DNA from: an uncultured Acidobacteriota bacterium
GTDB taxonomy: Bacteria; Acidobacteriota; Thermoanaerobaculia; Multivoradales; JAGPDF01
Direction: 5' to 3'
NCBI GenBank assembly: GCA_963700315.1
Contig: CAVOXC010000017.1
Coordinates: forward strand, 28,062-92,061
Length of the DNA stretch: 64,000 nt
The position numbers and the translations under genes are program-made. This document shows positions 1-64,000 of this stretch, one piece after another (positions within the stretch are counted from its first letter, which is position 1; each line of letters opens with the position of its first letter). The notes under the pieces are model-generated. The model was not told the DNA's origin, did not search any database, and saw nothing but the letters and a program-made list of their open reading frames with translations.

Positions 1-870
1 CGTGCCGTACTCGGTGCTGACCCCGAAGCCGTAGTTGCGCTCCCAGACGAGGCTTCCCTCGAGGTCGTATTTCAGCAGCCAGATATCGGTGCTGGTGGCG
101 GGGGAGTAGAAGCCGCCCGTGAGATAGAAGTGCCCATCCCCCGTCAGCTTCACCCACGTGGTGGTGTTACCGAAGCCCTCGATGACCCACTGACGGACTC
201 CGTCCGTGTCGTAGAGCACCGTGATGAAGCCCCCGCTCAGTCCTCCTCCGTTGATGATCAGGTGTCCCTGGGCATCGAGGTCCATCGAATTGGGAGTGTG
301 GAAGCCCGAGTTCTGATCGAAGGTGTCGACCCACAACCTCGTTCCGTCGGGGGCGTACTTGATGGTGACGAAGTCGTAGGTACCAGACCAGGTCCGGCCC
401 GCGACGTAGATGTTGCCGTCGGCATCCGAGATTCCCCGTACGGCGAAGGCCCATGTTCCCGGATAGGTATCGCTCCAGAGGAGGTTTCCAGCGCTGTTGT
501 ACTTGATCGTCAGGAGCCCGACCTGCACGGGGTTGCTGGAGAACGTCTGGGGATAACCCGTAACGACGACGTTGTCGAACGGATCCACCAGAACCCAGGT
601 TGCGACCGCCTGGAGGTCGGGGACCGAGTAGTGCTCTTCCCAGAGCAGGTTGCCGTCCGGGTCGTACTTCTTGGTCACGATGTACGAGCCGAAACGCCAG
701 CCGGTGACGACGACGTTCTCCTGGCTGTCCATCGCGACCATGCTGCCGTAGGGATAGCCGTTGGCGTCGGACTGGACCCAGGCTTCGGTCACGGTCTGGG
801 CGCCCGCGGGCGAGAGCCCGAGGACGACCGCGACGATCAGATTCCCGACCCAGCGCGAAGTCTCGTTCAT
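1..870 (-). CDS. Secreted beta-propeller-repeat protein (SBBP-like). 5' part only: the ATG is at 868-870 and the 3' end runs off the left edge
   Basis: Reverse complement from 870 reads MNETSRWVGNLIVAVVLGLSPAGAQT, a signal peptide. It is followed by repeated ~45-aa units of the form DxxGNxYVTG...Y.P.G..LW (e.g. VTGW..TKKYDPDGNLLW, IKYNSAGNLLW, IKYAPDGTRLW, LKYDLEGSLVW). No stop occurs before position 1, which is why it is missing from the ORF track. Confidence 0.6.
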   Translation of the reverse strand, partial: MNETSRWVGNLIVAVVLGLSPAGAQTVTEAWVQSDANGYPYGSMVAMDSQENVVVTGWRFGSYIVTKKYDPDGNLLWEEHYSVPDLQAVATWVLVDPFDNVVVTGYPQTFSSNPVQVGLLTIKYNSAGNLLWSDTYPGTWAFAVRGISDADGNIYVAGRTWSGTYDFVTIKYAPDGTRLWVDTFDQNSGFHTPNSMDLDAQGHLIINGGGLSGGFITVLYDTDGVRQWVIEGFGNTTTWVKLTGDGHFYLTGGFYSPATSTDIWLLKYDLEGSLVWERNYGFGVSTEYGT

Positions 871-1158
871 CGCCTGCCCTCCCGACGGTCCTGGGCCGTG
901 AACCCGGGGCCTTGTTTCAATGAGACAGCAGGCCGGCGCACCCGGAACGCCCCGTGATCGACGGTTTCTCGAGCGACGGCATTCGGGACGCCCCGGTCGC
1001 ACACCCTTGCGTCACCGTATAGGCAATTGCTCTTCGTCGCCAGCGAACAACGCCACCGGATCGGCGGTCAAGGGGACGGGTAACGGCACAGCGATCGGAA
1101 TAGGTGCGAAGAGGTGCCCGGCGCTTGGTAAGTCCTTGACGATGCGAAGGTTGCGAGG

Positions 1159-1184
1159 TAGCTGGCACCTGTCGCACCTGGCCC
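1159..1184 (+). repeat. Copy of the recurrent intergenic motif (degenerate: GTAGCTGGCACCTGTCGCACCTGG)
   Basis: gaggtagctggcacctgtcgcacctgg. Extended 24-nt form shared with the copies at 16929 and 44775 (GGCACCTG-N3-CACCTGG). Confidence 0.6.
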
Positions 1185-1194
1185 GCGCGAGTGG

Positions 1195-1902
1195 TCAGGG
1201 CGCAGGTGGAGGGCTCGGCGGCGCGGCAGGGCGCGCTGGCGTCGCTGGTGCCGCGGGCGCTGCCGGCGCGGCCTCCGCGGCGGGCGCCGGCTGCGGCGGG
1301 TTGATCATGATGTGGGCGCCGGCGGTGCCGGGGAACATCAGCCAGGGGCCGCCCGGGCTCGCGGGGGAGAGCGGGAGGCCGGTCGACTCTTCGGTCGCCC
1401 AGGGTGTGTAGACGACGTAGCGCAGGTTGGCGTCGATCGCCGCGCCGGTGGCGGCATCGAAGCCCTTGCCGGAGAGGACGTAGAGCGTTGCGGGTGAGTC
1501 GGGCATCGCGAGCTTGCCTTCGTCCGCCTCGCGCCAGCGCTGCTGCATGCGCTCCTCGGCCGGGACGCCCGCCGCGTCGAGCTCGCGGCCGCGGCGCATG
1601 TAGGGCTCGAGCGAGCGGTGGTAGCAGGCGACGCTCCACCTCTCGTTGCCCGGTGCGTCGGCGATGCAGACGAGGTCGTTGCTCCCCGCGCGCAGCTCGC
1701 GCAGGACCACCTCTTCGCCCGCCGCGACGTAGCCGAGCACCTGGGCTTCGGCGCGCCGCTCCGCGGGCGCCGCGAGCAGCGCGCTCGCGATCTGCTCGTC
1801 GGCCGAGGGGAGCTCGGCCGCGCGCCCCCCGCCGGTGATCGTCAGCACGAGCGCAACGCCGAACGGAACCGCCATCCACCTGCTTCTCGTCGCCATCTTC
1901 AT
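1195..1902 (-). CDS. Hypothetical secreted protein with a Pro/Ala-rich C-terminal tail
   Basis: Internal ATG of ORF 1195..2226 gives MKMATRSRWMAVPFGVALVLTITGGGRAAE (signal peptide). The body has moderate complexity. The C-terminus is PQPAPAAEAAPAAPAAPATPARPAAPPSPPPAP. The upstream extension reads as arginine-rich junk. Confidence 0.5.
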   Translation of the reverse strand: MKMATRSRWMAVPFGVALVLTITGGGRAAELPSADEQIASALLAAPAERRAEAQVLGYVAAGEEVVLRELRAGSNDLVCIADAPGNERWSVACYHRSLEPYMRRGRELDAAGVPAEERMQQRWREADEGKLAMPDSPATLYVLSGKGFDAATGAAIDANLRYVVYTPWATEESTGLPLSPASPGGPWLMFPGTAGAHIMINPPQPAPAAEAAPAAPAAPATPARPAAPPSPPPAP

Positions 1903-2134
1903 CGCTTGGCCTCCGTCGACTCGGGCGGGCAAGAGCCGCGGCGCTTGCCGCGACCTGCGCCCGGTCGGAAGATTCTCTCGTACCGCGGCCGGACGCGATA
2001 CCCGGAGGGCCGCGGCGCGCAGGTGCCAGCCGAATCGCGAGCGTCGAGTCGGAGACGGTTGCGGATCTCGCCGAGGAGCCGGGTGGCGGCGACCGCGGCC
2101 GCTAGGATCCGAGCGGGGAGGGGCGCGGCCGCGC

Positions 2135-2896
2135 TCAGCCGCCGCCGGCCAGCAGCGGCAGGTAGTCGGGGCGCTCGGAGATCGTGTTGTGGGTGGCGCC
2201 GGGCACGATGGCGAGCGACGCCACACCCGGGCGGAAGTGGTCGAGGAGCGACTCGGCGAGGCGCCGCGGCACGATCTCGTCGCGCCCGGCGACGATCAGC
2301 TGGGTGGGCGCCGTGACCTTTGGCGCGTCCCGCCAGGCGTCGTAGCGATCCAGCAGCAGCCAACGCACCGGGAAGATCGGGTAGTGGTGCGCGCCGACGT
2401 TGGCGAGGCTGTCGAAGGGCGTCACGAGGACGAGGCGGGAGACCGGGCGGCGGCTCGCCACGTGAGTGGCGACGGCCGCGCCGAGGCTGCGGCCGACCAC
2501 GACGACCTCCGGGTAGACCGCGTGCACGCGGTCGAAGAGCGCCAGCGCGTCGGCGTCGAGGGCCTCCTCCGAGGGCTCTCCCGTGCTCCGGCCGTAGCCG
2601 CGGTAGTGGAGCGCGAAGAGGGCGCGCTCGGGGAAGGCCCGGTCGAGCTCCGGCAGGGTCCAGGCGACCGCCTCGGCGTTGCCGCCGAAGTAGATCACCG
2701 CGCGCTGGCCCTGACGCGGCAGGACGGAGACCGCGAGCCGTGCGTCCGGCACCGCCAGCGTCTCGATCTCGCCGGCCCGCGCGTCCCAGCGCGGCGGCAG
2801 GTAGATCATCGAGCGCTGCGTGAAGTAGAGCAGGAGGCAGAGCCCGACGTAGAACGCCGAAGCTGTCGCCACCAGGCTCACGATCGTGCGTCGCAT
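2135..2896 (-). CDS. Alpha/beta-hydrolase fold protein with an N-terminal membrane anchor
   Basis: Start MRRTIVSLVATASAFYVGLCLLLYF is a TM helix. Alpha/beta-hydrolase pattern ...VIYFGGNAE...HYRGYGRSTG...VVVVGRSLGAAVA (nucleophile-elbow-like G-x-S-x-G) ...VTPFDS...GATHN. The ATG is the 22nd codon of ORF 2135..2959. Confidence 0.7.
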   Translation of the reverse strand: MRRTIVSLVATASAFYVGLCLLLYFTQRSMIYLPPRWDARAGEIETLAVPDARLAVSVLPRQGQRAVIYFGGNAEAVAWTLPELDRAFPERALFALHYRGYGRSTGEPSEEALDADALALFDRVHAVYPEVVVVGRSLGAAVATHVASRRPVSRLVLVTPFDSLANVGAHHYPIFPVRWLLLDRYDAWRDAPKVTAPTQLIVAGRDEIVPRRLAESLLDHFRPGVASLAIVPGATHNTISERPDYLPLLAGGG

Positions 2897-2983
2897 CCGG
2901 TCACCGGGAAGCTCTCCCGCCCCGAGTGTAACCGCCCCTCCCTCTTCGGGAACCGGCACGGAGCCTGGGGCGGCGCGGGCGGC

Positions 2984-3319
2984 TCAGCCGAGGGGTCGGC
3001 CGGTCCCTTCCGGATCCGTGCCGTCGGCGCCGGGGCCATCGCCATCGCCGCAGTCGCCGGAGCCGATGTCGACCTGGAAAGCCGTGTTGAATGCAGCGCC
3101 CGACCCGAGCTGCACCGGTGTCGTGAGGAAGGCCGAGCCGGTCGAGCCTCCGACTGCGTCGGTCAGACGCAGGACGCCGCCCGTGCAGGTCGCCGAGCCG
3201 TTGAGCTGGAGCGCAGAGCAGTCGTTGCAGTTTGGAAAGTCGACGGCCTGCGGCGAGGCGGGCACCGCGGCGAGGGCGAAGAGCGACGCGACCGCGACGA
3301 GAGAGGAGCGGAAACGCAT
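2984..3319 (-). CDS. Small secreted hypothetical protein (~111 aa)
   Basis: Internal start MRFRSSLVAVASLFALAAVPASPQA (signal peptide), then a Gly/Thr/Cys-rich mature part. Position 44 of ORF 2984..3451; the upstream part reads as junk. Confidence 0.4.
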   Translation of the reverse strand: MRFRSSLVAVASLFALAAVPASPQAVDFPNCNDCSALQLNGSATCTGGVLRLTDAVGGSTGSAFLTTPVQLGSGAAFNTAFQVDIGSGDCGDGDGPGADGTDPEGTGRPLG

Positions 3320-3516
3320 GGACGACCTCCGTGACAAGAAACCGGCCGCAGCCCCGCGTCCGGTCGCTGTTTCGTTCGAGGAGAGGACACCGAACGGGCA
3401 ACGCTGCCGTCGAGCCCTCCCTCGGGCTCCGGGAGCGCCGGGGGAGGTCACGGGCGCGGCGCGCGGTACCCGTCTCCGCCTTGATAGCCTCTGCGGGACG
3501 AGAAGGGAGGAGCCAC

Positions 3517-4464
3517 ATGGCGAAGAAGACCATCGCGGTGATCGGAGCGACCGGGCAGCAGGGGGGCGGGCTCGCCCGGGCGATCCTGGCGAATCCGAAG
3601 CAGGAGTTCGCGGCCCGGGCGGTGACGCGCCAACCCGACAGCGAGAAGGCGCGGGCGCTCGCCGCGGCGGGCGCCGAGGTCGTCGCCGGCGATCTCGACG
3701 ACCCCGCGAGCCTCGAGCGCGCCTTCGCCGGCGCCCACGGCGTCTACGCCGTGACGAACTACTGGGAGCACTTCTCGGTCGAGCGCGAGATGAAGCAGGC
3801 AGCGGCGATCGCGCGCGCGACGAAGAAGGCCGGGGTCGCGCACGTCGTCTGGTCGACGCTCGAGGACACGCGCGAGAAGCTCCCGCTCGACGACCCGCGG
3901 ATGCCGGTCCTGGGCGGGAAGTACAACGTGCCGCATTTCGACGGCAAAGGGGCCTCCGACGCCGTCTTCGAGCGCGAGGGCGCGCCCACGAGCTACCTGC
4001 TCGCGGCCTTCTACTGGGACAACTTCATCTACCTGGGCGCCGGACCGAAGCCGAACGACCAGGGCGTGCTGACCCTGACGCTGCCGCTCGGCGGCATCGC
4101 GCTGGCCGGGATCGCCTCCGCGGACGTCGGCGGCTGCGCGCTGGGCATCTTCCGCCGCGGTCCGGGAGCCGCCGGCGAGCGCTTCGGCATCTCGGGCGAG
4201 AACCTGACCGGCGAGGAGCTGGCGGCCGGGCTCTCGCGCGCCCTCGGCCGGAGAATCGACTTCTGGGACCCGCCCTTCGACACCTACCGCGGCTTCGGCT
4301 TCCCGGGCGCGGACGATCTGGGCAACATGTTCCAGTACCAGGCGATCCTGGGCGACGAGTTCCTCGCGACGCGCGACCCGGAGCTCGCGCGAGCGCTCCA
4401 CCCGGGCCTGAAGACCTACGAGGCCTGGCTCGCCGAGAACGCCGCCAAGATCCCGCTCGAGTAG
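3517..4464 (+). CDS. NmrA-family NAD(P)-binding protein (SDR-like)
   Basis: MAKKTIAVIGATGQQGGGLARAIL is a Rossmann GxxGxxG. NmrA-like length (315 aa). A strong RBS AGAAGGGAGGAG sits 6 nt upstream of ATG 3517. ORF 3232..4464 is the same frame with a junk N-extension. Confidence 0.85.
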   Translation: MAKKTIAVIGATGQQGGGLARAILANPKQEFAARAVTRQPDSEKARALAAAGAEVVAGDLDDPASLERAFAGAHGVYAVTNYWEHFSVEREMKQAAAIARATKKAGVAHVVWSTLEDTREKLPLDDPRMPVLGGKYNVPHFDGKGASDAVFEREGAPTSYLLAAFYWDNFIYLGAGPKPNDQGVLTLTLPLGGIALAGIASADVGGCALGIFRRGPGAAGERFGISGENLTGEELAAGLSRALGRRIDFWDPPFDTYRGFGFPGADDLGNMFQYQAILGDEFLATRDPELARALHPGLKTYEAWLAENAAKIPLE

Positions 4465-4502
4465 CTCGGAAGCGGCGACTGGTACCGAGCCCGTCCCCGG
4501 AG

Positions 4503-5909
4503 TCAGCGGGTTTCGAAGGCGCCGCGGCTGGGCGGTGATGCGAAGCAGAAGCCGTCGAGGTCGCCCCAGCTCCAGGCGGTCGCCTGCCCGGTGCCGGCGG
4601 CGGGGCTCGCGGGGCCGATGCGGTAGCCGACGCCGAGCTGGGGGTCGACGCCGTAGAGGCCGCCGGTCTCGGTGACCGGGAGGCTGGGCTGTGACTGGGC
4701 GGGGTTGTCCCACGCGTACCAGAGGTTGCTCGCGAAGGTGAAGGTCTCCGGCGCGGTGTTCGGGCCGATGTTCAGGTGGGTCGAGAGCGCGCCGCGGTCG
4801 AAATAGACGAGGTTGTTGACGAAGACGCCGTCGCGGCAGGCCTCGAAGAGGTAGGGCGGCGAGCTGGTCGTCTCCTGGAGGATGCGCAGGATCCAGTTGT
4901 CGGGATCGACGATCGTGTTGTTCGCCACGACGCAGCCGACGCAACCGACGTAGGCGACGGCCGCGTCCGAGCCTTCGAAGACGTTGGCCACCACGCGCAG
5001 GTCGCGCGCCTCGGCGTTCGGTAGCGTCGTCGAGAGCGGCGGCCGGAAGAACTGGAAGCCGGTGCTGCCGCCGAGGTTCAAGCTGCGCGCGCCGGAGTCG
5101 ATGAAGCGGTTCCAGCGGATCTCGAGGTCGACGCTGCCGCCCTTGGATTGGATCGCGTTGGCCGAGAGGTCGTGGAAGAGGTTTCTGGCGAGCAGACCCT
5201 GGTGGCAACCGACGTGGTCGACGCCGCTGCCCGAGGAGCCGCCGCCGCAGAGCGCGAACTCCGAGAGCGCGACGGTGAAGTCGTTCAAGCCCGAGAGCTT
5301 GAGGCAGTCCTGGTTGCCGCCGGCGCCGATGTCGTGGATCCAGAGGTGGTGGAAGGTGAGGTGATGGGTCGCGAGCGGGTCGGCGTAGTCGCCGCCGTCG
5401 TCGGCGTTGATCCCATTCGCGGTCGCATTGCGCACCTCGAGGTCGTGGACCACCAGGTAGCTGCAGCGGGAGAGGTGCAGGCCCTCGCTGGCGCCTGCGA
5501 GCACCGGCCGCGGCTCGCCCGGCACGCCGCCGATCCAGATCGGCGCGGACTCCGTGCCGGCGAGGTCGGAGAGGAAGATGCCGCCGGCGTACGTGCCGGC
5601 ATGGACCCGGATGGCGCTGCCCGGCAGAGCGTCGTCCGCGGCTCTATCGATCGTCGCGTAGGGGTTCCCCGGAGTGCCGTCGCCGGTCGCGTCGTCGCCC
5701 GTGGTCGCGACGTGGATCTCGGTCGTCGGCGTAGCCCAGCGCCCGAAGGCCTCGAGCCGGTCGCACCGGGGTGGCACGACGGCGCTCCAATCGGCGCTGT
5801 CGCCCCACTCGAAGTCGCTCGAGAAAACAGCGTCCTGGGCCGACGCCGGGAGAGCTGCGAGGAGAATCCCCGCGATCGGCAGCGTGCGTCGAAGCGAGCT
5901 CGGCAGCAT
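4503..5909 (-). CDS. Secreted right-handed parallel beta-helix repeat protein (pectate-lyase-like fold)
   Basis: Start MLPSSLRRTLPIAGILLAALPASAQD (signal). Repeated beta-helix rungs such as IRVHAGTYAGGIF, LVVHDLEVRNATANGINAD, LTFHHLWIHDIGAGGNQDCLKLSG, LARNLFHDLSANAIQSKGG, VVANVFEG, VVANNTIV. Codon 60 of ORF 4503..6086. Confidence 0.7.
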   Translation of the reverse strand: MLPSSLRRTLPIAGILLAALPASAQDAVFSSDFEWGDSADWSAVVPPRCDRLEAFGRWATPTTEIHVATTGDDATGDGTPGNPYATIDRAADDALPGSAIRVHAGTYAGGIFLSDLAGTESAPIWIGGVPGEPRPVLAGASEGLHLSRCSYLVVHDLEVRNATANGINADDGGDYADPLATHHLTFHHLWIHDIGAGGNQDCLKLSGLNDFTVALSEFALCGGGSSGSGVDHVGCHQGLLARNLFHDLSANAIQSKGGSVDLEIRWNRFIDSGARSLNLGGSTGFQFFRPPLSTTLPNAEARDLRVVANVFEGSDAAVAYVGCVGCVVANNTIVDPDNWILRILQETTSSPPYLFEACRDGVFVNNLVYFDRGALSTHLNIGPNTAPETFTFASNLWYAWDNPAQSQPSLPVTETGGLYGVDPQLGVGYRIGPASPAAGTGQATAWSWGDLDGFCFASPPSRGAFETR

Positions 5910-6092
5910 GTCCGAGAAGCTAGTCCATTCGCCCCACCGAGCGCCATCGTGGACTGCGCAAGGGTGTGGCGGCGAGGGCTCTGGAGCTCGAAGTGGGCAG
6001 GACCTTCGTGGAGTACCCGCGCGCTCCGATGCCCCGCGCGGCGGTGACCTCACCCTCTTCGTTCTCCTTGGTCGCCGGCTTTCCAATCTCAG

Positions 6093-6893
6093 CTATGGCG
6101 CGATTCCGGTCGCAGCTCCCCGGAAGAAGTCCGACAGGGCCGCGTTGAACTCTTCGGGCGCTTCGAGGTTGCTGACGTGCCCGGCGTTGTCGAGCACGAC
6201 GAGGCGGGCGCCGCGGATCTTGCCCACCAGAGTCTGCGCGACGCTGGTGGGAAAGATCGCGTCGCCGCTGCCGGTGAGCACCAGGGACGGCAGGTCGAAG
6301 CCCGCGAGCGCCGGCGTGGTGTCGGTGCGGCCCTGCATCGCCGCGAGAGCGTTGGCCATGCCCGCGGGGTCGTTGCGGAGCATCTGCTCCTTCAGTGCGC
6401 GGCCGGTCGGGGAGTCGGGGCGCACCAGGAGCTTGGGCAGCAGACCCTCGACGAAGGCAGCGACCTCGCCGCCGTGCAGGGCGCGGATGCCGGCGGCGCG
6501 GCCGAGCTTGGCCTCGTCCGAGTCCGCCTCGGAGCGGGTGTCGCAGAGGGCGAGCGCCCAGAATCGCTCCGGCGCCCGTTCGACGGCGCGCAGCACGATG
6601 TAGCCCCCCATCGAGAGCCCGGCGAGCCCTGCTCGCGCGATGCCGAGCGCGTTCATCAGGGCGAGCAGATCGTCGACGTAGGCCTCCATGGGCTGGGGCG
6701 CCGGGCCGAGATCGCTCTCGCCCAGGCCGCGCAGGTCGTAGGTCACGACCCGGAAGCTCTGCGCGAGGGTGGCGAGCTGCCCGGCCCAGGTGGCGCGCGT
6801 GAAGGGGAAGCCGTGGACGAGGATGACCCAAGGGGCGCCGTCGCGGCCCTGGACGTCGTAGGCGATCTCGATTCCGTTGATCGGTCGGAGCAT
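6093..6893 (-). CDS. Alpha/beta hydrolase (enol-lactonase/haloperoxidase-like)
   Basis: MLRPINGIEIAYDVQGRDGAPWVILVHGFPF...LAGLSMGGYIV (GxSxG)...LVLTGSGDAIFP...NAGHVSNLE. Start is codon 40 of ORF 6093..7010. Confidence 0.8.
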   Translation of the reverse strand: MLRPINGIEIAYDVQGRDGAPWVILVHGFPFTRATWAGQLATLAQSFRVVTYDLRGLGESDLGPAPQPMEAYVDDLLALMNALGIARAGLAGLSMGGYIVLRAVERAPERFWALALCDTRSEADSDEAKLGRAAGIRALHGGEVAAFVEGLLPKLLVRPDSPTGRALKEQMLRNDPAGMANALAAMQGRTDTTPALAGFDLPSLVLTGSGDAIFPTSVAQTLVGKIRGARLVVLDNAGHVSNLEAPEEFNAALSDFFRGAATGIAP

Positions 6894-7055
6894 GTCGTCG
6901 ATCCTCTCAAAGGTCGCGCGCGCAGCATAGGAGCACGCCGAAGCGCCCGAGGCGAAACCCGTCTTCCTGATGCGTCTTTCAGGAGGCGGGCTTCGGGCGT
7001 TTTGACCCATCCCTCGCTGCGCTGCGGGGCACGACGACGAAAGCGATCGTCTCGC

Positions 7056-7070
7056 CAGGTGGCTGGCACC
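7056..7070 (+). repeat. Copy of the recurrent intergenic motif CAGGTGGCTGGCACC
   Basis: ...ctcgccaggtggctggcacctcagcg..., between the OmpA-like stop (7098) and the hydrolase start (6893). Confidence 0.65.
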
Positions 7071-7097
7071 TCAGCGCCTCGATGCCGAGAGTCAGCC

Positions 7098-7829
7098 TCA
7101 GCCGGACTTGGCGATGATGATCTCGACGCGGCGGTTGCGCTGGCGGCCGGCGGCGGTGGCGTTGTCGGCGACGGGCTGGGTCTCGCCGCGGCCGGCGCTC
7201 TCGAGCCGGCTCGCGGCGACGCCGTGATTCGTGAGCCAGCGCGCGACCGACTGGGCGCGGCGTTCGGAGAGGCCCTGGTTGTAGTCGTCGGAGGCGATCG
7301 AATCGGTGTGCCCCTCGATGCGCGCGGGGCGCGGGGCGTAGGCGAGGAGCACCTGGGCGAGCTCCTCGAGCGTGCGCTCGGCGTCGGGGCGCAGGTCCGC
7401 GGAATCGAAGTCGAAGAGGATGGAGCCGGGCAGGCGGATGGTGATCTCCGTTTCGGTGATCTCGGCGCCGAGGCGGGTCAGGCGCTCGTCGACGCTCGTC
7501 GATTTCGCCGCGAGCTCGGTGGCGAGCCCGACGAGGCCGGAGGTGCGACCAAAGTCGAGCGTCGTGATCGTCATCTCGAGCTGCGACCTCTTGTCGCGGT
7601 TCCATTCGGCGGCGAGCACCGACTCGGCGAGGGCCTGGGCCCCGGCGGGCTCCGGGTCTTCCCAGGCGGCCGCCGCGGCGGCCTGCGACGCGCCCGCGCG
7701 GGAGGCGGACGGAGGTGGGACGGCTTGCGCCGAGCCCTCCGGGGCGCGCGCCGCCCGCTCGTTCTCGCTCCCGCCGCAGGCCGCGACGAGCGCCAGCGCC
7801 CAGCACGCGATCCAGCGCCGGAGCGACAA
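7098..7829 (-). CDS. OmpA-family lipoprotein (peptidoglycan-binding OmpA C-terminal domain). Probable TTG start directly after the stop of the upstream gene
   Basis: C-terminal OmpA-like domain: RIEGHTDSIASDDYNQGLSERRAQSVARWL...GRGETQPVADNATAAGRQRNRRVEIII. N-terminus (M)SLRRWIACWALALVAACGG is a lipoprotein signal with a lipobox Cys. There is no in-frame ATG before the signal. TTG at 7827-7829 follows the TAA of gene 7831..8307. Confidence 0.6.
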   Translation of the reverse strand: MSLRRWIACWALALVAACGGSENERAARAPEGSAQAVPPPSASRAGASQAAAAAAWEDPEPAGAQALAESVLAAEWNRDKRSQLEMTITTLDFGRTSGLVGLATELAAKSTSVDERLTRLGAEITETEITIRLPGSILFDFDSADLRPDAERTLEELAQVLLAYAPRPARIEGHTDSIASDDYNQGLSERRAQSVARWLTNHGVAASRLESAGRGETQPVADNATAAGRQRNRRVEIIIAKSG

Positions 7830-7830
7830 C

Positions 7831-8307
7831 TTACTTATCCGTGATCGGCGCGGATTCGAAGGGCTCGGTGCCGTCGAACAGGACGGTGAGCTCCTTGACC
7901 GCCGGCGGCGGCGCGGGGAACTTCGCCCAGTAGCGGCGAATGCCACCCGGCTCGACGTTCTCGTATATGCCGTACACGCCGCCGCCGATCCCCTCGTGCA
8001 TCGACGCCACCGACTTGCCCTCCTTGTCGGTGAGCACGAAGTACTTCGTGCCGCTCTCCTCGTCGACAAGGTAGGTGCGCGCTTTCTCCCCCTGGTAGCC
8101 GAACTCGACCAGGGTCTTGCCCTTGCTCGCGTCCGTCTCGGTGTTGCGAATCGCCCATTTCACGGTGAGCACTCCGCCCTTGCGCTCGAGCGACACGAGG
8201 TCGAGCGTGATCCCACGGGTGTTGGTCTCCGCGCTACCGATCGGCAGCGAGAGGGCGGGCGCGGCGACGGCGAACGTCGCGAGCAACAGACCGGCGGCTC
8301 GAAGCAT
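7831..8307 (-). CDS. Hypothetical secreted protein (158 aa). Likely co-transcribed with the OmpA-like lipoprotein
   Basis: MLRAAGLLLATFAVAAPALSLPIGSAE signal peptide. Clean 158-aa ORF of moderate complexity. Its stop abuts the downstream start. Confidence 0.6.
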   Translation of the reverse strand: MLRAAGLLLATFAVAAPALSLPIGSAETNTRGITLDLVSLERKGGVLTVKWAIRNTETDASKGKTLVEFGYQGEKARTYLVDEESGTKYFVLTDKEGKSVASMHEGIGGGVYGIYENVEPGGIRRYWAKFPAPPPAVKELTVLFDGTEPFESAPITDK

Positions 8308-8422
8308 GGCTGCCTCCTTGGGTGGAACGGCCGGATCCTAGTCCAATCGGGGCGGCAAGGGAATCGCGCCGGCTCACCTCGACCCCGCTCCGGCGCGCGT
8401 CCGAACGCGGCGCTGGGCTCGC

Positions 8423-9574
8423 TCAGGGGAGCGCGGCGCTCCAGGCGGAGCCGTCACCGCTCTCGAAGTCGTCGGCGAACAGGAAGGTCGCGTCGATCGC
8501 GGCGCGCAGCGCGTCGAGAAGGGCGAGATCGACGTAGACCGAGCCGGCAAAGCCTTCCGCGGCATCCATCGCGACGATGCCGCGCACTCTTCGCTTGACG
8601 TCGACCCACGGAAATGTGCCGAAGACGCCCGGGCTGGTGACTTCCTCGACCCGGCCGGTCGCGGGATCCTGCGCCAGGATCCACGCGCCGTGGCCGTAGT
8701 CGGGACGCTCGCCGTACGGATAGGGATAGGGTGGCCAGGCGCTGTCGTACTCGGGCAGGCCCAGGGTCTGGTTGGTGAGCCACTCCTGCACGCTCTCGGG
8801 GTCGAGATACCGCGAGCCGTCGTCGGCGCGGCCGTTGCGCAGCACCATGCGCAGGAAGTTCCGGTAGTCGGCCGCGGAGGTGCGCGCGCCGCCGGGGATG
8901 CAGGGGTTGACCGGCAGGAGCAAGTAGTCGAGGTTCGCGAGCCCGAGCGGTTGCGCCAGCTCCTCCTCGACCAGCGTGTGCCAGTCCTTGCCGGTCACGA
9001 CCTCCGCGATCCGGCCGACGACCTCCATGCCGTCGCCTTCGTAGGCGAGCTCGGTTCCGGGCGGGAAGACGATGGGCGTATGGACGGCGATGAGGCCGGC
9101 GGCCTGCGCCAGGGTAATGAAGGGCGCGGTCTCGTAGTCGACGACGGTCTCGTGCAGCCCCGACTTCATCGCGAAGCACTGGCGGATGGTGACGTCGCCC
9201 TTGCCGTAGAGGTCGAAGATGGGCAGGTAGTCGCCGATCCTGTCGTCGAGCTCGAAGAAGCCCTGCTCGACCAGCCGCAGAATGACCGCCGAAGAGAGCC
9301 ACTTGCTCGCCGAGCCCAGCCGCAGATGGGTATCCGCGCCAACGTCGCCGCCGCCCTGGTAGGTGAAGATCGGCGTGTCGTTCTGAAAGACCTCGACGAA
9401 GACGCCGCCGGCGTAGGCGGAGAGGTACGTGTCGAGCAAAGCGGTCGCGGCGGAGAAGTCATAGACCTGCGCCCGCGCCGGCGCCACGCCGGCGAGCCAG
9501 AACAGCGCGACGGCCAGGGCAGTGCGCAGGCCGAAGGAGAGTCGGAACCGTGCCATGCGACGTGAAACCCGCAT
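8423..9574 (-). CDS. Beta-lactamase-family serine hydrolase (class C / esterase-like)
   Basis: Signal MRVSRRMARFRLSFGLRTALAVALFWLAGVAPARA. S-x-x-K active-site motif in LGSASKWLS. Beta-lactamase-fold length and YxN-like region. Alternative start MARF at 9556. Confidence 0.8.
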   Translation of the reverse strand: MRVSRRMARFRLSFGLRTALAVALFWLAGVAPARAQVYDFSAATALLDTYLSAYAGGVFVEVFQNDTPIFTYQGGGDVGADTHLRLGSASKWLSSAVILRLVEQGFFELDDRIGDYLPIFDLYGKGDVTIRQCFAMKSGLHETVVDYETAPFITLAQAAGLIAVHTPIVFPPGTELAYEGDGMEVVGRIAEVVTGKDWHTLVEEELAQPLGLANLDYLLLPVNPCIPGGARTSAADYRNFLRMVLRNGRADDGSRYLDPESVQEWLTNQTLGLPEYDSAWPPYPYPYGERPDYGHGAWILAQDPATGRVEEVTSPGVFGTFPWVDVKRRVRGIVAMDAAEGFAGSVYVDLALLDALRAAIDATFLFADDFESGDGSAWSAALP

Positions 9575-9735
9575 CAGCGCTCCATCCTGCGCCGGCTCGC
9601 CGGCCGAAGCGCCAATCCGAGCCCCGAGAATCGCCGAGACCTCCAGGCCGAGCGGGGAGTTGTCGAACCAGGTCGTTGGCACCTGTTCGGCGCGGCATCT
9701 CTGCGATTCGGCCCGGAAGGGGGGCCGCGTTCAGT

Positions 9736-10371
9736 CTATGACTCGGAACTCGATTGGGCTTCCATCTGGAAGGCTGCATATCCGGCGAGCGAGATTTGCT
9801 GCGGGATCGCATGCCTATCACAGCATCGATGGGCACGAAGTTGCCCGGATCCAAATCGCCGCCGAGTACGAATGGAACTCTTGGCATCAAACGGAAGCCT
9901 GTCGGCAGGGGTCCGTTGGAGACCTGCCAACGGTGTAAGTGCACAAATCCAGTTAGAGCTTCATATTCTGAGAGAAGCAGCTGGGCCCAGGATTCAAGCG
10001 AGCTGCAAAGCTCCTCCGTTTCACCTGTCGTTGCATCGAAGGAGAGAACACAATCCTCGCGAATGCGGAATTGTTTTCCGAAGGCGTCTTCCGCAAAGAA
10101 GTAGAGCTCCTTTGCTAGGTCGCCATACTCGTAGCGCCACAGGTTCTGGGTATTCCACAACTCGACCGGTATCGAATCGACTGCTGTGCCCGAAGGGAAT
10201 AGATGCAGAGCGCTCTCAAATGCATGGAATCCGTTCTTTCGAGTCTTTTAGTAGGAACCCAAGCTCCTCAAGAAGCGAGGAAGAAACAGAGTCCAAGGGT
10301 GTCTCGCCAGTCGTAGCACGATGACCTAGCGGCTGACTGCCGAGAGACAGGAGTTTCTTGAGCGCAGTCAT
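9736..10371 (-). pseudogene. Candidate RHS-associated immunity protein (SMI1/KNR4 or SUKH-like), disrupted by at least two frameshifts. Sits in a low-GC island just downstream of the RHS C-terminal toxin
   Basis: Minus-strand ATG at 10369-10371 gives MTALKKLLSLGSQPLGHRATTGETPLDSVSSSLLEELGFLLKDSKE. The protein continues in the +1 frame as NGFHAFESALHLFPSGTAVDSIPVELWNTQNLWRYEYGDLAKELYFFAEDAFGKQFRIREDCVLSFDATTGETEELCSSLESWAQLLLSEYEALTGFVHLHRWQ... (the N-part of ORF 9459..10160). A likely second shift leads into frame 9736..9930. Local GC is clearly lower than the flanks. The 3' end is uncertain. Confidence 0.35.
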
Positions 10372-10769
10372 GTACTTTCGGTGCCCACTACTCTACTACC
10401 TCGAGTCTTACCCGCGCTCCGTTTGGTACGCCGGTCAATTGGCGACCAATGGTCGCGCCAGCGCCTCGGTGGTGTCACTCGGATTGATTGGTCGGATGCT
10501 AGAGCCATAGCCCCCCTCAAGGAAGACGGCGGGTGGATATTCATCTCGATCTAGGCTCCTCACCCGCGGGACACCGCGAAGAGCCACAGCCCTTCGCATG
10601 GCAGCGTTGCTTCGATCGACAGTAAGTACCATTGGTTGGCCCGAGGCGACTCTGCATCGTCAATGTGTCTTGCCGCCTGTGGGTACCGCGTCCTGCTGAC
10701 AGTGACTACGCGAGAGGGGCGTCCTCCTTGGGAGTAGTGCTGACGGAGTTCGCCGCCTCCGCGGCAAAA

Positions 10770-13700
10770 TCAGGGCAAGAAGAAGACCTGCCGTGAGGCG
10801 TCTTTCAGGACGTAAAGCGATTCTGAATGGGCACCTTCAAAGAGGAGATCGTCGACAGCGATTGCAAGTGAAGAGAGTACGTGGATACTTGCAGCGATAA
10901 TCGCCACCAGCGCTGCAGCCTTGAAGATCGTTGGCGCGGCTAAAGCAAGCCGAATCGCGATGCCAGTCAGGAGACCTTGAAGAGTCTCGTGGCCGGATGG
11001 ATCTAGATGTGAGAGTGGTTCGCTACCTGCATAGAGATAGCGGTGGAGAGACACTGGTTCTGCTGCAATCCCGAAGAACGCATCCATCGATTGAAATCGG
11101 CCTACGAATGGCTCGAGCCACCTGGCTCGGTTGTAGTAGAAGCCGACGTTCGGGTCGAGCGCTTCTCCTGCGAAGAGGTAGGTGTTGGAATCGTCGCCCT
11201 GGTGGTCGAGCAGGGTTCCAAAGGCCTCGAGGGTGTATCTGTCGGTGACCTCTCCCGCCTGATTCGTGAGTGCCCGAATCGTTCCGATTCCTTCGGCGTG
11301 GAAGTAGCGGGGGATCCAGGCGCCAGGTGTACCTGGGTCGGGGCGTAGGGTGGCGAGGAGGTCGTCGCCTCTGACGTGGTAGGCGGTGAGGGTGCCGCTG
11401 CCGTCGGTTTCGGCGACGACTTGGCTCAAGACGAGGGTTCGGCCCGCGGCGCTGGTCTGGTGCCAGGGGTCGACGAGGTAGTCGACGGTTTGTGGCGGTT
11501 GGCCGGCGGGGGTGGTGACGGTTCGTACTCTCGTGCCGTCGGCGTCGTAGGTGTGGTCGACCGTCGTGCCGTCGGCGAGGGTCACGCGGGTCAGGCGGTT
11601 CTCGTAGTCCCACTCGTAGGTCGCGCCGTCGGGGCCGGTCTTGCCGGTCTGGTTGCCGTTCGGGTCCCAGGCGTAGGTGACTTCGTTCTCGGTCAGGAGG
11701 CGGTCGCGGGTGTCGTAGGTGTAGGCGACCGGGAGCGGGGTGCCGTCGCCCTGCGTGCGAGTCTGCTGGAGTCGATTGCCGACCGGGTCGTAGGTGAAGG
11801 CGTTGCGCCAGGCGGTCGGTGCATCCGGCGCCGTGCCATTCCTCGACGTGCTCGTCGGTCAGGCGGTAGAGCGGGTCGTACCGTAGTGGCGCGTCGTGCC
11901 GTCGTGCTCGACGATCTTGGTGCGGTTGCCGGTGGGGGCGAGGGTGTAGGCGAAGGAGACGATGGTGTCGCCGATGCCGTTGACCGCGGTGAGATCGAGG
12001 AGTCGATTCCTGTTGTCGTAGGCGTAGGAGGTTCCGACCCCGTTGGGGTGGGCGAGCGCCGCGCGGTTGCCGTTGGCGTCGTAGTCGTGGGCGTAGACGC
12101 CGCCGTCGGGGTCGGTGACGCTGTCGAGGCGGTTGAGGTCGTCGTAGCTGTAGGTCGTCGTCAGGAGCTCGCCGGCGACGTTGGCGGTGAGCGTCGTGCG
12201 GTTGCCGGCGAGCGTCGTGGGCGAAGCCGAGAGCGCGGCCGTCGGGATAGGTGATCGCCGTGACCCGGTCGCGCGCGGTCGTAGCCGTAGCTCGTCGTGC
12301 CGCGCGCGTCGACCATCGTCGCGCGCCGGCCGCTCGGCGTGTAGGTGAAGGCGTGGAAGCTGCCGTCGGGGTAGTCGCGCCGGGTCAGGCGGCTCGCGAG
12401 GTCGTAGCTGTAGCGGGTGAGCGCGCCGTCGAAGGCGACGCGGGTCTTCCTCTGGCCGGCGAGGTCGTAGGTGAAACGCTCGGTCGAGCCGCCGGGGAGA
12501 ATGCGCGCGGTCTGGCGGCCGAGGGCGTCGTAGTCGAAGCGGGTGACGTGGCCGTTGGCGTCGGTCTGCGAGATTCGATTGCCGAGCTCGTCGTAGCCGT
12601 AGGACGTGACGCCGCCCAAGGCGTCGGTGACCGCGGTCAGCCGGCCGAGCGCGTCGTAGGCGAACGCCGTCCGCACGCCCGCCTCGTCGATCTCCGCCGT
12701 CCGTCGTCCCAGCGGGTCGTACTCGCTGCGCCGGCTCGTGCCATCCGGGAAGACGGTGCGGACCATGCGGCCGAGCACGTCGTAGAGGAAGAGCGTCGCG
12801 ACGCCGCGCGGGTCGGTGACGCGGGTCTGGTTGCCGGCGGCGTCGTAGGCGAAGGCGGTCGAGCTGGCCGAGCGCGTCGGTGATCGAGAGGCGCCGGCCG
12901 GCGTCGTCGTAGGCGAAGGTGCGTCTCGTGGTCGCGGGCGTCGATCGCGCGCTCGAGCCGGCCGGCGGTGTCGTAGCGCTGTTCGATCTCGGCGCCGTCG
13001 GGGAAGCGGGTGAGGAGGAGCCGGCCGGCGAGGTCGTACACGAGCTCGGTCGAGCGGCCGGCGCGATCGCGGACGAGGGTGCGGCGCCCCTCGGCGTCGT
13101 ACGCGGTTGCTTCCAAGGTGCCGTCCGGGTGGTCGACGCGCGTCTGGCGGCCGAGGTCGTCGTAGGTGAGGGTCGTGCGCCGGCCGAGCGGGTCGACGGT
13201 CGCGGTGACCTGGCCGAGCGCGTCGTACTCGGTCGCGGTGAGCTGAGCCGTCGGGCGCGGTGCTCGAGAGCAGCCGGCCGGCGGCGTCGTAGACGAAGTG
13301 GGTGACGAGCGTCTCGGTGGTGCCGTCGGACCGGGTGCGGCTGCGCGTTTCGGTCCGCCGGTTGCCGGTCGAGTCGTAGGTGAACGTCGCGACGCTGCCG
13401 AGCGCGTCGGTCTCCGGCGAGGAGGTTGCCGCGCGAGTCGTAGGCGTAGCGGCTGATCTCGCCGAGCGGGTCGGTCTCGGTGAGCAGGTTGCCGCGGCTG
13501 TCGTAGGTGTAGGCCGTGAGTTGGCCGGCGGGGTCGGTCGTCTGGAGGAGATTGCTCTTCGAGTCGTAGGCGTTGGCGGTGACGCGTCCGTTGGGATCGG
13601 TCGAGGTGAGGACGTTGCCCTTGGCGTCGTAGGTGAAGGCGGCGACGTTGCCGAGCGGGTCGGTGACCGCGGTGAGGTTGCGGCTCGCGTCGTAGGCGTA

Positions 13701-16664
13701 GAGCGTCGGCGGCAGGTCGGCGATCGCCTCGGTGAGGAGCTGGTCGTCGGCGTCGAAGCGTGCGCGTGGTCGGCGACGCCGGTCTCGTCGATCTCGAGGA
13801 GAACGTTGCCGCGCGCGTCGTAGTAGAGCGAGCGCGAGGCGCCGAGGCGGTTGGTGACGACCTCGAGCCGCTCGCCGATGCGGTGGTCGTAGACGATCTC
13901 GTGGCCGTAGGCGTCGACGTGGCGGGTGAGCCGGCCGTCGGGGCCGTACTCGTTGCGGATCGGCGTGCGGCCGAGCGGGTCTTCGATCTCTTCGAGGTAG
14001 TGGCCGACGGAGTAGCGGATCTCGGTCACCGCGCCGGTGCGGTCGGTGACGGCGACGAGATCGCCGTCGCCGTCGTAGCCGTAGCCGAGCTCGCCGCCGG
14101 CCGGTTCGGTGATCCGCGTCACGCGCCCCTCGCCGTCGCGCTCGAAGGCGATCGAGACGCCGGAGGAGTGGGCGATGCCTCCCGGCGTGAAGGTCAGCGT
14201 GTTGTCGTTGGCGTCGACGATCTTGGTGACGCCGACGCCGCGCTCGAGCTCGAGCTTCCTGCCGTCGCGCGTGGTCAGCCGGACGCGCGCCGGGTGGAAG
14301 AGCTCGAAGCTCTCCGCAGTCGACCAGGCGCGTGTCGCCGTTGGCCCAGAAGACGGTGGTGTTGCCGAGCACCTGGAGGGTCGCGCCCGGCACCGGGCCG
14401 TCGACGAACTGGTAGGAGACGTTGGCGAAGCAACCGCCGCCGGTCGGGGCGAGGCTTCCGAGCACCGGCCGGAAGCGGTAGATCTCGCGATCGGTGAGGC
14501 GAATCGTCGAGAGATGGGGCGCGAGCTCGAGCGCCTGCTGGCAGGGCAGGACGCCGGCGGCGATCCGCCAGTCCGTGCCCGGCACGCGGTTGTGGACGAG
14601 GCTGCCCTGGCGGAGCTCGAGCGTCCAGCCGAAGCCGAAGTCGCCGCGAGCGCTCGCGGCGGCGGCTGTCGTAGCTGCGCAGCACCTGGATCGGCAGGCC
14701 GGCGAGCGGCACCTCGAGGTCGACGAAGGTGAGGGCGAAGTGGCCGATCTTCATCTGGCCGTCGACCACGACGTCGACCACCTGCTCGGCGGTGCGCCCC
14801 AGGGTGTCGGCTGCGGAGAGCCGGAGCTCGTAGAGACCGTTCTCGAGCAGCGTCGGGTCGAAGGTCGCGAGCGGCTGCGCCTCGACCGTGGCGGTGCCCG
14901 TGGCGAGCGGCGATCCAGGCCGGCGTCCCCCTCGGCGCGGAAGAAGAGCTCCCAGCCGGCGAGGGACGGCGAACGGACCGTGCCGACGACGGCCGTCGGC
15001 TCGGTCACCTCGTCGAGATCCGTGGGCGCGAGGATCGAAACCGTCGGCCCGTCGGTCGCGTTCGAGATCGTGAGCGTCGTCGCCGCGGTCGCGTAGATCC
15101 AGTAGCCGCGGCCGGGGCGGAGCTCCGCGAGGTCGTTCGCCCACGCGGGCACCGCCGGGTCGTAGACCTCCCAGGGATCCTCCGGGTCGGTCGGGTCGAA
15201 GCCGAAGACGCGCAGGTACTGACCGGCAATCGAGGCGAGCGCGGCGGCGACCGGTCGTGGCGACGACGCCGGAAAGCCGACGAGATTCCAGCCGAGGCAG
15301 AGCGGGATCGCGGTCTCGACCGGCTCGGGGCCGGCTTCGGGGAGCGTCGTTCCCGCGCTCCCCTCGAGCCAGAAGCCGATCGACGGCGAGATCGCCGCGA
15401 GATCGTAGCCGCCCGGCGCGGCGGGATCCCAGAGCTTCCAGGGATCGGCGAGACATCGCAGGCGTCGAAGGCGTAGACGCGGGAGTACGGCGCCCGCGAT
15501 CGGTGCGAGCACCGCGGCCGGCGCTGGATCGCCCGGGGTCCAGGAGATCGAGAGGAGATTCCAGGCCGGGAGCACCGGGACCGAGACCTCGGGGGTGGCT
15601 GCGAGCAGCTCGAGCGGCGGCGAGGCCTCCCCCTTCCGAACGAGCGAGAAGTCGGGAGGCGACGGCGGCGGCGGAACCTTTGCGAGCGGCGCGCTCGGCG
15701 CGCGCGGCGAGGGGCGCTCGCGGATGCCGTAGGGATCCTCCGGGTCCTGGGCTCGCCCTTCTTCCGTAGCCGATCTCGTCTCTTGCTCGGGCTGGGCGAG
15801 CGGGGGCGCGAAGGCCTCCGCGGGGCCCGCGGAGGCCTTCGAAGCGGCGCCGAGGTAGTTCGCTCGCTGCGAAAGCTTGCTGTTTAGGGGGGAAGGGCCG
15901 GAGATCGTGGCGCTCCGCGGACGGGCGCCGGCGGCGCTCTCGATGCTCGCGGCAAAGCTGGAGCTGCCGAGGCGGCCGTCGGCAGCCGCGGCATGCGAAC
16001 TGCCCACCCCTTCACTGGCAGCTCTCTCGGACCTGGGCCAGGCCCGAGCGGCGTCGGCAGCCGCGGCGAAGGCACGGCCCACCCCTTCACTGGCAGCTCT
16101 CTCGGACCTGGGCCAGGCCCGAGCGGCGTCGGCAGCCGCGACGAAGGCACGGACCACCCCTTCACTGGCAGCCTTCTCGGACCTTGGCCAGGTCTGAGGA
16201 GCGTCGGCAGCCCCGGCGAAGTCTCCGCCCGCCCTTTCACTGGCAATCTTCTCGGACCCTGGCCAGGCCCAAAGAGCATCGGCAGTCGCGACGAAGGCGC
16301 CGCCCACCCCTTCACTGCCAGCTTCTTCCGACCTCGGCCGGGCGCGAACGGCGTCGGCAGTCGCGGCGAGGGTCCGCCCGAGCCAAGACCGAACCAGGGC
16401 GAGCCCGGGCTGGACTCGGTCCGTGGCGAGCTCGAGGGCGGAGACGCGCCGCTGCTCGCCGTCGCGGAGGGTCGCGATGCCGAGCTCAACCGGCAGGCCG
16501 AGACCGAGCAGGGGGCCGGTCGGCAGCAGCGCCGAGGCAAGGAGGACCTTGGCCACCGCCCGCTCGAAGGATCCGAAGCCCGACCGGAAGCCGCCCGCCC
16601 CGCCCCGGCCGCCGCCATCCCCGATCGAACGGTCTCTTCCCCGGTCCCCTATCGCTCGCCCCAT
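10770..16664 (-). pseudogene. RHS/YD-repeat toxin gene (~1960 codons) broken by at least 8 frameshifts. Parts: N-terminal 25-aa tandem repeats, an RHS N-region, many YD repeats, the RHS core end motif, and a short hydrophobic C-terminal toxin module
   Basis: Fragments in several minus frames. 14751..16664 has the N-terminus MGRAIGDRG... with WPRSERAASEGVGRAFAAAADAARA repeats. 14275..15456 has ...VDLEVPLAGLPIQVLRSYDS. Frames 11859..14585, 12161..14122 and 12637..13116 are dense in YD repeats (TYAYDASRNLTAVTDPLGNVAAFTYDAKGNVLTSTDPNGRVT..., GYGYDGDGDLVAVTDRTG..., YSYDDLNRLDSVTDPDGGVYAHDYDANGNR...). 10770..11585 carries the last YD repeat YNRARWLEPFVGRFQSMD and the core-end motif HRYLYAGSEPLSHLDPSGH (matches N.Y.Y..N.P....DPxGL). 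A ~70-aa hydrophobic C-terminal module TLQGLLTGIAIRLALAAPTIFKAAALVAIIAASIHVLSSLAIAV... follows. Confidence 0.7.
15920..16340 (-). repeat. About five tandem copies of a 75-bp (25-codon) repeat inside the N-terminal region of the RHS gene
   Basis: Plus strand: cccaccccttcactggcagctctctcggacctgggccaggcccgagcggcgtcggcagccgcggcgaaggcacgg recurs with period 75 starting near 16004 and 16079, with more diverged copies on either side. Encodes AWPRSERAASEGVGRAFAAAADAAR-type units. Confidence 0.7.
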
Positions 16665-16791
16665 GCCTCTCCTCCGACAGCCGGTTCAGAAGGGTGCGAC
16701 TCGAGAGACGGATTCCGGTGCAACAAACTTGCGGCGAGGGCTCGAATCGCGTCCTGAGCACCGGGCCCGGCAGCTAGCCGGGCACGCCGCG

Positions 16792-16831
16792 CCAGGTGGC
16801 TGGCACCCGGCCTGACCACGTGGCTGGCACC
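16792..16831 (+). repeat. Two adjacent copies of the motif (CCAGGTGGCTGGCACCC ... CACGTGGCTGGCACC), 130-170 bp upstream of the RHS start
   Basis: gccaggtggctggcacccggcctgaccacgtggctggcaccttcgcg. Confidence 0.65.
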
Positions 16832-16926
16832 TTCGCGCGGGGCCGTCCAGTGCTGCCATTCACCAGGCAAGCCGCTGAATCCTCGAGACTTACGACGTGC
16901 TACCAGGGGCCTGGCGCCGGGGCAGA

Positions 16927-16952
16927 CTAGGTGGCTGGCACCTGGGACACCT
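16927..16952 (+). repeat. Copy of the motif in extended form (CTAGGTGGCTGGCACCTGGGACACCTGG)
   Basis: gactaggtggctggcacctgggacacctggg. Third copy in the 380-bp interval between the RHS start and the TPR gene end. Confidence 0.65.
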
Positions 16953-17043
16953 GGGAGAAGGAGCTGGGCGGTTCGCGGTGGGCGTCGGATCTGAGAGCTC
17001 GCTGAGGTTGGCGAGAGGGCGGACGGGCCGGTGGCCGGCGTCC

Positions 17044-19156
17044 CTATCGAACCTGGATCGTGACGGTCAGAGTCCCCTGGTTGTCGCTGAAGTTGCCCGG
17101 GGTGTCGTTGATGCTCAGGTAGAGACGACCGGCGGCCGGGGTCGGGCCGGAGAAGCGCTCACCGACAGTGAAGGTGGCGCTCGCCCACCTTGGCGACGAG
17201 CGCGGCGAGGGGGGCCGACGCCACGATCGTGCCCGGATGGATGTACTCACCGTGGCCGCCCGGGCCGAGAGCGGGCGGGCCGGTGTTCGACCAGCGGCCG
17301 GTCGCGGCGAGCTCGATCGACTGTCCTGTCGTGACATCGACGCCGGTGTCGAGCCACTCGACCGTGGCGGGCACCTCGATGCGGACCGGCTGGGCCGGGA
17401 TCGCGGCGCGCTGCGTCAGCATGCCGACGTTCGAGTAGGTCCGCGTCACGGTGGCCACCGACTCGCGCCAGGCCGGGGTCGTCTCGACCTGAACCTCCTT
17501 CGGGCCCGGCGCCGGAGCGGGTTCGGGCTCGACTCTCTGGTACCGCTCGACGGCTTGCAGCTGGTCGGGGGAGAGCCTGTCCGCCGTGACGCCGCGCAAG
17601 ACCTTCTGGCTCGCCGGAGCGTCGCCGACCTCCTCGAAGCGCTCGGCGGCCAGCAACCGTACCTCGAGTCCGCGCTTCGGCTCGCCGGTGGCTTCGAGTC
17701 CCTGGGCGTAGAGCAGCGTCAGGTCGGGATCGACCTTCGACTTCTGGGGCAGGTCGGAGCGCGACGTTCCGGCATCGAGCCGCCGCGCGACATCGAATGC
17801 GCGGCCGAGCTGGAAGAGCGCCGTCGTCGGCTGGCTCGTCGTCCCCCAACCCATCCTGCCGTTCACCGCGAGCGAGCCGTAGATCTGCCCCAAGGCGCGG
17901 TGGTACTCGAGGATCTTGTCGAGCTGACCGAGCTCGTAGGCGCGGTTCTTCGCGGCGAAGAGCCGGCCGGCGGGGTCGGCGTACTCTGCGGCGAGCGCGT
18001 CGAGCGCGGGGAGGTCGCGGCGCTCGACGTAGAGGTTGGCGAGGCTGCGCAGCGTCAGCGGGTCGGGGTCGTCGGCGAGGTCGACCGCGGCGCGGTAGCA
18101 GGCGGCGGCGGTCGCCGTTTCACGCCGTTCGCGGTAGCCGTCCCCGATCGCGCGCAGCGCCGCGCGAATGGCGTCCCGCCGCGGGAGGCCGCGCCTCTCG
18201 GTCCACTCGTCGTAGGGCTCACGCCACCAGCGGAACGGCTGCGCGTAGTTGCCGGGCGAGGCGTAGAGGCGGAGCAGCTCGGTGACGCCCGCGCCGAGAC
18301 CCGGCTCGTCGACGAAGCGCCGCAGGCGCCGAACTCTGGGCGATTCGAGGATCTCCAGAGGCGTGGCGTGCGCCTGCGCGAAGCTCGCCGCGATGGCGGC
18401 AAGCAACTCGGCGCGCAGGTAGGAGGGCCAGCCCGCCTCGAGCGCCGCCAGGGCGAGATCGGCGCCGCGCGAGGCCTGCCGGCCCTCGACCAGGCGCCAG
18501 AGGTAGCCGAGCAGGCGGTGCGGATCGCGGTCGCGAAGCTCGAGGTAGCGCCGCTGCAGGAGCTCGTGCGGCGCGTCGAGCCGCGGCTCGAGCAGCACGA
18601 CCTCCTCGTAGACTCGGAAGGCTTCGTCCCAGCGTTCCTGGTCGCGCAGGAAGTCGGCCCACTGCTGGAGGTAGAAGACCCGTCGGCTCCCGGGGCGCGA
18701 GGCGGCGAGCTCGAACGACTTCGCGGCGTTCGCCGAGTCGCCCAGGGCGAGCTGCGCCTTGCCGAGGTTGTAGAGCGCGGCGACCGCGCCGGGCTTGAGC
18801 TCGAGGACGCGGCTGTAGCCGGCCGCGGCGTGGCGCAGCAGCTCCTGAGCCTCCTCTCCTTCCCCCTGTTTCTCGGCCGCGAGCTGCTCCTCGACCGCCT
18901 GCTCGAATCGGAGCCGAGCTTCGACTGTGGCGGCCTCGGTCTTGGCCAGAGCGGCTTCGTTCCGGGCTGCCGCGGCTTCCGCCTGGGCCGCGACGGCTTC
19001 GGCTTTCACCGCGGCAGCTGCGGGCTCGACCGCCTTGGCCGTGACCTCGGCCCTGGCGCGGACTTCGGGACTCGCCTGGGCCTCGAGCGGAGCGTGTGCG
19101 CAGAGCGCGAGCGCGACCAGGGTGACGGACCCGACCCTTGTCGACTTTGCGCTCAT
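17044..19156 (-). CDS. Secreted TPR-repeat protein with a C-terminal lectin-like beta-sandwich domain (PA-IL/LecA-like ending). One apparent frameshift near 17195
   Basis: Start MSAKSTRVGSVTLVALALCAHAPLEAQA (signal; codon 195 of ORF 17159..19738). A coiled-coil, Ala-rich segment is followed by TPR-like helices (ALYNLGKAQLALGDSANAAKSFELA..., WDEAFRVYEEVVLLEP...). The C-terminus ...TGQSIELAATGRWSNTGPPALGPGGHGEYIHPGTIVASAPLAALVAKVG shifts frame into ORF 17044..17337: ATFTVGERFSGPTPAAGRLYLSINDTPGNFSDNQGTLTVTIQVR*. Its ATG overlaps the stop of the upstream gene (ATGA). Confidence 0.65.
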
Positions 19157-20067
19157 GGCGTCCCCCCTTCCTCGAGCGTCGTGACGATGCCGGCCTCGAC
19201 CTCCAGCGGATTCGGCTTGTAGATCTTCATGTAGACGAAGGGCTCCCGACAGGTGTCGAGCAGCTCTTGCAGGCGTGGGTGCCAGGCGAGTGGCAGCGCG
19301 TTGACGGCCGGAGCGCCGGAGACGATGCCGGCGCAAGCGAAGCTCTCGAGCAGGAGCTGGGTGCGCTCCCCCTCGATGTCCCCCGGGTGGGCGACGAGGC
19401 GGCGATCGAGGCGATTCTGGAAACGGACCTCGATCTCCGACTCGGCTTTGGCCTTGAGCCCCTTGAGCGGCAGGTAGAGCTTCTGCAGCGCGGCGTCGGG
19501 CGCGAGCGATTTCGAGACGACGATCTCCGAGAGGAAGCGCTCCTCGAGCGCCCGCATGGCGTCGGCGTCCTCGGCGACACGGTGCGCCAGCTCGGCGACC
19601 TTGGCGACGAGCTCCGTGGCGGTCATCTCGGGCGCGGCGAGGTCGCAGAGCGCCGAGAGCTCCAGCTCCGGGTAGGTCCAGGCGACGATGCCCCCACGCT
19701 CTGCCCGGAATCGCGCGCGGACCGAGGGCGGATCGCACGCGCCGCTCGGACCGTCGGCGAGGAGCAGTACCCAGCGCGGCGCGTCCGCCACGGCGTCTGG
19801 CGCCGCCGGCGTCCAGTCGAGGTAGAGGAAGCTCGCGTGCGCGATGCGCGCGAGCTCGGTCTCGACCGCCGCGACGACCTCCGGTGTGGTCAGGCGCGTC
19901 TGGTCCAGGGTCGAGCCCGGCTCGATCCGGAGCTCGACGAGCACCTGACGCAGAGGCTGGGCGGTCGCGGGCAGCGCGACGAGGAGCGCGGCCGCGACCA
20001 GCGGCGCGAACCGACGGCGCGGCCGCTCAGAGGTTCGCGGCGGGTTCGACGAACACCAGGTCGACAT
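19153..20067 (-). CDS. Hypothetical secreted protein (304 aa). Overlaps the 3' end of the CHAT gene by 41 nt and the start of the TPR gene by 4 nt
   Basis: MSTWCSSNPPRTSERPRRRFAPLVAAALLVALPATAQP is a signal peptide. Clean ORF with normal complexity and good GC3 bias. Confidence 0.55.
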   Translation of the reverse strand: MSTWCSSNPPRTSERPRRRFAPLVAAALLVALPATAQPLRQVLVELRIEPGSTLDQTRLTTPEVVAAVETELARIAHASFLYLDWTPAAPDAVADAPRWVLLLADGPSGACDPPSVRARFRAERGGIVAWTYPELELSALCDLAAPEMTATELVAKVAELAHRVAEDADAMRALEERFLSEIVVSKSLAPDAALQKLYLPLKGLKAKAESEIEVRFQNRLDRRLVAHPGDIEGERTQLLLESFACAGIVSGAPAVNALPLAWHPRLQELLDTCREPFVYMKIYKPNPLEVEAGIVTTLEEGGTP

Positions 20068-29995: not shown

Positions 29996-30871
29996 CTAGG
30001 GTTGCTTGCCGGGCGGGCGCGGCGGTTCCGGCAGCTCGCGGCGCCGGTCGAGCGCCTGCTCGAAGTCGCGAAGCGCCTTGCACAGTCTCGGCTCCCGCCG
30101 GCAGGAGAGGTCGATCTGGGGGCAGCGACCCTCGGCGTCCGGCGTGCAGGCGGCGCAGCGCTCGAGTCGAAACGGCAGCTCTGCCGTGAAGAGAGTCTGG
30201 CAGCCCTTGCCCCGGTCGCAGCGCGTCTGGCAGCGATTCTGAGAGTTGCAGATCTCGCAACCGCCGCACTGGCCATCGTGCGTGCACTGGACCACCTGGC
30301 AGCTGCCGCCGCGGCAGACCTGGCGCGCGTCGCCGCAATCGGCGTCGGCGACGCAGGCGACCGGACGGCAGGCGCGATCGCGGCAGGCCATGCCGTTCGG
30401 GCATTCGCGGTTCTCCGAGCATGACGCGGCCTGGCACTGGTTGCGAGCGCAGACTTCGCCAGCGTCGCAGTCGGCTCCCAGGGTGCAATCGCCGCGGGTG
30501 CAACCGCCGCCACGGCAGGACATCCAACTCGGGCAGTTCTCATCGAAGTTGCAGAGCGAGCCCTCGCGCGGCCCGGGTTCCGCGCAGTGGCCCGAGACGC
30601 AGACTTCCGCGCCGAAGCAGTCGCTCTCGGCGTCGCAGCTGAGCGGGTTCGCGTCGCAGCGGCCGGCGCCCTCGTTGCAGCCGCAGGTGGGGAGCGCCGG
30701 ATTGACGCAGAAGCCGTCGTGGACGGGGCAGTCTGCGTCCTCGTCGCAGGCGATCTCGCTCGTCACGCGCGCCGAGGGCTGGCCGTAGAGAGCGGCCGGC
30801 AGGGCGCAGAGAAGAGCGACGATCAGTGCTCGAAGCGACAGGGGACGGAAGGCGACAGAGGCTTGGAGCAT
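29996..30871 (-). CDS. Secreted cysteine-rich repeat protein (Cys approx. 17% of residues)
   Basis: Signal MLQASVAFRPLSLRALIVALLCALPAALYGQ. Repeated C-x2-D-x-D-C-x(4-8)-C-x(2-5)-C units (e.g. CDEDADCPVHDGFC, CDAESDCFGAEVCVSGHC, CTLGADCDAGEVCARNQC, CVADADCGDARQVCRGGSC). Resembles myxobacterial-type Cys-rich repeats. Confidence 0.6.
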   Translation of the reverse strand: MLQASVAFRPLSLRALIVALLCALPAALYGQPSARVTSEIACDEDADCPVHDGFCVNPALPTCGCNEGAGRCDANPLSCDAESDCFGAEVCVSGHCAEPGPREGSLCNFDENCPSWMSCRGGGCTRGDCTLGADCDAGEVCARNQCQAASCSENRECPNGMACRDRACRPVACVADADCGDARQVCRGGSCQVVQCTHDGQCGGCEICNSQNRCQTRCDRGKGCQTLFTAELPFRLERCAACTPDAEGRCPQIDLSCRREPRLCKALRDFEQALDRRRELPEPPRPPGKQP

Positions 30872-31238
30872 GGGGACCTCTCTGACCTACACAGCCCAGC
30901 GTGAGAAGGCGATTTGCGGCGGGAGACTAGCATGGGGCTGCGTGCCGCGGGGGGGCATCGAAACGCCGCTCGGGCGGCCGGGGAGTATCCTTGTCGACCT
31001 GCGGGGAGGGGCAAATGGCGGGCAGATCTAGAGCGCGACGAGGCCTCGAGGAGTTCAAAGAAGGGGCGTCGCGCCCCGACGAAGATGGGGCGGCGGGCGA
31101 GGCGCGCGGCGTCTACTCTTCCCCTTGCGCCATGGACCTCGACGCGGCGCTCGCCGATCGGGAGGACGAGCCGGGAGACGCCCGGCCATTGGAGCCAAGC
31201 GTGGCATCGCGCGGAACCGCGGCCTCCCGCGGCGACCG

Positions 31239-32186
31239 ATGACAGCGGGGAACCGTCGCCGCATCGCGCTCCTTCGGCTCGCCGCGAGAGCGGGGCTCGT
31301 CGTGCTTCTCGCGGCCGTGACTTCGGGCTGTATCTCGTTGCGCCCCTACGCCGAGGTCGCTGCGGCGCTGCCGGCGGCGAGCCTGCTCGAGATCGATGGC
31401 CGGCGCGTGCACGTGGTCGACCGGGGCGAGGGGGAGCCGCTCCTCTTGTTGCATGGCTTCGGGGCCTCGACGCTGCTCTGGGAAGCGGTGATTCCCGAGC
31501 TCGCGCGCTCGCGCCGCGTGGTGGCGATCGACTTGAACGGATTCGGTTGGAGCCAGCGGCCCAAGGAGCGCGAGGCCTACACACTCGCCGGGCAGGAGCG
31601 GCTGGTGCTCGCCGTCGCCGACGCGCTCGGCTTCGCGCGCTTCGATCTCGCCGGGCACTCCTACGGCGGGGCGATCTCGCTCTTCCTCGCTTCGCGGCAT
31701 CCCGAACGCGTGCGCTCACTTCTGCTCGTCGACTCGGCGATGCCCGCCTACGGCACCCTGCGACGGCGGCGCCGTTACGCGAGCCGGACGTTCACCGCGC
31801 TCTTCGTGCGCACGATCGGGCTCACCACGCGGAGGGTGCGCGCCGGCCTCGAGGCCGTCTACGCCGACGACAGCAAGGTGACCGACGAGCTGGTGCGCGC
31901 CTACCTCGAGCGGCTACGAATCGAAGGGGTGGTGGACGCCTTCTACGGCCTCACCGCGCCCACGGGAGCGCCGCCCGACCAGGTCGACCTCGAGCGCCTG
32001 GCCGTGCCGGCGCTGTTCGTCTGGGGCGAGCGGGACGAGCTGATCTCCCTCGAGGCCGGTCGCGCCGCGGCGGCCAGAGTGCCGGGTGCGACCTTCGTCG
32101 GCCTGCCGAACTGTGGCCACTCGCCGATGGAGGAGTGCCCGCAGGCGTTCCTCGACGCCGTCGCACCGTTCCTCGCCGCGCGCTAG
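31239..32186 (+). CDS. Alpha/beta hydrolase lipoprotein
   Basis: MTAGNRRRIALLRLAARAGLVVLLAAVTSGC (lipobox) ...LLLLHGFGAS...DLAGHSYGGAISL (GxSxG) ...VWGERDELIS...GHSPMEE. Internal ATG of ORF 31125..32186. Confidence 0.75.
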   Translation: MTAGNRRRIALLRLAARAGLVVLLAAVTSGCISLRPYAEVAAALPAASLLEIDGRRVHVVDRGEGEPLLLLHGFGASTLLWEAVIPELARSRRVVAIDLNGFGWSQRPKEREAYTLAGQERLVLAVADALGFARFDLAGHSYGGAISLFLASRHPERVRSLLLVDSAMPAYGTLRRRRRYASRTFTALFVRTIGLTTRRVRAGLEAVYADDSKVTDELVRAYLERLRIEGVVDAFYGLTAPTGAPPDQVDLERLAVPALFVWGERDELISLEAGRAAAARVPGATFVGLPNCGHSPMEECPQAFLDAVAPFLAAR

Positions 32187-32297
32187 CGCGAGCTGCTTGC
32201 CTCTCGGCAGGCGAACTGCGAATGATGGCTCGCGGGACCGCCGGCGCCGGTTCGGCGACCGCGAGCTGTGGAACAATCGAGCACAGACTCTGGAGGC

Positions 32298-33347
32298 CAT
32301 GATGAGAACAGCCTGGTCGCTTCTACTGTCGATGACAGTCGTGGCGTGCGCGGCTCCGCAGAAGCAGGCGGAGAGCGGGCCGAAGCTGCCGACGCTCGCC
32401 GAATATTTCGACAACAGCGGACGCGACGACGCCGTCGCGGGCGGCGTGCGGATGATCCCGATCGCGACGCCGAAGGGGGAGTTCCGCGTCTGGACCCGAC
32501 GGACCGGCAACAACCCGGGGTGAAGGTCCTGGTGCTTCACGGCGGGCCGGGGGCGAACCACGAGTACCTCGAGGGCCTCGACACCATCCTGCCCGGCGCC
32601 GGCGTCGAGTACTACCAGTACGACCAGCTCGGCTCGGCCTTCTCCGACCAGCCCGACGAGCCCGAGCTCTGGGAGCTCCCGCGCTTCGTCGACGAGGTCG
32701 AACAGGTCCGCCGGGCGCTCGGACTCGGTCCCGACAACTTCGTGCTCTACGGCCAGTCGTGGGGCGGCATCCTTGCCATCGAGTACGCCCTAGCGCACCC
32801 GGAGCAGCTCAAGGGTCTCGTGATCTCGAACATGATGTCGAGCATCCCCGCGTACAACGCCTACGCCCACGGCGTGCTGATGCCGGCCATGGACCCGGCA
32901 GCGCTCGCCGAGATCCTGGCGCTCGAGGAGAAGAAGGACTTCGACAACCCCCGCTACAAGGAGCTGCTGATGGAACACTTCTACGTCCACCACTTCCTGC
33001 GCCTGCCGCTGGAAGAGTGGCCTCAGGGGGTGCTGCGCTCCTTCGCGACCCTGAACAAGAAGGTCTACGTGCCGATGCAGGGTCCGAGCGAGATGGGGGC
33101 GAGCGGCAAGCTGGTCGAGTGGGACCGCAGCGGCGACCTCCGGAAGATCGGCGTACCGACGCTGGTCATCGGCGCGGCGCACGACACCATGGACCCCAAG
33201 CACATGGAGTGGATGGCCGGCCAGTTCCGGAAGGGGCGCTACCTCTTCTGTCCCGACGGCAGCCACCTCGCGCTTTACGATGACCGCGAGATGTACGAGA
33301 AGGGGCTCGTCGACTTCCTTCACGATCTCGAGGCCGGCAAGCTCTGA
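32298..33347 (+). CDS. Proline iminopeptidase (S33 family) lipoprotein. One frameshift at ~32517 in a G run
   Basis: The N-part in frame 32086..32523 reads MMRTAWSLLLSMTVVACAAPQ...IATPKGEFRVWTRRTGNNPG* (RBS GGAGG upstream). It continues in frame 32268..33347: VKVLVLHGGPGANHEYLE...YGQSWGGILAIEYA (GxSxG)...DGSHLALYDDREMYEKGLVDFL. The join ...ccgggg|tgaaggtc... needs one extra G (GGGG to GGGGG). Confidence 0.7.
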   Translation, partial: HDENSLVASTVDDSRGVRGSAEAGGERAEAADARRIFRQQRTRRRRRGRRADDPDRDAEGGVPRLDPTDRQQPGVKVLVLHGGPGANHEYLEGLDTILPGAGVEYYQYDQLGSAFSDQPDEPELWELPRFVDEVEQVRRALGLGPDNFVLYGQSWGGILAIEYALAHPEQLKGLVISNMMSSIPAYNAYAHGVLMPAMDPAALAEILALEEKKDFDNPRYKELLMEHFYVHHFLRLPLEEWPQGVLRSFATLNKKVYVPMQGPSEMGASGKLVEWDRSGDLRKIGVPTLVIGAAHDTMDPKHMEWMAGQFRKGRYLFCPDGSHLALYDDREMYEKGLVDFLHDLEAGKL

Positions 33348-33614
33348 CCCGGCGGGGGCTCCGGGGAACCGCCGCGCGGCCGTGCAGTCGGTGCTTGGCC
33401 GCGATCAGCTCGCGCAGCAGCGACAGCTGCTCTTCCCAGATGCCCAGGAGCTCGACCCAGCGCACCCTTTGCAGCTCGTCGATCTTGTCGTGCAGGCGGC
33501 GGATCTCGATCTCGGCCTTCAGGTTGACCCGGGCGCGAGGTGCCAGCCTCTTGGCGGGGCGGCCGGGAGCTGGCTGCCCTTCCTGCTGCAAGTGACGAAT
33601 CGGCAAGGGGTTGC

Positions 33615-33630
33615 CAGGTGGCTGGCACCC
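33615..33630 (+). repeat. Copy of the motif (CAGGTGGCTGGCACCC) between the proline iminopeptidase gene and the reprolysin-like protease gene
   Basis: ttgccaggtggctggcaccctccccaccc. Confidence 0.65.
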
Positions 33631-33764
33631 TCCCCACCCTCTCCACCCTCCCGCCGCTCCCGCGCAGGTTCCTGCCCGCAGAGAGGTGGCAGCGGGGTCG
33701 AGCGAGTGAGAGACTGCCGCTCTTGCGCGCCGAAGCCAACGACTTTTGAGAAAGGTAGCGAGCG

Positions 33765-35804
33765 ATGAGGGCAACGAACCGCGGAGTGAAGGCTGGTGTT
33801 CTGATCGCGATGCTCGCGGCGGTTCCCGCCTGGGGGCAGGTCGACGCCTTCTGGCGCGATGCTCTCGTTCGACGACGTCCTAGAGAGCGCCGCGGCGGGG
33901 GAGCGGCGGATCGCTCCCGACCGGGCTCGTTTCGTGCGGCTCGATGCCGGGGCGCTCGCGGTGCTGCTGGCCACCGCGCCCGCCGAGGCGGCGGTGCCCG
34001 GCGGCCTGGCGGGCGTCGAGCTGTCGATTCCCGATCCCGACGGCGTCGTGCGCAGCTATCGCGTCGTCGATTCGCCGGTGATGGCGCCCGGGCTCGCGGC
34101 GCAGTATCCCGAGTGGCGGACCTTCCGGCTGATCGACACGGCCGACGCCCGCTACGGTGGCCGCGGCGACTGGACGCTGCACGGCTTTCACGCGCTGGTG
34201 CGCACGCCCGCCGGGACGCTCTTCGTGGATCCGGTCTGGCAGGGCGATACCGAGCTCTACCAGGTCTACTTCAAGGCCGATCTCGCGCCGCCGCGCGGAC
34301 CAGGTCTTCCGCTGCGACACGGACGATGCCGAGGCGGATCTCGCCGCCGGCACCGAAGCGCCGGAGGCGCCCGCGGTCGATCTCGATCTGCGCACCTACC
34401 GGCTGGCGCTCGCCGCGACCGGCGAGTACACCACGTTCCACGGCGGCACCGTGGCGGCGGGGCAAGCGGCGATCGTCACCGCGGTCAACCGGGTCAACGA
34501 GGTCTACGAGCGCGACCTGGCGATCCGGATGGTCCTGGTCGCCAACAACAGCCTGGTGGTCTACACCAACGGCGCGACCGACCCCTACACGAACAACAAC
34601 GGCGTGACGATGCTGGGGCAGAACACGGCGAACCTCAACGCCGTGATCGGCACGGCGAACTACGACATCGGCCACGTCTTCTCGACCGGCGGCGGCGGTG
34701 TCGCGACCCTCAACGGCCCCTGCGGCAGCAACAAAGCGCGTGGGGTGACGGGGCTCTCTTCGCCGATCGGCGACGGTTTCTACATCGACTACGTCGCCCA
34801 CGAGATGGGGCACCAGTGGGGCGGCTCGCACACCTTCAACGGCTCGACCGGCAGCTGTGCCGGCGGCAACCGCGTCGGCGTCCTCCGCCTACGAGCCGGG
34901 GAGCGGCTCGACGATCATGGCCTACGCTGGCATCTGCGGCGCCGAGAACCTGCAGCCGCACAGCGACGCCTATTTCCACCGCCGCAGTCTCGACCAGATC
35001 GAGACCTACAGCCGCACCGGCAACGGGGATACTTGCAAGGCGGTCGTCGCCCAGAGCAACGCGCAGCCGGTGGCCGACGCCGGAGCGGACTACACGATTC
35101 CGATCTCGACGCCCTTTGCGCTCACCGGGTCGGCGACCGACGGCAACGGCGGCGTTCTCGACTACTGCTGGGAACAGTGGGATCTCGGTCCGGCCGGCCC
35201 GGCCATCTCGGGCGACGCGCCGATCTTCCGTTCCTTCGATCCCGGTGCCGGGCCCGCGCCGGACGTTTCCCAAGGTGGAGGACCTCGTCGACGGCACGCC
35301 GACGATCGGCGAGACCCTTCCCACCTACGCCCGCACCATGCACTTCCGGTTGACGGCGCGCGACAACCAGCTCCCGGCGGGCGCGGAGGGGTCCGACCAG
35401 ACCGCGATCACGGTGAGCGCCGCGGCCGGCCCGTTCCTTGTCACCGCGCCGAACACGGCGGTGGTCTGGAACGGCCCCGGACCGCACACGCGTAACCTGG
35501 AACGTCGCCAACACCAACGCGGCGCCGGTCTCCTGCGCCACTGTCGACATCGACCTCTCGACCGACGGCGGCTTCGACTTCGACCAGTCGCTCGCGGTCA
35601 ACCTGCCCAACGACGGCAGCGAGCACGGTCTACGCCGGCGCCGGCGACACGGCGACGGCGCGGATCCGCGTCGCCTGCCGCGGCAACGTCTTCTTCGACA
35701 TCTCGAACGTCGACTTCTCGATCGCCGGAGCGAGCGGCCTGCTGTTCGCCGACAACTTCGAGTCGAGCGACACCACACGCTGGAGCCTGACCGAGAACCC
35801 CTGA
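33765..35804 (+). pseudogene. Secreted reprolysin-like (M12B-type) zinc metalloprotease with a C-terminal beta-rich domain. At least 5 frameshifts
   Basis: Signal MRATNRGVKAGVLIAMLAAVPAWGQ. Fragments across frames (33859..35790, 34157..35353, 34857..35495, 35438..36094, plus a final frame ending TGA 35802-35804): ...[20 protein letters not shown]..., ...[12 protein letters not shown]...[10 protein letters not shown]...[11 protein letters not shown]...[22 protein letters not shown] (HExxHxxGxxH), ...[10 protein letters not shown]..., ...ARDNQLPAGAEGSDQTAITVSAAAGPFLVTAPNTAVVW..., ...VACRGNVFFDISNVDFSIAGASGLLFADNFESSD. Confidence 0.6.
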
Positions 35805-35906
35805 GCCGCGCCGCTCGCCGCGGCGCGCGCTGTCGAACCGGGCGACGGCCCCGGCCCGGGCGAGGGCGGCTGGACCAGATCCGGGACCGAGTCGTCCGGA
35901 GGCTGC

Positions 35907-36711
35907 CTACTCGCGTTGCCGCTGCAGGCGGGCGACGATCTTGGCGGCGACGCCGCGGGGGATGGCGCGCACGGCGACGGCGCCGACCTGGTTGGCGATG
36001 CCCGGCACCACCACGCGCCGGCCCCGGCGGAAGCCGCGGTGGCCCGCGCGCGCCACCGCCGCCGCGCTCATCATCGGCAGCAGCCCCGAGGTGAGGGCGA
36101 TCCCCGCGCCGAAACCAGCGCGATCCTGGAAGCCGGTCGGCACCGGTCCGGGACAGAGGCAGGTGACGCGCGAGCGGCCCGCGAGCTCCTCGGCGAGCGC
36201 CTCGCTCCAGGAGAGGACGAAGGCTTTGGTCGCGTAGTAGGTGGCCATGTAGGGACCGGGCTGGTAGGCGGCGGTCGAGGCGACGTTGAGCACGCCGCCC
36301 TCCCGTCCCGCGGCGAGGATCCCGGGCAGCAGCCGCTTGGTGAGCTCGACCACCGCGACGACGTTGAGCCGGATCATCGCCAGCTCCGTCGTCGAGGTCG
36401 AGCGTGGCGACCTCGCCGAGCAATCCGTAACCGGCGTTGTTGACAAGCACGCTGGGAGAGATCCCGCGGCGGGCGAGCTCGGTGGCGAGCGCTTCGGGTC
36501 CGTTGGCCCGCGCGAGATCGAGGGCGATCGGCTCGGCGCGGGGCGCACCCAATTGCACGAGCTCGTCGGCGGCCGCGCCGAGCCGGTCCGCGCTGCGTGC
36601 CGTGAGGGCGAGGGCATGACCGTCGCGCGCGAAGCAGCGAGCGAGCTCGAGCCCGATACCGCCCGATGCGCCCGTCACGAGAATCCAGGATCTCTGCTCA
36701 TCGTTTGCCAT
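35907..36711 (-). CDS. Short-chain dehydrogenase/reductase (SDR) family oxidoreductase. One frameshift near 36400
   Basis: Start MANDEQRSWILVTGASGGIGLELARCFARDGHAL (TGxxxGIG), preceded by the RBS GGGAGG. NNAG motif (VLVNNAGYG) before the shift. After it (frame 35907..36617): NVASTAAYQPGPYMATYYATKAFVLSWSEAL (YxxxK) ...CPGPVPTGF. Confidence 0.65.
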
Positions 36712-36869
36712 CTCGCCTCCCGTCATCTCGTCACCCCCCCCTCTCCCCGCGGCCGCGCGCGCGGGCCCGCTCTGGAGACTATGCGCTCCGCGACAGGCGT
36801 TGGCGCGACCCCGTCCTTCCCCCCGCATGGGGTGGCGACCGGCGGGCTCACTTTCTCTAGAATCGCTCG

Positions 36870-38198
36870 ATGAATCGGATCGAGGCGGCGCGTTGGCTCG
36901 ACGCGATGCCGGATGCCGTGGTGGTCGTCGCGGCGGACGGCCGGATCGTGCAAGCCAACGAACGCTGCGAGAGCCTGCTCGGCTGGTCCCCCGGCGAGCT
37001 CGAAGGGCGGCCGCTCGCGCTGCTCGTGCCGGAGCGCTTCGTCGAGCACGAGGCAGAGCACGAGCGCTACTTCGCGGCGCCGGCGGTGCGGCAGATGGGA
37101 ACCGGGCTGGAGCTTCGCGCCCGCCATCGCGATGGCCGGGAGGTCACTGTCGACATCGCGTTGAGCCCGCTCGAAGTCGATGGCGGCAACTACGTCGTGG
37201 CGTCGATCCGCGACGCCAGCGCCCAGCGTGCGCACCTCGAGGAGCTGCGCCTGAAGTCGATCGCGCTCGACCATGCGGCGAGCGGAATCGTGATCACCGA
37301 CCTGCGCGGGGTCATCCTCTGGGTCAACCGCGCCGCGGCGCGAATGACGGGTTACGAGCGCGAGGAGTTGATCGGTCGCACGCCCAGCCTGCTCAAGTCG
37401 GGTGAGCACGACGACGCCTTCTACCGCGGGCTCTGGACGGAGATTCGAGCGGGGCGCACCTGGCAGGGCGCGATCGTCAACCGCCGGAAGGACGGATCGC
37501 ACTATCACGAGGAGCAGACGATCGCGCCCGTGCGCGACGCCGAGGGGCGGGTGAGCCACTACATCGCGGTCAAACAGGACGCCAGTGAACGTGTCGCCGC
37601 CGAGCAGTCGCTGCGCCGAGCGCACGACGACCTCGCCCGCTACGTCACCGAGATCGAGGCGCTGCAGGCGCGATTGCGAGAGCAGGCGATTCACGACCCG
37701 CTGACCGGGTTGTTCAACCGGCGCTATCTCGACGAGGCGCTGGCGCGCGAGGTAGCGCGCGCTCAGCGCGAACGCACGCCGTTGACGATCGCGATGATCG
37801 ACCTCGACCATTTCAAGGGGATCAACGACAGCCATGGCCATCCGGCGGGCGACCGGCTGCTCGTCGCGCTCGGTCGGATTCTGCTCGTGCAGAAACGAGC
37901 CGCCGACTTCGCCTGCCGCTTCGGCGGTGAGGAGTTCGTGGTCGTGTTGGTGGGGGCGGCCCTCGCCGGGGGGCTGGCGCGCTCGGAGGAGTGGCGGCGG
38001 AGCTACGCGGGCCTGGCGATGGACGCGGAGGCCGGACCCGTCGGGGCGACGCTCTCGATCGGCGTGGCCGAGCTCTGCCCCGACGAGCTCTCCACCGCCT
38101 TCCTGGCTCGCGCCGACGCCGCCCTCTATGCAGCCAAGGCGGCGGGGCGCGACCGCGTCGTCGCCGCCTCTCTTCCGGACGTCGACGGGGAGTCGTGA
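36870..38198 (+). CDS. PAS-domain diguanylate cyclase (PAS-PAS-GGDEF)
   Basis: Two PAS domains (DAVVVVAADGRIVQANERCESLLGW...; AASGIVITDLRGVILWVNRAAARMTGYE...) then GGDEF: TGLFNRRYLDE...DLDHFKGINDSHGHPAGD...RFGGEEFVVVL. Clean 442-aa ORF. Confidence 0.85.
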   Translation: MNRIEAARWLDAMPDAVVVVAADGRIVQANERCESLLGWSPGELEGRPLALLVPERFVEHEAEHERYFAAPAVRQMGTGLELRARHRDGREVTVDIALSPLEVDGGNYVVASIRDASAQRAHLEELRLKSIALDHAASGIVITDLRGVILWVNRAAARMTGYEREELIGRTPSLLKSGEHDDAFYRGLWTEIRAGRTWQGAIVNRRKDGSHYHEEQTIAPVRDAEGRVSHYIAVKQDASERVAAEQSLRRAHDDLARYVTEIEALQARLREQAIHDPLTGLFNRRYLDEALAREVARAQRERTPLTIAMIDLDHFKGINDSHGHPAGDRLLVALGRILLVQKRAADFACRFGGEEFVVVLVGAALAGGLARSEEWRRSYAGLAMDAEAGPVGATLSIGVAELCPDELSTAFLARADAALYAAKAAGRDRVVAASLPDVDGES

Positions 38199-38310
38199 GC
38201 AGGCGCCGGGTGACCTGAGGTCGAGAGCCGAGGTCAGGAGACAATCGCTTGGCGCGGTGGTCGCGGCGCGCCTGTGGGATGCTCCGGGGATTCATGGGAG
38301 CCCGAGACAC

Positions 38311-40582
38311 ATGATCGAAGCCCTGCGTCGCCCCGTCGCCCGCCTCGCGCTCGCCGCGCTCGTCCTGCCGCTCGCGCCCATCGCCGGCGATTCCGCACCG
38401 CCACCGATGCTCGGCTTCTCGGCCGCGGCCGCCGCCGCCGAGCGCGCGCGGGAGGCGCAGCTCGACGCCGCGCTCGCGCCGGCCGAGATGCGCGGCTGGC
38501 TCGAGCGGCTCGCTGCTCGCCCGCACCATGTCGGCTCGGCGTGGGGCCGTTCGAACGCCGAGTGGCTGCGCGATCTCTTCGCCGGCTGGGGCTTCGAGAC
38601 GCGCATCGAGACCTTCCAGGTGCTCTTTCCGACGCCGGTCGAGCGCTCGGTCGAGCTCCTGGCGCCGACGCGCTTCCGGGCGAAGCTGGAGGAGCCGGCG
38701 CTCGCCGAGGACTCGACCTCGGGGCAGAAGAGCGAGATCCTGCCGACCTTCAACGCCTACTCGATCGACGGCGACGTCACCGGCGAGCTGGTCTACGTCA
38801 ACCAGGGTCTCCCGCGCGACTACGAGGAGCTCGCCGAGCGCGGCATCGACGTCAAGGGCAAGATCGTGCTGGCGCGCTACGGTGGCTCCTGGCGCGGCAT
38901 CAAGCCCAAGGTCGCGGCGGAGCAGGGCGCCATCGGCTGCCTGATCTACTCCGACCCGCGCGGCGACGGCTACTTCGAGGGCGACGTCTATCCGCAGGGG
39001 GGCTACCGCGGACGCGAGTCGGTGCAGCGCGGCTCGGTCGCCGACATGCCGATCTACTCGGGCGACCCGCTCACTCCGGGAGTCGCCGCGACGGCGGATG
39101 CCGAGCGCCTTGCGCTCGACCAGGTGAAGGTGCTCACGAAGATCCCGGTCCTGCCGCTCTCCTACGGCGACGCCCAGCCGCTGCTCGCGGCGCTGGGCGG
39201 GCCGGTGGCGCCCGAGAGCTGGCGCGGCGCGCTGCCGCTCACCTACCACCTCGGCCCGGGCCCGGCGCGCGTGCGCCTGCGCGTGAAGTTCGACTGGAGC
39301 CTGAAGCCGGTCCACGACGTGATCGCGGTGCTGCCCGGCGCGAGCGCGCCCGACGAGTGGGTGGTGCGCGGCAACCACCACGACGCCTGGGTCCACGGCG
39401 CCACCGATCCGGTCTCGGGCCTGGTCGCGCTGCTCGCCGAGGCCAAGGCCGTCGGCGAGCTCGCGCGCGGCGGTTGGCGTCCGGCGCGTACGCTGGTCTA
39501 CGCCGCCTGGGACGGCGAGGAGCCGGGCCTGATCGGCTCGACCGAGTGGGCCGAAGCCCACGCCGAGGAGCTGCGGGCGAAGGCGGTCGCCTACCTCAAC
39601 ACGGACTCGATCACCCGCGGCTTTCTCGGTCTCGCCGGCTCGCACACGCTCGAGCGCTACGTCAACGAGGTCGCGCGCGACGTCGTCGATCCGCAGAGAG
39701 GCGTCTCGGTGCTCGAGCGGGCCCGCGCCGCGCGCGTCGCGCGCGCCGGCGACGACGAGGCGAAACGTCGCCTGCGCGACCAGGAGGATCTGCGGATCGG
39801 CGCGCTCGGCTCCGGCTCCGACTTCACGCCCTTCCTGCAGCATCTCGGCATCGCCTCGCTCAATCTCGATTTCGGCGGCGAGGAGCGAGTACGGCCAGTA
39901 CCACTCGGGCTACGACTCGATCGCCCACTACCTTCGATTCGGCGATCCGGACTTCGCCTACGTCGCCGCGGCCGCGCGCACCGGCTTGCGCCTCAGCCTG
40001 CGACTGGCCGAAGCCGAGGTGCTGCCCCTCACCCTCGACCGCGCCGCCGCGGCGATCGGCGAGTACGTCGAAGAGATCGAGAAGTTGACGGTGACGATGC
40101 GGCGCGAGAGCGAGGAGCGCGCCCGCCTGCTCGCCGACAGGACGCTCGAGCTCGCCGCCGATCCGACCAAGACCTTCGTGCCGCCGCCGGCGCTCGACCG
40201 CGTGCCCTTCCTCGAGCTGGCGCCGCTCCAGAACTCCGCCGCCCTGCTCGACGAGGCGGCGAAGCGCTTCGAGCGGGCGCGGCAGGCGGCTGTCGAGCGC
40301 GGTCTGGCGCCCGAGCGGCGTGCCGAGCTCAACGCTTTTCTGCGCGGCTTCGAGCGCCGCCTGACGAGCGCCGCCGGACTGCCCGGCCGCCCCTGGTACC
40401 GCCACCAGATCTATGCGCCCGGCCAGTACACCGGCTACGGTGTCAAGACGCTACCGGCGATCCGCGAGGCGATCGAGCTCCGACGCTGGGACGAGGCCAA
40501 CGCTCAGATCGTCGTCGTCGCGAAGCTGCTCGACGACGCTCGCGTGGCGATCGACGACATCACCGCCCGCCTGGCCGGCTGA
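38311..40582 (+). CDS. PSMA/transferrin-receptor-like M28 peptidase (PA domain + M28 + TFR-dimerisation domain), secreted. One frameshift at ~39885
   Basis: Signal MIEALRRPVARLALAALVLPLAPIAG. PA-domain segment (GKIVLARYGGSWRGIKPKVAAEQGAIGCLIYSDP). M28 metal-ligand region (RGNHHDAWVHGATDPVSG...AAWDGEEPGLIGSTEW...NTDS). After a single-G insertion (...FGGE|EYGQYHSGYDSIAHYLRFGDPDF...) the frame continues as 39986..40582, with the C-terminal domain PWYRHQIYAPGQYTGYGVKTLPAIREAIE. Confidence 0.7.
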
Positions 40583-40617
40583 CGACGGCTCCGCCGGCCA
40601 GGTGGATCGGACGGCCA

Positions 40618-41649
40618 TCAGCCGCCGAGCCCGGGCCGGTGGTGGATGGTGATCCCGGTGCGGCCGAGGGCGCGGTCGATGTAGACCGCCACCGCCGCCT
40701 CGCCGCCGCCGGCGAGCTCGACGATGAAGAGCCTCGGATCGCCGAAGAGCTCGGAGTCGTCGTAACCGTCGGCAAGGTACGGATCCAGCGCGCTGTGCCC
40801 CGCGGCCTGGGCGAGCGCCGCCGCCTGCTGCTCGGGCGTCGCGTTCGGGTTCGCCGCCATCGCGCCCATCATCTTCTCGGCCATCGCCATCGCCTTCGCC
40901 ATCTGATCGGCCGAGGGCATGCCGTCCTCGGAGTCCGCCTCGTCGTCGCTCGAAGCGTCCTCGCCCGCGCTCTCGACCTCCTGGCGAAACTGCGCCGGCG
41001 TGAACGGTCCGCGCCCCTTCTTCGACAGCGCCCCGAGGAGCTTCGCGGGCGCCTCCGCGGTCGAGTAAGTGGCGCGCCCGTCGGCGGCGTCGCTGGCGAA
41101 GTAGAGGTAGACAGCGTCACTCGGGAGCGCGACCCCGAGCTTGGGCGCCGGCGGAACGGCGTCGGGGGTGAGGGCGGCCTCGTTCCCCCGGTCGAAAGCG
41201 TCCGCGCGGTGCGCGAGCCGTTGCGCCGACTCGTCGTTGCTGCCGCGCAGAGCGTGCAGAGCGGCGGCGCGGACCGCGGCGACCGGATCGTCGAGCAGCT
41301 CGGCGAGAATCGGCGTCGCGCTGGCCGTGGCGTAGGGCTGCGCGAGGGCGTCGGCCGCGGCCGCGCGCAGCTCGGGAGAGCCCGAGTCGGCGGCGCGCGT
41401 CGCGAGCGAGGTCGCGAGCTCCGGCCGGTAGCGCGCCAGCGCGACGAGCCGTTGCGCGGCCGCGCGGCCGGCCGCGCCGAGCTCCTCGACGCAGGCCGGA
41501 GAGGTGCGGGCGGCGCAGGCCGCCGCGAGCCGGTCGGTGGCGTACTCGATGCCGATCGGTTGCACGAAGCGCTCGCTGGCCGGGGCCGGGGCGGCGGTGA
41601 GGGCGATCAGAAGAGCGGCGAGATAGACCGAGGCGTTGGAACGAGTCAT
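40618..41649 (-). CDS. Secreted HEAT/ARM-like repeat protein with an acidic segment
   Basis: Start MTRSNASVYLAALLIALTAAPAPASE (signal; codon 39 of ORF 40618..41763). HEAT-like units (ILAELLDDPVAAVRAAALHALRG). An acidic stretch AGEDASSDDEADSEDGMPSADQMAKAMAMAEKMM. Start is 2 nt after the upstream gene's stop. Confidence 0.55.
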   Translation of the reverse strand: MTRSNASVYLAALLIALTAAPAPASERFVQPIGIEYATDRLAAACAARTSPACVEELGAAGRAAAQRLVALARYRPELATSLATRAADSGSPELRAAAADALAQPYATASATPILAELLDDPVAAVRAAALHALRGSNDESAQRLAHRADAFDRGNEAALTPDAVPPAPKLGVALPSDAVYLYFASDAADGRATYSTAEAPAKLLGALSKKGRGPFTPAQFRQEVESAGEDASSDDEADSEDGMPSADQMAKAMAMAEKMMGAMAANPNATPEQQAAALAQAAGHSALDPYLADGYDDSELFGDPRLFIVELAGGGEAAVAVYIDRALGRTGITIHHRPGLGG

Positions 41650-41651
41650 GG

Positions 41652-42479
41652 TCACTTCCCCTGCCGCGGTCGCGCGAGCGGGCTCTTTGGCGCCGGCTTC
41701 GGCGGGCCGTTGGCGATGATCGAGTCGATCAGATAGCCGAGCAGCTCGGCGTTCCTGTCCCACGGCAGCTTGGCGCTGTCACACGAGCGCTCCTTGCAAG
41801 CGAGCGCTGACTGCAGGCGAACCTGCTCGAGCGTCGAGATCTCGGCGTCGTACCCGGGCACCTCGCCCGCGGCAACCTGAGCTGGAGTCAGCGCCTTGGT
41901 CTGCCCCGCCTCGTGTCGTGCCTTGCAGTCCGCGACGTGCTTCTCTTCGTGGGCCCTGGTCGCGAGCCCGATCCCCTCACAGGCGGCGACTTTCGGGATG
42001 AGGTCCATGGCGTTGGCGTTGGCCACGCAGTTCTCGATATCGGTCTTGACGCTGTAGCTGGTCCCGAGCAGCCTGCCGGCGTCGTCGCGACGGACGATGA
42101 AGCCGGCCGACTGGAATGCGCGCGACTCGGCGTAGCACTGGTCCTTGGTCGGGATGAAGTAGTTGCAGGTGTCGAGGCCGTCGAGCGACGCGACCCGGAT
42201 CGCCTCGGCGGCGGCGCCCATCTTCTTCTCCTCGGCCTCGTAGTCGGCGAGCGTCAGGTTCTTCCGTTTGGCGATCTGGCGGTAGAACTCCTGCTGGTAC
42301 TTGGCCTTGAGGATCTCGGCCTCGAGGCAGGCGAGCTTGCAGCAGTCAGCGCAGCTCTGCGGCTGCGCCTCCTTGCAGTCGGGCGCCATCGACTGCGCCC
42401 TGGTGGGCGAGGGAGCGACCGCCGCGGCGAGGACGCCGATCAGCAAGAGGGCCGCGCGCGGTCGGGTGGAGGGGTTCAT
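41652..42479 (-). CDS. Hypothetical secreted cysteine-containing protein. Lower GC than its neighbours
   Basis: Start MNPSTRPRAALLLIGVLAAAVAPSPTRAQS (signal). Lys-rich and Cys-containing (CKEAQPQSCADCCKLAC...). Its start overlaps the upstream gene's stop by 4 nt (ATGA). Confidence 0.55.
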   Translation of the reverse strand: MNPSTRPRAALLLIGVLAAAVAPSPTRAQSMAPDCKEAQPQSCADCCKLACLEAEILKAKYQQEFYRQIAKRKNLTLADYEAEEKKMGAAAEAIRVASLDGLDTCNYFIPTKDQCYAESRAFQSAGFIVRRDDAGRLLGTSYSVKTDIENCVANANAMDLIPKVAACEGIGLATRAHEEKHVADCKARHEAGQTKALTPAQVAAGEVPGYDAEISTLEQVRLQSALACKERSCDSAKLPWDRNAELLGYLIDSIIANGPPKPAPKSPLARPRQGK

Positions 42480-43930
42480 TTCGGAGAGCTCCTTTCGAAC
42501 ATCTGATTCGCCTGCCGCCGGATGCGGAGGGCGGTGAGCGCGCAACGCGCGTTGGAGTGCGCCGGATCGATCGCGAGGGCGCGCTCGAGCGCGCCCTCGG
42601 CCGGGTCGAGCCGCTCAGCGAGCATCAGCTCGATCCCCAGGTTGAGCCAGGGCCGGGCCCGGCCCGGCGCCTTCGCGGCGGCGTCGGACCAGAGCGCGGC
42701 GGGATCGGAGTAGAGACGCGCCCGCTCGTGCGCTCGCAGGGCGAGCGAGGTCGTCGGCAGCAGGAAGAGCAGACCGCCGACCGCGACCCGGGCGACGCGA
42801 GCGGCGCCGCCGACCGACGACCATGGCCGGCGGCTGAGAGCGCGCACGACGCCGGCCGCGAGCGCCGCGAGCGGCACCAGCGTGGCGAGATAGAGGGGGC
42901 GCGCCGACACCGGGTCGAGCCGCCAGATCACGGAGTTGGTCGGCGCGAGGGCGAGCAGCGCCCAGCCGCAGGCGAAGGCCGCGAGCGGCAGCCGGTGGCG
43001 CGCCACGAACGCGAAGGCTGTCGTCGCGGCGAGCAGCGCCAGTCGCAGCAGCGTCGCGGGCGCGCTCCAGGGCAGGTCCATGGTGGGGGCCGGATCGATC
43101 GAGATCCGCCCGGGCTCGAGCCAGAGCCGCACGATGTCGAAGAGCGCGAAGACGTTGCCGCGCAGCGCCGCGAGCGGCGGGCGCACGGCGAAGCTGTAGG
43201 CGAGGAGCTCGCGATGCCGCGCTGAGAGCGCGAGAGCCACCGCCGCGAGCAGTACCCCGGCGAGCAGGGGCAGCTGGCGGCGCAGAGCCGCCGCGCGGCT
43301 CTCGCCTGTGCCGAGGGTCGCCTGCCAGAGCAGGCCGAGCGCCGGCAGAACGAGCGCGGTCTCGCGCGCGAGCGGCGCGGCGAGGGCGAGGAGCGCGGCG
43401 AGCCCGGCGACGGCCAGCCCGGGCGGTCGATCGTCCGTGACCAGGAGCAGGGCGGCGAGCAGGAGCAGGGTCGAGAGCAGCACCGAGCGTCCGGTCACCG
43501 GCGCCACCGCTTCGACCACCGCCGGGTGGAGTGCCCAGAGGGCGGCGGCGAGCGCGCCGACAAGCTCGACGCGGGGCGCGCCGGCGCGGCGAGCGAGCCG
43601 CCGCGCGAGCAGGAAGGCGGCGAGCGCGCAAGCGAGATGGAGGGCGAGATTGACCGCATGGAACGGACGCGCCGCGGCGCCGGTGGTCGCGCGCTGGAGC
43701 GCATAGGTCGCCTTGAGCAGAGGGCGGTTGGTGCGGCCGAGCGCCGGCAGGAATCCCTCGGGGCTCGCGGCGGCGTTGTCGAGGACGTCGACCTGGTCGT
43801 CGAAGATGAAGCCGGCGTCGAGAGTGGGTGCCAGAGCGGCGCCGACCGCGACGAGCAGAAGAGTCGCCATGAGCGCGGTTTCGCGCAGGGTCGGGAGCGG
43901 AAGCAAGGTGCGGGGCCGCGTGCGCGCCAT
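42476..43930 (-). CDS. Polytopic membrane protein with a C-terminal TPR domain (TMTC/O-mannosyltransferase-like architecture)
   Basis: About 10 predicted TM helices (LMATLLLVAVGAAL..., LALHLACALAAFLLA, LLLLAALLLV, LAALLALAAPLA, LLAGVLLAAVALAL ...). C-terminal TPR-like helices (AKAPGRARPWLNLGIELMLAERLDPAEGALERALAIDPAH). Conserved early loop FIFDDQVDVLDNAA. Confidence 0.65.
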   Translation of the reverse strand: MARTRPRTLLPLPTLRETALMATLLLVAVGAALAPTLDAGFIFDDQVDVLDNAAASPEGFLPALGRTNRPLLKATYALQRATTGAAARPFHAVNLALHLACALAAFLLARRLARRAGAPRVELVGALAAALWALHPAVVEAVAPVTGRSVLLSTLLLLAALLLVTDDRPPGLAVAGLAALLALAAPLARETALVLPALGLLWQATLGTGESRAAALRRQLPLLAGVLLAAVALALSARHRELLAYSFAVRPPLAALRGNVFALFDIVRLWLEPGRISIDPAPTMDLPWSAPATLLRLALLAATTAFAFVARHRLPLAAFACGWALLALAPTNSVIWRLDPVSARPLYLATLVPLAALAAGVVRALSRRPWSSVGGAARVARVAVGGLLFLLPTTSLALRAHERARLYSDPAALWSDAAAKAPGRARPWLNLGIELMLAERLDPAEGALERALAIDPAHSNARCALTALRIRRQANQMFERSSPK

Positions 43931-44109
43931 CGACGACTCGGGTCCGGAGTCGAAGCTCGGGCGGGACGCTAGCTCAGATTCCTGCCGGCGGCGAGAGGGG
44001 GGACATGAGGCGGTTCCGAGGCGGCGCCAGACGCCCGGATGGGATCATGCTCTGGCTGTATATAGTCAAGCCGAGGTCAACAACCGCCGCAGGCGAGGGG
44101 AGGGCCATC

Positions 44110-44607
44110 ATGAGCAAGCGTCGGAGCTTGGTTCTTGTCGGCATGTGCGGAGTCTTGGCATTCGGCGCTTTGCCATCGTTCGGCGCCGACACTGTCGACA
44201 TCGTTCGGGTCCGACCCGCGTCGCGAATCATCCGGGGGGTCACGACGGGAACGGTCTCGCATCGTCCGGGTGAGTTCATCGAGATCACCGTGCGCTACAA
44301 CCTCGAGTCGGATTGCCCGCAGACTGGTCGCGCGGGAACGCTCCGCGGCTACTGGGGTCTCGACACGGATGGTCCGCTGCCGTTCGACATCCTGCCCGGA
44401 CCCGGTTCTGAGATCGATCAGCCCATTGCAAGAACCGGACGTGGGCAGTACAAGTTCCGTTGGTCGTTCCAGTGTCACCCGGGCGCGCCGCCGTTGGTGA
44501 CGGGCTACATCTGGAATCTCGGAGCCTCGCTCTCGTGCTCGACAGGCGAGCTCGACTTTGTCGAGCCGCTGCTCGGCCTCGACTACTGGATCATCGACTG
44601 CAGCTGA
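44110..44607 (+). CDS. Hypothetical secreted protein (165 aa), Cys-containing
   Basis: MSKRRSLVLVGMCGVLAFGALPSFGADT is a signal peptide. Internal ATG (codon 36) of ORF 44005..44607. Confidence 0.55.
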   Translation: MSKRRSLVLVGMCGVLAFGALPSFGADTVDIVRVRPASRIIRGVTTGTVSHRPGEFIEITVRYNLESDCPQTGRAGTLRGYWGLDTDGPLPFDILPGPGSEIDQPIARTGRGQYKFRWSFQCHPGAPPLVTGYIWNLGASLSCSTGELDFVEPLLGLDYWIIDCS

Positions 44608-44772
44608 GGCGCGGTCCATCGAGGGTCGCCGCGGCCCGCCCCGCTCCCCTCGCGGCTGCCAGGAGACGTCGAGAGAGGACGACCGCCCGCTGGCTCAGGG
44701 CGCCGCGGCCGACCAAGCCGACTTGTCGCCCCTCGCGAAGTTGTCGATCAGCAGAACGTCGATCTGCACTTG

Positions 44773-44796
44773 CTAGGTGGCTGGCACCTCGCGGAC
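44773..44796 (+). repeat. Copy of the motif in extended form (CTAGGTGGCTGGCACCTCGCGGACTTGG)
   Basis: tgctaggtggctggcacctcgcggacttgg. Same 5' context CTAGGTGG as the copy at 16927. Confidence 0.65.
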
Positions 44797-45175
44797 TTGG
44801 GTCGAGGAGCTGCCGAGCCTCGCCGCCGAGGAAGCCGATCCCGAGCGCCGAGCGGGGGCGCACGCCGAGCTCGCGCGCGAGGCGGTCGGCGCGAGCCTGC
44901 CCACGCTGACGGAGGCGGATTCGCGGGTCCCGCCCGACGCCGAGAAGGCGGCGCTCGTGGCCACGCGCCGGCTCTTGCGGCGGCGTTCCTGGCTCATGGC
45001 CGGCGCCATTTTCACCACACTGTTGCCGCTCTCGAGCGCCGGCAACGACGACGGTCTTCAGTTCTTCCTGCTCCGCGACGCTCCGGTGACCGCAGCGCTC
45101 TCGCTGGCCGCCGCAACGATCCTCTGGGCCGCGTTCCGACACGTCTCCAGGAGGCTGCGCGTGACCGGGCTCTGA
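44777..45175 (+). CDS. Possible small membrane protein (132 aa). Its GTG start lies inside a copy of the recurrent GGTGGCTGGCACC motif
   Basis: Frame 44777..45175 has about 89% GC3 over 133 codons, which is coding-like bias. TAG sits immediately upstream in frame. Two C-terminal hydrophobic helices (WLMAGAIFTTLLPL; AALSLAAATILWAAF). No recognisable domain. Confidence 0.35.
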   Translation: MAGTSRTWVEELPSLAAEEADPERRAGAHAELAREAVGASLPTLTEADSRVPPDAEKAALVATRRLLRRRSWLMAGAIFTTLLPLSSAGNDDGLQFFLLRDAPVTAALSLAAATILWAAFRHVSRRLRVTGL

Positions 45176-45278
45176 CCCTCGCCTCTCGAGCGCCGAGCCA
45201 CCGCCCTCGCGATCCCTTCGAACGCGACGGCGCCGCTCGAGAAGTGCCCGATGAATGCCTCGATCAGCGGCGACGAGC

Positions 45279-46847
45279 TCAGTCGGGTACGAGCTCGGGA
45301 GAGACTGCCGCCCTCGGTCCGGGCGCCGCGCCGAGCTCCAACAGGGACAGGGAGCGGTGGAAGGAACGCAAGCGGACTGGAATTGAGTTCTCCGCCAGGA
45401 GCCTCAACACCGCGGGAGAGCGCCGCTCGGGCACGAGGAGCAGCGGCAGCGCCTCGCCGTCTCGAATCTCGCGGACCTCCTCGGTCAGGGATTCGGGCAG
45501 CACGAAGAACGGGTAGGGAACGGGCAGCGCCGTCACCTGCTCCAGGTGCCGATAGCCGTAGAAGGCGAGCCCGTTCCTCTTCGTGTCGACGGTGACCAGG
45601 AGCTGAGTCGTCGGGATGCCCCATTGCCGCAGCGCTCGAGCGGTCCTTCGGGCGTCGCGCGCATGGTCGACGAAGGCTACGCCACCCTTGACACCGATCA
45701 GGAGGAGCAGCCAGGCGGTAGCGATCGCGGCCGGCGCGAGAGCTCGACGGCGCGCTGGGCGCCCCCGGACCGGCCGCTTCCGGCTCAGGCCGTGGGCGGT
45801 GGCGAGGGCGATCGGGGCGAACAGCGGCAGGACATAGAGCGGGAGCCGCGACCTGGCGGCGACGAAGACCACGAGCGGAACGACGAACCAGAGCAGGACG
45901 AGCAGCGGGATCGGACGGCGGTGGAGGCGGATCCAGACCGCACGCCTGGGGATTCGCGCGGACCGGCGGAACCGGAAAGCCCAGGCGGCGCTCCAGGGCA
46001 GGGCGCCGACAAGCAGCGTCGGCAGGTAGACGAGAACGCCTCCGAGCGGGCCGCTGTTGCGCGCGTAGTCGCCGGAGAAGAGCCGGCCGACCACCTGATT
46101 GTGGATCATGTACTCGAGGCCGCCATCGAGCCGGGAGGACACCAGCCAGTACCAAGGTAGGACGAGGGCCAGAGCGATCGCCGCCGCGGCGCCGAGGCCG
46201 GGCTCGAAGAGCCGCGCCAGGGAGCGCCGCCGCAGCGCGGCATGAATGACCAGCGGCGCGGCGAGAACCAGCATTGCCGGCCCCTTGGCCAGAGCGCCCA
46301 GGCCCAGCGCCACCCCCAGCAGCGCGCCCCACCGCAGCCGGCGGCTCGGGTCCGTCGCCTCCTCCAGGCGCCAGAAGAAGTAGTAGGCGAGAGCGGCGGC
46401 GAACGCCAGAGGGGTGTCCGGGGTGAGTACGTTGGCGGCCAGGAAAGGCGCCGACGAGCTGGCGTAGACGAGGACCGCGAGAAGGCCCGCCCGGCGCCCC
46501 CACCAGCGCCCGGCGAGCGCCCCCAGAACCAGCGCGGTCGCCGCGAACCAGAGGGCGTGGGGCGCGCGCGCGGCCCACTCGTTCACGCCGAGGAGGCTCA
46601 TCGCTCCGGCCATCGTCCAGTACAACAGGGGCGGCTTGTCGAGGAACGGCTCGCCGTTCAGGCGCGGCACCGTCCAGTCGCCCGAGTGCAGCATGCCGAC
46701 GGCGACGTTGGTGTAGAAGCCCTCATCGGGTTCCCAGATCCCCCGTGACCCCTGAAAACAGAAGGCGGCGAGAAGAACGACGAGCGCCGCTCCGAGCCAG
46801 GCGGACGACCTGCGCGAGTCGCCGAGGGCGGTTGGAGACCCTTGCAT
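45279..46847 (-). CDS. ArnT/PMT-family (GT39/GT83-like) membrane glycosyltransferase
   Basis: Start MQGSPTALGDSRRSSAWLGAALVVLLAAF (codon 98 of ORF 45279..47138). Conserved N-terminal loop EPDEGFYTNVAVGMLHSGDWTVPRLNGEPFLDKPPLLYW is typical of ArnT/PMT glycosyltransferases. About 11 TM helices and a soluble C-terminal domain. Confidence 0.75.
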   Translation of the reverse strand: MQGSPTALGDSRRSSAWLGAALVVLLAAFCFQGSRGIWEPDEGFYTNVAVGMLHSGDWTVPRLNGEPFLDKPPLLYWTMAGAMSLLGVNEWAARAPHALWFAATALVLGALAGRWWGRRAGLLAVLVYASSSAPFLAANVLTPDTPLAFAAALAYYFFWRLEEATDPSRRLRWGALLGVALGLGALAKGPAMLVLAAPLVIHAALRRRSLARLFEPGLGAAAAIALALVLPWYWLVSSRLDGGLEYMIHNQVVGRLFSGDYARNSGPLGGVLVYLPTLLVGALPWSAAWAFRFRRSARIPRRAVWIRLHRRPIPLLVLLWFVVPLVVFVAARSRLPLYVLPLFAPIALATAHGLSRKRPVRGRPARRRALAPAAIATAWLLLLIGVKGGVAFVDHARDARRTARALRQWGIPTTQLLVTVDTKRNGLAFYGYRHLEQVTALPVPYPFFVLPESLTEEVREIRDGEALPLLLVPERRSPAVLRLLAENSIPVRLRSFHRSLSLLELGAAPGPRAAVSPELVPD

Positions 46848-47128
46848 CGATCGATCGCTCCCCTTTCTTCCCGACAGTCGAGAACTCGCGGCGGCCGACG
46901 GTGGGCCGGTGGGGCCGTAGCCGAACCGGAGCGCGCGATTCCGGCCGCTTGGAGCGTGAGATGCAGAGGTTCGCTGAATCCTTCGCCGCGGAGGTGCGGG
47001 CAGCCTGCGGTGGCAACGAGCGGGGCGGCGGAAGGGGGGGTCCGCTCCGGCTCGAGCGAGGAGGGGACGTCTGCCACTATGATGATGGGGAAGCCGAGGG
47101 AACGCCACCAAACGACGAGGGGAACCGC

Positions 47129-47497
47129 ATGCAACCAAAGAGCACGATCGGCAAGAAGATCGCGGCGATCGCCAAGGTCGCTGACGAGCAGTCGCAAAAG
47201 GCCGGCGCCGCGGCGGGCAAGCAGCTCGACAAGGCGAAGAAGGTCGCCGGCGAGAAGCTCGGCGCGGCGAGGAAGAGCGCCGGCAAGAAGCTCGGCGAGG
47301 TGAAGGTCGCCGCGAGCAAGAAGGTCGCGAAGGCGAAGAAGGACTGGCAGGAGATGGACCCGAAGAAGAAGAAGAAGGTCGTCGCCGGAGGCGTCGCCGC
47401 CGCCGCCGTCGCCGCCGCCATCGCGATTCCGATCGCCGTCAAGAAAGCGCGCGCGAAGAAGCGCGCGAAGGCGGCCAAGACGACCAAGACGGCCTGA
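47129..47497 (+). CDS. Small Lys/Ala-rich protein with a C-terminal TM helix (122 aa)
   Basis: MQPKSTIGKKIAAIAKVADEQSQKAGAAAGKQLDKAKKVAGEKLGAARKSAGKKLGEVKVAASKK...VVAGGVAAAAVAAAIAIPIAV. RBS-like GAGGGG upstream. The longer ORF 46745..47497 has a junk N-part. Confidence 0.5.
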   Translation: MQPKSTIGKKIAAIAKVADEQSQKAGAAAGKQLDKAKKVAGEKLGAARKSAGKKLGEVKVAASKKVAKAKKDWQEMDPKKKKKVVAGGVAAAAVAAAIAIPIAVKKARAKKRAKAAKTTKTA

Positions 47498-47706
47498 GGC
47501 CGCGCGCGACGGCGCTCGTCACCTTCGACTTCGGCCCCACGCGCTGGGAGCGGGTGCCCTAGGCAGCGTTGGCTGTCGGCCCGCCGTCACGGAACCGGAG
47601 ATCGAGGTTCTCGGCGGGCCGGAATCGGGAGGCGGAGACCCCGCGCCGCCGGCGGCGAACCCCCCGGAGAGTAGACTGCCCTGAGCAATCAAGACTGGAG
47701 CGAAGG

Positions 47707-50412
47707 ATGAGCTCGGATCTCGAGCAACTCGAATCGCTCTGCGGCTTGCCGAGGCGTGGTCGCGCCGAGTGGAGCGTCCGTCGTGAGGACGGGGGCTTCT
47801 CGTTCGACCTCGAGTTGCTCGGCGAGCGCATCGTGCTCGTGCGCGCGACGGGCAAAGCCGATCTCGCGGACGCGGAGCGAGTCCTCGAGATCGCGATCAC
47901 GGCGGTCGACTCGCAACTCCCGCCGCCGCTGACCTATGTCACCGTGCTCGACTTCGGCGCCTTTCGCGGCGCCACCAGGCGCGCGCGAAGTCACTTCATT
48001 CGGCGCATCTCCGTCCGTTCGAGGATGACCGGCCTGATCTTCTGCGAGCTCTCGCCGCTGCTCGGGATGATGGTCGGCTTGGGCGCTCGCCTCGGGGTTC
48101 TGAAGGGGCGCCTGTTCGTCGTCGCGTCCCTGGCGCAGGCGGTCGCCCTCGCCCAGGAGCTGCTCGGTCCGGGGGCCGGCAAGAAATCCCCGCTCGCCGC
48201 CGCCGCCGCGATGGACGGGGCGCCGCGAACCGACGGGGCGCCGGAGGTCGCGGCACGTGCTCGTGCGGATCCGATCTGGCGACGCGACTTGGCGGGACTC
48301 TCGATCCAGTACGAGGTCATCGACGGGCGCATCCTGCATACCCGCGCCATCGGCTTCTTGAGGTTCGAGCACGTCGATCAGCTGACGACGCACCGCTTGG
48401 AGGTCCTCGAAGCTCTTGGCGGACCGCGCCACATCGACTATCTCGTCGCGGATCTGAGCGGCATGGCCGGCGCGAGCCGAAGGGCGCGCAGGCGCTATAT
48501 GGAATCGCTCGAGACCTGGAACGCCGAGCGACCGTTGCGGGCCTACATCGCCTACGGCGCGGGGGCGGTCGTCGGCGCGGCGTTCAATCTGGCCCGCCTG
48601 ACCATGCCCTTCGCCGTGCGAACCACCTCGGACCTGCCACACGCCCTCGAGCTGATCGACGAGATGGAGGGACGAGCCGTTCGGCGCCGCCGTCGCCGCT
48701 CCTTGCTGAGCCGGTTCGGGCTCGGGCCGAGACGCCCGGCGAACCGCCCGACGATCGAGCAAGAAGTCGATGACGTTCTTCAGTTCATCAGTACCATCCG
48801 CTGGGACGCCGACGGCACTCCCGGGCGCGCACCGGTGCCGCCGGACCACCCCTTTGCGCTCGTGTTCGACGCCATCCGTCTCGTCAAGTGGGAGCTCGAC
48901 GAGCTGGCCGGCGAGCGCCGGCTCGCCCTCGACGCCGTACGTCGCGGCAGCATGCAGCAGCGCGCTCTCGTCGAGCACATTCCGGACGCGGTGGTGTTGC
49001 TCGATCCGAACGGAGCGATTCTGCTCGAGAACGAGACCGCCCGGCGGCTCCTGCCCCCGCTGCAGGAAACCGATGCCCTCGGCCGCGTCGTGGCGGTGGC
49101 CGGGGTCGAGCTGGCAGAGCTCGACGAGACCGGAGGCGCGCCACGCTGGCGCGAGCTGACACTCGATGGCCCGCCGCAACGCGTTCTCGAGCTCGCCGGC
49201 GTCGCCCTCGAAGACGGCTCTCGCGTCGTGCTCGTGCGCGAGGTCACGCGCGAGCGCGACGCGCAACGACAGCTGGCGCAGCAGGAGCGTCTGGCCGCCG
49301 TGGGACAGCTCGCCGCGGGTATCGCCCACGACTTCAACAATCTCCTGCAAGTGATCACGTCGAGCGCCGAGCTGCTGCTCGACGGCTCGGATCCTGCCGC
49401 GAGCGAAGAGCTCGTCCGGACGATCCGCACCCAATGCGAACGCGGCAGCAAGCTGATCCGGCAGATCCTCGACTTCGGTCGCCGTTCGATCTCGCGGCGA
49501 AGTCGAATCGATCTCGGGCGGGTCCTCGACGAGACCGTCGCGCTGTTGGTCAGAACGCTGCCGGAATCGATCGTGATTGCGATCGATTCGTCGCAGGGGC
49601 CCTTTCCGATTCTCGGCGATTCGGCGCAGCTGCAACAGGTGCTGACCAACCTGTCACTCAACGCCCGCGACGCGATGCCCGAGGGCGGGCGATTGACGTT
49701 CTCCTGCTCGCGTCGAGTCGTCTCGGATTCGAGCGAGGCGCCTGTGCGCGACATGCCTCCGGGACGCTGGATCGAGTTCAGCGCCGCGGACACCGGGAGC
49801 GGCATTCCGCACAGCCAGCTGGCACGCGTCTTCGAGCCCTTCTTCACCACCAAGCAGCCGGGCGCCGGTAGCGGCCTCGGCCTGTCGCAGGTGTACGGCA
49901 TCGTCAGCCAGCACGAAGGCTTCGTGCGCTGCTCGAACCGGCCGACGGGCGGCGCGGTCTTCAGCATCTTCCTGCCGTCGATCTCGGACGAACCCTCCGC
50001 GGAGATGGCCGAGGCCGCGGCGACAGTGGATCGCGGCGCGGGACAGACGATCCTGCTCGTCGAAGACGACGAGGCGGTGATGCGGCTCACCAGGCGATCG
50101 CTCGAAGGCCTCGGCTATCGGGTGATCGACGCCGCGAACGGAGCCCGCGCTCTCGAGCTGCTGGACGCGACCGAGCAGGCGGTCGATCTCGTCATCTCCG
50201 ACGTCGTCATGCCCGAGATGGGGGGCTTTCAACTGCAGGAACGGCTACGCGCCCGCTCTCTCTCCGTGCGGATGCTGTTGATGAGCGGCTATCCGCTCGG
50301 CGAGGAGCTGCGGGAGCGCGACCTCGGCGCCGACGTCGCCTGGTTGGGCAAGCCCTTTTCGCGTGCCGAGTTGTCGCGGGCGGTCGCCGAGCTGCTCGCC
50401 CGAGCGACCTGA
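47707..50412 (+). CDS. Hybrid sensor histidine kinase / response regulator with N-terminal duplicated STAS-like regulatory modules
   Basis: Start MSSDLEQLESL (codon 47 of ORF 47569..50412). HisKA H-box [15 protein letters not shown]. HATPase N/G boxes (LNARDAMPEGGRL; DTGSGIP; GLGLSQVYG). C-terminal REC domain (ILLVEDDEAVMRL...VISDVVMPEMGG...WLGKPF). Confidence 0.8.
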   Translation: MSSDLEQLESLCGLPRRGRAEWSVRREDGGFSFDLELLGERIVLVRATGKADLADAERVLEIAITAVDSQLPPPLTYVTVLDFGAFRGATRRARSHFIRRISVRSRMTGLIFCELSPLLGMMVGLGARLGVLKGRLFVVASLAQAVALAQELLGPGAGKKSPLAAAAAMDGAPRTDGAPEVAARARADPIWRRDLAGLSIQYEVIDGRILHTRAIGFLRFEHVDQLTTHRLEVLEALGGPRHIDYLVADLSGMAGASRRARRRYMESLETWNAERPLRAYIAYGAGAVVGAAFNLARLTMPFAVRTTSDLPHALELIDEMEGRAVRRRRRRSLLSRFGLGPRRPANRPTIEQEVDDVLQFISTIRWDADGTPGRAPVPPDHPFALVFDAIRLVKWELDELAGERRLALDAVRRGSMQQRALVEHIPDAVVLLDPNGAILLENETARRLLPPLQETDALGRVVAVAGVELAELDETGGAPRWRELTLDGPPQRVLELAGVALEDGSRVVLVREVTRERDAQRQLAQQERLAAVGQLAAGIAHDFNNLLQVITSSAELLLDGSDPAASEELVRTIRTQCERGSKLIRQILDFGRRSISRRSRIDLGRVLDETVALLVRTLPESIVIAIDSSQGPFPILGDSAQLQQVLTNLSLNARDAMPEGGRLTFSCSRRVVSDSSEAPVRDMPPGRWIEFSAADTGSGIPHSQLARVFEPFFTTKQPGAGSGLGLSQVYGIVSQHEGFVRCSNRPTGGAVFSIFLPSISDEPSAEMAEAAATVDRGAGQTILLVEDDEAVMRLTRRSLEGLGYRVIDAANGARALELLDATEQAVDLVISDVVMPEMGGFQLQERLRARSLSVRMLLMSGYPLGEELRERDLGADVAWLGKPFSRAELSRAVAELLARAT

Positions 50413-50608
50413 GCCCATACCAGGAGGCTGTCAGCCTGCACTCCCCCCGCTGTCATCCTGAACGAAGTGAAGGATGTCGCGCCCTCGGCTGAAGAAGCGA
50501 GGGCGGAGCCTCCGCGCCGAGCACGCAAGGTCCTTCGCTGCGCTCAGGACGACATGGGTGGCGCCCGGGGCCGCTCCGCTTCAGCGGGACGGTGTCCGGC
50601 GCGCATGA

Positions 50609-52834
50609 CTACAGCCAGCGCCGCCAGAACTCGACCATCAGCTTGTAGAGGTGACGGCGGGCGGCGCGGTCGGCGATGCCATGTTTGCGCATCGGGTAGA
50701 GCATCATGTCGAAGGGTATGTCCGCCTCGATCAACGCGTCGGCGAAGCGCAGGGTGTTCTGGGGGTGGACGTTGTCGTCGTAGGTGCCATGGACGATGAG
50801 GAGCCGGCCATGCAGGTCCTTGGCGCGTTCGACCAGCGAGACCTCGTCGTACCCGTCGGGATTCTCCGCCGGCGTCTTCATGTAGGGCTCGGTGTACTTG
50901 GTGTCGTAGGTTCGACGGTCGGAGGCCGGAGCGACGGCGATGCCCGCCTTGAGCTCCTCGGATCGGCTCAACATCAGGAGTGTCGTGGTGCCGCCGCCGC
51001 TCCACCCCCACATGCCGACCCGCTCCGGGTCGATCCATGGCTGGCTCTTGAACCAGCGAATGCCCGCCGTGAGGTCGGCGACCTCGATCGGCCCCGAGAC
51101 CTGTTTCAAGATCAGGTTCTCCATCGCCTTGGTCTCGGCGGTGGCGACCCGCGAGTCGATCGTCGCGACGAGATAGCCCGCGTCGAGCAGGATCTGCTCG
51201 TAGAGCGCGCTCCCGGGCGGCGGCCAGAGGCGCCAGTTGTCCATCACCGCCGGCGCGTTGGGCTCGCCGTAGACATAGACGATCAACGGGTAGCGGCGCG
51301 CCGGGTCGAAGTCGCGCGGCTTGTAGAGGCGGGCCTGGAGCGGATGGCCGTCGGCGGCGGGAAGGGTGAGGAGCTCCGGCAGCTGGAGGTCGAGCTCCGC
51401 GAGCGTCGCGGCCGGAACCTCCGAGAGCGTCGCGCGCCGGGCGCCCGCGGCGTCGTGGAGCGAGAGCGACGGCGGCCGGTCGTGGCTCGAGTGCCAGTCG
51501 AGGTAGAAGCGACGGTCGTCGCTCCAGCGCACCTGGTGAACGCCAGGCTCGGTGGAGACTCTGGCGAGCCCCGCGCCGTCGAGACCGACGCGGTAGAGCT
51601 GGATCTGCGTCGGGTCGGGGCGGCGCGCGGTGAAGTAGGCGAAGCCGTTGGCCTCGTCGAGCGTGGTGGCGATCGTCGCGCCCTGCCAGGCGGCCGTGCC
51701 GCGGATCGACCAGTCGCCGCGCGTGATCGCTCCGAGGCGCGCGCCCTCGAGTGAGTAGCGGTAGAGGTGGTTGTGGCCGTCGGACTGCGAAGTGGCGACG
51801 AGCTGCTCGCCGCCGGCCAGGAAGTGGAAGTCGATCAGGTTGACCCAGGCCGGATCGGTTGCGGCAAGGACGCGGCGTGCGCCGCCCGCGCGGTCGACGC
51901 GGTAGAGGTCGGCGCGGTCCTGCGCGCGGTTGAGCGCCACGACGCCGAGCGCGCTGCTGTCCTCGAGCCACTCGATCTGGACCAGATACTCGTAGGGGAC
52001 GACGGAGGGGTCGAGCCATCGGGTTCGATTCGCCGCGACGTCGTGGATTCCGAGCTTCACCAGTGGGTTGGCGCCGCCCACCGTGGGATAGCGCTGCTCG
52101 ATCACCCGCGGCGTCGCCGGCTCGATGTCGACGAAGGTCGAGATCGCGACCGGCGACTCGTCGGTGCGCAGGAAGGCGAGCGCGCTCGAGTCGGGCGCCC
52201 AGCGGATGCCCCCTTCGGCCCGGCTGAAGATCTCCTCCCAGTAGACCCAGGAGAGCGTGCCGTTGAGGACGCTGTCCGAGCCGTCCGAGGTCATGCGGCT
52301 CTCTTCGCCGGTCGTGAGGTCGAGCAGCCAGATGTCGTTGGCGCGCACGAAGGCGAGCCGGGAGCCGTCGGGGGCGAGTCGCGGCAGCGACTCCTCGGCC
52401 TCGGTGCGAGTGAGCCGCTCGAAGCGCGAGGAGCCGAAGCGCAGGAGGTAGAGGTCGCCGGCGAAGACGTAGGCGGCCGTTCGCCCGGCGCGGTCGAGGC
52501 TCTCCGGCCACTCGAGGGAGTCGGGGGCGTCCGCCGCGCCGAGCTCCTCGACGAGGCTCGCCAGCGCGGCGGGGGCGTCCACCGCGCGCGTGCGCTTCAG
52601 CGTGACCGGATCGAAGCGCTCGAGAGTCCGGTCGGCGGCGGGCGGCGCGAGATCGAGCAGCAGGATGCCACCGTCCGCGGTCCAGACCGCCTCGCTCGGC
52701 CGCCCCATCGCCTCACCGTCGTCGCTGAAGAGCCAGTCGACGGTGATCTCGGTCGGCGCCGGGGCGGGCGCTGGCGCGGCCGAGAGCACCGCTGGCAGGA
52801 CGAGGGTGGCGCACACCAGGGGAATCGATCTCAT
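50609..52834 (-). CDS. S9-family serine peptidase, dipeptidyl-peptidase IV-like (N-terminal beta-propeller + catalytic alpha/beta domain), secreted
   Basis: Start MRSIPLVCATLVLPAVLSAAPAPA (signal; codon 34 of ORF 50609..52933, which the track begins at a GTG). The propeller region has DPPIV-like repeats. Catalytic domain: GMWGWSGGGTTTLLML (GxSxG) ...LLIVHGTYDDNVHPQNT...MMLYPMRKHG (Asp/His). Confidence 0.85.
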   Translation of the reverse strand: MRSIPLVCATLVLPAVLSAAPAPAPAPTEITVDWLFSDDGEAMGRPSEAVWTADGGILLLDLAPPAADRTLERFDPVTLKRTRAVDAPAALASLVEELGAADAPDSLEWPESLDRAGRTAAYVFAGDLYLLRFGSSRFERLTRTEAEESLPRLAPDGSRLAFVRANDIWLLDLTTGEESRMTSDGSDSVLNGTLSWVYWEEIFSRAEGGIRWAPDSSALAFLRTDESPVAISTFVDIEPATPRVIEQRYPTVGGANPLVKLGIHDVAANRTRWLDPSVVPYEYLVQIEWLEDSSALGVVALNRAQDRADLYRVDRAGGARRVLAATDPAWVNLIDFHFLAGGEQLVATSQSDGHNHLYRYSLEGARLGAITRGDWSIRGTAAWQGATIATTLDEANGFAYFTARRPDPTQIQLYRVGLDGAGLARVSTEPGVHQVRWSDDRRFYLDWHSSHDRPPSLSLHDAAGARRATLSEVPAATLAELDLQLPELLTLPAADGHPLQARLYKPRDFDPARRYPLIVYVYGEPNAPAVMDNWRLWPPPGSALYEQILLDAGYLVATIDSRVATAETKAMENLILKQVSGPIEVADLTAGIRWFKSQPWIDPERVGMWGWSGGGTTTLLMLSRSEELKAGIAVAPASDRRTYDTKYTEPYMKTPAENPDGYDEVSLVERAKDLHGRLLIVHGTYDDNVHPQNTLRFADALIEADIPFDMMLYPMRKHGIADRAARRHLYKLMVEFWRRWL

Positions 52835-52958
52835 GGGAACCTCCGAACGGAATGATAGGCGGTCGCCGCGGCGGCCGCCGGTGCCGTCGCCAGGTGGGGC
52901 GCGGCTGAGTGCATCTGTTAGAATCCGCTGCACTTCGAAGGATCACAAGGAGACGTTC

Positions 52959-54236
52959 ATGCGCTCGGTTCTCAGCTTGTCGTTCGCCGCCATCGTGACT
53001 CTGGCCCCCGCCGCGGGCGCGGACTGCCTCTTTGTCAACAACAACGACGACCCGAACAGCGTGAGCGCCTTCGCCGTCGGCGCGGGCGGCGTCCTGACGC
53101 CGGCGCCGGGCTCGCCCTTCGCCACCGGTGACAGCAGCGATTTCCGGGCCCATGTCGATAGCTTGGCGCTACTGCCCGGCGGCGCTCGCCTGTACGCCTC
53201 GAATGCCCCGCAAGGGGGCGACGCTCCCGCCGGGCGCTCGCGGACGGCTGGCGAGGCGCCGAGCGGCGGCGGCGGGATCGCCGGCTCGGTTTCGGGCTTC
53301 GACATCGGCGCGGACTGCTCGCTGACGTCGATCGCCGGCTCGCCCTGGACGGCGGGGTCGAGCCCGACCGGCGTCGCCATCGATCCGGCCGGAAGCCGCC
53401 TCTACGTCGCGAACTTCGACGACGACACGATCTCGGTCTTCTCGATCGATGCGGGCGGCGCCCTCGCACCGCTCGCTTTCTCGCCGATCGCGACCCCCGA
53501 GAGCCCGTTCGATCTCGAGTTCTCCCCCGACGGCGGCCGGCTCTTCGTGAGCCAGGATTTCGCCGATGCGGTGAGCGTCTACGACGTGGCGGGTGACGGC
53601 AGTCTGACCGCGGTGGCGGGCTCGCCTTTCGCCGCGGGGGGTACCGAGCACGGTCTGGGGCTCGATCCCTCCGGATCCCGCAGCTACATTTCGGACCTGA
53701 ATCCGAACACGATCAGCGGCTATTCGATCGGTGGCGGGGGAGCCTTGACGCCCCTCGGAGGCTCGCCCTTCGGGGCGGGTGAGGTGATCGAGGTGCTGGT
53801 CGCGCCGGGTGGCGGCTACCTCTTCGCGTCGAACAACGAGGACAATACGATCGGCGCCTATTCGGTGGATGGCGGCGGGGCGTTGGCGCAGGTCGCGGGC
53901 TCGCCGTTCGGTTCCGACGGAACCGGCCCCGCGGGTCTCGCTACGGATCCGACCGGAACCTACCTGTTCGTCTCCTACGGCGGTTTCGGCGGCAGCAACG
54001 ATGTTGGCGTCTACGCGATCGGCGCGGGCGGCGGCATCACGCCGATCACCGGCTCGCCCTTCGCCACCGGCGGGATCACGGGCGGCGCGATGGGGATCGC
54101 CTACTACGACTCGTCGGTCTTCTCCCCGGTGACCTGGGTCGACGTCCCCGCGCTCGGTCCGGCCGGCCTGGCGATCCTCGCGGGCCTGCTCGCCCTCGCC
54201 TCGGCGTTCGCCCTGCGCCGGCGCGCGCGCGCCTGA
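52959..54236 (+). CDS. 7-bladed beta-propeller lactonase-like protein with a C-terminal PEP-CTERM-like sorting signal
   Basis: RBS CAAGGAGA then MRSVLSLSFAAIVTLAPAAGADC (signal). Repeated blades (LYVANFDDDTISVFSID.GGAL; LFVSQDFADAVSVYDV.GDGSL; SYISDLNPNTISGYSIGGGGAL; LFASNNEDNTIGAYSVDGGGAL). The C-terminus VPALGPAGLAILAGLLALASAFALRRRARA is a short motif, then a TM helix, then an Arg cluster. Confidence 0.75.
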   Translation: MRSVLSLSFAAIVTLAPAAGADCLFVNNNDDPNSVSAFAVGAGGVLTPAPGSPFATGDSSDFRAHVDSLALLPGGARLYASNAPQGGDAPAGRSRTAGEAPSGGGGIAGSVSGFDIGADCSLTSIAGSPWTAGSSPTGVAIDPAGSRLYVANFDDDTISVFSIDAGGALAPLAFSPIATPESPFDLEFSPDGGRLFVSQDFADAVSVYDVAGDGSLTAVAGSPFAAGGTEHGLGLDPSGSRSYISDLNPNTISGYSIGGGGALTPLGGSPFGAGEVIEVLVAPGGGYLFASNNEDNTIGAYSVDGGGALAQVAGSPFGSDGTGPAGLATDPTGTYLFVSYGGFGGSNDVGVYAIGAGGGITPITGSPFATGGITGGAMGIAYYDSSVFSPVTWVDVPALGPAGLAILAGLLALASAFALRRRARA

Positions 54237-54739
54237 CGGCGGTCGGCCGCTTCCAGCACGGCGGCGTCTTCTTCTTCGTGAGCAACAACGGCACCGGCAC
54301 GCTCACGATCGACGACACCTACACCTGGAGCTGCCCGAGCGACGGCTTCTGGACCGACCCCCTATCCCTGGCTCTTCGACCTCGGCCTCGGCCCGCCCGT
54401 GGTCATCGGCTCCGGGCCGGCGGCCTTCTCGTCGTCGATGGCGCCGAGGCCACGTTCACGCTCACTCAAGAGCAGAAGAACGAGAACGGCTCGAGCAGCT
54501 CCGTGCAGGCGCGGAGGCTTCTGATCGAAGGGAAGGGCTGCCTGATCACCGATTGACAGGCGCCTCATGGACGCTGATCGTTCTAGAATCGGCGCCATGT
54601 CCGTCGACCCGGAAGTCCTGGCGGCCGCGGCTCCGTGGGGATTCCGAACATCCCCGGGACCCGTTCGCCATCGCTTCGCACGCGTCGCGGATGCTCACGG
54701 GGACAACGTGGCGGGTCCCTCGTGAGCACCCACGATGCG

Positions 54740-55866
54740 ATGAGCTTCGCGACGCAGCTCGACTTCCTGCCGCTGCCGCAGGTGCTGCAGCAGCTTGCCG
54801 CCAATCGCGTCAGCGCCAAGGTGACCGTGACCCGGCGCGAGGGCGAGGGGATGATCCTCCTGCGCAATGGGAAGATCATCTACGCCGCCACCAACAGCGC
54901 GCGCGAGGCGGTCGGCAACCTCTTGCTGACCCAGGGCCTGATCACGGCCTCGGCCCTGCAGGAAGCGCTCGAGATCCAGGGGCGGTCGAAGAGCGACCGG
55001 CGGCTCGGCGCCATCCTGATCGAGCTCGGCGCTGTCGATCCGGCGGACGTCGAGAGCGTCGTGCGGGCGCAGGTTGAGCGGGTGCTGCACGAGCTCTTCC
55101 AGTGGGGCCACGGCTTCGTCAAGGTCCGGCCGATGACGATCGAGGACGGAGGCGAGGTCGAGGTCGATGCCGGCGACCTCGTCGTCCCGGAGGGAATGCC
55201 GGTCGACAAAGTGATTCTCGACGCCCTCGCGCAGGGCATCGACAGGCTCAAGACTCCTCCTTTCGCGGTTTTCGACGGCGACGCCGCCGGCGGCGTCAAG
55301 GCCCTCGAGCCAGCGGCTCTCGACGCGGCTGGCGGCGACCGCCCCATCAGCCTGCGCGAGGTGCTGCACGAGATCCGCACGACCACATTCACCGGGGAGG
55401 TCTCGCTCCATATCTTGCGGTTCGCCGCGCGTTTCTTCGCGCGCGGCGTCCTCTTCGCCCATGGCCCCGGCGAGCTCTATGGCATGGGTCACTTCGGTCT
55501 CCCGAGCGCCACGAGCGAGCGCAGAAAGTCCGCTCGTTGCGCATTCCCAACCAGGATCCCTCGGTGCTACTGGAAGCGCTCGAGCTCAGGGCCACGTACC
55601 GGGGACGCCTCGAAGAGAGATACTGGAACCTCGAGCTCGTGCGGGCGATGGGCGGGACGCTCCCCCAGGAGGTCGCCGCGCTGCCCATGATGGTCGCGGA
55701 CCGGGTCGTCCTCGTCCTCTACGGCGACGACGCCGGTGGCGAGAAGCCGATTCCCGACCTCGGCGAGCTCGAGCTGGTCCTGGACCAGAGCGGGCTCGCG
55801 CTGGAGAAAGTCCGTTACGAAAAAGCGCTCCACGCGCTCGAGCAGCGAGTGGAAGGGACGAGCTGA
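54740..55866 (+). CDS. DUF4388 (PatA-N-like) domain protein. One frameshift near 55500
   Basis: MSFATQLDFLPLPQVLQQLAANRVSAKVTVTRREGEGMILLRNGKIIYAATN is the DUF4388 signature (codon 36 of ORF 54635..55690). The C-part continues in frame 55102..55866 (...VLLEALELRATYRGRLEERYWNLELVRAMGG...VVLVLYGDDAGGEKP...). Confidence 0.55.
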
Positions 55867-55953
55867 GACTCCTCCGCGCCGCATGCCCGCGAAGATTCGA
55901 GCGACGTTGGCAGGCGCGGAGGAGTGAGGGGCGGGAGGCCGACCGGGCGTCGC

Positions 55954-57004
55954 CTAGCGACTCGAACCGGTATCTCTCGGCCTCGTCACTCTAGCGGCGT
56001 CGAACTCGGGGTAGAGCTCGCCCATGCAGTCGGGGCAGATGCCGTGGCTGAAGGTCGCCTCGCTATGTTCCTCGATGTAGCGCTCGATCTGCTGCCAGTA
56101 GCCGGCGTCGTCGCGGACACTCTTGCAGTTGGCGCAGATCGGCAGGAAGCCGCGCAGGGTCTTCACCTCGGCGAAGGCGTGGCGGAGCTCTTCGATCAGT
56201 CGCTCGTTCTCCCGCTCGGCCTGCTTCCGGCGCTCGATCTCGAGCTGCGCCGAGCTCAGCTCGGCGCGGACCCTCCTCATCTCACCGAGAATCGCGAAGA
56301 CGGGCCGGTTCTCGATCTCCATGCCGACTCTCGACGTTTGCCAGCTCAGATAGAAATAGAGGAAGAAGAAGGCGAAGATCGAGATCGCGAACCGGCTGAG
56401 CAGCGTGCCGGTCATGATGCCGAGATAGCCGGGGCTGCCGGCGAATGCCCCGGTCGTGAAGAGCAGCACGTCCAGCCACATCACGCCGAGCAGGGTGAGG
56501 AAGGAGCGGGTCCAAAGCGGCATCCTGAGGCTCGACGCGCCCAGGAATTCCCAGGCGACAGCGAGAAAGACCAGGTCCGCGATCGTCGTCAGCACGGAGG
56601 CGATGTTGATGCGCAGGCTCGGCATCGCGCACGGAGCCGATTCCCGAGGCACCGGCGAGGCGGGTCTGGAGGTGAAGCGCGAGGGCGATCAGCGGCACCA
56701 GGGCCGAAACTCCGACCACGGTGGTGATGGCGATACGCGTCGCCCGTGGCCCGTCGAAGACGTAGACGACGAAGACGCCGAGCAGCAGCGAGGTGTAGAA
56801 GACCGTCGAGCCGACCATGAACGAGATGCCGGCGACCTCGACGGTGACCCCGGCGTCGGTGATCCAGGACATCACCGCGGTCAACCCGCCGAGCAGGGCG
56901 TAGAAGTAGGCCAGCCCCACCCGCGCTCGCATCGAATGAGCGGCGAGGACCAGGAAGTAGACGACCATCGCCTCGACGATGAGGACGAGCGGCGCTTGGT
57001 TCAT
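55954..57004 (-). CDS. Polytopic membrane protein with a C-terminal Cys4 zinc-ribbon-like domain. One frameshift near 56620
   Basis: The N-part in frame 56282..57088 from MNQAPLVLIVEAMVVYFLVLAAH has 4-5 TM helices. It continues in frame 55954..56652 with more TM helices, then a coiled coil (RRVRAELSSAQLEIERRKQAERENERLIEELRHA) and LPICANCKSVRDDAGYWQQIERYIEEHSEATFSHGICPDCMGELYPE. Confidence 0.5.
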
Positions 57005-57127
57005 CGGACCGCCATCTTGACCTCGGGGACCTCGGTTCCGAGTCAAAGTGCCGTCGAGCCTAGGTCCAGTTGCCGGCTCGGTCACCACCCCGCGGGTCGG
57101 GCGGAGCCGAGACGTCGACCGGCTGCC

Positions 57128-57625
57128 TCAGGAGCGATCGCGGTCCGCGAGGGTCTCGAGCAGCTCGGTTTGGATCGGGCGTTCGGCGTAGGAGCCGGCG
57201 GCGCGAATCCGCCCGGCAGCGTCGTCGCGGTCGAGACCGAGCCGAATCAGCACGCCCGCGGCGAAGGTGCCGGTGCGGCCGATGCCCGCGGCGCAGTGCA
57301 CGAGGAGCGCGCCGCCGGCGCGGAGCCGCGCCGCCGCCCGGTCGAGCACCTCGAGCAACGCCGACGAGTCCTCCGGAACGCCGAAGTTGATGATCGGCAG
57401 GCGCCAGACCTCGCACGGCGTCGTACTCCGCGCGAGCGCCTTCAGGTAGGCGGGAGAAACCTCCGCGATCTCCTCGTCTGGAACCAGGCAGACGATCGCC
57501 GAGATCGTCCGCCGCCGCGCCTCGGCCCAGCACGCTTCGAGCGGCTCGAAGCGGCCGGGCAGGCTGTGGAGATAGAGCTGGCCCGGGATCTCTGCGGGCA
57601 GCTCGACGCGGCGAAACGAAGTCAT
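57128..57625 (-). CDS. Dual-specificity / protein-tyrosine-phosphatase-like protein (CX5R P-loop)
   Basis: LLVHCAAGIGRTGTFAAGVLI contains HCxAGxGR(T/S)G. 165 aa, clean ORF. Confidence 0.75.
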   Translation of the reverse strand: MTSFRRVELPAEIPGQLYLHSLPGRFEPLEACWAEARRRTISAIVCLVPDEEIAEVSPAYLKALARSTTPCEVWRLPIINFGVPEDSSALLEVLDRAAARLRAGGALLVHCAAGIGRTGTFAAGVLIRLGLDRDDAAGRIRAAGSYAERPIQTELLETLADRDRS

Positions 57626-58108
57626 GGTGGCGATTCCAGGTCGAGCGTAGCACCGGCAAGCGCAGGTCGCGCCGGCCGCTCGGACGTTCCCGGAGATTCC
57701 TGGAGCAGGAGTGTCGCCTGTTTCCCCCGGTTGGCCCGGCGCAGAGCGGAAGCGCCGCTATACTGGGTCCTCGATTCGAGCGCGCTGACCGTCGAGCTGA
57801 GCGGCGGCACCACCCGGCACGCGGTGGTCGCGAGAGATGTCATCGTAAGCATGCGATTCGAGGAAGAGATGCGCCGATCTATCGAAGAGCGAAGGGGCGT
57901 CGGCCCGCCCGCGGTCGGACGAGTGATCCGGAGAGTCGGGCATGGAAGCACGGCGGGCGACTGGATAGGCGAGCTCGAGCGGCAGTTGTCCGGCGCGGTG
58001 GACTCGCGCTCGGAGCCGAGGTGGCCGTCGGACACGCCATTCGCCGTGACGATGCTGGACCACTCGCCGGTGGATTCGGGCACCGTCCCGACCAGAGCAT
58101 CCTGAAAC

Positions 58109-60652
58109 ATGGCGCGACGCGACGAGCCCCCGCGGCAGGAAGCGGCCGAGGCTGGCCGGAACTACCAGGCCCTGCTGGACGCGGTGCTGGAGGGGAGCCA
58201 GCTGGGGATCTGGGACTGGAACCTGACGACGGGCGAGGTGCAGCGCAGCGCCCGGATGGCCACGATGCTCGGCTTCGCCCCGGACGAGATCGCCGCCACC
58301 TTGCAGGGCTGGAAGGACCTGCTCCATCCCGACGACCGCGAAGCGACGATTCGCGCCAGCGAGGACTTCGCCGCGGGTCGGACCCCAGTTTTCCGGACCG
58401 AGTACCGCCTGCGCGCGAAGGACGGTTCCTACCGCTGGCTGCAGGACCTCGCCGCCGCCGTCGAGCGCGACGCGGGCGGCAGGCCGTTGCGCGCCTTCGG
58501 CACGCTCGACGACATCACCGCCCGCAAGCAGGCCGCCGACGAGCTGCAGGAGAGCGAGAGGAAGTACCGGCTGCTGTTCGAGACCTCGCTCGACGCGCTG
58601 ATGATCCTGGCGCCGCCCGACTGGCGATTCGTCGAGGGCAACCCGTCGGCCGTCGCCATGTTCCGCGCGCGGGACGAGGCCGAGTTCACCTCCAGGGCGC
58701 CCTGGCAGCTCTCGCCGCCGACCCAGCCGGACGGCCGCCCCTCGGCGCAAGCGGCGAAACAGAGAATCGAGCAGGCGCTGCGCGCCGGGGGGAATCGCTT
58801 CGACTGGCTGCACCAGCGCCTGGACGGAGAACGCTTCGAGGCCACCGTCGTGCTCACGCCCTTCGAATGGAAGGGAGAGACGCTGCTCCAAGCGACGGTC
58901 CGGGACGTGTCCGAGCGCCGGCACGCCGAGCAGGAGTACCGAACGATTCTCGAGGCCGCGATCGACGGCTTCTGGATCATCGACGCCCAGGGCCGGCTGC
59001 TCGAGGTCAACGACGCTTTCTGCGAGCTGATCGGCTACGGCCGCGACGAGCTGCTGGAGATGGGGATCGTCGATCTCGAGGTGGTCGAGAGTCCCGAGGA
59101 GACCGAACGGCGCCTCGAGAAGATCGCCGCCCAGGGATTCGATCGCTTCGAAACGCGGCAGCGCCGCAAGGACGGCCGGATCATCGATGTCGAGGTGAGC
59201 GCGCGCTTCTTGCCCCTGCGCGGTGGCATCTTCGTCGTGTTCCTCCAGGACATCAGCGCTCGAAAGCAGCTCGAACAGGACCGCCTCGAAGCGAGAAAGC
59301 GTCTAGAAGAGCAGGTCGCGGAACGGACCACGAGCCTCGCTCGAACGATGCAGGAGATGCGCGAATCGCGCTTGGCGGCGCTCAACATGATGCGCGACGC
59401 GGTCGAGGCCAAGCGCCGCCTCGAGGCCGCGAACGCCGATCTGATTCATGAGGTCCAAGAGCGGAAACGGATCGAGCAGGAGAAGGCCGTCGCCGAGCAG
59501 CAGCTGGTGCAGGCTCTGAAGATCGAGGCGATCGGTCGACTCGCGGGCGGAATCGCCCACGATTTCAACAACCTGCTCGGCGTGATCGCCGGCTACGGCA
59601 AGCTGGCGCAGGACGAGCTGCCGACCGGCCATCCGGCCCGCGCCGGTCTCGACCAGGTGCTCGACGCCGCGCAGCGCGCGAGCGACCTCACGCGGCAGCT
59701 CCTGGCTTTCAGCCGCAAGCAGGTCCTGCGCGCGCAAGTTGTCGATCTGAACGCGGTGCTGGCTGACCTCGAGACGATGCTGAGGCCGCTGCTCGGCGAG
59801 GACATCGAGCTCGTCGTGAAGCTGGCGCCCGATCTGGACCGGGTGCTGGTCGACCCCGCGCAGATGCAGCAAGTCGTCATGAACCTGGCGGTCAATGCCC
59901 GGGATGCGATGCCCCGAGGCGGACGGTTGATCCTCGAGACCGCGAACACCGAATTCGCCCACGACTACGCCGCGACCCATCCCCCCGCGGTGACCGGGCG
60001 CTTCGTGATGCTGGCGGTCTCCGACACCGGCGTCGGGATGGACGAGGAGACCCAGCGGCGTTGCTTCGACCCGTTCTTCACGACCAAGCCGGAAGGCCAG
60101 GGCACGGGCCTCGGCCTGGCCATGACCTACGGCATCGTCAAGCAGAGCGGCGGCTACGTCTGGGTCTACAGCGAGCCGGGCCGGGGCACGACGATCAAGG
60201 CCTACCTGCCGCGGACGGAGGAGAGCGCCGAGCTCGCTCCGGCGCCGAAGTCCTCCGAGCGGGTGACCGGCGGCAGCGAGACCGTTCTCGTCGTCGAGGA
60301 CATGGAGGCGCTGCGTGGGATCATCCGCCGCGTTCTCGACCTCGCGGGCTACGTCGTCCTCGAGGCGGCGGATGGCCGGTCCGCGCTCGAGATCGCCCGC
60401 GCCCACACCGGTCGGATCGACCTCCTGCTCACCGATGTCGTCATGCCCGGGCTCGGGGGCGCGGAGGTCGCCCGCCAGATGCGCGAGCTGCAGCCGGAAA
60501 CCCGGGTGCTGTTCATGTCCGGGTACACCGAGGGCGCGATCTCCGAGCACGGCCTCCTCGCCGACGACGTGTCGCTTCTGGACAAGCCGTTCACCAACGA
60601 CGTGCTCAAACGCGCGGTGCGTCGGGCGCTCGACCGGCCGAAGCCGGGCTGA
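58109..60652 (+). CDS. Multi-PAS hybrid sensor histidine kinase with a C-terminal receiver domain
   Basis: Three to four PAS/PAC units ([15 protein letters not shown]...; [20 protein letters not shown]...; [21 protein letters not shown]...), a coiled-coil linker, the H-box [17 protein letters not shown], HATPase ([16 protein letters not shown]; DTGVGMD; [11 protein letters not shown]) and REC ([11 protein letters not shown]...[13 protein letters not shown]...LLDKPF). Confidence 0.85.
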
Positions 60653-60681
60653 GCCGCGCTCGGCGCGGGTAGGATTCGCCG

Positions 60682-60981
60682 GTGCCCTTCGTCTACCTCC
60701 TGCGGTGCCGGGACGGCTCGCTCTACGCCGGCGCGGCGACCGATCTCGACAAGCGCCTGGTGGAGCATCGCGCCGGGCGGGCGTCGCGCTACACGCGCTC
60801 GCGCCTGCCGGTCGAGCTCGCCTGGTCGCGCGAGGTCGCGACCTGGAGCGAGGCGTTGCGCGAAGAAGCGCGCGTCAAACGCCTCCACCGCGCCGAGAAG
60901 CTCACCCTTGCCGCGGGGGCCGACAGGTCGTGCCTCGATGCCCCGAGCGGCTCGCGGCCGGCGAGGAGGCGTCCGTCGTGA
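60682..60981 (+). CDS. GIY-YIG nuclease superfamily small protein (UPF0213-like), GTG start
   Basis: (M)PFVYLLRCRDGSLYAGAATDLDKRLVEHRAG...YTRSRLPVELAWSREVATWSEALREEARVKRL matches GIY...YxG...R...E of stand-alone GIY-YIG proteins. Confidence 0.65.
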   Translation: MPFVYLLRCRDGSLYAGAATDLDKRLVEHRAGRASRYTRSRLPVELAWSREVATWSEALREEARVKRLHRAEKLTLAAGADRSCLDAPSGSRPARRRPS

Positions 60982-61025
60982 TCTTCGCGACCGAGACGGC
61001 GATCACCAGGTCGAGCGCTGCCGGA

Positions 61026-64000
<2,975 letters not shown>

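Follow-up and report, generated by a model that had tools for sequence, protein, structure and literature searches.

The 64-kb stretch of DNA analysed here (hereafter the window) carries several copies of a 13-nucleotide motif, GGTGGCTGGCACC, which is probably the core of a selfish REP/TIR-type repeat, dispersed by a RayT-like transposase, rather than a regulatory site. An REP-like element was one of the options raised in the initial annotation, and it is supported by the presence of the motif at the termini of RayT-like genes, by a duplication footprint common to these termini and to copies of the window, and by the in-frame entry of the motif into a gene of a relative.

Copies of the motif in the window

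A scan of the window for GGTGGCTGGCACC gave six exact copies, at 7058, 16795, 16930, 27042, 33617 and 44776, and two copies with one mismatch, at 1157 (GGTAGCTGGCACC) and 16819 (CGTGGCTGGCACC). All are on the + strand, and the minus strand of the window has no copy at up to one mismatch. Dinucleotide shuffles produced 0.16 copies on average and never more than 1, versus 8 observed, and the motif is the commonest 12-mer of the window, low-complexity sequences excluded. Thus, the recurrence first reported is real and far above the shuffle expectation, while the count is six exact and two near copies, not seven and one, the 16819 copy having been taken as exact. Positions had also been given 1 nt off for four copies (16796, 16931, 27043 and 44777) and 4 nt off for one (1161). 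The strict copies are confined to the interval from 1 to 45 kb, with none between 45 and 64 kb. Relaxing the core to GGCTGGCACCT adds two minus-strand copies, at 2022-2034 and 33539-33551, so that the single orientation claimed for the motif holds for the strict 13-mer only.

The non-coding status of the copies was judged by ORF, Pfam and homologue boundaries, a GC3 window classifier being too coarse for short intergenic regions. By these boundaries all strict copies (at most one mismatch) are intergenic, as had been proposed, with a single qualification: the exact copy at 44776-44788 (+) abuts the GTG (44777) that opens a coding-like ORF of 132 aa (44777-45175), while a TAG at 44774-44776 closes the upstream frame. 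The reading frames of the window change at many points, which may be due to indels of the assembly. The one-mismatch copy at 1157-1169 (+) follows the stop of a minus-strand gene (1195-1905) by 26 nt and is also upstream of a gene that ends at 870. The relaxed copy at 2022-2034 (-), TTCGGCTGGCACC(T), is intergenic, resembles the ATCGGCTGGCACCT variant of loci L002 and L186 in other genomes, and is a probable member of the family. The exact copy at 7058-7070 (+) is found 28 nt past the stop of an OmpA-family gene (7098); it is also upstream of an alpha/beta-hydrolase gene, at 165 nt from the start (6893).

Three copies are clustered between the start of the RHS-region ORF (16664, minus strand) and the stop of a TPR gene (17159): an exact copy at 16795-16807 (+), the one-mismatch copy at 16819-16831 (+), placed head-to-tail 24 nt from the first, and an exact copy at 16930-16942 (+). 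The cluster is 131-278 nt upstream of the ORF start, the RHS gene being on the minus strand. The copy in the divergent DUF2235/M36 intergenic region had also been correctly placed; this exact copy (27042-27054) forms the right arm of an imperfect palindrome of about 17 bp (27024-27061, +). The exact copy at 33617-33629 (+), with GGTTGCCA just before it, stands 136 nt upstream of the ATG (33765) of a gene for a signal-peptide protein. It makes a doublet with the relaxed copy AGAGGCTGGCACC(T) at 33539-33551 (-), in which the two 5' ends are opposite each other at a distance of 65 nt; the latter copy is in a stretch with coding-like GC3 and its status is uncertain. The window thus contains singlets, one cluster (16795/16819/16930) and one inverted doublet (33539(-)/33617(+)). 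Six identical singlets would be unusual if singlets were decaying remnants.

A RayT-like gene bordered by the motif

At locus L082, the exact 13-mer precedes, by 70 nt, a gene fragment whose family (6990 matches) is named 'REP element-mobilizing transposase RayT' by JGI. Nine loci carry a RayT-like (HUH/Y1) gene of ~348 aa beside the exact 13-mer or GGTGG[A/G/C]TGGCAC[C/T]. In all nine, this sequence occurs 62-110 nt upstream of the gene, on the opposite strand, and in the three loci where the 3' flank is visible (L249, L250 and L251) a second copy follows the gene at a distance of 52-131 nt, on the same strand. The motif copies of these three loci, in which both flanks can be seen, are inverted terminal repeats of the RayT-like gene. 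Beside such genes the sixth base of the motif is mostly A or G, not C, and only L082 has the exact 13-mer.

The protein contains the HUH motif SNHLHVVV and the sequence YVDLNPIRAG, both invariant. It matches the NCBIfam model REP_Tyr_transpos (NF047646) with an E value of 5e-10 and 39 bits, below the cut-off of 80, and PF01797 with E values of 1e-3 to 4e-3, below the Pfam cut-off. An hhalign comparison gave a probability of 93% to a Pfam Y1_Tnp protein over GRFWEGRF...YVDLNPIRAG. The AlphaFold2 model (pLDDT 51) is too poor for testing the fold, and a search of PDB sequences with the protein gave no meaningful match. The protein would be a sub-threshold member of the family by the curated cut-offs of both Pfam and NCBIfam. 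Its homologues of ~348 aa number in the thousands and are seen in DNA ranging from Planctomycetota-like contigs to GC-rich sequences of probably myxobacterial origin; no description of this element family was found in the REP/RAYT literature searched.

Neither the window nor the GC-rich relatives examined contain a RayT-like or Y1 gene, tblastn searches included. Because the window has no transposase gene, we infer the link between the RayT-like transposase and the source genome; the relationship of the window copies to the gene would rest on sequence identity and on the common duplication footprint.

Tandem duplications at the 3' end of the motif

A tandem duplication comes after many of the copies flanking RayT-like genes; it begins 2-7 nt inside the 3' end of the motif. 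The same footprint occurs after three copies of the window. At 1157, TGGCACCTG is followed by TCGCACCTG (unit of 9; 1163-1180, +), the duplication beginning within the motif 3' end. After the 16930 copy, a perfect duplication of CACCTGGGA (two units; 16939-16956, +) begins 4 nt before the motif end, as do the three 9-nt units CACCCTC(C/T)C (33626-33652, +) that follow the 33617 copy. Tandem duplications with a score of at least 8 are found at 9 of 17 transposase-flanking copies, 4 of 17 copies of the GC-rich relatives and 1 of 10 window copies, for a background of 0.6% of 11,400 random positions. When the score is lowered to at least 6, the window figure becomes 3 of 10, versus a background of 2%. 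The 24-nt extended form of the initial annotation does not represent a longer consensus and comes down to the local duplications at 1157 and 16930, the match at 44776 being weak.

The motif in other genomes

A genome collection was scanned with AGGTGGCTGGCACC and metagenomes with GCCAGGTGGCTGGCACC, and the results that follow rest on the matches listed. Most of these are chance matches in coding sequence, the informative loci being a minority; those discarded include PNPase (..DMDFKVAGT..), the ATP synthase alpha subunit (..MRQVAGT..) and an NRPS peptide repeat in L052. Among the matches listed, non-coding copies of the exact 13-mer were found in several phyla. They are clustered in L014, form inverted hairpin pairs in L025, L040, L055, L060 and L068, and make doublets with their 5' ends facing each other in L002, L100 and L097. 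Cluster and doublet arrangements like those of the window occur in these last three loci, in L014 and in L186. The acidobacterial pairs of the 13-mer consist of a GGTG foot and a stem of 13-14 bp. In every set compared, conservation falls sharply directly after GGCACC(T), as expected for the terminus of an element.

Among the metagenome relatives, L132 (GC 0.72) has at least seven copies of the motif in 11.6 kb. Two of them together constitute 36 aa inserted in frame into a DEAD-box helicase, precisely at the junction of residues that are contiguous in CshA, so that the element does enter new sites. Both L132 and L002 carry the two motif orientations within a few kb. In the closest relatives (L001-L003, with 77-90% protein identity) there is no synteny around the motif sites. 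The REP of L001, which consists of GGGGACAGGCACGC palindromes around a Y1_Tnp gene, belongs to a different family and is absent from the window. A full-text literature search found the 13-mer or its complement in no paper, and matches to the 11-mers were primers and Kozak contexts.

Alternative explanations

The initial annotation had suggested a transcription-factor operator. In such a reading, a factor would bind as a dimer to the GGTG...CACC half-sites and control neighbouring genes for secreted hydrolases, RHS proteins and proteases. The motif is indeed an imperfect dyad, two or three sites (27042, 33617 and the cluster at 16795-16942) are in divergent regions or upstream of genes, and several neighbours encode secreted enzymes. 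However, the neighbours have no obvious common function and the position of the motif is not constant: copies are found after stops, in divergent regions and beside an ORF start, their spacing to starts and stops is heterogeneous, and two of them lie 26-28 nt past a stop codon. Motif orientation is also independent of gene direction, although this argument against a promoter is weaker than first claimed, since there are relaxed copies on the minus strand, and in relatives the motif occurs in either orientation. An operator would moreover account neither for the two L132 copies within an in-frame coding insertion, nor for independent tandem duplications of arbitrary flanking sequence after the motif, nor for its presence at the termini of transposase genes in nine loci. 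We consider this explanation unlikely.

We give about the same small chance to a function at the RNA level, in which the motif would be a hairpin of untranslated regions that terminates transcription, has a stabilising effect or binds a protein. Two foldings, GCCAG-GTGG-CTGGC and GGTG-GCTGG-CACC, are possible, the C/T and A/G variation of the 5' arm keeps G-T/G-U pairs on the + strand, two copies are located directly past stop codons, and at least part of the REP literature describes action in 3' untranslated regions. Nevertheless, the whole window gave no Rfam match at gathering thresholds (a tRNA scan also found nothing) and no consistent structure emerged from folding: the folds vary from copy to copy, with z-scores mostly between -0.6 and -1.7. 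No U-tract or T run follows any copy, and none of the terminator-like sites of the first 20 kb (1-20 kb) overlaps one. Most copies would be antisense in transcription relative to those at 33617 and 44776, and the RNA produced would therefore differ.

A polar sequence of the Chi or KOPS type, oriented with replication along the leading strand, is very improbable. It would agree with the location of all eight strict copies on the + strand and with the rise of the cumulative GC skew across the window. But such sequences also occur in coding DNA, whereas these copies are only intergenic; the bias concerns only about six independent loci (two-sided p of ~0.03); the relaxed copies are on the minus strand; and L132 and L002 have both orientations within a few kb.

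Sigma-54 promoters have the consensus TGGCAC-N5-TTGC, with GG at -24 and GC at -12, 10 nt apart. Although GCTGGCACC contains TGGCAC, so that CTGGCAC could pass for a -24 box, a sigma-54 promoter is hardly conceivable and was rejected, as none of the eight copies, checked by hand, has GC or TTGC 10 nt after GG, the conserved GGTGGC 5' of TGGCAC is foreign to the consensus, and copies facing toward and away from downstream genes are equally frequent. The two systems have the hexamer in common, but no -12 element stands at the required spacing and the conserved flanking bases differ, which makes this a resemblance only.

A probable mobile repeat and its proposed processing at the 3' end

In the mobile-repeat interpretation that we favour, the motif would be the sequence recognised by a RayT-like, single-strand DNA transposase of the HUH, Y1 type. 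The autonomous form, found in other bacteria, consists of the ~348-aa RayT-like gene between two inverted copies of GGTGG-N-TGGCAC(C/T) with their 5' ends inward, its conservation ending right after GGCAC(C/T). The window copies would be gene-less derivatives spread in trans, in the form of singlets, of the head-to-tail cluster at 16795-16942 and of the facing doublet 33539/33617, and the source genome would encode the cognate transposase. The enzyme presumably nicks at the end of the motif; on GGTGGATGGCACC the nick is predicted 2-7 nt before the 3' end. Processing at this end would leave short tandem duplications in which the final 2-7 nt of the motif are joined to 5-14 nt of flanking sequence. 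The bias toward the + strand may reflect transposition from single strands (the lagging-strand template), and copies would persist mainly between genes because insertions are tolerated there. Counting against the REP/TIR reading is the fact that the window copies do not have the 20-40 nt palindrome of classical REPs, but only hairpins of 4-6 bp that differ between copies. The absence of a RayT-like gene from the window and the GC-rich relatives, the different sixth base in most transposase-flanking copies, the six identical singlets and the sub-threshold family assignment of the protein count against it as well.

We also put forward, as a tentative and rather doubtful proposal, that a large RayT-like family has a 13-nt terminus nicked so as to generate short tandem duplications of neighbouring host DNA repeatedly, the element also being able to expand proteins in frame. 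If so, the element would be a site-specific generator of micro-duplications, more than a passive repeat. The reproducible footprint at the motif end could serve to study end processing by HUH enzymes, and the helicase insertion of L132 indicates that such repeats can remodel proteins.

Filing the motif among selfish REP/TIR repeats would matter for the annotation of promoters and small ORFs in GC-rich genomes, and would do away with a tempting but mistaken reading, in which a regulon operator or a sigma-54 site precedes the RHS, protease and hydrolase genes. The analysis also draws attention to a very large family of RayT-like transposases which is missed by the Pfam and NCBIfam models at their cut-offs, and in which a simple 13-nt terminal motif persists across phyla.

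Comparison with known systems

REPs consist of a foot of 4-6 nt (GTAG, GTGG, GGTG or GGTAG) and a hairpin, according to the literature. Like the REP/REPIN-RAYT systems (REP-BIME of E. coli, REPINs of Pseudomonas fluorescens), the repeat described here is short, extragenic, repeated and partly palindromic. It starts with a foot of the GT(A/G)G or GGTG type (GGTG/GGTA in the window copies), occurs singly, in inverted doublets or in clusters, for the most part between unidirectional genes, and is found inverted around a RayT-like HUH/Y1 gene, here in loci of other lineages. It differs in that the conserved core of the window copies is 13-17 nt, without a hairpin of 20-40 nt, and in that it is flanked by tandem duplications, none of which was found described in the REP literature searched. 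The associated protein, at ~348 aa, is roughly twice as large as classical RAYTs and does not reach the cut-offs of Pfam and NCBIfam; unlike a single-copy domesticated RAYT, its gene is present in many copies, near contig ends, and is more similar to an insertion sequence.

RAYT-like genes flanked by TIRs have been described, the TIRs also making up dispersed repeat families in which dimers and clusters occur, usually between genes that are unidirectional or convergent. In these TIRtrons (TIRYT genes; Di Nocera et al. 2013, PMC3733652), as in the present element, inverted repeats, not hairpin REPs, stand on either side of a RAYT-like gene, and the TIR sequence is also found as a dispersed family, with dimers and clusters. 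The TIR motif of TIRtrons is GGGGWSAS (PMC3733652), which occurs here in the unrelated element of L001 and not in the GGTGGCTGGCACC element; GGTGGCTGGCACC is itself absent from the supplements of that paper. With IS200/IS605 (TnpA Y1), the element would share an HUH/Y1 transposase acting on single-stranded DNA, from which a replication-linked strand bias is expected, and the lack of a classical target-site duplication bracketing the element. The ends of IS200/IS605, however, are subterminal hairpins without TIRs, whereas those of the motif element are inverted repeats of 13-25 nt, each with its own tandem duplication.

Copies of the motif and their gene setting

The intergenic motif GGTGGCTGGCACC is found, with at most one mismatch, at eight sites in the window, all on the plus strand: six exact copies at 7058, 16795, 16930, 27042, 33617 and 44776, and one-mismatch copies at 1157 (GGTAGC...) and 16819 (CGTGGC...). 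It is the top-count 12-mer of the window once GC-rich low-complexity words are set aside, and the reverse complement of that 12-mer has zero occurrences; 100 dinucleotide-preserving shuffles gave a mean of 0.16 copies and a maximum of one. The repetition of the motif is real and not due to chance. The initial annotation had reported at least eight copies in a single orientation. The number stands, except that 16819 is inexact, and the motif search moved five of the coordinates by 1-4 nt; the common orientation holds for the eight strict copies but not for the relaxed core, GGCTGGCACCT, which adds minus-strand copies at 2022-2034 and 33539-33551. The latter overlaps a short minus-strand stretch (33375-33560) with strong coding-like codon-position G+C, encoding ...VNLKAEIEIRRLHDKIDEL..., for which there is no Pfam match.

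The window has a G+C content of about 70% (about 90% at third codon positions), and gene boundaries were drawn from ORFs, codon-position G+C, Pfam matches and homologue lengths. By these boundaries every strict copy lies between genes, as had been claimed. Copy 1157 is 26 nt past the stop of gene 1195-1905 (minus strand). Copy 7058 stands 28 nt beyond the point where an OmpA-family gene stops, and an alpha/beta hydrolase gene, whose homologues have 266 aa, starts 165 nt further on. The cluster 16795/16819/16930 is flanked by the RHS-region ORF, which starts at 16664 on the minus strand, and by a TPR gene that stops at 17159; 27042 sits in the divergent DUF2235/M36 region, and 33617 is 136 nt upstream of the ATG at 33765 where a gene encoding a signal-peptide protein begins. 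Copy 44776 follows a secreted-protein gene (ending at 44607) and precedes a coding-like ORF, whose GTG start is bases 2-4 of the motif. The placements of the cluster, of 27042 and of 44776 agree with the initial annotation, and so does the remark on orientation: neighbouring genes point both ways, and motif orientation is therefore independent of transcription. No tRNA, Rfam family or transposase gene was found in the window.

Several neighbouring genes change frame repeatedly: the RHS-repeat gene (11400-16664) has about eight frame switches, the DUF2235/Tle1-like gene (25373-26760) shifts near 26200, and the M36 fungalysin gene (27125-29903) is split, with its FTP part at 27125-28252 and its M36 C-terminal part at 29178-29903. 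Either the genes are pseudogenes or the frame changes are indel errors of a long-read assembly. In its N-terminal part, the RHS-region ORF holds a 75-nt tandem repeat (15902-16351; at least five copies, 61-100% identical to the reference copy). Directly downstream of the RHS-repeat gene (minus strand), at 9600-11300, G+C falls to about 0.5-0.6 and codon periodicity is unclear; a variable toxin/immunity tip is one possibility. The third of the window that lacks the motif (47569-63810) is rich in signalling genes, with hybrid histidine kinases bearing receiver domains (47569-50412 and 58109-60652), a third kinase region split between frames (61003-63810), a DUF4388 protein and a lactonase-type beta-propeller gene with 141-nt internal repeats (53065-54070).

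Related repeats in other genomes

The best match of the hydrolase in the protein collection is 90% identical, and the 5-kb contig of this relative carries three G(C)GGCTGGCACC copies in a single intergenic region, one of them opposite in strand to the other two. Among the matches listed from genome and metagenome scans, chance matches in coding DNA predominate (PNPase DMDFKVAGT, ATP synthase MRQVAGT and the peptide repeat of locus L052 were rejected as such), and a minority of loci are clearly non-coding family members. A Pirellulaceae contig has nine co-oriented copies in 700 nt; in several Acidobacteriota contigs an inverted pair forms the hairpin aaaGGTGGCTGGCACC-ttcccgggaa-GGTGCCAGCCACCttt, a GGTG foot with a 13-14 bp stem; loci L100 and L097 carry doublets with 5' ends facing each other. 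Two GC-rich metagenome contigs carry, respectively, at least seven copies in 11.6 kb in both orientations (L132) and three tandem copies (L186). The recurrence of one identical 13-mer as a repeat family across several phyla demands a shared cause.

A relative whose hydrolase is 77% identical (L001) has a separate repeat system at 13144-19904, five 47-nt palindromes AAATGGGGACAGGCACGC...GCGTGCCTGTCCCCATTT, two of which bracket a Pfam Y1_Tnp gene (19146-19787). This palindrome, not present in the window, is of the TIR type that Di Nocera et al. (PMC3733652) give as GGGGWSAS.

Association with a RayT-like transposase gene

At locus L082 a gene fragment starting MPRVNR has an exact 13-mer, in divergent orientation, 70 nt upstream. 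Its homologues were at first N-terminal fragments; an extended search led to a family of ~348-aa proteins (6990 matches at E <= 1e-10) in which SNHLHVVV (HUH) and YVDLNPIRAG are invariant. JGI labels many of the proteins 'REP element-mobilizing transposase RayT', and Planctomycetota MAGs are the source of several. The protein matches NCBIfam REP_Tyr_transpos at E 5e-10, under the curated cut-off, and Pfam Y1_Tnp weakly; in profile comparison its Tyr region aligns to the L001 Y1_Tnp protein with 93% probability. The AlphaFold model was too low in quality for use.

In 9/9 loci, GGTGG[A/G/C]TGGCAC[C/T] lies 62-110 nt upstream of the RayT-like gene on the opposite strand. The 3' flank is covered at L249, L250 and L251, and all three have a further copy there, 52-131 nt downstream of the gene and on its own strand. 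Inverted copies, 5' ends inward, thus bracket the gene. Most of these copies differ from the window motif at one central base. Directly past GGCAC(C/T), information content is at background in all copy sets, and so sharp a drop is the signature of an element terminus. The genes lie close to contig ends and fall into large clusters whose members are almost identical in sequence, which suggests multi-copy elements. No RayT-like gene is visible in the window or the GC-rich relatives.

At L244 (4001-4562) and L245 (255-1067) the RayT-like gene is broken about 50 codons in: where intact homologues have about four residues (IRSR), there is a stretch of about 20 codons with four in-frame stops. Either these copies are pseudogenes or they host a small inserted element. 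At L250 (2004-3230), adjoining the RayT-like gene, direct motif copies at 2004 and 3171, whose 30-nt 5' flanks have one difference, enclose an ordinary IS200-like gene (Pfam Y1_Tnp, 2130-2573, minus strand).

A duplication footprint at the motif end

A tandem duplication follows many copies; it starts 2-7 nt before the motif 3' end and takes in 5-14 nt of otherwise unrelated flank (for example, GCACCGGGGTCTGGCT twice in L250). Under one scoring rule for all sets, it was detected at 9/17 transposase-flanking copies and 4/17 copies in GC-rich relatives, at thresholds of both >=8 and >=6. For the window copies the counts were 1/10 and 3/10, and for 11,400 random positions 0.6% and 2%, respectively. 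The window cases are a perfect 9-nt repeat at 16930, a repeat matching at 8 of 9 at 1157, and three 9-nt units at 33617. The '24-nt extended form' of the initial annotation is accounted for by these duplications. The footprint, a feature independent of the motif sequence, links the solitary copies of the window with those that flank the transposase gene; it may arise when DNA is nicked near the motif end and then re-synthesised.

Nature of the repeat

A transcription-factor operator, a structural RNA signal and a REP-like element had all been proposed. That the motif is an operator is improbable: two copies lie within the DEAD-box helicase gene of L132, where a regulator binding site is unexpected. 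Alignment to the solved CshA helicase shows that 108 nt (5091-5198) holding both form a 36-residue in-frame insertion, exactly between residues that are neighbours in CshA; such a location would be expected of an inserted repeat and is evidence that the repeat is mobile. Here a conserved protein has been expanded by the repeat. An element acting at the RNA level is equally doubtful. When folded with its flanks each copy behaves differently, some using GCCAG-GTGG-CTGGC and others GGTG-GCTGG-CACC, so that there is no common structure; no Rfam family matches, only 27042 of the window copies lies inside a longer palindrome, and folding z-scores are unremarkable.

A polar replication motif is very unlikely. 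The plus-strand bias (two-sided p about 0.03 from about six independent loci) is only suggestive, and is weakened by the two relaxed minus-strand copies and because orientations are mixed in L132 and in the contig of the relative with the 90%-identical hydrolase. A sigma-54 site is hardly credible, since TGGCAC is present within the motif but the -12 GC is missing at the required distance in every copy. Terminators were likewise rejected: a T run is absent after all copies, and terminator-like sites overlap none in 1-20 kb.

The motif is most likely of the REP/RAYT (TIRtron) kind and not a regulatory signal. The REP-like proposal is supported by the nine loci where the motif accompanies the RayT-like gene and by the duplication footprint that those copies share with the window's; we regard a REP/TIR repeat as probable, the RayT-like protein being assigned below curated thresholds. 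The window copies, the 33539/33617 doublet and the cluster of three among them, would be gene-less derivatives, so that the position of the cluster upstream of the RHS gene would be incidental. The strand bias, if real, would fit what has been shown for IS200/IS605, transposition at the replication fork by way of single-stranded DNA. A full-text literature search did not find the 13-mer in any of the papers it covered. Most worth pursuing is the large, poorly modelled RayT-like family with its end-associated duplication footprint.

REPs consist of a short foot (GTAG, GTGG, GGTG or GGTAG) and a hairpin, and are dispersed in intergenic DNA, whether singly, in inverted dimers or in clusters; they also flank their own RAYT gene. 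The window copies differ from this classical description in lacking the hairpin. The closer fit is to TIRtrons (PMC3733652), whose RAYT-like gene lies between plain inverted repeats that also make up dispersed families.

Follow-up and report, generated by a model that had tools for sequence, protein, structure and literature searches.

Architecture of the Rhs locus

The window, the whole 64,000-nt stretch of DNA analysed here, carries on its reverse strand a complete Rhs polymorphic-toxin gene, reconstructed across frameshifts, with an immunity gene 16 nt downstream (Table 1). The host is an Acidobacteriota-like (Thermoanaerobaculia-like) organism; in a scan of genome contigs the nearest match, 72% identical, came from Acidobacteria bacterium BJ1 (L009). 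Once corrected, the Rhs gene comprises ~2,084 codons, about 6.3 kb and not the 5.9 kb of the earlier note, and its first codon, an ATG at 16664, lines up with the initiation codons of two intact homologues. From residue ~30 to the end of the core it is collinear, over different frames, with the intact proteins P0008 (88% identity) and P0009 (78%). In a MAFFT alignment of the window with the homologous loci L004 and L005, DNA identity of the Rhs gene was 88% and 80%, and homology to both loci ended at ~11110.

The identification of an Rhs polymorphic-toxin locus, made earlier from the sequence, was borne out. The corrected protein gave 22 matches to PF05593 RHS_repeat (E 1.6e-128), the same number as P0009, and partial matches were obtained with the raw ORFs. 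It also scored 54.5 bits against a cut-off of 32.5 with the Rhs-associated core model (TIGR03696 Rhs_assc_core), and the three motifs on which the identification had been based are present. The sequence SEPLSHLDPSG at 10992-11024 is of the PxxxxDPxG type that demarcates the toxin. The N-terminal hydrophobic segment is signal- or anchor-like and may have a role in export. The tandem repeat that follows exceeds its counterpart in L004 by 225 nt (three units), and a Pfam search with the ~85-aa domain returned no match; the first of its two copies is disrupted twice, at ~15492 and at ~15455, by frameshifts. Neither the Rhs gene nor the sequence adjoining it showed a PAAR, VgrG or chaperone signature. 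GC content is 0.71 in the core, 0.585 in the C-terminal toxin (CT), 0.538 in the immunity gene and 0.70-0.72 in the flanks, in keeping with the lower-GC stretch (~9.7-11.0 kb) reported before. Because of this low GC, the CT and immunity genes would represent a horizontally exchanged cassette.

Table 1. Features and frameshifts of the locus, in window coordinates.
Feature	Position	Strand	Basis or remark
Complete Rhs polymorphic-toxin gene	10388..16664	(-)	reconstructed; stop TAG at 10388-10390
Hydrophobic segment AVAKVLLASALLPTGPLLGLGLP	16491..16559	(-)	kept near N-terminus in 10/10 homologues inspected
Tandem repeat, 75-nt (25-aa) unit, 5.3 copies, in frame	15967..16369	(-)	Tandem Repeats Finder
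Two copies of ~85-aa domain (…GWNLVGFP…DPWEVYDP…GYWI…)	15066..15581	(-)	three-frame reading and homologue N-termini
N-terminal Rhs motif FVDLEVPLAGLPIQVLRSYDS	14665-14727	(-)	also kept in P0010
YD/RHS-repeat shell	11229..14160	(-)	PF05593 RHS_repeat
Rhs-associated core domain ending in cleavage-type DPSG motif	10989..11228	(-)	DPSG at 10992-11003
Core motif YYNRARWLEPFVGRFQSMD	11082-11138	(-)	
Core-end motif HRYLYAGSEPLSHLDPSG	10992-11045	(-)	
CT hydrophobic linker / pre-toxin module	10773..10988	(-)	aligns with same module of P0001 and P0002; the earlier "tail"
Spacer and NucA/NucB-type DNase domain	10391..10772	(-)	spans three frames; DRDEYPPA at 10528-10551
Immunity gene, SMI1/KNR4 (SUKH) and Tdi1_C-like	9731..10371	(-)	212 codons plus stop; frameshifts ~10240, ~9797
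18 small frameshifting indels, N-terminal region and core	11844..15932	(-)	MAFFT alignment with L004, L005
+1 nt	15932, 15492, 14923, 14912, 14649, 14317, 13771, 13760	(-)	MAFFT
+1 nt	13415, 13241, 12921, 12864, 12275, 12211, 11844	(-)	MAFFT
+2 nt	15455	(-)	MAFFT
-1 nt	15890 and 11884	(-)	MAFFT
6 frameshifts, CT and immunity gene	9797..10772	(-)	frameshift-aware protein-to-DNA alignment
+1 nt	~10772	(-)	CT
Two surplus nt (or -1 nt)	~10725, ~10648, ~10472	(-)	CT
+1 nt	~10240 and ~9797	(-)	immunity gene

The C-terminal toxin and its immunity gene

The earlier note had the protein end in a ~70-aa hydrophobic tail and favoured a membrane-depolarising toxin over a nuclease. That reading stopped at a stop codon at 10770, which is brought in frame by the +1 frameshift at ~10772. 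When four frameshifts are read through, the CT extends to 10391 without an in-frame stop, and its ~200 residues comprise a hydrophobic linker and a complete NucB-type DNase. The corrected CT matched NucB in the PDB (5omt, 6ejs) with an E value of 1e-22 over residues 10-106 (97/110 residues; phmmer), and a profile of the toxin family matched 5omt at E 6e-37. It is 50% identical to an intact orphan toxin, P0001 (100% coverage, E 9e-50), which clears the PF14040 cut-off (28.5 versus 23.8 bits); the window's own CT falls under it (15.3 versus 23.8 bits). All 28 invariant NucA/NucB columns (28/28; alignment A1) are kept in the window, including DRDEYP, GG.G and D.RGAG. By sequence, then, the CT is a NucA/NucB-family domain and a predicted DNase. 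Pfam and NCBIfam searches with the window's own CT and immunity sequences gave nothing above cut-off, and the PF14040 and PF09346 assignments rest on closer homologues, PDB sequences and fold. A literature search on NucB-type Rhs toxins yielded nothing but spurious hits on "NucBlue" and Tox-NucA, which is unrelated and has an HNH fold (PMC3482391).

A short hydrophobic toxin ending at 10770 is scarcely credible in light of these matches. The 40 residues after DPSG are indeed strongly hydrophobic, with a Kyte-Doolittle average of up to 2.39 (19 residues), but the corresponding module of P0001 and P0002 runs without a stop into the NucB domain, as does that of the window once the +1 at ~10772 is removed. 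The module of P0001 peaks at 1.48, under the usual threshold for a transmembrane segment, and relatives that bear quite different, unrelated toxins also have a hydrophobic stretch after DPxG. The fold of the immunity protein, moreover, is nearest to immunity proteins for DNase effectors. On an improbable reading, the hydrophobic module that follows DPxG across this Rhs clade would be an undescribed membrane-translocation domain for nuclease payloads.

The downstream reading that had been taken for a SUKH/SMI1-like immunity gene split across frames is spread over three frames by two frameshifts, as proposed, and contains no stop once these are corrected. In L001/L002 and in L003, a toxin homologue likewise has a homologue of this gene directly behind it. 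A variable C-terminal toxin is accompanied here by a cognate immunity gene, both homologous to linked pairs (L001, L003), and the immunity gene shares 51% identity with the one that follows P0001 in L001. A search recovered 269 full-length homologues, mostly SMI1/KNR4 (best E 4e-61, 100% coverage). When 62 full-length homologues were scanned with Pfam, 53 matched PF09346 SMI1_KNR4 (best E 3.8e-8) and 12 matched PF08906 Tdi1_C, weakly (best 2e-4). One homologue, P0128 (53% identical), scored 26.1 bits with PF09346 against a cut-off of 25.4, and the window's own corrected protein gave no PF09346 match at E ≤ 0.1. These data support a probable assignment of the predicted product to the SMI1/KNR4 (SUKH) family and its pairing with the CT, as suggested earlier. 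In structure, the AlphaFold model of a homologue (pLDDT 92.7) had as its nearest folds Tdi2, Atu4351 and Tdi1 (E 2e-6 to 2e-5); Foldseek returned 8fzz_B (E 2.5e-6), 6itw (8.6e-6) and 8g0k_B (2.2e-5) with a probability of 1.00 over 202-215 aligned columns. Matches to the SUKH folds YobK, Knr4 and BF1740 were weak (E 0.1-0.2, TM 0.4-0.6), and the immunity family profile matched 6itw at E 0.59. The likeness to Tdi proteins is therefore one of whole-protein fold and not of sequence membership with an Ntox15 partner.

Origin of the frameshifts

About 24 frameshifts lie within 6.9 kb, 18 of them in the N-terminal region and core, four in the CT and two in the immunity gene; the last six were located against P0001, the L001 immunity protein and P0128. 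A codon-usage Viterbi segmentation, trained on Pfam-verified genes, agreed with the positions of the core indels. As deposited, the Rhs gene carries 22 frameshifts and no uninterrupted frame. The earlier note was right that, in the letters as they stand, frameshifts affect toxin and immunity gene alike, and its count of at least two holds for the immunity gene; for the Rhs gene its "at least 8" is far exceeded. It had called the genes a pseudogene and a "remnant", and had itself named assembly error as the alternative.

The lesions bear the signature of sequence error and not of decay. With the 18 small indels removed or patched, the N-terminal region and core form 1,796 codons with 0 stops; ~2.6% of random substitutions create a stop, and the probability of finding none after 240 neutral substitutions is 0.002. 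Window-specific substitutions were distributed over the three codon positions as 44/32/87, compared with 48/36/97 in the lineage of the intact, 88%-identical L004 (chi-square p = 0.99), a departure from 1:1:1 with p = 2e-7. Since this pattern is indistinguishable from that of the intact homologue, almost no neutral substitutions can have accumulated alongside the 24 indels. Single-base events were 18 insertions and 2 deletions out of 20 (p = 4e-4). Flanks were inspected for 13 of the single-base insertions (14923-11844); 11 of these had no identical neighbouring base, and no shared sequence motif was seen in the flanks. The sole large indel, 225 nt, keeps the frame. On the other hand, an insertion bias outside homopolymers is unlike the usual nanopore error profile.

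The frameshifts are not confined to the Rhs locus. Frame splits of the same kind affect at least four unrelated genes of the window. An M36 peptidase remains collinear with three intact homologues while passing through frames 2→3→1→2→1→2→3. In an M12B peptidase, positions 3-155 of the Reprolysin_4 profile are matched in one frame and 159-192 in another, and in a Tle1-like lipase the same holds for profile positions 1-148 and 209-287. A hybrid histidine kinase has PAS/GAF/HisKA in one frame, PAS_4 in a second and HATPase_c/REC in a third. Consecutive +1 shifts also come in runs elsewhere in the window, and a 2,178-aa ORF at 20334-26870 is mostly out of frame. Outside the locus the Viterbi segmentation found 39 frameshift-like switches, an upper bound that includes some gene boundaries. 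Patchiness speaks against error: frameshifts at the locus, with ~1 per 290 nt, are several-fold denser than in the window on average, and long genes for an S8 subtilase, a CHAT protein, a DPP-IV, a second kinase and a beta-lactamase-like protein are unbroken. The flanks of L004 and L005 show no synteny with the window, and the indel analysis by DNA alignment covered the N-terminal region and core of the Rhs gene. Exact-sequence look-ups with the neighbouring beta-lactamase-like protein and P0003 found no second copy of the locus, and no second assembly of the same strain or second copy of the CT was found in the protein collection (sources including JGI/IMG, ENA, Logan and NCBI).

Most likely, in our view, the ~24 frameshifts are errors that arose in the deposited assembly, a patchy noise of single-base insertions such as a poorly polished long-read consensus would contain. 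Indels that fragment genes are a known feature of long-read assemblies (PMC12007338). The patchiness may, at a guess, reflect strain-variable regions or uneven polishing.

Genuine pseudogenisation, in which toxin and immunity genes are dead and decaying, perhaps amid genome-wide gene loss, is unlikely. It would account for the sheer number of frameshifts in the deposited sequence and for the fragmentary public gene calls on the contig (P0003, P0248), and the presence of several other broken accessory genes beside intact neighbours could mimic a selective loss of dispensable functions. However, there are no nonsense mutations or large deletions, the lineage-specific codon-position pattern is that of an intact homologue, and a load of 6 to 24 lesions in each of several genes would be atypical of bacterial pseudogenes. 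Bacteria usually show a deletion bias, and the 9:1 excess of single-base insertions outside repeats is its opposite. A mixed origin, with most indels being errors and some close compensating pairs being real variants that leave short recoded patches, is quite improbable, even though 8 of the 23 inter-event intervals are <65 nt and four such pairs (15932/15890, 15492/15455, 11884/11844 and 10772/10725) restore the frame. For 15932/15890 the outgroup L005 leaves undecided whether the window or the homologue is the changed lineage, and L004 itself bears one +1 relative to the window and L005. In every pair, though, the shifted-frame translation of the window matches the in-frame peptide of the homologues, as errors predict, and four further close pairs fail to restore the frame. 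That the single-base insertions are real, with dozens of +1 lesions in patches of accessory genes and no accompanying substitutions, is highly improbable; it would call for an unusual, insertion-specific mode of mutation, for gene inactivation in a very recent burst, or for tolerance through a recoding mechanism. Overall, we judge it probable that the locus encodes a standard Rhs polymorphic toxin with a NucB-type DNase and an immunity gene, probably intact, and that the frameshifts are assembly errors. As biological inactivation is unlikely to be the cause of the frameshifts, both members of the pair are most likely intact and functional in the organism.

Predicted action and relation to known systems

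We infer secretion, cleavage, DNase activity and immunity binding as follows. By analogy with characterised Rhs toxins (PMC8636562), the Rhs shell would encapsulate the toxin, and autoproteolysis at the DPxG motif would free it. The released CT, once delivered into a competitor cell, would degrade DNA, and the immunity protein, with an SMI1/KNR4 N-domain and a Tdi1_C-like C-domain, would shield the producer by binding the DNase.

The gene resembles the Rhs/YD-repeat toxins, which include the T6SS Rhs of Photorhabdus (PMC8636562), Serratia effectors (PMC4524185) and the WapA-type toxins of Gram-positives (PMC12704120), in its YD-repeat shell, its core ending in DPxG, its variable CT, its directly downstream immunity gene and its cassette of foreign GC. 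It differs from this class in that no PAAR, VgrG or chaperone signature was found, in an N-terminus that combines a signal-like hydrophobic segment with a 25-aa tandem repeat and two ~85-aa domains of uncharacterised type, and in its uncultured Acidobacteriota-like host. The CT shares the DRDE(Y/W)P, EGG.G and SD.RGAG motifs with the secreted NucB of Bacillus (5omt, 6ejs; PF14040), but instead of being a free secreted enzyme it is an Rhs payload, with ~100 aa of hydrophobic module ahead of the domain and a SUKH/Tdi-like immunity protein as its partner.

The model of the immunity homologue can be superposed on Tdi2, Tdi1 and Atu4351 of the T6SS Tde/Tdi pairs (8fzz, 8g0k, 6itw; PF08906) over ~200 columns with a TM of 0.6-0.7, and the partner is a DNase in both systems. 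In the window, however, the partner is NucB-type and not Ntox15, identity to the Tdi proteins is only 12-14%, and most family members score SMI1_KNR4, not GAD-like. Among the immunity superfamilies of polymorphic toxins SUKH is the most widespread, and its proteins pair with many nuclease families (PMC3482391). The family shares with SUKH-1 proteins such as B. subtilis YobK (2prv) the PF09346 matches of its homologues and the position directly downstream of a toxin; it differs in that the window's corrected sequence lacks a Pfam match, the fold match to YobK/Knr4 is weak (E ~0.1, ~140 columns) and there is an additional C-terminal domain.

Halting at the first stop codon made a DNase look like a membrane peptide, and "heavily frameshifted pseudogenes" would here characterise the assembly rather than the genes. 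Any claim of a pseudogene, gene loss or short ORF drawn from the window, or from the 136.8-kb contig as a whole, is best discounted pending a check of the reads. For toxin catalogues the locus is a useful, if unsurprising, addition: a further pairing of an Rhs payload with an immunity protein, here a NucB-type DNase and a SUKH/Tdi-like protein, from a phylum that has been little studied.

A single coding region and its intact Rhs relatives

ORF listing and three-frame reading of the minus strand revealed a single long coding region that runs from an ATG at 16664 to ~9731 and repeatedly switches frame. Its GC content falls from ~0.71, the value for the Rhs core and N-terminal region, to 0.585 across the C-terminal toxin region (CT) and to 0.538 across the last gene; the flanks have 0.70-0.72. 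The Rhs toxin locus proposed in the earlier note is well supported: every motif that it named was found in the three-frame reading, the raw, uncorrected ORFs matched PF05593 (RHS_repeat) and TIGR03696 (Rhs_assc_core; 54.5 bits, cut-off 32.5), and intact Rhs relatives exist. A stitched core query retrieved thousands of Rhs proteins, with Thermoanaerobaculia and other Acidobacteriota predominating among the named matches. The closest relatives, P0008 (1,861 aa, 88 % identity; gene at locus L004) and P0009 (1,908 aa, 78 %; locus L005), were collinear by tblastn with the window between residue ~30 and the end of the core, across all three frames.

At the DNA level the window is 88 % and 80 % identical to the L004 and L005 genes, respectively, and its start codon aligns with the start codons of both. 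L005 has no counterpart of the stretch with the 15932/15890 pair of indels, so this pair cannot be polarised. Both loci cease to be homologous at ~11110, as expected at the start of the variable CT. L004 itself carries a +1 (C) relative to the window and L005, opposite window 11251 in the alignment; the last ~135 residues of P0008 are therefore read out of frame and do not represent a real toxin domain. Judging by its name, the L004 contig presumably comes from a long-read assembly. Copy number of the N-terminal 75-nt repeat is variable: by comparison with the 88 %-identical homologue in L004 the window is longer by 225 nt (three units), and the repeat is mostly missing from P0009.

Mapped features of the Rhs locus
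Feature	Position	Strand	Basis
Rhs motif FVDLEVPLAGLPIQVLRSYDS	14665-14727	-	three-frame reading
Rhs motif YYNRARWLEPFVGRFQSMD	11082-11138	-	three-frame reading
Rhs motif HRYLYAGSEPLSHLDPSG	10992-11045	-	three-frame reading
Tandem repeat, 75 nt (25 aa, AWPRSE[KR]AASEGV…), Rhs N-terminal region	15967-16369	-	
Single-base insertions in window	15932, 15492, 14923, 14912, 14649, 14317, 13771, 13760, 13415, 13241, 12921, 12864, 12275, 12211, 11844		DNA alignment with L004, L005
2-nt insertion in window	15455		DNA alignment with L004, L005
Single-base deletions in window	15890, 11884		DNA alignment with L004, L005
In-frame insertion, 225 nt (three extra 75-nt repeat units), one event			DNA alignment with L004, L005
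CT shift, +1	~10772	-	frameshift-aware alignment
CT shifts, each two surplus nucleotides (or -1)	~10725, ~10648, ~10472	-	frameshift-aware alignment
Immunity gene shifts, +1 each	~10240, ~9797	-	frameshift-aware alignment, stop-free

The C-terminal toxin and its immunity gene

A ~70-aa hydrophobic tail had been taken for the toxin. That ORF stops at 10770, and the CT reads on through further shifts. Just downstream, in a different frame, we saw a DRDEYPPA…EGG motif, and this reading weakly matched PF14040. A stitched CT query retrieved P0001 (257 aa, 50 % identity, 100 % coverage, E 9e-50), for which a PF14040 match is precomputed, as well as P0002, P0004 and P0005. P0003 is the window's own 271-aa ORF in the database, from a 136,772-bp NCBI/ENA contig. 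Once corrected, the CT spans 10391-10988 and is stop-free to …VRLEVVE, followed by a TAG at 10388-10390. It matched the sequences of NucB crystal structures (5omt, 6ejs) over residues 10-106 of 110 with E 1e-22, the family profile matched NucB with E 6e-37, and every invariant position of the family alignment is preserved. The corrected CT thus carries a NucB-type DNase domain, and the hydrophobic stretch at 10854-10973 is a linker preceding the DNase. The stretch aligned with the equivalent module in P0001 and P0002, and is less hydrophobic in P0001 than in the window. Relatives with unrelated toxins have comparable hydrophobic stretches after DPxG, suggesting a common pre-toxin module of this Rhs clade.

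In L001/L002 and L003, a homologous toxin is directly followed by a gene of 204-214 aa. The L001 downstream protein carries a weak SMI1_KNR4 flag and is 51 % identical to the window over 10241-9801, continuing in another frame to 9734. The corrected 212-aa immunity protein had 269 homologues, the best with 100 % coverage and 45-53 % identity (E down to 4e-61), and several homologues carry the NCBI name SMI1/KNR4. A Pfam scan of 62 homologues matched PF09346 in 53, T6SS_Tdi1_C in 12 and SUKH_6 in nine; the Pfam scan of the window's own corrected sequence gave no match. For the AlphaFold model of one homologue, P0128 (pLDDT 92.7), the nearest folds were Tdi2 (8fzz_B), Atu4351 (6itw) and Tdi1 (8g0k_B), with E 2e-6 to 2e-5; all three serve as immunity proteins against T6SS effectors of the Ntox15 DNase type. 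The next matches, the SUKH proteins YobK and Knr4, reached E ~0.1. On the Pfam matches of its homologues, the proposed SUKH-type immunity gene is therefore supported, and the fold search places the modelled fold nearest to immunity proteins that act on DNase effectors. This fold fits a nuclease as partner toxin.

Orphan NucB-type toxin/immunity cassettes that have no Rhs shell were observed in L001 (638-3103), downstream of a phage-type integrase, and in L003 (109-3028), adjoining a DDE transposase; P0001 retains a DPSG motif remnant. Across the C-termini of P0009-P0023, the 30-60 residues past DPxG are hydrophobic or amphipathic regardless of toxin.

Origin of the frameshifts

The earlier note had also read the locus as a heavily decayed pseudogene. 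Four lines of evidence argue that the frameshifts are probably not biological. After correction no stop remains in the 1,796-codon body, the CT or the immunity gene. About 2.6 % of random substitutions in the Rhs ORF would make a stop, and neutral accumulation brings ~ten substitutions per indel; were the 24 indels neutral, a few hundred substitutions and 6-12 stops would be expected (P of no stop ~0.002 at 240 substitutions), an expectation that uses a general ratio and not one measured on this locus. Window-specific substitutions, polarised with L005 as outgroup, numbered 44/32/87 at codon positions 1/2/3, compared to 48/36/97 in the intact L004 lineage (no difference, p = 0.99; departure from flat, p = 2e-7), indicating that purifying selection acted on the window lineage just as on the intact one. 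In bacteria, natural indels are biased towards deletions and repeats. Here, single-base events comprised 18 insertions and 2 deletions (p = 4e-4), and of the 13 single-base insertions that lie within 11844-14923, 11 have no adjacent identical base. Finally, frame-breaking shifts are not peculiar to the Rhs locus.

Among the other broken genes, an M36 metallopeptidase of the fungalysin type that carries an FTP propeptide (27269-29897, plus strand) is interrupted by at least six shifts of frame, +1 in five cases, at ~27.9, 28.17, 28.39, 28.74, 29.07 and 29.14 kb, and passes through frames 2→3→1→2→1→2→3 while remaining collinear with the intact homologues P0249, P0250 and P0252. A reprolysin-like M12B peptidase (33853-35801, plus strand) undergoes five +1 shifts in succession (+0→+1→+2→+0→+1→+2), with Reprolysin_4 profile positions 3-155 and 159-192 on separate ORFs in different frames. 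In a hybrid histidine kinase (61003-63810, minus strand), PAS-GAF plus HisKA, PAS_4 and HATPase_c-REC occupy three frames, and the codon position of maximal GC jumps in step; only the high GC keeps its 935-aa ORF open in the wrong frame. A single frameshift at ~26.2 kb divides the domain of a Tle1-like gene between frames. Codon-usage segmentation trained on verified genes recovered the Rhs shifts and, elsewhere, successive +1 shifts, for example a run of five within 34.3-35.6 kb and one of four within 61.9-62.9 kb.

A 1,300-aa ORF with PA and M28 peptidase domains (37834-41736, plus strand) covers only positions 2-98 of 193 of the M28 profile, and its coding frame switches at ~38.2 and ~39.9 kb; this gene is therefore probably frameshifted too. 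On the minus strand at 20027-26735, Tle1-like/DUF2235, S8 subtilase, MBL-like and CHAT genes follow one another in one reading frame, with just 18-27 nt from each stop to the next ATG; an overlapping 2,178-aa ORF (20334-26870) follows the coding frame for no more than its first ~600 nt.

Public gene calls from the contig are fragments (P0003, P0248), so the lesions are present in the deposited record. Long-read assemblies are known for gene-fragmenting indels (PMC12007338). The Rhs locus has ~1 frameshift per 290 nt, and the S8 subtilase, CHAT, DPP-IV, second kinase, TPR and beta-lactamase-like genes appear unbroken; such patchy noise could stem from strain-variable regions or uneven polishing. 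Searches of the collections turned up no second, independently assembled copy from this strain. Both the pseudogene appearance and the apparent short hydrophobic toxin are most likely consequences of sequence errors. The earlier reading is thus borne out in part: the Rhs locus, its motifs and a SUKH-type immunity gene are supported, and the short toxin and the decay most likely do not hold.

Proposed mode of action

If the locus works like characterised Rhs toxins (PMC8636562), the CT would sit inside the Rhs shell until the DPxG-containing core cuts it off. The freed NucB-type domain may then break down DNA in a competitor cell, and the downstream protein would neutralise it inside the producer. 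We found no PAAR or VgrG signature; the hydrophobic segment conserved near the N-terminus hints at export through Sec. SUKH proteins are already established as partners of many nuclease families (PMC3482391). The Rhs–DNase/immunity pair of this locus is an ordinary one and belongs to a well-known type of system.
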